Shown: positions 1 to 20,000 of the stretch, one piece after another
Layout: each line of letters opens with the position of its first letter
Numbering within the stretch: position 1 is the first letter of the stretch
IMG/VR virus record: IMGVR_UViG_3300037419_001565
Length of the DNA stretch: 20,000 nt
DNA from: an uncultured virus (IMG/VR IMGVR_UViG_3300037419_001565)
Taxonomy: Duplodnaviria; Heunggongvirae; Uroviricota; Caudoviricetes
Reading direction: 5' to 3' (one strand)
Made by a program: the position numbers and the translations under genes
The notes under the pieces: generated by a model
Database searches by the model: none
The model's input: only the letters and a program-made list of their open reading frames with translations
What the model was told of the DNA's origin: nothing

Positions 1-1
1 T

Positions 2-655
2 GAGATTGATTGGGTCAGTGCAGTCCTGATAATAAGTGAGTGTAGTCCCCACAACATTGACGTGATTGCCGCCGCCGCACACGAATGAACCAGAATCGGT
101 CGAGAGTGTAGCTCCTGGGGGTAAGTTCTGAGCCACGACGCTCAAGGCATGATTTGGACTTGAACTTGTATCAGAAAGCAAGTAGAAGTCCATGCCGAGA
201 GGCAGGTCATGTCCCGCATCTACGTGGTGCGCTCCCCAGAAGTTCAGACGATAGTCGTAAGATCCCGCGCCTGCGGCAGTCGGACTCATGAACACCGTAG
301 CAAGAATGTACTTGCTTGTGTCTGCAATACAACGCGAACGAACTTGCGTGTACCAGCTAATCCCGGCTGGATAGATTCCGGTGACAGTCACCGAATGCGA
401 AGTTACCCCTCCTGTGTCCAGCGTTGCAGTATGACCAGCACCGGACGCATCTCCCACGCTTCCACCATCATCGTTGGGAACCGACCACATCAGGAATGAA
501 TCTGAGGGTGAGTCAGTCGTCCAGTCCACACGGACAGAAGTTGTTGAGAGGGCTGTTGCGGTCGGACCTGAGGTAATCGCAGGTGCCGCGCCGGGACACA
601 CTCCCGCATACGCAAGCGATGCAAGCACCGGCAATAAAAGCAGGACTTTCTTCAT
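2..655 (-). CDS. Secreted protein with Sec signal peptide and FN3/Ig-like N-terminal domain (partial, runs off window start)
   Basis: Not in the ORF track. ATG at 655 overlaps the TGA of the upstream gene (ATGA). Manual translation MKKVLLLLPVLASLAYA-GVCPGAAPAITSGPTATALSTTSVRVDWTTDSPSDS...VTSHSVTVTGIYP stays open to the window edge. The WTTD..SDS/SHSVTVTG pattern resembles FN3-type beta-sandwiches. Confidence 0.75.
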   Translation of the reverse strand, partial: MKKVLLLLPVLASLAYAGVCPGAAPAITSGPTATALSTTSVRVDWTTDSPSDSFLMWSVPNDDGGSVGDASGAGHTATLDTGGVTSHSVTVTGIYPAGISWYTQVRSRCIADTSKYILATVFMSPTAAGAGSYDYRLNFWGAHHVDAGHDLPLGMDFYLLSDTSSSPNHALSVVAQNLPPGATLSTDSGSFVCGGGNHVNVVGTTLTYYQDCTDPINL

Positions 656-2358
656 TGGCACTGGAAGGTGTAGGTATTAACCACGCCAGAACCTGCGGTG
701 GCGTTGTTCTGGATCTTCAGCGAGACATAGTCCCCCGCCGAGAGCGCCACTGTATGCGTCGTATCAGGAGTGACAGTTGCGTCTGTTGCCCCGGCCGCTA
801 CCGTCACCGTCAGGGTCGTGTCGGCCATGCCCGCCACAGTTGCACCCTTGCGCAGCGTGAGCACCTGACTTCCAGTGCCGGATTGTGCCGAGCCGAGATA
901 GATGTAAAGGTTCTTGGCGGTACAGGCCACCGGAATCTTGGTCGTCCGGTCTGCTTCCGTTGTCGAGCACGCGCCCGACCCACCTACGTTGCCTCCGAGA
1001 ATCGGACAGTAACTTGTTGTTGATGCACTTACCGAGACCCCGCCATAGAACCCAAACACCGTGCCGATGCCCGAACCTGATGGGGTAGCCCATGTACCAT
1101 CCCCACGCCAGAACGTTGACGATGACGCGCCTGTTCCGCTGTTTAGATTGTTGACTGAAAGATTTCCAGTCACATCGTTGGCAAGACTTACGGCTGACCA
1201 TGAAGCCTGACCCGCCGCATTACCATGCAAAACTTGCGTCGTCGTACCTTGGTTTGCCGCAACGTGAGACGAGCTAGTTAGATTCACAAGCGCAGCAGCC
1301 GCATCCTGCGTGCCGGAAGTGATATGCGTGAAGCCTGTGCCCGTTGGCGTGCTGCCACCGCCTCCGCACGCTGCACCGTTATCTACGATGTTCCCGCTCG
1401 CGTCGAACTTCGCGCAGTTGCCCGAGGTCAGCGTGCCCGAAGTTCTGGCCAAATCCACATAACTTCCGTTATTGAAAGAAGCCTTAATGGTGTGGGATGT
1501 TGAATCGGCGTAAAGAAAGGTCTTTCCCGCAGCTGGACCACTTGCGGGAGTTGTGCCTTCTGAGAATTTCCAAGACGAGCCTTCACCCGCTGTGCCCGTA
1601 GTAGTAACAGCACCAACCGTTAGCGTGTCGGTGGCCGAGTCATACGTCATCCCAGCATCGCCACCTACTGTCGTTGTGCCGGTATAGACGGCGACCTGAT
1701 TGACGGTCGCAGAGCTGACCGTTCCAGATCCACCGCCCCCACCAGAATCAGCCGAACACGTTACCGTTGAATCGGTGTTAATAGAAAGTACGTGTCCTGT
1801 TCCAGTGCAATCTTTTGATTGCACCTTTCCACCAGCCGATGCGCCGGGGTTGGGTAACTGAGCGGAAGTTGCTGTGCCACTAATGTCTGAGAACGCGGGT
1901 TGTGCTTTGGTGAATGCGCCAGTACTTGAGTTGTATGCGGTAAAGAAATTGCTTGCTGTGGCCGTTGTATTCGCAGGTGCAGCTACACAAGTCGCATCAC
2001 TTTTTAGCAAGCCCGAACACGCACCTGCAGCCCACAATGTGACGATATCGGCTGCCGCAGCCGCACTCGGAACACCCGAAGTGGATTTGATTACACCCGA
2101 GAGCGAAGAAACTTTGATGGCTTTTCCAGTGATTCCATTAAATAGAACCATCTGTGAGTCCGTAGACGAAGCCGGTCCCGCCACGTCTCCCGCACCAGCA
2201 GGAGTGCTCCATTGGGTCGTGGTGCCGTTAGTGGAGAGGAATTTGCCTGACTGACCCGATTGGTCGGGGAGAGAGGAATTCCCACCTCCGCCACCGCCGA
2301 ATTGTCCTTGGGCGAATGCGAGGGATGAGAGCGCAATTGTGAGAATTATCTTCCGCAT
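652..2358 (-). CDS. Gly/Ser/Thr-rich tail fibre/adhesin-like protein with N-terminal signal peptide
   Basis: 568 aa. MRKIILTIALSSLAFA-Q is a signal peptide. Fibre-like motifs: QSGQSGKFLSTNGTTTQW, GDVAGPASSTDSQMVLFNGITGK, TFWRGDGTWATP. 10 Cys; C-terminal beta-rich domain. Confidence 0.75.
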   Translation of the reverse strand: MRKIILTIALSSLAFAQGQFGGGGGGNSSLPDQSGQSGKFLSTNGTTTQWSTPAGAGDVAGPASSTDSQMVLFNGITGKAIKVSSLSGVIKSTSGVPSAAAAADIVTLWAAGACSGLLKSDATCVAAPANTTATASNFFTAYNSSTGAFTKAQPAFSDISGTATSAQLPNPGASAGGKVQSKDCTGTGHVLSINTDSTVTCSADSGGGGGSGTVSSATVNQVAVYTGTTTVGGDAGMTYDSATDTLTVGAVTTTGTAGEGSSWKFSEGTTPASGPAAGKTFLYADSTSHTIKASFNNGSYVDLARTSGTLTSGNCAKFDASGNIVDNGAACGGGGSTPTGTGFTHITSGTQDAAAALVNLTSSSHVAANQGTTTQVLHGNAAGQASWSAVSLANDVTGNLSVNNLNSGTGASSSTFWRGDGTWATPSGSGIGTVFGFYGGVSVSASTTSYCPILGGNVGGSGACSTTEADRTTKIPVACTAKNLYIYLGSAQSGTGSQVLTLRKGATVAGMADTTLTVTVAAGATDATVTPDTTHTVALSAGDYVSLKIQNNATAGSGVVNTYTFQCQ

Positions 2359-2669
2359 TATCGCGCCGACTCCAAACGCTGGATGTAGTAGGTAACGTTC
2401 CCCGCAGTCGGGTTGTAGATGCGGATGTGCGTGACATTCCGACCTGTGCCCATCGTGTAGACGACTCCCGAAGGAATGAGGAAATCCGAAGTGGAAGCCG
2501 CATTCATGCCCGAAGAGGTTCCTGCTTTGATGTGCATGTTTCCCGTGCCAACAATCGCAACCGCCGCGTTCGAGCCAACCTCAATTGCCGCGCTAGAGGT
2601 GGTGGTTGCGAGAGTTCCTGTGATCGTGGGGGCTTCGGAGTGGGTTAAGAGAGAGGAGAGGATGGCCAT
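2358..2669 (-). CDS. Small beta-rich putative virion protein
   Basis: 103 aa, Ala/Thr/Gly-rich, C-terminal VTHIRIYN strand; TAATG coupling to the next gene; late-gene context. Confidence 0.6.
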   Translation of the reverse strand: MAILSSLLTHSEAPTITGTLATTTSSAAIEVGSNAAVAIVGTGNMHIKAGTSSGMNAASTSDFLIPSGVVYTMGTGRNVTHIRIYNPTAGNVTYYIQRLESAR

Positions 2670-2706
2670 TTTAGATTTTTCCTAGGCGGGGATTGAGAGG
2701 GAGGTA

Positions 2707-2729
2707 ATTGAAAGGTTTTGGGGGGATGA
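2707..2729 (+). repeat. Dispersed motif copy 1
   Basis: ATTGAAAGG-TTTTG-GGGGGATGA. Confidence 0.8.
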
Positions 2730-2732
2730 AAA

Positions 2733-2951
2733 TTACTTTTTGAAAACGTCTGCGCTACGGTTCACGCCGTAGAAGAGGGTCATCAGAACCCCTTGCGCGC
2801 CAAGCGTCATCGGATCAGGCAAGGTGTGAGTAATTTTCAAAAAGCACGAGTCCCAGGCAAGGACCGCGCAGACGATGGGAAGCGTTATGCAGCGAGAAAA
2901 GCTGACTGTGCCATCGGCTTCAGAAAAGCAGGATTTTAGGAAGGTTTTCAT
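2733..2951 (-). CDS. Holin-like small membrane protein
   Basis: 72 aa, two hydrophobic segments, N-terminal SEADGTVSFSR and basic C-terminus (FKK), typical of two-TM phage holins. Confidence 0.6.
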   Translation of the reverse strand: MKTFLKSCFSEADGTVSFSRCITLPIVCAVLAWDSCFLKITHTLPDPMTLGAQGVLMTLFYGVNRSADVFKK

Positions 2952-2953
2952 TG

Positions 2954-2980
2954 TTGAGATTGAAAGGTTTTTGGGAGATG
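2954..2980 (+). repeat. Dispersed motif copy 2
   Basis: TTGAGATTGAAAGG-TTTTT-GGGAGATG. Confidence 0.92.
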
Positions 2981-2981
2981 T

Positions 2982-3290
2982 TTAGTTGAGCTTCTGTCCG
3001 TTCTTCTCGACTTTGAAATCGGAAATCAGATCCTCAACAGTAGTGAACTTTCCCGACTTGATGCCCTCCGCCCAGTGATGCACGAGGTCTTGAAGCATTT
3101 GCACCTTGACGTAACTTTGCGAACTGTCACTCGATGCAACCGCGTAGAGAGCGTTTACTTCCACACACGACGCGCATCCCATCACCTCAGGCATGACTGA
3201 ACCTCTTCCGGTGTAGCCGTGTAGCGGGCATGACGGGACGATGTAGATTCCCGTTGTGTCTTCTTGATGTTTGGGAGTTCTCTTGCTCAC
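2982..3290 (-). CDS. Hypothetical protein (CPLH...CASC, possible metal binding)
   Basis: 3' part of track ORF 2982..3446; likely GTG start at 3290 overlapping the upstream TGA (GTGA). Confidence 0.6.
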   Translation of the reverse strand: MSKRTPKHQEDTTGIYIVPSCPLHGYTGRGSVMPEVMGCASCVEVNALYAVASSDSSQSYVKVQMLQDLVHHWAEGIKSGKFTTVEDLISDFKVEKNGQKLN

Positions 3291-3565
3291 AGTTGAATCA
3301 CCTGCTTGAGAAAAAGGGCGAAGCGGAAACCTACAATCAACGCGAGTGGGACTTCCGCGTGAAAAATAAGAGAGAGGGCGAGCAAAGCAACACTCGGCCC
3401 TCCCACTCCAATGATTGCGCCGATCTCTATGCCGAACCGTCCGCATAGGAATCGGACAAAACGGTTCAACTCAACAGCGATACCGAACAATCGCATCTGA
3501 CGCGCAGAAAACCACGCATCAAACGCGCACAGCCCGACAAAGACTATTGAGAGGAAAGTCAGCAT
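3287..3565 (-). CDS. Small multi-pass membrane protein (DUF5658-like)
   Basis: ATG at 3565 coupled to upstream TAA; hydrophobic 92 aa with the D-AWFS...G-IAVELN pattern. Confidence 0.6.
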   Translation of the reverse strand: MLTFLSIVFVGLCAFDAWFSARQMRLFGIAVELNRFVRFLCGRFGIEIGAIIGVGGPSVALLALSLIFHAEVPLALIVGFRFALFLKQVIQL

Positions 3566-3999
3566 TAAGCCAAGATCCTCTTTAGGCGGATGGTCGCAAC
3601 ACAACCCGCGAGGTTCGTGAGAGTACCCGCAAGCTTGAGGCCCAGACGATCACCGCCACCGAGTTTCAGCGCAGCCGCGTCACCGCTCAAAACAGTGCCA
3701 CTGGCGACGGTATTTGCGCTGCCTGAGAGCGCCACAGTACCCGTCAGCATGGCCGTACCCGAACCAGGAGCCGTGGTGCCGGTCAACTTTTCAAGCTGAA
3801 GCGTGCCCGAGGTCGAGGCGGTTCCAAACACAACATCAATGCCCACGAGCTGATAGGCATCGCCTGCGGGACAGATGAACAGAGAGCGTGAAACGTCGGT
3901 TGCAGAAATGGTGATGTTTTTTAGGGAAACGGTCGGAATCAGGTTGCCATTGACTGATGCACCTGAACCGAGTGCCGGAGTTGAATTTTGAAAGAGCAT
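3565..3999 (-). CDS. Putative virion structural/head decoration-type protein
   Basis: 144 aa, Gly/Ala/Thr-rich beta-sandwich composition, late cluster next to the terminase. Confidence 0.6.
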   Translation of the reverse strand: MLFQNSTPALGSGASVNGNLIPTVSLKNITISATDVSRSLFICPAGDAYQLVGIDVVFGTASTSGTLQLEKLTGTTAPGSGTAMLTGTVALSGSANTVASGTVLSGDAAALKLGGGDRLGLKLAGTLTNLAGCVATIRLKRILA

Positions 4000-4012
4000 T
4001 GTGTTTTATTCC

Positions 4013-4210
4013 TTATTTTTTGGTTTTGATCTCCGAGCGGAGGATCAAATCCTCACCCGGCTTTGCCACTGAATGTTCACTGGCGAAGGTCTCTCCGCAA
4101 TCCACGCACATTCCCAGAATCACGGCGACTCCTGAAGCGGGAACTCCCACTACATCGCAGCAGTGGAATCTGTGCGGGCCTTTGCAGATGAATTTGTTTT
4201 GAGGTTTCAT
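4013..4210 (-). CDS. Hypothetical small Cys-rich protein
   Basis: 65 aa directly downstream of terL; CKGPH..HCC..CVDC. Confidence 0.6.
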   Translation of the reverse strand: MKPQNKFICKGPHRFHCCDVVGVPASGVAVILGMCVDCGETFASEHSVAKPGEDLILRSEIKTKK

Positions 4211-4212
4211 TG

Positions 4213-5736
4213 TTAAAAATACGAGTTATGTTGCGCGTTATGCTTCACTATTCCACCGCGAAATTCACGCGAGCGAAGGTGAGGCTTGCGTCCGTTCATG
4301 TAACCGAGAGCCATTCCGATGCACTGCAAAATATCGTCATTACCTTTAGCCGGTCGATCCTTACTCAACCCTTTTAGCCTGCCTCGTGCATGGAAGTCGT
4401 AGGTATATGTCTCGATCTCATCTACGAACTTGTGATTGTCATCGAAAGCAAAGAACTTCGGATGACGTGCATTTGAATCTGTGGTCGCGTTCAAATACTC
4501 GTTGAAGATGTCCCGACCATACTGCTCATCGAATTGCGGAAACCGACAGTTGATTCCTGACATCGCGTAGAGGTCTTTACAAGTGCGATGAGATTCCGCA
4601 TTCTTCTGATTTCCACCACGCGGGTCAATCAACCACAGGTCAATCACGTTTCCTGAATAGAGGGTGCTTAGGTTCTTCGCGTGTTCGCTGACGATTAAAT
4701 CTCGTTCCTTGTATTCCAAATCGAGATACGCATCTCCATTCGGAGCAAAAGCGATTGAGCAACTTCCTGTGGGTCCGGTAGGTGCAGGGTCAATCACATT
4801 CAGCCTGTACCACTCTTTCGGAATCGTGAAGCGTTTTACCAAGTGCGTGTTTCGATTGAACGCTTTGAAGACCAGCCCAGCTCGGGAGATAAACTCCCCG
4901 TAAATTCGCGCCCTACCTTCAGGATCACCATTAAGCCATCTCGCCTTCAGCCGCTCTTTCTCGTCCTCAGGAATATGCGGATTATCGAGAACCGAGAGCG
5001 AAACAAATCTCACATCCTTCCGACCCGCCTTCCATTCTTGATGGAGGTCAAACACCCACGGTTCGCGGGCGGCGGAGTTGATGTCGTTCAAAGGAGTGAG
5101 AGTGATGAGAATCTTTCCATTACAGTCAATCGTGCGCTGGAAGATTTCATCGTAGATGTCCTTGTTCGGCTCCTCATCAATCCACGCCCAATCGACCGAG
5201 GCCGCTTGAAACTTCTCACGTCCTGCTTCAGCCGACTTGCATTGGAGAATGCTTCCGTCAGCGTGAATGATCCGCGACTCATATTCGCTGACCTTCGCAA
5301 TCACGCTCTCATCGAGCTTAGGAATCAAGCCAGGATGGTTTCTTCCTGTCAGGAGTTTCTCCTGCAGGATCACATCCCTGACGATGTTGTAATCAAGTCC
5401 AGTCGCCCAAATGATCCGAGGCTTGTTTTCATCGGGAAGCGGGACATCCTTTACCAAGTCCCACGAGGGTTCATCTTTGAAATAACTTTTACCGAGAAAG
5501 GCGGCGGTGGTGAGGAAGGCACCTAATTCCGTTTTTCCGCTCCGGTTGCCTCCTAGGAGGCCGAAAACTTTTAACTCCGGTGTGAACTGCGCGATTGCTT
5601 CCTGCTGTGCAGGAGTAGCTTGCCAGTATCGAGCGAAATGCTCCTTCTTCCGCTTTTCTTCGAGAGCCAAAATCGCCGCCAACCGTTCATCGGCTGGGAG
5701 GCGGCTGAGTTGGCTGAGGGCTGCATCGAGGGACAC
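4213..5736 (-). CDS. terL: Phage terminase large subunit
   Basis: 507 aa. Walker A GGNRSGKT, Walker B WAWIDEEP, motif III TLTP, RNase H-like C-terminal nuclease (IDP..., GNDD). Confidence 0.95.
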   Translation of the reverse strand: MSLDAALSQLSRLPADERLAAILALEEKRKKEHFARYWQATPAQQEAIAQFTPELKVFGLLGGNRSGKTELGAFLTTAAFLGKSYFKDEPSWDLVKDVPLPDENKPRIIWATGLDYNIVRDVILQEKLLTGRNHPGLIPKLDESVIAKVSEYESRIIHADGSILQCKSAEAGREKFQAASVDWAWIDEEPNKDIYDEIFQRTIDCNGKILITLTPLNDINSAAREPWVFDLHQEWKAGRKDVRFVSLSVLDNPHIPEDEKERLKARWLNGDPEGRARIYGEFISRAGLVFKAFNRNTHLVKRFTIPKEWYRLNVIDPAPTGPTGSCSIAFAPNGDAYLDLEYKERDLIVSEHAKNLSTLYSGNVIDLWLIDPRGGNQKNAESHRTCKDLYAMSGINCRFPQFDEQYGRDIFNEYLNATTDSNARHPKFFAFDDNHKFVDEIETYTYDFHARGRLKGLSKDRPAKGNDDILQCIGMALGYMNGRKPHLRSREFRGGIVKHNAQHNSYF

Positions 5737-5755
5737 GGGAGGAGTGGGTGAGTTG

Positions 5756-5784
5756 TTGAGATTGAAAGGTTTTGAGGGAGATGA
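5756..5784 (+). repeat. Dispersed motif copy 3
   Basis: TTGAGATTGAAAGG-TTTTGA-GGGAGATGA. Confidence 0.92.
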
Positions 5785-5806
5785 AAAGGAGGTCTAGCCT
5801 CCCTTT
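5783..5806 (-). terminator. Possible intrinsic terminator/hairpin
   Basis: Minus strand GGAGG-CTAGA-CCTCC followed by TTTT, right after the stop of 5807..6109. Confidence 0.4.
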
Positions 5807-6109
5807 CTATTGAATTCCGAGTGCGACTTTGCTACGACCGAGATGACGATCAGCGGAGTAGAGAATTGAACGAAGTGAACGAAGACGTTCAATCACTGTA
5901 GGAATCGCCTGTCCTGATTGAGTACATGCAGGCTCCGGCTCAATTCCTTGCACGTTTTCAGCCACCAATCGTGCAGTGTTCTCGACCGAATTTGCAACAC
6001 CGAACAACTCACTAATGAGGGCTTCGATAGTTTCTTGTTTAGGGACGATGGCATTTTGAAGACCACTAAAATTGGTCGGAACCGCCCCATAATCTGCTTG
6101 CTTGTACAT
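5807..6109 (-). CDS. Hypothetical helical protein
   Basis: 100 aa, ATG with AGGAG RBS 9 nt upstream. Confidence 0.7.
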   Translation of the reverse strand: MYKQADYGAVPTNFSGLQNAIVPKQETIEALISELFGVANSVENTARLVAENVQGIEPEPACTQSGQAIPTVIERLRSLRSILYSADRHLGRSKVALGIQ

Positions 6110-6418
6110 CTAAATTCTCTCCTGCATCTGGATGATGCCGATTTGAAGCTGTATGAATGAGCAGGAGAAGATTGATTCCCGTCGCCAGAGGACTCCCGAT
6201 TCTCCACCTCTGGATGAAGCTTTTCACGGTGGCCTACCGTGTCGAATGCTTCTCAGCCCTGCGGTAGCTACGCCGCAAAACCTTAGCGTCTCAATTTGTG
6301 GATCGTTTTCTTTCCGCCACAACAGGAAACTGGCTGTTTAGACTCTCCGCCATGAGTAGGCTGCGCCAATACTCCCCAGCTATACGCTTCTTCGAGAGGC
6401 GTGGATGAGTGTGTTACT

Positions 6419-6454
6419 TAATTAGACTGCTGAAACCTGTCATCGACTTCACCT
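6419..6454 (-). promoter_or_regulatory. ECF-sigma-like late promoter, copy 1
   Basis: AGGTGAAGTC-N17-GTCTAATTA on the minus strand. Confidence 0.75.
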
Positions 6455-6467
6455 TTACCAAGGAAAA

Positions 6468-6623
6468 TTATTCATCATCCTCATCTTCCTCAATCGGCGT
6501 GATGAACCCAATCGCAGGGGGTCTTTCCTTAATCAGCTCACTCACCAGCTTTGCCAATCGGGAGTCGATCATGCGCGTGAGGGCAGCTTTCTGGCGGGGG
6601 TTGAAGGGAGGGCGTTTGGGCAC
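6468..6623 (-). CDS. Small hypothetical protein (51 aa, acidic tail)
   Basis: Manual translation from GTG: MPKRPPFNPRQKAALTRMIDSRLAKLVSELIKERPPAIGFITPIEEDEDDE. Confidence 0.55.
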   Translation of the reverse strand: MPKRPPFNPRQKAALTRMIDSRLAKLVSELIKERPPAIGFITPIEEDEDDE

Positions 6624-6629
6624 GGTAAG

Positions 6630-6656
6630 TGAGATGGAAAGGTTTTTAGGGAGATG
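6630..6656 (+). repeat. Dispersed motif copy 4
   Basis: TGAGATGGAAAGG-TTTTTA-GGGAGATG. Confidence 0.92.
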
Positions 6657-6836
6657 TTATTCAGCGGCGAATAGTTCGCAGAGGCAGTTGTTGATGCGCT
6701 TGTTGTGACGACCGGAAGGGCATCTATCCCCGATGGGGATCTCAGCCGCAGGCCCACCGAACTCCTGCACCTCGGGGCGCGAGGAGGACTTGACGATTGG
6801 ATAATTGGAGAAAGTGGAGTTTAAGAATTTCGTCAT
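6657..6836 (-). CDS. Small hypothetical protein (59 aa)
   Basis: Manual translation MTKFLNSTFSNYPIVKSSSRPEVQEFGGPAAEIPIGDRCPSGRHNKRINNCLCELFAAE; bracketed by inverted copies of the dispersed motif. Confidence 0.5.
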   Translation of the reverse strand: MTKFLNSTFSNYPIVKSSSRPEVQEFGGPAAEIPIGDRCPSGRHNKRINNCLCELFAAE

Positions 6837-6860
6837 TTGTCAACCCTAGGTATACAAGTC

Positions 6861-6888
6861 CATCTCCCTGTAAACCTTTCAATCTCAA
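6861..6888 (-). repeat. Dispersed motif copy 5
   Basis: Reverse complement TTGAGATTGAAAGG-TTTACA-GGGAGATG. Confidence 0.92.
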
Positions 6889-7331
6889 TTCGGCAGTTGG
6901 GTGAGATCCACCGCCTGCTCGCCCTCACCCTTCAACTTGCGCTTCATCGCGTCGATGTCCTTCGCGCTCAGGCCCGCAAACACGTTGATGGCTGATTCCG
7001 CCCCCACATGCCCTTCGGCCTTCAAAATATTCATCCCTACATTCGCGGCCTTCTCCCAGGCGTCGTCGTTCATAAGCCGGTCCATACAAATGACCATCTT
7101 CCCGATGGTGGTGTTCTTGTCCCGCTGGGGATCGGTCGCAATCTCCTTCGCAATCTGATTTCGGCGCTGGTAGAGGACTTGTTGGAAAGCCGGATTGAGG
7201 GAGAGTTTCTTAGCTTCTTCGTCTCGGAGTCCCAAGCCCAGCTCGACGGAAGCCTGCCAAACGGTCTGGTTGTTCCTGACCATCTGTTCGGCGAGGCGGG
7301 CGAAGTAGGGTTCTTCTTTGCGGGGAGCCAT
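6885..7331 (-). CDS. Probable terminase small subunit
   Basis: 148 aa helical protein with HTH-like N-terminus, between HNH and terL; call rests on size, position and composition. Confidence 0.55.
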   Translation of the reverse strand: MAPRKEEPYFARLAEQMVRNNQTVWQASVELGLGLRDEEAKKLSLNPAFQQVLYQRRNQIAKEIATDPQRDKNTTIGKMVICMDRLMNDDAWEKAANVGMNILKAEGHVGAESAINVFAGLSAKDIDAMKRKLKGEGEQAVDLTQLPN

Positions 7332-7337
7332 TCATTC

Positions 7338-7373
7338 TAATTAGACAGTTGAAACACTGATCCGACTTCACCT
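7338..7373 (-). promoter_or_regulatory. ECF-sigma-like late promoter, copy 2
   Basis: AGGTGAAGTC-N17-GTCTAATTA ending 6 nt before the ATG at 7331. Confidence 0.75.
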
Positions 7374-7856
7374 GTCCTGAACTATTTCTTTGGCTTTATG
7401 AGGACAGATACCCTTGTTGTGGTATTTCCCCAAGTTACAGTTCCAACAGAGGATCTGGAAACGCTCCGATGGATAGTGATTATCGACAATCCACTTTGCC
7501 AAACAGCTAATTTTCTCTTTTCTACGGTGCTCGGCTCCATCGTTGTAAACGTGGTCGATAGTGAGAAAACGAGAATCTTTGATTCCGCAACACCGACACC
7601 ATTTGCCGTAGTGGTTAAAGACCTTGTTTCTATAGCGTTGAGAGGCTTTGGTCGGATATTCGATGTAGTTCTCGACTGCGGTCTTCAGCACTTCCTCTTC
7701 ACGCTTCCGCTTTTCTTCGATCCGCCTGACACCTTCTTCAACTTGCTCCGGCGTGTATTCCACCTGGCCTCGGTTCGACCACCTCTCTTTGAACTCCAAA
7801 CACTTCTTTAAATGCTGTTCCGGCGTCTTTGCGCCAAATAAGTACTTACGTGCCAA
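7368..7856 (-). CDS. HNH endonuclease
   Basis: CRCC...LTIDHVYNDG...FQILCWNCNLGK...CPH; likely TTG start at 7856 behind an AGGAGG RBS (track start is 7907). Confidence 0.88.
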   Translation of the reverse strand: MARKYLFGAKTPEQHLKKCLEFKERWSNRGQVEYTPEQVEEGVRRIEEKRKREEEVLKTAVENYIEYPTKASQRYRNKVFNHYGKWCRCCGIKDSRFLTIDHVYNDGAEHRRKEKISCLAKWIVDNHYPSERFQILCWNCNLGKYHNKGICPHKAKEIVQDR

Positions 7857-7873
7857 TGATTTAACCCTCCTGC

Positions 7874-7909
7874 TAATTAGACAGCGTAAAAGGGAGCATG
7901 ACTTCACCT
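7874..7909 (-). promoter_or_regulatory. ECF-sigma-like late promoter, copy 3
   Basis: AGGTGAAGTC-N17-GTCTAATTA just upstream of the HNH RBS. Confidence 0.75.
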
Positions 7910-8042
7910 AATTAGAGGAAAAATACACACTAAAACCTTTGATATTAGCTATTTGCAAATATTTCAAAATTGGAATTTTTGTCGGAGCCAAGGAATCCAT
8001 TATCTTGAGCCGTTCTGATCGGGCGGAAAGCCGTAACCTACA

Positions 8043-8186
8043 GAAAACAAAAGACTTAGCTAACTTGTTGATTCTAAAGAAAGCGATGAAAACAAAGGAC
8101 TTAGAAGGTACAATAAGGTACTCTCCAAACCCTTTAGAATCAATGACTTAGTATTTAGAGCTATCTTGTTGAAAACAAAGGACTTA
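8043..8186. promoter_or_regulatory. Cluster of IHF-like sites in the AT-rich divergence region
   Basis: WATCAANNNNTTR matches at 8138-8150 (+) and 8061-8073 (-); GAAAACAAARGACTTA at 8043, 8088 and 8171. Confidence 0.6.
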
Positions 8187-8263
8187 CACGCGACACAATT
8201 TTTGAGCGGATCCTCTGGCCCGTCTCCCAACAAAGAAAATTAACTATCCGCATAACTTTTCTG

Positions 8264-8293
8264 TTGACAAGGCAACATAAGGGGGAATATAAG
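8264..8293 (+). promoter_or_regulatory. Sigma70-type early promoter
   Basis: TTGACA 8264-8269, 18 nt, TATAAG; upstream of the first rightward gene. Confidence 0.6.
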
Positions 8294-8335
8294 TATCTCA
8301 GTAAGTGAGCAAACGGTAATGAAAGGACACAGCCA

Positions 8336-8497
8336 ATGAACCCTCAGGAACTACAACACGAACGGATCATGGCTTATGCCATTGGTGACATGCGAGCTGA
8401 CTGTGAAGAGTGCGGCAAGCCGTGCCCAGTACAGCTCAGCCGTTGCGCTGATTGTGCGGAAACAAGTTTTTCGTGCTGTGCGGATACAAGTAATTAA
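8336..8497 (+). CDS. Small Cys-rich protein (53 aa)
   Basis: Manual translation MNPQELQHERIMAYAIGDMRADCEECGKPCPVQLSRCADCAETSFSCCADTSN; GAAAGGA RBS. Confidence 0.6.
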   Translation: MNPQELQHERIMAYAIGDMRADCEECGKPCPVQLSRCADCAETSFSCCADTSN

Positions 8498-8556
8498 CCA
8501 GACCGAAACGCCCTTGGGCGTCCGCACGTTAAGCGTGCGCTGATGAGGTCAAAGAA

Positions 8557-8751
8557 ATGAAATGTCAAGAATGCAAAACACGGCGCACGAGACGCGGTGA
8601 GCGTATTTGTGATGGATGTGCGTCGAAGGGGTTGGATGTGACGTTGTTGAAGCTGTACGGCAAAGCGCTCAAAGCGTTTCCTAGTAGCCCCAAACAACAA
8701 GAGATTAACGGCGAGATCACAGCGCGACTAGCAGAGTTGGGGCGTGCATAA
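8557..8751 (+). CDS. Small zinc-finger-like protein
   Basis: CQEC...CDGC; GAGG RBS. Confidence 0.65.
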   Translation: MKCQECKTRRTRRGERICDGCASKGLDVTLLKLYGKALKAFPSSPKQQEINGEITARLAELGRA

Positions 8752-8940
8752 ATGACAGTTTCCCTGCTTTACATCACAGACAAAACAGGCAATCGCTTCT
8801 GGAAAACAACCGTCACCACTGATTACGCGCAAGGCGAACGGAACAACTTGCAGCAACGTCTTACGCAAATCAAGAATGGTAATCCCGCGTTTGCGTTCAT
8901 TGATTCAGAATCAGCGCAAATCGTAGAAGAAACTAACTAG
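8752..8940 (+). CDS. Hypothetical protein
   Basis: 62 aa, abuts the previous stop. Confidence 0.6.
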   Translation: MTVSLLYITDKTGNRFWKTTVTTDYAQGERNNLQQRLTQIKNGNPAFAFIDSESAQIVEETN

Positions 8941-9023
8941 CAGCCCACCAGCTGTAAACTACAACCCACCGCTTAGGCGGTCCAATAAATCGAGCGGGCA
9001 GCTCGTTAAACACGGAGACAAAT

Positions 9024-9752
9024 ATGAGCTATAACGGATGGTCAAATCGCGCAACCTGGAATGTTTCACTCTGGCTTAGCAACGATGAACCCCTCTACCA
9101 CGAATTACAGTCTGTGATTCGTCGCGCCTCAGACGTTGAAGATCTTGCAGAGAAAATCGAGGAACTGGCCAAAGCAGTATGGCCGAACGGCAAGACTCCC
9201 GATGGTGACAAGATCGCTGATGCCGATTTCGCGGAAATTGCCGAATCTGAGTGGCGCGACTCTGATCGCGCCGGGGAGGATGCCGACAAAGATGATCCCA
9301 GCGAAGCCACACGTCAAAACATTAAGACTTTTGCCGAGTCCAACGGATTACTCTTTACCGCGCATCGCGTGAACGAGCGTCCCGATGGATTAGGCGCAAG
9401 CATGACGCGGCATTTCCGCTGCTCGATCATCAACCAAAACAACGGCAAGGCAATGAGCCTGTATTTCTCGCAAGGCTCGGCACATGTGAAAGCACCAACG
9501 CTAGAGGATGTGTTGGATTGCCTCGCGTCTGATGCGGCTAGCATTGAAAATTCAAAACCCTCAGACGAACATCCAAGAGCCATTTACAGCGACACGGCTT
9601 TTGAGAATTGGGCTACTGAATTTGGCTATGATCCCGACAGTCGCAAAGCTGAGAAAATGTATAAGGCCACTCGACGACAAGCCGAACAACTCAAACGCAC
9701 CATCGGACCAGAGGCTTACGATCAACTGCTCTGGCATACCGAGCGGCTTTAA
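9024..9752 (+). CDS. Conserved phage hypothetical protein, apparent two-domain fusion
   Basis: N-terminal YNGWSNRATWNVSLWLSNDE and C-terminal PTLEDVLDCLASDA...FENWATEFGYDPDSRKA motifs recalled from phage early proteins; GGAG RBS. Confidence 0.8.
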   Translation: MSYNGWSNRATWNVSLWLSNDEPLYHELQSVIRRASDVEDLAEKIEELAKAVWPNGKTPDGDKIADADFAEIAESEWRDSDRAGEDADKDDPSEATRQNIKTFAESNGLLFTAHRVNERPDGLGASMTRHFRCSIINQNNGKAMSLYFSQGSAHVKAPTLEDVLDCLASDAASIENSKPSDEHPRAIYSDTAFENWATEFGYDPDSRKAEKMYKATRRQAEQLKRTIGPEAYDQLLWHTERL

Positions 9753-9775
9753 CATCTCCCATAAAACCTTTCAAT
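9753..9775 (-). repeat. Dispersed motif copy 6
   Basis: Reverse complement ATTGAAAGG-TTTTAT-GGGAGATG. Confidence 0.92.
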
Positions 9776-9776
9776 T

Positions 9777-9805
9777 AAAGCCCCAGCTCCCCCGGCTGGG
9801 GTTTT
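9777..9805 (+). terminator. Rho-independent terminator
   Basis: CCCCAGC/GCTGGGG stem, 7-nt loop, TTTT tail. Confidence 0.75.
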
Positions 9806-9843
9806 GCGCTTACGCGCACAAGTGAAAATAAAAGGGAGGATAT

Positions 9844-9877
9844 GTGAAGTCGATTAGGTGTTTGGAGAGTCTAACTA
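9844..9877 (+). promoter_or_regulatory. ECF-sigma-like promoter, copy 4
   Basis: GTGAAGTC-N17-GTCTAACTA upstream of the RHH gene at 9915. Confidence 0.7.
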
Positions 9878-9914
9878 TATGTAGGACTAAAATTCCATAT
9901 AGCAGGCTCTATAA

Positions 9915-10223
9915 ATGAAACCCAACAAATCACTATTACGTGCATTCACCATTCCCCCTGAAATCAGCAATGCCCTAGATCAAATGGCCGCAAGCGACGG
10001 GCAAAACAAATCCGCCTGGATCACACACCTGATTAAACAGGAACAGGACCGGCGCACCGAAGATCCTAAAGACATCGGCCAATACACATTCACACTCCCA
10101 TATCTCGCCATCCAAGACCTAGACACCCTGGTTCGGGCGTACAAATCTGACCGATCTACGATGGTGCAAATAGCCATCATGGAAGAGATGAACCGTTTCC
10201 TGCTCAAAAAGCAAGGTCGCTGA
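9915..10223 (+). CDS. Tandem ribbon-helix-helix (CopG/Arc-like) DNA-binding protein
   Basis: Two RHH-like units: RAFTIPPEISNALDQMAASDGQNKSAWITHLI and YTFTLPYLAIQDLDTLVRAYKSDRSTMVQIAI. Confidence 0.75.
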   Translation: MKPNKSLLRAFTIPPEISNALDQMAASDGQNKSAWITHLIKQEQDRRTEDPKDIGQYTFTLPYLAIQDLDTLVRAYKSDRSTMVQIAIMEEMNRFLLKKQGR

Positions 10224-10370
10224 GGTCTCTTAATCTCTCTTAAACCCCCTCTTCTTTTCTAGAAAAAAGAACAAAAATTGACGATATATAAGAGAAGCGA
10301 GGGAGTGTTACGTGGAATCAACAACTTAGAGACATAAAACAAGGAAAATAACTTTAAGCTTTACGTACAA

Positions 10371-10446
10371 TTTCGGTAGATTCTACCTACAATCTACCGA
10401 AAACATACCGAAATTCTACCGAAATCTTCGGTAGATTTTACCGAAA
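10371..10446. repeat. Array of six (TC)TACCGAA(A) boxes, direct and inverted
   Basis: Boxes at 10371-10380 (-), 10393-10402, 10406-10413, 10415-10424, 10427-10435 (-), 10439-10446. Confidence 0.9.
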
Positions 10447-10450
10447 CGAA

Positions 10451-10939
10451 ATGGCTCAAAAAGAAAAACTAACCCTTAATCTCACTTCCGAAACCGTCAA
10501 CCAACTACGCCAGCTCGCGGAGATGGATCAAAAATCTATGTCCGGCTGGATCGTGGATGTGATTGTGCGAGAAGCACGCGAACGCAACGTGCAGGCTATT
10601 AAGCTTGACCTGAAAAAGAGCAAGATTGACAAAGCCAACAATCCGAACCCAGCCGGTCGCCAGGGTATGACCAAACAGGATAAGTGGGGCAAAGAACGCG
10701 CAGAGAATATCCACCAATGGCTCAAAGACCAACATGAGATGTGGGGGAAAGATAATCCCGAACTATACGAACGCGATTACAAGCCTTACGGCGAGTGGGT
10801 GGATCTCATGGAGCGCAAGCGCAACTACCGCGCCATTTTCGACTTCTGGGAGACACGACCGCTCCAAAAAGAGAACCGGCCCAAGTCGCTAGCCTTTGTC
10901 CTTCAACAACTTAGCGAACTTGGACAAAATCCCTCTTAA
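10451..10939 (+). CDS. Protein with N-terminal ribbon-helix-helix domain
   Basis: KLTLNLTSETVNQLRQLAEMDQKSMSGWIVDVIVRE fits the RHH pattern; C-terminal domain unknown. Confidence 0.75.
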   Translation: MAQKEKLTLNLTSETVNQLRQLAEMDQKSMSGWIVDVIVREARERNVQAIKLDLKKSKIDKANNPNPAGRQGMTKQDKWGKERAENIHQWLKDQHEMWGKDNPELYERDYKPYGEWVDLMERKRNYRAIFDFWETRPLQKENRPKSLAFVLQQLSELGQNPS

Positions 10940-10965
10940 AATCCTCCTTATCCTGCATTTTTCTC

Positions 10966-10995
10966 TTGACAACGGGCTACGCCCGAGCGTAATGT
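10966..10995 (+). promoter_or_regulatory. Sigma70-type promoter with a palindrome in the spacer
   Basis: TTGACA-18 nt-TAATGT; spacer contains CGGGC-TAC-GCCCG (10973-10985). Confidence 0.6.
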
Positions 10996-11029
10996 TTGCA
11001 TCTAACAGGGAGAATAAGGGGGAAGATAA

Positions 11030-11320
11030 ATGACAAGCACAGTACAAGATGCCGTGACGCTGAGCCGCAAAGAACTGCAAACGCTTTTCTACCCAGGACG
11101 AGAGATTCGCCTTGTGTCGTGCTTACTCGGTGGCGTGTCGCCCGACAATCAATATCGCAAGGTATTAGAGCAAAAATCGTTTGGCTACATCATGCAAAAG
11201 GCAAGCGGCTCAAAGAGCTGGCTACGCTTCGAGACCGGCGACACCATCACTTTCTGTGACGCCTTGGTTTCGATCATCAGCAAAACAGGTGAATTGCAAG
11301 CACAGTACAGCCTCGCATAA
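11030..11320 (+). CDS. Hypothetical protein
   Basis: 96 aa, AGGGGG RBS. Confidence 0.7.
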   Translation: MTSTVQDAVTLSRKELQTLFYPGREIRLVSCLLGGVSPDNQYRKVLEQKSFGYIMQKASGSKSWLRFETGDTITFCDALVSIISKTGELQAQYSLA

Positions 11321-11334
11321 AGGAGCAAACTCAC

Positions 11335-11475
11335 ATGTCCAATCTCTTCGCAACCCTCTACATCTACCGCTGCGGCACCACTTTGAAGGGATCGCAGAGG
11401 GTGAATCATTATCGTTCGCGCCTGAGTGGGCAGCATTGGGCTGTGAGGGAACTTGGCGGTTTCTGTCTGATTTGA
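11335..11475 (+). CDS. Small hypothetical protein (46 aa)
   Basis: AAGGAG RBS; MSNLFATLYIYRCGTTLKGSQRVNHYRSRLSGQHWAVRELGGFCLI; its stop lies inside the dispersed motif. Confidence 0.55.
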   Translation: MSNLFATLYIYRCGTTLKGSQRVNHYRSRLSGQHWAVRELGGFCLI

Positions 11476-11500
11476 GATTGAAAGGTTTTATGGGAGATGA
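11472..11500 (+). repeat. Dispersed motif copy 7
   Basis: TTGAGATTGAAAGG-TTTTAT-GGGAGATGA. Confidence 0.92.
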
Positions 11501-11706
11501 ATATGCCACACGAAAAATACGAGCCTGACTTCAGCGGCGAAGATTGCTTCATCAACTATTACGAATGCCCGCGCTGCCACGAAAAATGGACGGACACTTG
11601 GAGCTGCCAAGCAGATGACGACTGCCCAAAGTGTGGCTTCCGGCACGTTTCGCCGTATGACTCTGAGGACATTCTTAACCGCGAGGATCAGGAGAACGAA
11701 TCTTAA
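11497..11706 (+). CDS. Small zinc-ribbon protein
   Basis: YYECPRCHEKWTDTWSCQADDDCPKCG; start may be ATG 11503 using the GGGAG of the motif as RBS. Confidence 0.75.
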   Translation: MNMPHEKYEPDFSGEDCFINYYECPRCHEKWTDTWSCQADDDCPKCGFRHVSPYDSEDILNREDQENES

Positions 11707-11709
11707 CCA

Positions 11710-11733
11710 TCATCTCCCCGAAAAACCTTTCAG
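11710..11733 (-). repeat. Dispersed motif copy 8
   Basis: Reverse complement CTGAAAGG-TTTTTCG-GGGAGATGA. Confidence 0.9.
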
Positions 11734-11751
11734 CCACCGCACGGGCCACGA

Positions 11752-12528
11752 ATGTCACACATGAATAAGGACATCACAGTGAACTACATCTCAGCAATCC
11801 AGTCAGCCATCAAAGCCAAAGCGCCCATCGTGGGCTTGCCGGTCCCTGGCGCGAGGCCGTTTCCCGTCAAACGCGACCTATTACGCGATGGACTTAAAGG
11901 TTTGCGTATAACGGAAGCGTCGATTCAGGAACCTTTAATCCCTAGCGCCTCTCGCGTGTTGATCGTCTACGCGGTTTCTGATCGTGTGAAAGCAAGGCGC
12001 GTGTTTTATCCCTTCGCAAAGGATGGCCGCCGCTCTATCTGTCAGACACAACACAAGTGGACCGAAGCGGAACGTGAAAAACAAGCTAAGAAGCGTGTTA
12101 CGCCAAAGTTTTCTAACCCACGCGAGCGCAAAATACATCAGTTAAAAGAAGCAATCAAAAAGCATGATTCGCGTTACATCAGTCGGAACATATGGTGGTT
12201 ACGGCAAAGACCGTGGAACGCGAAACCCCACGAGTTCACGGACGGGGATCGCGCGGCATTCCTAGTGTGGCGAAACGAAAAGCCGATTCGCCGTAAGCTT
12301 GGTAAAGAGTACTTCCTACCTCTGGTAAATCGGACTGACGGCATCTCGATAGGTCGCAACCCGGCAAAGTGGATCGGGGAGTGGGGCTATCGGCAAGCGG
12401 AGTGGAAGCCCGCGCACGAACGATATTACTACTTGCGTAGTGAAAAGCGGGTCGAGTTGAAGGCACAATTGGCTGCAGTTGAAGGCATCTTAACATCACT
12501 CGATAACAGGGAGGATAAAGCAGCATGA
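11752..12528 (+). CDS. Basic hypothetical protein
   Basis: 258 aa ORF, Arg/Lys-rich; ATGA overlap with the next gene. Confidence 0.7.
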   Translation: MSHMNKDITVNYISAIQSAIKAKAPIVGLPVPGARPFPVKRDLLRDGLKGLRITEASIQEPLIPSASRVLIVYAVSDRVKARRVFYPFAKDGRRSICQTQHKWTEAEREKQAKKRVTPKFSNPRERKIHQLKEAIKKHDSRYISRNIWWLRQRPWNAKPHEFTDGDRAAFLVWRNEKPIRRKLGKEYFLPLVNRTDGISIGRNPAKWIGEWGYRQAEWKPAHERYYYLRSEKRVELKAQLAAVEGILTSLDNREDKAA

Positions 12529-12770
12529 CCCACCCAGACCTCACCTTCACCGGCCTAGCCGGTCTCTACACCCTCCACGCCAAAACCGCCGAGGGAGCAC
12601 AGTGGATCAACGATCACGTCCCGTTCGAACCCTGGCAAGGGGATATTCGCAAGGGCGTGGCGATTGAGGGGAGTTATCGCGCCCAGGAGATCGCGGACGC
12701 CGCTATCGCGGATAAGCTCACGGTTGAGGTGAATGGGAGGGTTTATCAGGGAGCGTTAGCTAGCAGATAA
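12525..12770 (+). CDS. Hypothetical phage protein
   Basis: 81 aa, GGAGG RBS, ATGA coupling. Confidence 0.7.
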   Translation: MTHPDLTFTGLAGLYTLHAKTAEGAQWINDHVPFEPWQGDIRKGVAIEGSYRAQEIADAAIADKLTVEVNGRVYQGALASR

Positions 12771-12800
12771 TCATCTCCCTCAAAAACCTTTCCATCTCAA
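12771..12800 (-). repeat. Dispersed motif copy 9
   Basis: Reverse complement TTGAGATGGAAAGG-TTTTTGA-GGGAGATGA. Confidence 0.92.
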
Positions 12801-12827
12801 TTTCTCACGTATAACAGGGAAAATAAG

Positions 12828-12856
12828 TTGACAAGCACGAGGGAAGATGCGAGACT
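12828..12856 (+). promoter_or_regulatory. Possible sigma70-type promoter
   Basis: TTGACA-17 nt-GAGACT with TG extended -10. Confidence 0.45.
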
Positions 12857-12941
12857 TAAAGAGTGATCTAAAGCACGGTCTGTGCAAACGCGAAGAGTGG
12901 GAGAGCTAGTCGGCTTACGGCGAGGAGGAGAGGAGCAGTAG

Positions 12942-13142
12942 ATGGCATTCACTGTCGAAGTAAACGGAAAGACTTTCATCGTTAATACGAACGTGACGCA
13001 CGAAGGCAAGGAATACAGATACGAGTTCAACGGTTTGAGTTGCAATCGCCTGGACTGGATTGCTGAACGAATCGCTGACCAGGTTCATGACGACATCCTC
13101 AAAAAACTTGTGCTGGCAGAAGCAGACGAGGTGCAGGCATGA
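12942..13142 (+). CDS. Hypothetical protein
   Basis: 66 aa, AGGAG RBS. Confidence 0.65.
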   Translation: MAFTVEVNGKTFIVNTNVTHEGKEYRYEFNGLSCNRLDWIAERIADQVHDDILKKLVLAEADEVQA

Positions 13143-13348
13143 GCGCAGGAAAGCACACGGCAACACCGGCCAGGAGCAAGTCGTTTATTCGTCGTTTGCG
13201 CGAGCGAGGTGCTAAGGACGCGCAAGCTGGCAAGCCCATTGATGCGTTTTACAAGCTGCCTTATGACCGGCATTACGAGTGGATGCGTGCCGCTTACGAA
13301 GTCGGATGGCGTGACGCAATCGCCGCCGCAAAGGAGCAGACCCGATGA
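13139..13348 (+). CDS. Ribosome modulation factor (Rmf/CrpP)-like small protein
   Basis: RERGAKDAQAGKP...PY...AAYEVGWRDA resembles the RMF pattern RGY.AG..G....PY....WL.GWREA. Confidence 0.45.
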   Translation: MSAGKHTATPARSKSFIRRLRERGAKDAQAGKPIDAFYKLPYDRHYEWMRAAYEVGWRDAIAAAKEQTR

Positions 13349-13608
13349 GCGCCAGCCGCAAGCCACGCAAGTTGTCGGAAGTTGAGGCGCAGAACATGTG
13401 CGACGAGTTCAACTCGAAACATCCCGAAGGGACGCAGGTTCGCTTTTGGTCGGGAGTCCGCGAAGGAGACGGCCAAATCGGAACCGTGAGCTATGGAGCG
13501 CACCCTATCGGGAACATCCCCGGCGTGTATGTCGAGGATCGCGGATTCATCGCCATGACACACATTGAAGTTTTGCCGCAGGAGGCCGCCGATGAGCGCC
13601 GACGCTAA
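13345..13608 (+). CDS. Hypothetical protein (possible SH3-like barrel)
   Basis: 87 aa, FNSKHPEGTQVRF...GVYVE; ATGA coupling. Confidence 0.65.
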   Translation: MSASRKPRKLSEVEAQNMCDEFNSKHPEGTQVRFWSGVREGDGQIGTVSYGAHPIGNIPGVYVEDRGFIAMTHIEVLPQEAADERRR

Positions 13609-14116
13609 GCCCACCCCCGTAGCCCCAACGTTGATGGCTCCAGGACACACGCCGGAAGGATTGGGAATCGCCGCAGCGCGGCGACTGTACTCCCTAGGCA
13701 AGCTCCTCCACGGCACAGGCCGTGATGACGAAATCGTAGCCGAAGCAGCAGACGTGATTGACGCCATCGCCGCCCTCGGTGAGCCGCCAGCCGCGCCAGC
13801 GCAGCTAGAGCGTGACAAGTTCGGCGAGTTGCCCTATGCGGAAGTTCTCGACCGGCTTACTCCGCTGATTCATAACCAGGAGTTTGCGAAGGCCGCCGAC
13901 ATTCTGCGCGAGGTCGCAAACTCAAAGCTCTACAAATCGAACTGGTTGTGTGGTTGTTATGTGTGTGGCAAGGCAGCACAACCGAAGGAGCGGCATCATG
14001 TGTTGTTCTGTGAAGAGCACTTCAGAGAAATCACAAATCGCTTCCGTCTAGACTTCACCGCCGCCCCCTCAGGGACAGGAGAGGCCGCAGCGCCCGCCCA
14101 GGAGGAGACCCGATGA
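13592..14116 (+). CDS. Hypothetical protein with C-terminal zinc-finger-like motif
   Basis: ATG 13592 after GGAGG; CYVCG...FCEEH. Confidence 0.65.
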   Translation: MSADAKPTPVAPTLMAPGHTPEGLGIAAARRLYSLGKLLHGTGRDDEIVAEAADVIDAIAALGEPPAAPAQLERDKFGELPYAEVLDRLTPLIHNQEFAKAADILREVANSKLYKSNWLCGCYVCGKAAQPKERHHVLFCEEHFREITNRFRLDFTAAPSGTGEAAAPAQEETR

Positions 14117-14271
14117 ACAACCTACACACAGGCTCAATCCTGGACGACCTACTGGATGTGGTTGAGATGTGCGAACGCTTACATGATCCCGCGTTGGCAG
14201 AACGCAATCGCCAGAGGCGAGAGCAGGAGATAGACGACAAGCTGGCCGTCACCACGGCGAGGAGGGGATAG
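14113..14271 (+). CDS. Small hypothetical protein (52 aa)
   Basis: GGAGG RBS, ATGA overlap; MNNLHTGSILDDLLDVVEMCERLHDPALAERNRQRREQEIDDKLAVTTARRG. Confidence 0.6.
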   Translation: MNNLHTGSILDDLLDVVEMCERLHDPALAERNRQRREQEIDDKLAVTTARRG

Positions 14272-14472
14272 ATGGGCGAGACAACGCTTGAGAAGTTGCA
14301 GAAGCAGTTGAAGCAGGCTGAGTCCGAATTGGATTCAGCGAAGCAAAACTTGGCCGATACAAAGCGGGAGCTTCAACAGATGGAAAACGAGTACCGCGCA
14401 TCGCTGACGCGAGTTTATCAACTACGTGCTTCGGTAATCGCAAACGGCGGAGACCTTGGAATCGCGGAGTAG
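14272..14472 (+). CDS. Coiled-coil protein
   Basis: 66 aa with heptad pattern LEKLQKQLKQAESELDSAKQNL. Confidence 0.7.
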   Translation: MGETTLEKLQKQLKQAESELDSAKQNLADTKRELQQMENEYRASLTRVYQLRASVIANGGDLGIAE

Positions 14473-14505
14473 GCGGCCCCACAACCTAGGAGGAGGACAG
14501 AGAGC

Positions 14506-14898
14506 ATGACGATGAAACTGAGTGAAGCGATTTTGTTAGGTGACGTTCTCAAAAAGGGAACGAATGATGCATGGATTTCAGAAGACGGTTCCTGCGGGTG
14601 TGCTTTCGGTGGTGCGCTGCTAGCTGCTGGTATCACCGCTCAGCAGTTCCGTTACGAGATGCGAGGCTGCCGGTCAGCAGACGAACCGGGATGCGTCAAG
14701 CAGCGTTGGCCTTGGTTGACCGAAGAACACCTCATCAAAATCACCGGACTGTATGACCGCGTAATGAAGCAGTGCGGAACCATTGAACAGGTCGCCGACT
14801 ACGTCCGCTCCATCGAACCGGCAGAGCCGACGCAAGCACCCTCCCACGCAGAGACCTTCCAGGATCTGGAAGCCGATGTCGATGTGGGCCAGCGATGA
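14506..14898 (+). CDS. Hypothetical phage protein
   Basis: 130 aa, AGGAGG RBS, KLSEAILLG...CGCAFGGAL. Confidence 0.75.
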   Translation: MTMKLSEAILLGDVLKKGTNDAWISEDGSCGCAFGGALLAAGITAQQFRYEMRGCRSADEPGCVKQRWPWLTEEHLIKITGLYDRVMKQCGTIEQVADYVRSIEPAEPTQAPSHAETFQDLEADVDVGQR

Positions 14899-14993
14899 AG
14901 CCCTCCACTATTCGCGCAGCCTTGGTAGCCATTGGTGCCGAGTTAGGAGTGACGCTGTTTTGGTTTGCATTTGTGAAGTTGGCGTTGCGGTAG
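14895..14993 (+). CDS. Small membrane peptide (32 aa)
   Basis: ATGA overlap; MKPSTIRAALVAIGAELGVTLFWFAFVKLALR. Confidence 0.5.
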   Translation: MKPSTIRAALVAIGAELGVTLFWFAFVKLALR

Positions 14994-15026
14994 GAAGCTA
15001 GTCGGCTTACGCCGAAGGAGAAAGTG

Positions 15027-15251
15027 ATGGCAAACAACAAGATGTCTCCGCAAGAAGCGGTTGATGACTTCAACAAAATTTGTCTCCTTGAACGGGACAA
15101 CTTCGATTTGAGTAAGGCCGCCTATATCGGGCTTGAAGAAGGTGGCCTGTATTTCGGCAAGAACTCTGAGTCGATTTGCCTAACGAAAAAAGAGTTTGAA
15201 GCAGCGTGGCAATGGTACACGGCCAAGCAAGAACTATCGGGCAGCCGATAG
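15027..15251 (+). CDS. Hypothetical protein
   Basis: AAGGAG RBS; GTG at 15024 or ATG at 15027. Confidence 0.65.
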   Translation: MANNKMSPQEAVDDFNKICLLERDNFDLSKAAYIGLEEGGLYFGKNSESICLTKKEFEAAWQWYTAKQELSGSR

Positions 15252-15304
15252 CGTCCAGAGATCGGAACAACCGCAGAGCGAGTGAGCGGGGAGAGGAGAA
15301 GGAT

Positions 15305-15424
15305 ATGGCAGCACGGATTTGGTTGTTTTTGAGAATTGTCTACAGAACTGACTGGACTGGCGGTCGGCTATCGCCGAGCGATGCGTGGGAGATTTCGGCC
15401 ATCGTTCACGGAGTGCGCCCATGA
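15305..15424 (+). CDS. Small hypothetical protein (39 aa)
   Basis: AGGAG RBS; MAARIWLFLRIVYRTDWTGGRLSPSDAWEISAIVHGVRP; ATGA coupling to the next gene. Confidence 0.55.
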   Translation: MAARIWLFLRIVYRTDWTGGRLSPSDAWEISAIVHGVRP

Positions 15425-15627
15425 CCACCCTAGCGACGATCCTCGACAGGACGAGGGATCTACTTCTCGGCTGCACACATTCAAATGTTTCCTGGCCTCA
15501 AGGCAGGGGAGCCGATTGTCACATCAACTGCAACCAATGCGGGAAGCGTTTTCGTTATGACTGGCGGACGATGAGGACCATAGATCATCTCCCCAAAAAC
15601 CTTTCAAGTATGCAGGAATGGCAATAG
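15421..15627 (+). CDS. Small Cys/His zinc-binding protein
   Basis: LLGCTH..SWP....CNQCGKRFRYDWRTM; GGAG RBS. Confidence 0.65.
   Translation: MTTLATILDRTRDLLLGCTHSNVSWPQGRGADCHINCNQCGKRFRYDWRTMRTIDHLPKNLSSMQEWQ
15585..15607 (-). repeat. Dispersed motif copy 10
   Basis: Reverse complement TTGAAAGG-TTTTTG-GGGAGATGA; inside the 3' end of CDS 15421..15627. Confidence 0.9.
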
Positions 15628-15646
15628 AGGGGGGCAGGAGACGTAC

Positions 15647-15874
15647 ATGACGCTACTCAGCGAATTAGCGGCTAAACATCAAGCAGAAAGAGTCGCTTGC
15701 GGTTTCGATGACGAGGACTTAACAGGCTGGTTTCTGGCCTTCGGGCGAGAGCTGCTGATGAAGATGGCGGAGGAAGCGGAAAGATTCGACGACTGCGGAG
15801 AGTGCGAGCAAGGGTTAGAAGTCGCCCGCCGTCTGCGGGAGCTTGCTTCGGCAGGGGAGGGGAAGAATGGCTAA
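15647..15874 (+). CDS. Hypothetical protein
   Basis: 75 aa, AGGAG RBS. Confidence 0.65.
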   Translation: MTLLSELAAKHQAERVACGFDDEDLTGWFLAFGRELLMKMAEEAERFDDCGECEQGLEVARRLRELASAGEGKNG

Positions 15875-16112
15875 ACGTGAAGGACCAGTAGTGGAGGTCA
15901 GGCGGTCATGTTTCGACTGCAAGTATGAGCGCAGCAAGCCTTATCGCTGCCAAGGCGATTCTGGCATGGATGTCTATTGCTCACATCCATCGTTTGGAAC
16001 GCCAAAGACTATCGGGGATACAACGTGGGTAACTCCCGATTGGTGCCCGTTTTTAACGCCATCACCGACTCAAGCCCCGCAATCGGAACAGGTGAGCAAG
16101 GAGCAGCGATGA
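15867..16112 (+). CDS. Cys-rich hypothetical phage protein
   Basis: ATG 15867 after GGAGG; CFDC...YCSH...TPDWCP. Confidence 0.7.
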   Translation: MAKREGPVVEVRRSCFDCKYERSKPYRCQGDSGMDVYCSHPSFGTPKTIGDTTWVTPDWCPFLTPSPTQAPQSEQVSKEQR

Positions 16113-16564
16113 AACCAAGCTTTATTGGATTGTTAGCAATGACACTGTGCCTGAATGCTTGCGCTCAGACGAAGCCTAAGGCTGCGCAGAAAACAGAAAA
16201 GCCTCAGTGTACTTACGATGGCACGACATTCGGCGTTAGCGGCGGCGGTTGGGACACGAGCATTATCTCCTGCATCAACGGCAAATGGACCGTCGATGAG
16301 GCCGCTACCAAAGCGATGCATGAACGCGAGGAGAAAGAGCGGAAGCACAGGCACGACCTTTACTGGGCGTTACGAACTCGGGTTTTGACTCCGCAAGAGA
16401 TGAAGGAAGTCGAGCAATACGACTATTACCTTGTCGTGAATGAAATTGCGGGGTATTCGCAAGAAGAAAAACTGAAAGAGTTTAACGACGCCTTGTTGCA
16501 GCAATTCAAGTTGCAAGCCGCTTCTGCGAATAAGTCATCTTGCGATCCCAAGGAGCAGCGATGA
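16109..16564 (+). CDS. Putative lipoprotein/exported protein
   Basis: ATG 16109 after AAGGAG; MKPSFIGLLAMTLCLNA-C lipobox-like. Confidence 0.65.
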   Translation: MKPSFIGLLAMTLCLNACAQTKPKAAQKTEKPQCTYDGTTFGVSGGGWDTSIISCINGKWTVDEAATKAMHEREEKERKHRHDLYWALRTRVLTPQEMKEVEQYDYYLVVNEIAGYSQEEKLKEFNDALLQQFKLQAASANKSSCDPKEQR

Positions 16565-16815
16565 GCGATTTCGGCGAAGGAAAATTCGTAATTGGTCGCA
16601 AAGACCATATGTGCATCGGATGCATGGGCAAGATTGCCAAAGGGGAACGCCACTATCACTACACCGGAGTCTGGGAAGGCGATTGGCAGAACTGGCGGCT
16701 TCATACGAGGTGCGAAGAAATCTCCCGCACGATGGACTTGTCCGATGGATTCGTAGGTGGATTTCTAAACGATGAACTTACGGAACAACAGAAGGCCGCC
16801 GGGAGCCGCGCATGA
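16561..16815 (+). CDS. Zinc-finger-like phage protein
   Basis: RKDHMCIGCMGKIAKGE...HTRC. Confidence 0.7.
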   Translation: MSDFGEGKFVIGRKDHMCIGCMGKIAKGERHYHYTGVWEGDWQNWRLHTRCEEISRTMDLSDGFVGGFLNDELTEQQKAAGSRA

Positions 16816-17591
16816 CCGCTAACCGATGGGCGTCGAAAGCCGCCGATGAAATCTTTTCCCTGTTTAAGAACGCTAGCTATTTCTCGACTCGGAACGCCGA
16901 GCATCGCGCACAGATGTTGGAAGGTTGGGCGCAAATTATCGAGCGAAACGCGGCGGACGCAGACAAGCAGGAGCAGCCGAGCGAACTGCCAGCCGATGGT
17001 TGTATCTGTCGCGGAAATTGGAGAGAAATCGTCGCCGAAACCGAAACCATGATTGGTAAAGAATTTGTGAATGAACACGATGAGCGGTTCAGGCTGTTCG
17101 GAATTGTCCATGCCGATGACGACTATTACTACGGAATGCACGGCGAATCTGGGATGCGGCTGCTGTCGTGCGTCGGAAACATTGAAAGTTTTGGTTATCG
17201 TCTCGTCGCCCCATCCGTCGTGGAGGCCGCGCCCGCCATTGAAGTTATTGAAGCGGCAATGGATGAGAGTGATGACTTGGCTGAGGAACTTCGTCACCTC
17301 AAGGCGCTGATGGACAAGCTGGTAAGGGCTGTTCGCTTTGAGGAATCAAAGGGAACAATTTCGCTGTGCCAAGACGCTATTTGGCTGTTGGATGACTGCG
17401 AAAAGGCCGCCGCCCCGCAATCGGCGCAGCCGACGCAGCAGGTCGCACACTTCTGTCACAAGTGCGGAGGCGAGATTACCCGCTACCCATCGCCACCTAA
17501 GTGCAGCAAGTGCGGTCACGTTGCAAGCATCAAGGAAATTCTGGCCGCCGAGCGGAGCACGGGCAGCCCAGCAGCGGAGGAGAGGAAATGA
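16812..17591 (+). CDS. Mosaic hypothetical protein with C-terminal zinc ribbon
   Basis: 259 aa; CICRGNWR...DDDYYY and CHKCG...CSKCG. Confidence 0.75.
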   Translation: MTANRWASKAADEIFSLFKNASYFSTRNAEHRAQMLEGWAQIIERNAADADKQEQPSELPADGCICRGNWREIVAETETMIGKEFVNEHDERFRLFGIVHADDDYYYGMHGESGMRLLSCVGNIESFGYRLVAPSVVEAAPAIEVIEAAMDESDDLAEELRHLKALMDKLVRAVRFEESKGTISLCQDAIWLLDDCEKAAAPQSAQPTQQVAHFCHKCGGEITRYPSPPKCSKCGHVASIKEILAAERSTGSPAAEERK

Positions 17592-17773
17592 GCATTCGCG
17601 ATTGGCTTTTCTGTCACTTTCACAACATCTGCTACAGGCATCGAGTGGACAAGATTCTAACCATGAGCGTCGGAGGGAATCTCTACTTCTATTGCCCAAC
17701 GTGCAGAGAAGAACGCCAGAAGAAGTATGCAGAGCGTCGGAAATGTTTGGGAGTAAATCATGCCGAAATGTGA
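17588..17773 (+). CDS. Small Cys/His-rich protein
   Basis: ATGA overlap; CHFHNICYRH...CPTC. Confidence 0.6.
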   Translation: MSIRDWLFCHFHNICYRHRVDKILTMSVGGNLYFYCPTCREERQKKYAERRKCLGVNHAEM

Positions 17774-17948
17774 TTGCGGAAAGTACGACCTATTGAGCAT
17801 CTTCAGCGAGAAGCAAGACGGGAACATCGTGCATAGATGGCTCGCTGGATGCTCGTCGCAGCGAAGCGAGACGACGGAAGACCAAGACTCGGAACACTCA
17901 GCAGGAGAGCGCGGGCGCACCGAGGAGGGCAGCAATGGACGCAAGTAA
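17760..17948 (+). CDS. Small hypothetical protein
   Basis: GGAG RBS; CDCG...H...C. Confidence 0.55.
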   Translation: MPKCDCGKYDLLSIFSEKQDGNIVHRWLAGCSSQRSETTEDQDSEHSAGERGRTEEGSNGRK

Positions 17949-18330
17949 GCGCGAAGAAAACAGGCCGGGAAGTCCTAGTCACGCCGAGAAATATCTTCGC
18001 GGGTATCTAGGCGGGTCAATCAAGCTGCGCGACGACCAGATTCTGCCGCTCACCCTCTGCTTGGTGCAGTATGGCGCGACATGCGCGGTTGCCGCTTACA
18101 AAGATTCCGAGCGTGTGATGGCCGAGAAGGTGGACGAAATCATTTCCTTTCGCCGCGACCCGAACAATGGTGCAGGACTGTGGGCGGTCTTCGTGAACGA
18201 ACACCCGATTCATCATTTCCGCGCCGATCAAAACGTCACCGCCTACATGGAGAAACTGGCGGCGAACATGAAGGCAAAGCTGAAAATCTACGACGAAGAG
18301 GAGCGGGAGGGCAGCAATGGACGCGACTAA
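17935..18330 (+). CDS. Hypothetical protein
   Basis: 131 aa, GGAGG RBS; flanked by 19-bp direct repeats. Confidence 0.7.
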   Translation: MDASKREENRPGSPSHAEKYLRGYLGGSIKLRDDQILPLTLCLVQYGATCAVAAYKDSERVMAEKVDEIISFRRDPNNGAGLWAVFVNEHPIHHFRADQNVTAYMEKLAANMKAKLKIYDEEEREGSNGRD

Positions 18331-18724
18331 GACGCAGCAGCCGGAAATGACGATTGAACGCGCACAGGAGTTAATCGAGAGCGACCTGTGGCCTAGACAA
18401 GCGGAACTTCTGCTCAGGGCATCGAGGGCTGCGCTGCGCTCGCTATCCCGTGTACGGGCAGAGAGGGATTTCCAAGCAGAAGAAGCACAACGTGCAAATG
18501 ATGCCCTTGAATACCACCAGCGCATGGAAGCCGCTTACAAAGACTCGTGGCAACAAGCATCCACCCGCGTTGAGGCTGCTGAATCGGCGTTAGCCGAAGC
18601 AAATCGCCGCCTTGCGGAAATCGAAATCATTTCAGGATCGGCGACATGCGACGGCATGGATTGGGCCGTGAAGCGAATCTACGAGTTGGCGGGCGGGGCA
18701 GGCGAGGGCGGAGATCCTAAATGA
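18317..18724 (+). CDS. Coiled-coil hypothetical protein
   Basis: 135 aa, Ala/Glu/Arg-rich helical. Confidence 0.7.
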   Translation: MDATKTQQPEMTIERAQELIESDLWPRQAELLLRASRAALRSLSRVRAERDFQAEEAQRANDALEYHQRMEAAYKDSWQQASTRVEAAESALAEANRRLAEIEIISGSATCDGMDWAVKRIYELAGGAGEGGDPK

Positions 18725-18792
18725 AACGCCGTTGGTTCACGATCCATGAACTCGACGTGGTTGAGAGAGCAGCAGCCGAAGTAATCCCATAA
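18721..18792 (+). CDS. Possible 23-aa peptide
   Basis: ATGA overlap, GGAG RBS; MKRRWFTIHELDVVERAAAEVIP. Confidence 0.35.
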   Translation: MKRRWFTIHELDVVERAAAEVIP

Positions 18793-18815
18793 CTGAAAGG
18801 TTTTGAGGGAGATGA
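18793..18815 (+). repeat. Dispersed motif copy 11
   Basis: CTGAAAGG-TTTTGA-GGGAGATGA. Confidence 0.92.
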
Positions 18816-18834
18816 TTTCCACAACCTCTCCCCA

Positions 18835-18863
18835 TTGACAAACCCCTTTCGCCGTCTTAAAAG
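18835..18863 (+). promoter_or_regulatory. Possible sigma70-type promoter
   Basis: TTGACA-17 nt-TAAAAG upstream of the ATPase RBS. Confidence 0.5.
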
Positions 18864-18887
18864 AGAAAATAACGGGGAGGATAAAAG

Positions 18888-20000
18888 ATGAAGCTTGACA
18901 GCAATCGTAGCAGCTTGAAGGTGCAGAAGTTTGAGGAGGGACTGAGATCCCGAATCATCGGTCAGCCACAGGTCGTGAAAGAGTTGACCGATATCTTCAA
19001 GCTCTCGACCGCTGGGTTGCAGTCGGGGACAAAGCCGCTCGGAAATCTCCTCCTTCTCGGACCGACTGGCGTCGGCAAGTCCTCGTCAGTCGAAGCGATG
19101 GCTCAGGTGCTTTACGACAATCCCTTCGCGATGCTCAAGGTCGATTGCGCGGAGTTTCAACACGGACACGAGATTGCCAAGCTCATCGGCTCGCCTCCTG
19201 GCTATCTCGGCCACAGAGAGACCCACCCGTTCTTCACCCAGGAAACCCTCGACTTCTATCACAACGCCCATCACCAAATTTCGCTTGTTTTGTTTGATGA
19301 GATCGAGAAGGCGAGTGACACCCTTTGGAAGCTCCTCTTAGGAATTCTCGACAAAGCGGTTCTCACGCTGGGAGATAACCGGAGAGTGAACTTCAATCGC
19401 TCCCTGATCTTCATGACTTCGAATCTCGGCGCTCGGGAGATGGGTGAACTCGTAGCGAGCCATCTTGGGTTTGCGCCGGTCAAAGCTGCAGGAGAGGTTG
19501 AGAGGAAGATTGACACGGTCGCTCTGAACGCCGCGAAGCGGAAGTTCTCCCCCGAGTTCATGAACAGGATCGACAAAAGCATCGTGTTCCATCCACTCAA
19601 GCCCGAGCACCTGGAGAAGATCCTCGACATCGAACTTGGGAATCTGCAGAACCGAATTTTCAAAGCCGCAGGGACGAACGACAAGCCGTTTGTGTTCACG
19701 GTCTCAGCAGAAGTGAAGCGTCAACTTCTGGAGGAGGGGTTTGACCAAAAGAGCGGGGCGAGGGAACTCAAGAGAGTCCTTGAGCGCCGGTTGATGATGC
19801 CCTTTGCAAACCTCCTCGCGACCGAGCAACTTTCGCTGGGGGATCTGGTGAAGGTCGAGATGGGAACCGAGGGCGAGTTCGAGTTCGACCACGAGCGGGA
19901 GGGCGCGATGATGCCGATCCTCAAAGAACTCAAGGACAATCCGAAGAAGTTTCAGATCGAGGGCTTCGATGAGCTTTCTCCGCGCCTTCACGCTGTTAGC
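18888..20000 (+). CDS. Stand-alone ClpA/ClpB NBD2-type AAA+ ATPase (partial, runs off window end)
   Basis: Not in the ORF track. GGAGG RBS and ATG 18888; open for 371 codons. IIGQ, Walker A GPTGVGKS, pore loop LIGSPPGYLG, Walker B LVLFDEIEKA, sensor-1 MTSN, PEFMNRID, sensor-2 GARELKR. Confidence 0.93.
   Translation, partial: MKLDSNRSSLKVQKFEEGLRSRIIGQPQVVKELTDIFKLSTAGLQSGTKPLGNLLLLGPTGVGKSSSVEAMAQVLYDNPFAMLKVDCAEFQHGHEIAKLIGSPPGYLGHRETHPFFTQETLDFYHNAHHQISLVLFDEIEKASDTLWKLLLGILDKAVLTLGDNRRVNFNRSLIFMTSNLGAREMGELVASHLGFAPVKAAGEVERKIDTVALNAAKRKFSPEFMNRIDKSIVFHPLKPEHLEKILDIELGNLQNRIFKAAGTNDKPFVFTVSAEVKRQLLEEGFDQKSGARELKRVLERRLMMPFANLLATEQLSLGDLVKVEMGTEGEFEFDHEREGAMMPILKELKDNPKKFQIEGFDELSPRLHAVS

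Follow-up and report, generated by a model that had tools for sequence, protein, structure and literature searches.

A repeated junction motif is present on both arms of a roughly 64-kb uncultured soil podophage, and the DNA word itself is under selection. The motif is private to this phage lineage. We tentatively read its copies as candidate sites in a binding array for one sequence-specific DNA-binding protein, located at operon-internal junctions; this is a possibility that we prefer to the others weighed below.

The word and its copies

The window, a stretch of 20,000 nucleotides, contains 11 copies of the motif (Table 1). All had been listed in a preliminary description, with coordinates accurate to within 1–6 nt, and that list is complete because a mismatch-tolerant scan of the window added none. 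The strict pattern GAAAGGTTT-N1-6-GGGAGATG gives 10 exact matches in the window (2962, 5764, 6637, 11480 and 18795 on the + strand; 6861, 9753, 11711, 12772 and 15586 on the - strand), compared with 0 on average in 200 dinucleotide shuffles. The 11th copy is the variant GAAAGGTTTTGGGGGGATG at 2710–2728. IMG/VR record G001 is a continuation of the same phage, and the joined sequence of 35.1 kb (35,125 bp) holds 21 copies versus 0.06 in 50 shuffles, a density of roughly one per 1.7 kb over both DNA strands. Spacing is irregular, with as little as 34 bp and as much as 4.9 kb between neighbouring copies.

The consensus, TTGAGATK-GAAAGGTTT-N-GGGAGATG, is a 28-bp asymmetric word with nearly invariant boxes. 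A variable spacer of 5 to 7 nt had been described between them, which is roughly right: the spacer sequence does vary between copies, and the observed GAAAGG-to-GATG distance is 8–11, being 10 in 13 of the 21 copies, 9 in four, 11 in three and 8 in one (10±1 in 20/21). Three purine words, GAGAT, GAAAG and GAGAT, lie on one strand at offsets of ~0, 6 and 20 bp. The long form with a doubled GAGAT, also described previously, is present in 11/21 copies, its two words 19–21 bp (about two helical turns) apart. The TAACTGAAAGG variant is common to three copies and a spacer TGA to six, and between-copy identity, interrupted by the variable spacer, does not extend beyond blocks of 17 and 8 bp. The unit has no self-complementarity and a single copy forms no hairpin, bearing out the earlier view that it is not palindromic and is neither a hairpin terminator nor a classical REP.

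T7-type promoters are conserved words of ~20–28 bp at gene ends. This resemblance, and the location of the copies at 12772 and 18787 at operon ends, would suit a transcription terminator, or a promoter read by a sigma factor or polymerase specific to the phage, but we give such a role almost no credence, as 8/21 copies would be initiating or terminating transcription in the antisense direction. A promoter is ruled out by a separate motif, GTGAAGTC-N18-TCTAATTA, which fits the role better, with four copies that are all co-oriented with late genes and upstream of starts. A terminator is likewise ruled out, given the lack of a hairpin in the single copy and the ordinary hairpin terminators that adjoin the copies at 5756 and 9753.

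Table 1. Motif copies in the window, with strand, form, the face presented on the mRNA and surroundings
Copy	Position	Strand	Form	Face on mRNA	Context
1	2702..2728	+	short, variant right box GGGGGGATG	C-rich (mRNA from - strand)	4 nt past stop of ORF 2733..2951; then 32-nt SD-bearing spacer and ATG 2669
2	2954..2980	+	long	C-rich	1 nt past stop 2982-2984; ends 2 nt before ATG 2951 of a gene without SD
3	5756..5783	+	long	C-rich	after hairpin 5788-5802 and stop 5807; large terminase GTG 19 nt downstream, without SD
4	6629..6656	+	long, GTGAGATG	C-rich	adjoins stop of ORF 6657..6836; ends 5 nt before GTG 6623
5	6861..6888	-	long	G-rich	TGA is stop of gene 6885..7331; own ATG leads into a 5-codon ORF only; ORF 6657..6836 begins 24 nt later
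6	9753..9780	-	short	C-rich	adjoins stop of gene 9024..9752; hairpin 9781-9801 and T run directly after
7	11472..11499	+	long	G-rich	TGA is stop of ORF 11335..11475; ATG in frame with 69-aa zinc-ribbon-like ORF ending at 11706
8	11711..11739	-	short	C-rich	4 nt past stop 11706; ATG 11752 12 nt further on, without SD; convergent pair with copy 7
9	12772..12800	-	long	C-rich	1 nt past stop 12770, operon end; 27 nt before TTGACA word (12828-12833); degenerate complementary stretch in upstream coding 3' end
10	15586..15613	-	short	C-rich	in last 14 codons (DHLPKNLSS) of ORF 15421..15627
11	18787..18814	+	short, TAACTGAAAGG	G-rich	TAA 18790-18792 closes 23-codon ORF; then degenerate complementary stretch and TTGACA word (18835-18840)

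Gene junctions and gene interiors

By our own gene list, 16–17 of the 21 cores are non-coding compared with 2.3 expected, in agreement with the earlier proposal of one cis-acting element on both arms that is strongly enriched at gene ends. The junctions holding intergenic cores are almost all between co-directional genes. Copies occur in 17 of the 33 gaps of at least 15 nt, with just three in gaps of at least 150 nt; they shun large non-coding gaps and make tiny gaps between co-transcribed genes. Module borders, where genes are without translational coupling, also carry copies. The placement near stop codons noted previously holds in the window: at 6861 and 11472 the copy itself contains the TGA that ends the preceding gene, in seven further cases a stop is 0–4 nt away, the copy at 5756 follows a hairpin 23 nt past a stop and, again as described, the copy at 15586 is located within the end of a gene. 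On the mRNA, 13 copies present the C-rich face and eight the G-rich face, and the 8:3 split reported for the window is correct; on the DNA the division is 11 + to 10 -.

Four ORFs of 59–72 aa are each flanked by two copies (2702/2954, 6629/6861, 11472/11711 and, on the G001 side, 10116/10322). Three of these pairs are inverted, including copies 4 and 5, which converge on the 59-aa ORF 6657..6836, and one is direct (copies 1 and 2, around a 72-aa ORF). A tight inverted doublet is found on the G001 side at 3507/3541, with 6 nt between copies, and contig joints suggest a second just past the window end. For five of the eight G-rich copies, the distance to a C-rich copy is at most 240 nt. The spacers of paired copies are neither common nor co-varying, which argues against RNA-duplex selection and against recent duplication.

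Bracketed ORFs of this kind, copies at the borders of translationally uncoupled modules, and the hint of common descent in the shared TAACTGAAAGG variant and spacer TGA would be expected if the copies were recombination junctions or linkers for cassette swap, insertion or deletion among related phages, by PeSL-like homologous or by site-specific exchange. We consider this improbable. Cassette exchange was an option in the preliminary description; its homologous form is disfavoured because the variable spacer breaks between-copy identity into blocks that are short for homologous exchange. The inverted arrangement of three of the four bracketing pairs would give inversion rather than excision, the site is without the dyad symmetry of tyrosine or serine recombinase sites, and no recombinase is seen in the 35 kb. 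In addition, intragenic copies are without indels, and the variant contigs compared have no rearrangement at any copy beyond copies cross-matching each other.

Three copies lie deep within genes, those for the portal, a SleB-like hydrolase and a DUF5658 membrane protein. There is no insertion in the portal relative to the G003 portal, nor in the hydrolase relative to seven homologues; the intragenic copies stand in for homologous codons with length unchanged. Given the codon usage of the phage itself, their codon sets have probabilities of 2e-5 to 2e-4; the nucleotides themselves are therefore selected, and not only at gene ends.

The REP, BIME and REPIN elements of bacterial chromosomes are extragenic repeats just past stops, in both orientations and occasionally as inverted doublets. 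The motif is like them in all three respects and also has sub-families with common spacers, as might be seen for a selfish REP/REPIN-like miniature repeat that spreads in the phage genome without function for the phage; this, however, is very unlikely. The unit is non-palindromic and resides in a phage rather than a chromosome, no transposase, RAYT-type or other, is seen in the 35 kb, and the other genomes searched contained no copy family. Conservation is far stronger in the boxes than in the spacer, single copies are conserved as well as doublets, and the copies overprinted in frame replace codons at constant length, which insertion could not do.

The motif is absent from relatives with 47–52% terminase identity, all relatives found being at most 52% identical in TerL. 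The earlier caution that it might be a common host chromosomal repeat is not borne out in the genome collections searched, where there are scattered single hits only.

A protein on the DNA or a signal in the RNA

The mixed orientation of the copies is accounted for by one reader of double-stranded DNA without a second mechanism. In the reading that we prefer, one protein would recognize every copy as double-stranded DNA, and the placement of copies at operon-internal junctions, together with those overprinted in three genes, would allow a single factor to act along both arms. Its most plausible action would be on transcription crossing the junctions, as an orientation-independent roadblock, insulator or silencer. 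Such binding is favored by the nearly invariant boxes, their regular separation and the helical phasing of the GAGAT words, as well as by the abundance of the motif, its intragenic copies and the unlinked spacers of paired copies. Against it, a role in RNA or translation would suit the tiny-gap placement no less well; starts that lack a Shine-Dalgarno sequence (SD) lie -1 to 19 nt beyond the ends of seven long C-rich copies; the G-rich strand resembles a stop–SD–ATG cassette; and a rigid two-part DNA site would be expected to hold its spacing more tightly than the ±1, and once -2, seen between the boxes.

None of the copies is of the operator type, as no overlap with a recognizable promoter occurs in the 35 kb seen. 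Clear DNA-binding proteins found there are limited to the RHH proteins at 9915 and 10451, previously suggested as candidate binders. Both are poor candidates: each gene has its own adjacent and different repeats, a CTATATG/CATATAG inverted repeat upstream of 9915 and a phased TCTACCGAAA array upstream of 10451.

The main rival, which we hold to be only slightly less likely, is that the element acts in RNA as a two-faced intercistronic junction signal. Lying between one gene's stop and the start that follows, the C-rich face would be a G-free, unstructured leader that takes the place of the SD; it would act as a platform for re-initiation or standby, or an RNA-binding activator would bind there. 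The G-rich face would supply a stop (TGA/TAA), SD-like words (GAAAGG, GGGAG) and an ATG, and opposite neighboring copies, such as the G-rich copies with a C-rich copy nearby, could pair to couple translation of adjacent genes. The intergenic, nearly always co-directional cores are consistent with this arrangement. Long C-rich copies end -1, 0, 2, 3 and 5 nt before starts, and for the TerL GTG and a TTG the distance is 19 nt; all seven starts lack an SD, and those of TerL and the adaptor are supported by homology up to the N-terminus. For two short C-rich copies, 2702 and 15586, the downstream spacer does have an SD. Structure prediction leaves eight C-rich copies unpaired, with pairing probabilities of 0.04–0.22 versus 0.33–0.54 in the flanks. 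Real-looking ORFs of 59 and 69 aa begin at the motif ATG, which is in frame in the portal; elsewhere it opens mini-ORFs of 5–8 codons, among them MKNPS, whose TGA overlaps the ATG of a 638-aa gene. By a crude score, late-arm genes are poor in SDs (9/20) and early-arm genes rich in them (15/19).

An RNA signal would nevertheless require two mechanisms for the two orientations, with the 'wrong' strand in the mRNA for 8/21 copies, and would leave the three copies deep within genes to be explained. An unstructured leader would not need exact conservation, there are no compensatory spacer changes between paired copies, and other late genes without an SD (those for a 621-aa protein and the capsid) have no copy.

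Comparison with known systems

PeSL cassettes of T4-type phages, as far as the available text of PMC2839356 describes them, are repeated intergenic cassettes that flank small non-essential ORFs, as some copies do here. They consist of a sigma-70 promoter and a stem-loop terminator and recombine, whereas the motif has neither part and its identity blocks are very short.

Short fixed words are also repeated along podophage and siphophage genomes as the localized nick sites of T5-, phiKMV- and tf-like phages, which the accessible part of PMC3517423 gives as a consensus with ~4–14 repeats per genome and function unknown. A role for the motif in other DNA transactions (localized nicks, packaging or condensation contacts, replication priming or pausing) has a slim chance of being correct. 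Its orientation independence, its density on both strands, the copies overprinted within long genes that lack a junction, and the HNH-type endonuclease genes at 7368..7907 and L019:5716-6246 point in this direction. However, nick sites in the same account are all on one strand while the motif is equally on both, and the copies have no regular spacing.

A likeness is also seen to the SAS/ESAS of cluster K mycobacteriophages, for which the portion of PMC3203893 at hand describes a repeated asymmetric word with an SD-like core at stop/start junctions, sometimes containing the upstream stop codon, absent from the host and other phages, and with an unproven function for which translation is suggested. 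In that account SAS are confined to the non-structural half, where they have a single orientation and precede starts by 3–7 bp. Here, copies are on both arms, 13 show the complementary strand, and among the eight G-rich copies only two begin a separate ORF of substantial length (59 and 69 aa), the ATG in the portal being merely in frame.

Cluster A operators and stoperators (L5 gp71, TipsytheTRex repressor) had been offered as an analogy, which fails the defining rule of orientation: stoperator function is lost on reversal, according to the sections of PMC9283540 available, and the 13:8 division here is not tied to transcription. On orientation, then, a stoperator and a start-associated sequence are both rejected. 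The stoperator is also a 13-bp site, whereas the motif is bipartite and 18–28 bp long, is without a promoter copy and has no such repressor found in the 35 kb, and nothing marks this phage as temperate. Within the same source, the likenesses are an asymmetric non-palindromic word in more than 20 copies on both arms, mostly in short intergenic spaces and often touching stop or start codons, that is private to one lineage; cluster A stoperators provide the precedent for dispersed asymmetric sites in such spaces.

Copies of the motif and their genomic setting

The source phage is an uncultured soil or rhizosphere phage with a G+C content of 52.4%. Its genes in the window run leftward from about 7907, through a left arm of structural and packaging (late) genes, and rightward from 8336, through an early right arm. 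Window positions 1-13040 are 100% identical to the reverse complement of G001, a 28,165-bp IMG/VR record of the same phage, and G002, another such record, is 99.98% identical to G001. G001 and the window were joined by script into a working contig of 35,125 bp, in which the window position is the contig position minus 15,125. The G001-side extension contributes SU10-type portal and adaptor genes, a capsid gene, a SleB-like hydrolase, tail-fibre-like genes and, on the opposite strand, a methyltransferase gene. CheckV estimates the completeness of G001 at 43%, and a 64,141-bp contig carries a member of the protein cluster to which the SleB-like gene belongs, so that the working contig covers 35 kb of a genome about 29 kb longer. 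The closest terminase (TerL) of a cultured phage is 27.5% identical and most ORFs scanned in the window have no Pfam match. Searches of the window yielded no match to the Rfam covariance models at gathering score and no tRNA or tmRNA genes. Eleven soil or rhizosphere DNA sequencing runs contain the window stretch, with no RNA run among the holders listed.

The methyltransferase gene lies inside the structural arm on the opposite strand, with a motif copy about 290 nt upstream. The 176-aa ORF of locus L019 has atypical codon usage (score -4.3) and contains LVGLWEGEGTF, which we take to resemble LAGLIDADG; judged by its sequence, the ORF is probably a free-standing homing endonuclease. Between window positions 12942 and 18792, about 20 small ORFs follow in series with overlapping stop and start codons and strong Shine-Dalgarno (SD) sequences. 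Many of their products are Cys-rich and zinc-ribbon-like, none of the ORFs has a Pfam family, and the only motif copies in the series are 15586 and, at its right end, 18787 (copies are named by window start).

The motif itself is an asymmetric bipartite word with boxes GAAAGG and GATG, to which a long form adds a left GAGAT box. The pattern GAAAGGTTT-N1-6-GGGAGATG has 10 matches in the window and none in 200 shuffles; the copy at 2710 has the variant GGGGGGATG. A tolerant scan of the working contig, allowing up to two mismatches in TGAAAGGTTT and up to one in GGGAGATG, returns 21 copies in 35 kb, compared with 0.06 in 50 shuffles. Exactly 11 of these fall within the window, so the 11 copies listed in the preliminary description are complete and none was missed. 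The left box [TG]TGAGAT[TG] is present in 11 of the 21 copies, and TAACTGAAAGG is common to 3 of the 10 short-form copies. GAAAGG-to-GATG distances are 10 (13 copies), 9 (four copies), 11 (three copies) and 8 (one copy). The spacer is variable, with TGA commonest (six copies) and length differences mostly confined to T and G runs. A public contig extends 683 nt past window position 20000, with cross-matches to copies 2954, 5756 and 9753. Contigs of four runs join 2984 to 20000, on opposite strands, and also 5784 to 9753; both joints are best read as cross-matching by copies past the window end and suggest one or two further copies just beyond the right end, possibly forming an abutting inverted doublet. 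Compared with the window, the contigs of four runs have no starts, ends or rearrangements at any copy.

The motif is not widespread in viruses. Of the 37 matching stretches in IMG/VR, 19 come from G001 and G002, and each of the remaining 18 is the sole match on its contig; the long form has no match in the metagenome contigs searched, a set that may omit records near the window. TerL relatives in IMG/VR and the JGI metagenomes are 32-52% identical, the only closer records being G001 and G002 (99.98-100%); nothing closer emerged from queries with the portal and a ClpB-like sequence. On conservation in related phages, which the preliminary description had raised, the answer is that neither the five relatives' records searched in full nor any of 35 loci from relatives contains the motif. 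No comparable over-represented word was found in the relative G003, searched whole, or in six loci. Nor is the motif a host repeat in the genomes searched. The core pattern occurs in at least 121 stretches in 185,579 species genomes; among the matches listed all are single except in one Clostridia MAG, and by our own arithmetic a pattern with 17 fixed bases would turn up by chance in 596 Gb about as often as these scattered hits. In the Clostridia MAG (loci L106, L107, L132, L141 and L102) the core pattern lies inside a conserved 5' region of about 100 nt in a repeated gene family. That region has a G+C content of 37-43% and flanks unlike those of the phage copies, and the match is therefore a coincidence rather than a relative. 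The word ATTGAAAG within the motif recalls, as we take it, CRISPR repeats; mimicry of such repeats was rejected, as conservation runs the wrong way from this word and no array-like multi-hit locus is present among the genome matches listed.

Placement at gene junctions and inside genes

Placement was assessed on a hand-curated gene list, by which 89% of the contig is coding, with 20,000 random placements. At least half of the core is non-coding in 16-17 of the 21 copies, compared with a random mean of 2.3 and a random maximum of 9, which bears out the enrichment at gene ends previously described. Sixteen is the honest count because an ORF listed as ending at 15585 runs to 15627 through copy 15586. 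Copies occupy 17 of the 33 gaps of at least 15 nt, and the motif-bearing gaps are mostly scarcely longer than the motif itself; only three copies are in gaps of at least 150 nt, where other regulatory sequences sit. The upstream stop codon touches the motif in both orientations, lying 0-4 nt before CATCTCCC, as a TGA inside the left box or as a TAA within TAACTG. The next start is -1 to about 100 nt away, and 15 of the 21 copies belong to the structural/packaging arm. Runs that are C-rich and anti-SD-like precede several late starts; CTCCTCCC, ahead of the TerL GTG, is one.

Read on the mRNA, 13 copies present CATCTCCC..AAACCTTTC (C-rich) and eight present the G-rich strand; on the DNA, 11 are on the + strand and 10 on the - strand. 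The C-rich to G-rich split is 9:6 in the left arm and 4:2 in the right arm, and orientation therefore has no significant link to transcription. Six pairs of copies are no more than 300 bp apart and five of the six are inverted. Proteins of the ORFs bracketed by such pairs are dissimilar to one another. A role for the copies as recombination junctions is quite unlikely, given identity blocks that are too short and pairs that are mostly inverted. The case for an RNA duplex between paired copies is weakened by spacers that differ without co-variation.

Positions of motif pairs and neighbouring features on the window, working contig or named locus
Feature	Position	Setting	Remark
Convergent motif pairs	6657..6836; 11497..11706; 59-aa ORF in G001	each brackets one small ORF (position given)	
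Direct motif pair	2733..2951	brackets this ORF	
Divergent motif doublet, 6 nt apart		after adaptor gene	sole tight doublet among 21 copies
T4-type large terminase (TerL)	window 4213..5736	left arm	
Methyltransferase-family gene	L019:248-898 (-) = working-contig 13268-13918 (+)		phrog_8156, E 3.6e-25
176-aa ORF	L019:5716-6246 (+)	between capsid gene and next gene	matches PHROG annotated HNH endonuclease
GTGAAGTC-N18-TCTAATTA	window 7874-7907, 7338-7371, 6419-6452 (-); working-contig 6050-6083 (G001 side)		
Perfect TTGACA words	8264-8269, 10966-10971, 12828-12833, 18835-18840	heads of rightward gene blocks	by eye
Array of TCTACCGAAA words, 11- and 22-bp phasing, inverted partners	window 10355-10446	directly upstream of RHH-like 10451..10939	
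CTATATG...CATATAG inverted repeat		precedes CopG-like gene 9915..10223	read from sequence

Three G-rich copies sit well inside genes, namely those for the portal, the SleB-like hydrolase and a DUF5658 membrane protein. The portal copy encodes VERSLGEM and aligns without gaps to LEKSYGAF of the G003 portal; the hydrolase copy encodes TERFMGD and aligns without gaps to seven homologues (40-52% identity). An origin of these copies by insertion was rejected, since the seven homologues and the G003 portal align gap-free through the motif. An apparent 10-residue surplus at the hydrolase copy relative to a PDB SleB is an alignment artefact, because the seven closer homologues show no gap there. Given the peptide and the phage's own codon usage, the probability of the codon set is 2e-5 for the portal, 2e-4 for the hydrolase and 1e-4 for the DUF5658 protein. 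The gap-free alignments and the unlikely codons together indicate that the motif was written over pre-existing codons. As read from these sequences, selection at the nucleotide level explains the intragenic copies and insertion does not. The motif is real and under selection.

Promoters, protein binding and translation

All four occurrences of the element GTGAAGTC-N18-TCTAATTA share the strand of the late genes and lie ahead of gene starts; the element is likely to be a late promoter used by a phage-specific or alternative sigma factor. The mRNA from 7338-7371 may be nearly leaderless because that copy ends 6 nt before the ATG at 7331. PMC4331800 describes low-copy promoters for phage-encoded sigma factors in phiEco32-like phages, which this element resembles. 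A phage-specific or late promoter was rejected for the motif, whose orientation is mixed (13:8); it is GTGAAGTC-N18-TCTAATTA that is co-oriented. No motif copy falls on a promoter-like match in the 35-kb contig; TTGACA-type words and the divergent region 7857-8335 are likewise clear of copies in the 35 kb of the roughly 64-kb genome. A sigma-70 scan found 7 sites with 12.5 expected and is therefore uninformative. Each of the perfect TTGACA words is followed after 17-22 nt by a weak, TA-rich hexamer; all four words, unlisted by the consensus scan, are candidate early host-type promoters.

Single copies have no self-pairing, which agrees with the earlier judgement that the motif is not a hairpin terminator. 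Copies 5756 and 9753 adjoin separate, ordinary hairpins (5788-5802 and 9781-9801), and a weak terminator-like match of 5 pairs at 11748-11731 borrows the T-run of copy 11711; single copies alone form none. That the motif is itself a promoter or terminator is extremely unlikely. Degenerate stretches at 12722-12752 and 18824-18855, complementary to copies 12772 and 18787 and predicted to form local hairpins with them, may be decayed partner copies or chance. The 316-nt leader at 6105-6420 has no unusual structure (z = -0.44).

We tentatively propose that the motif is the putative recognition site of one sequence-specific double-stranded-DNA-binding protein, a single reader that would explain most of the observations with the least. 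One such reader would suffice for the mixed orientation and for boxes of fixed spacing over a free spacer, and a single DNA-binding protein would fit both the offset of about two turns between the GAGAT words and the overprinting in genes. The stoperators (PMC9283540) are a precedent for a DNA-binding array. Counted against the proposal are that no copy lies on a promoter in the 35 kb, that no binder was found among the genes scanned, and that the motif creates tiny intra-operon gaps instead of using existing non-coding DNA. The RHH proteins of genes 9915 and 10451, nominated in the preliminary description, are poor candidates for this binder, each gene being preceded by its own, dissimilar repeats. 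The TCTACCGAAA array is a probable autoregulatory operator of the 10451 gene; by their position and sequence, the repeats before 10451 and 9915 are predicted to be the natural operators of those proteins, unlike the motif.

The avoidance of existing non-coding DNA in favour of tiny intra-operon gaps speaks for an RNA-level junction or translation element, which is possible and only slightly less probable than the DNA reading. Seven C-rich copies of the long form have their ends -1 to 19 nt ahead of starts that lack an SD; TerL and the adaptor, whose N-termini are backed by homology, are among the genes concerned. Short copies, by contrast, are followed by SD-bearing spacers. On the mRNA the C-rich copies are G-free except for one G in copy 11711, and eight are predicted to be unpaired. 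The G-rich reading contains, besides a stop and SD-like words, an ATG with at least two uses. By a crude score (an SD-like word 4-12 nt upstream of gene calls across the whole 35-kb contig), such words precede 9 of 20 late (left-arm) and 15 of 19 early (right-arm) genes. An RNA element would, however, need two mechanisms for the two orientations, and it leaves the deep intragenic copies unexplained.

A more elaborate proposal, and a decidedly unlikely one, makes the motif a two-faced translation signal by which the phage directs a switch from early SD-dependent to late SD-independent translation. The G-free C-rich strand would be a leader for SD-independent ribosome recruitment or re-initiation, used by SD-poor late structural and packaging genes such as those for TerL, the adaptor and a tail-fibre-like protein. 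The G-rich strand would be a compact stop-SD-AUG cassette, its two boxes presumably complementary to adjacent parts of the standard 16S 3' tail (matched by eye). Opposite copies would pair, coupling translation of neighbouring genes.

For uncultured phages whose proteins fit no known family, dispersed, private DNA words offer one of the few ways into regulation, and this motif is unusually informative in being long, sharply defined, selected even inside genes and free of orientation. A binder for it, if found, would define a new site-and-regulator pair, which might serve as an orthogonal genetic part. Should the RNA reading hold, the motif would be a new SD-independent initiation signal, directly testable on TerL and the adaptor gene.

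Comparison with known systems

REP and REPIN systems are built from imperfect palindromes, move as inverted doublets and occur in genomes with a RAYT transposase. The motif, in contrast, is not self-complementary and has one tight doublet among 21 copies; no transposase was found among the genes scanned, and a selfish repeat is very improbable. Nick, packaging or replication sites are similarly hard to credit as an explanation: localized nicks are ligase-sealable interruptions in virion DNA, and their consensus sites (PMC3517423) are all on one DNA strand, unlike the motif with its 11 + and 10 - copies. In PeSL elements (PMC2839356), at whose copies indels and replacements between close relatives start and stop, a strong sigma-70 promoter is combined with a stem-loop terminator; with no promoter match and no stem-loop, the motif has neither part.

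The start-associated sequences (SAS) of cluster K phages (PMC3203893) lie 3-7 bp upstream of starts, carry an SD sequence, have one orientation and occur only in the non-structural half of the genome. The motif is similar in having SD-like words at stop/start junctions. It differs in that only two of the eight G-rich copies have an ATG from which a sizeable separate ORF starts (59 and 69 aa), in its 13 oppositely oriented copies and in the location of 15 of 21 copies in the structural/packaging arm. In the portal copy, the motif ATG is in frame with the portal.

PMC9283540 describes cluster A stoperators as sites whose orientation correlates strikingly with that of transcription. An identical site also lies across the early lytic promoter, where it acts as an operator, and the protein that binds these sites is a monomeric immunity repressor with two domains, an HTH and a stoperator domain. 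Like the stoperators, the motif is asymmetric, present in more than 20 copies (21 in 35 kb) and situated in short intergenic spaces. Unlike those sites it is bipartite and longer (18-28 bp), its orientation is not tied to transcription and no operator copy on a promoter was found in the 35 kb seen. Neither Pfam nor PHROGs identifies a stoperator-type two-domain repressor among the genes scanned. The stoperator analogy drawn in the preliminary description thus fails on its defining orientation rule, with 13 C-rich and 8 G-rich copies. Being orientation-free, the motif fits neither of the best-studied models, stoperators and start-associated sequences. By analogy, it would work most like the stoperator/operator networks, yet it breaks their orientation rule.
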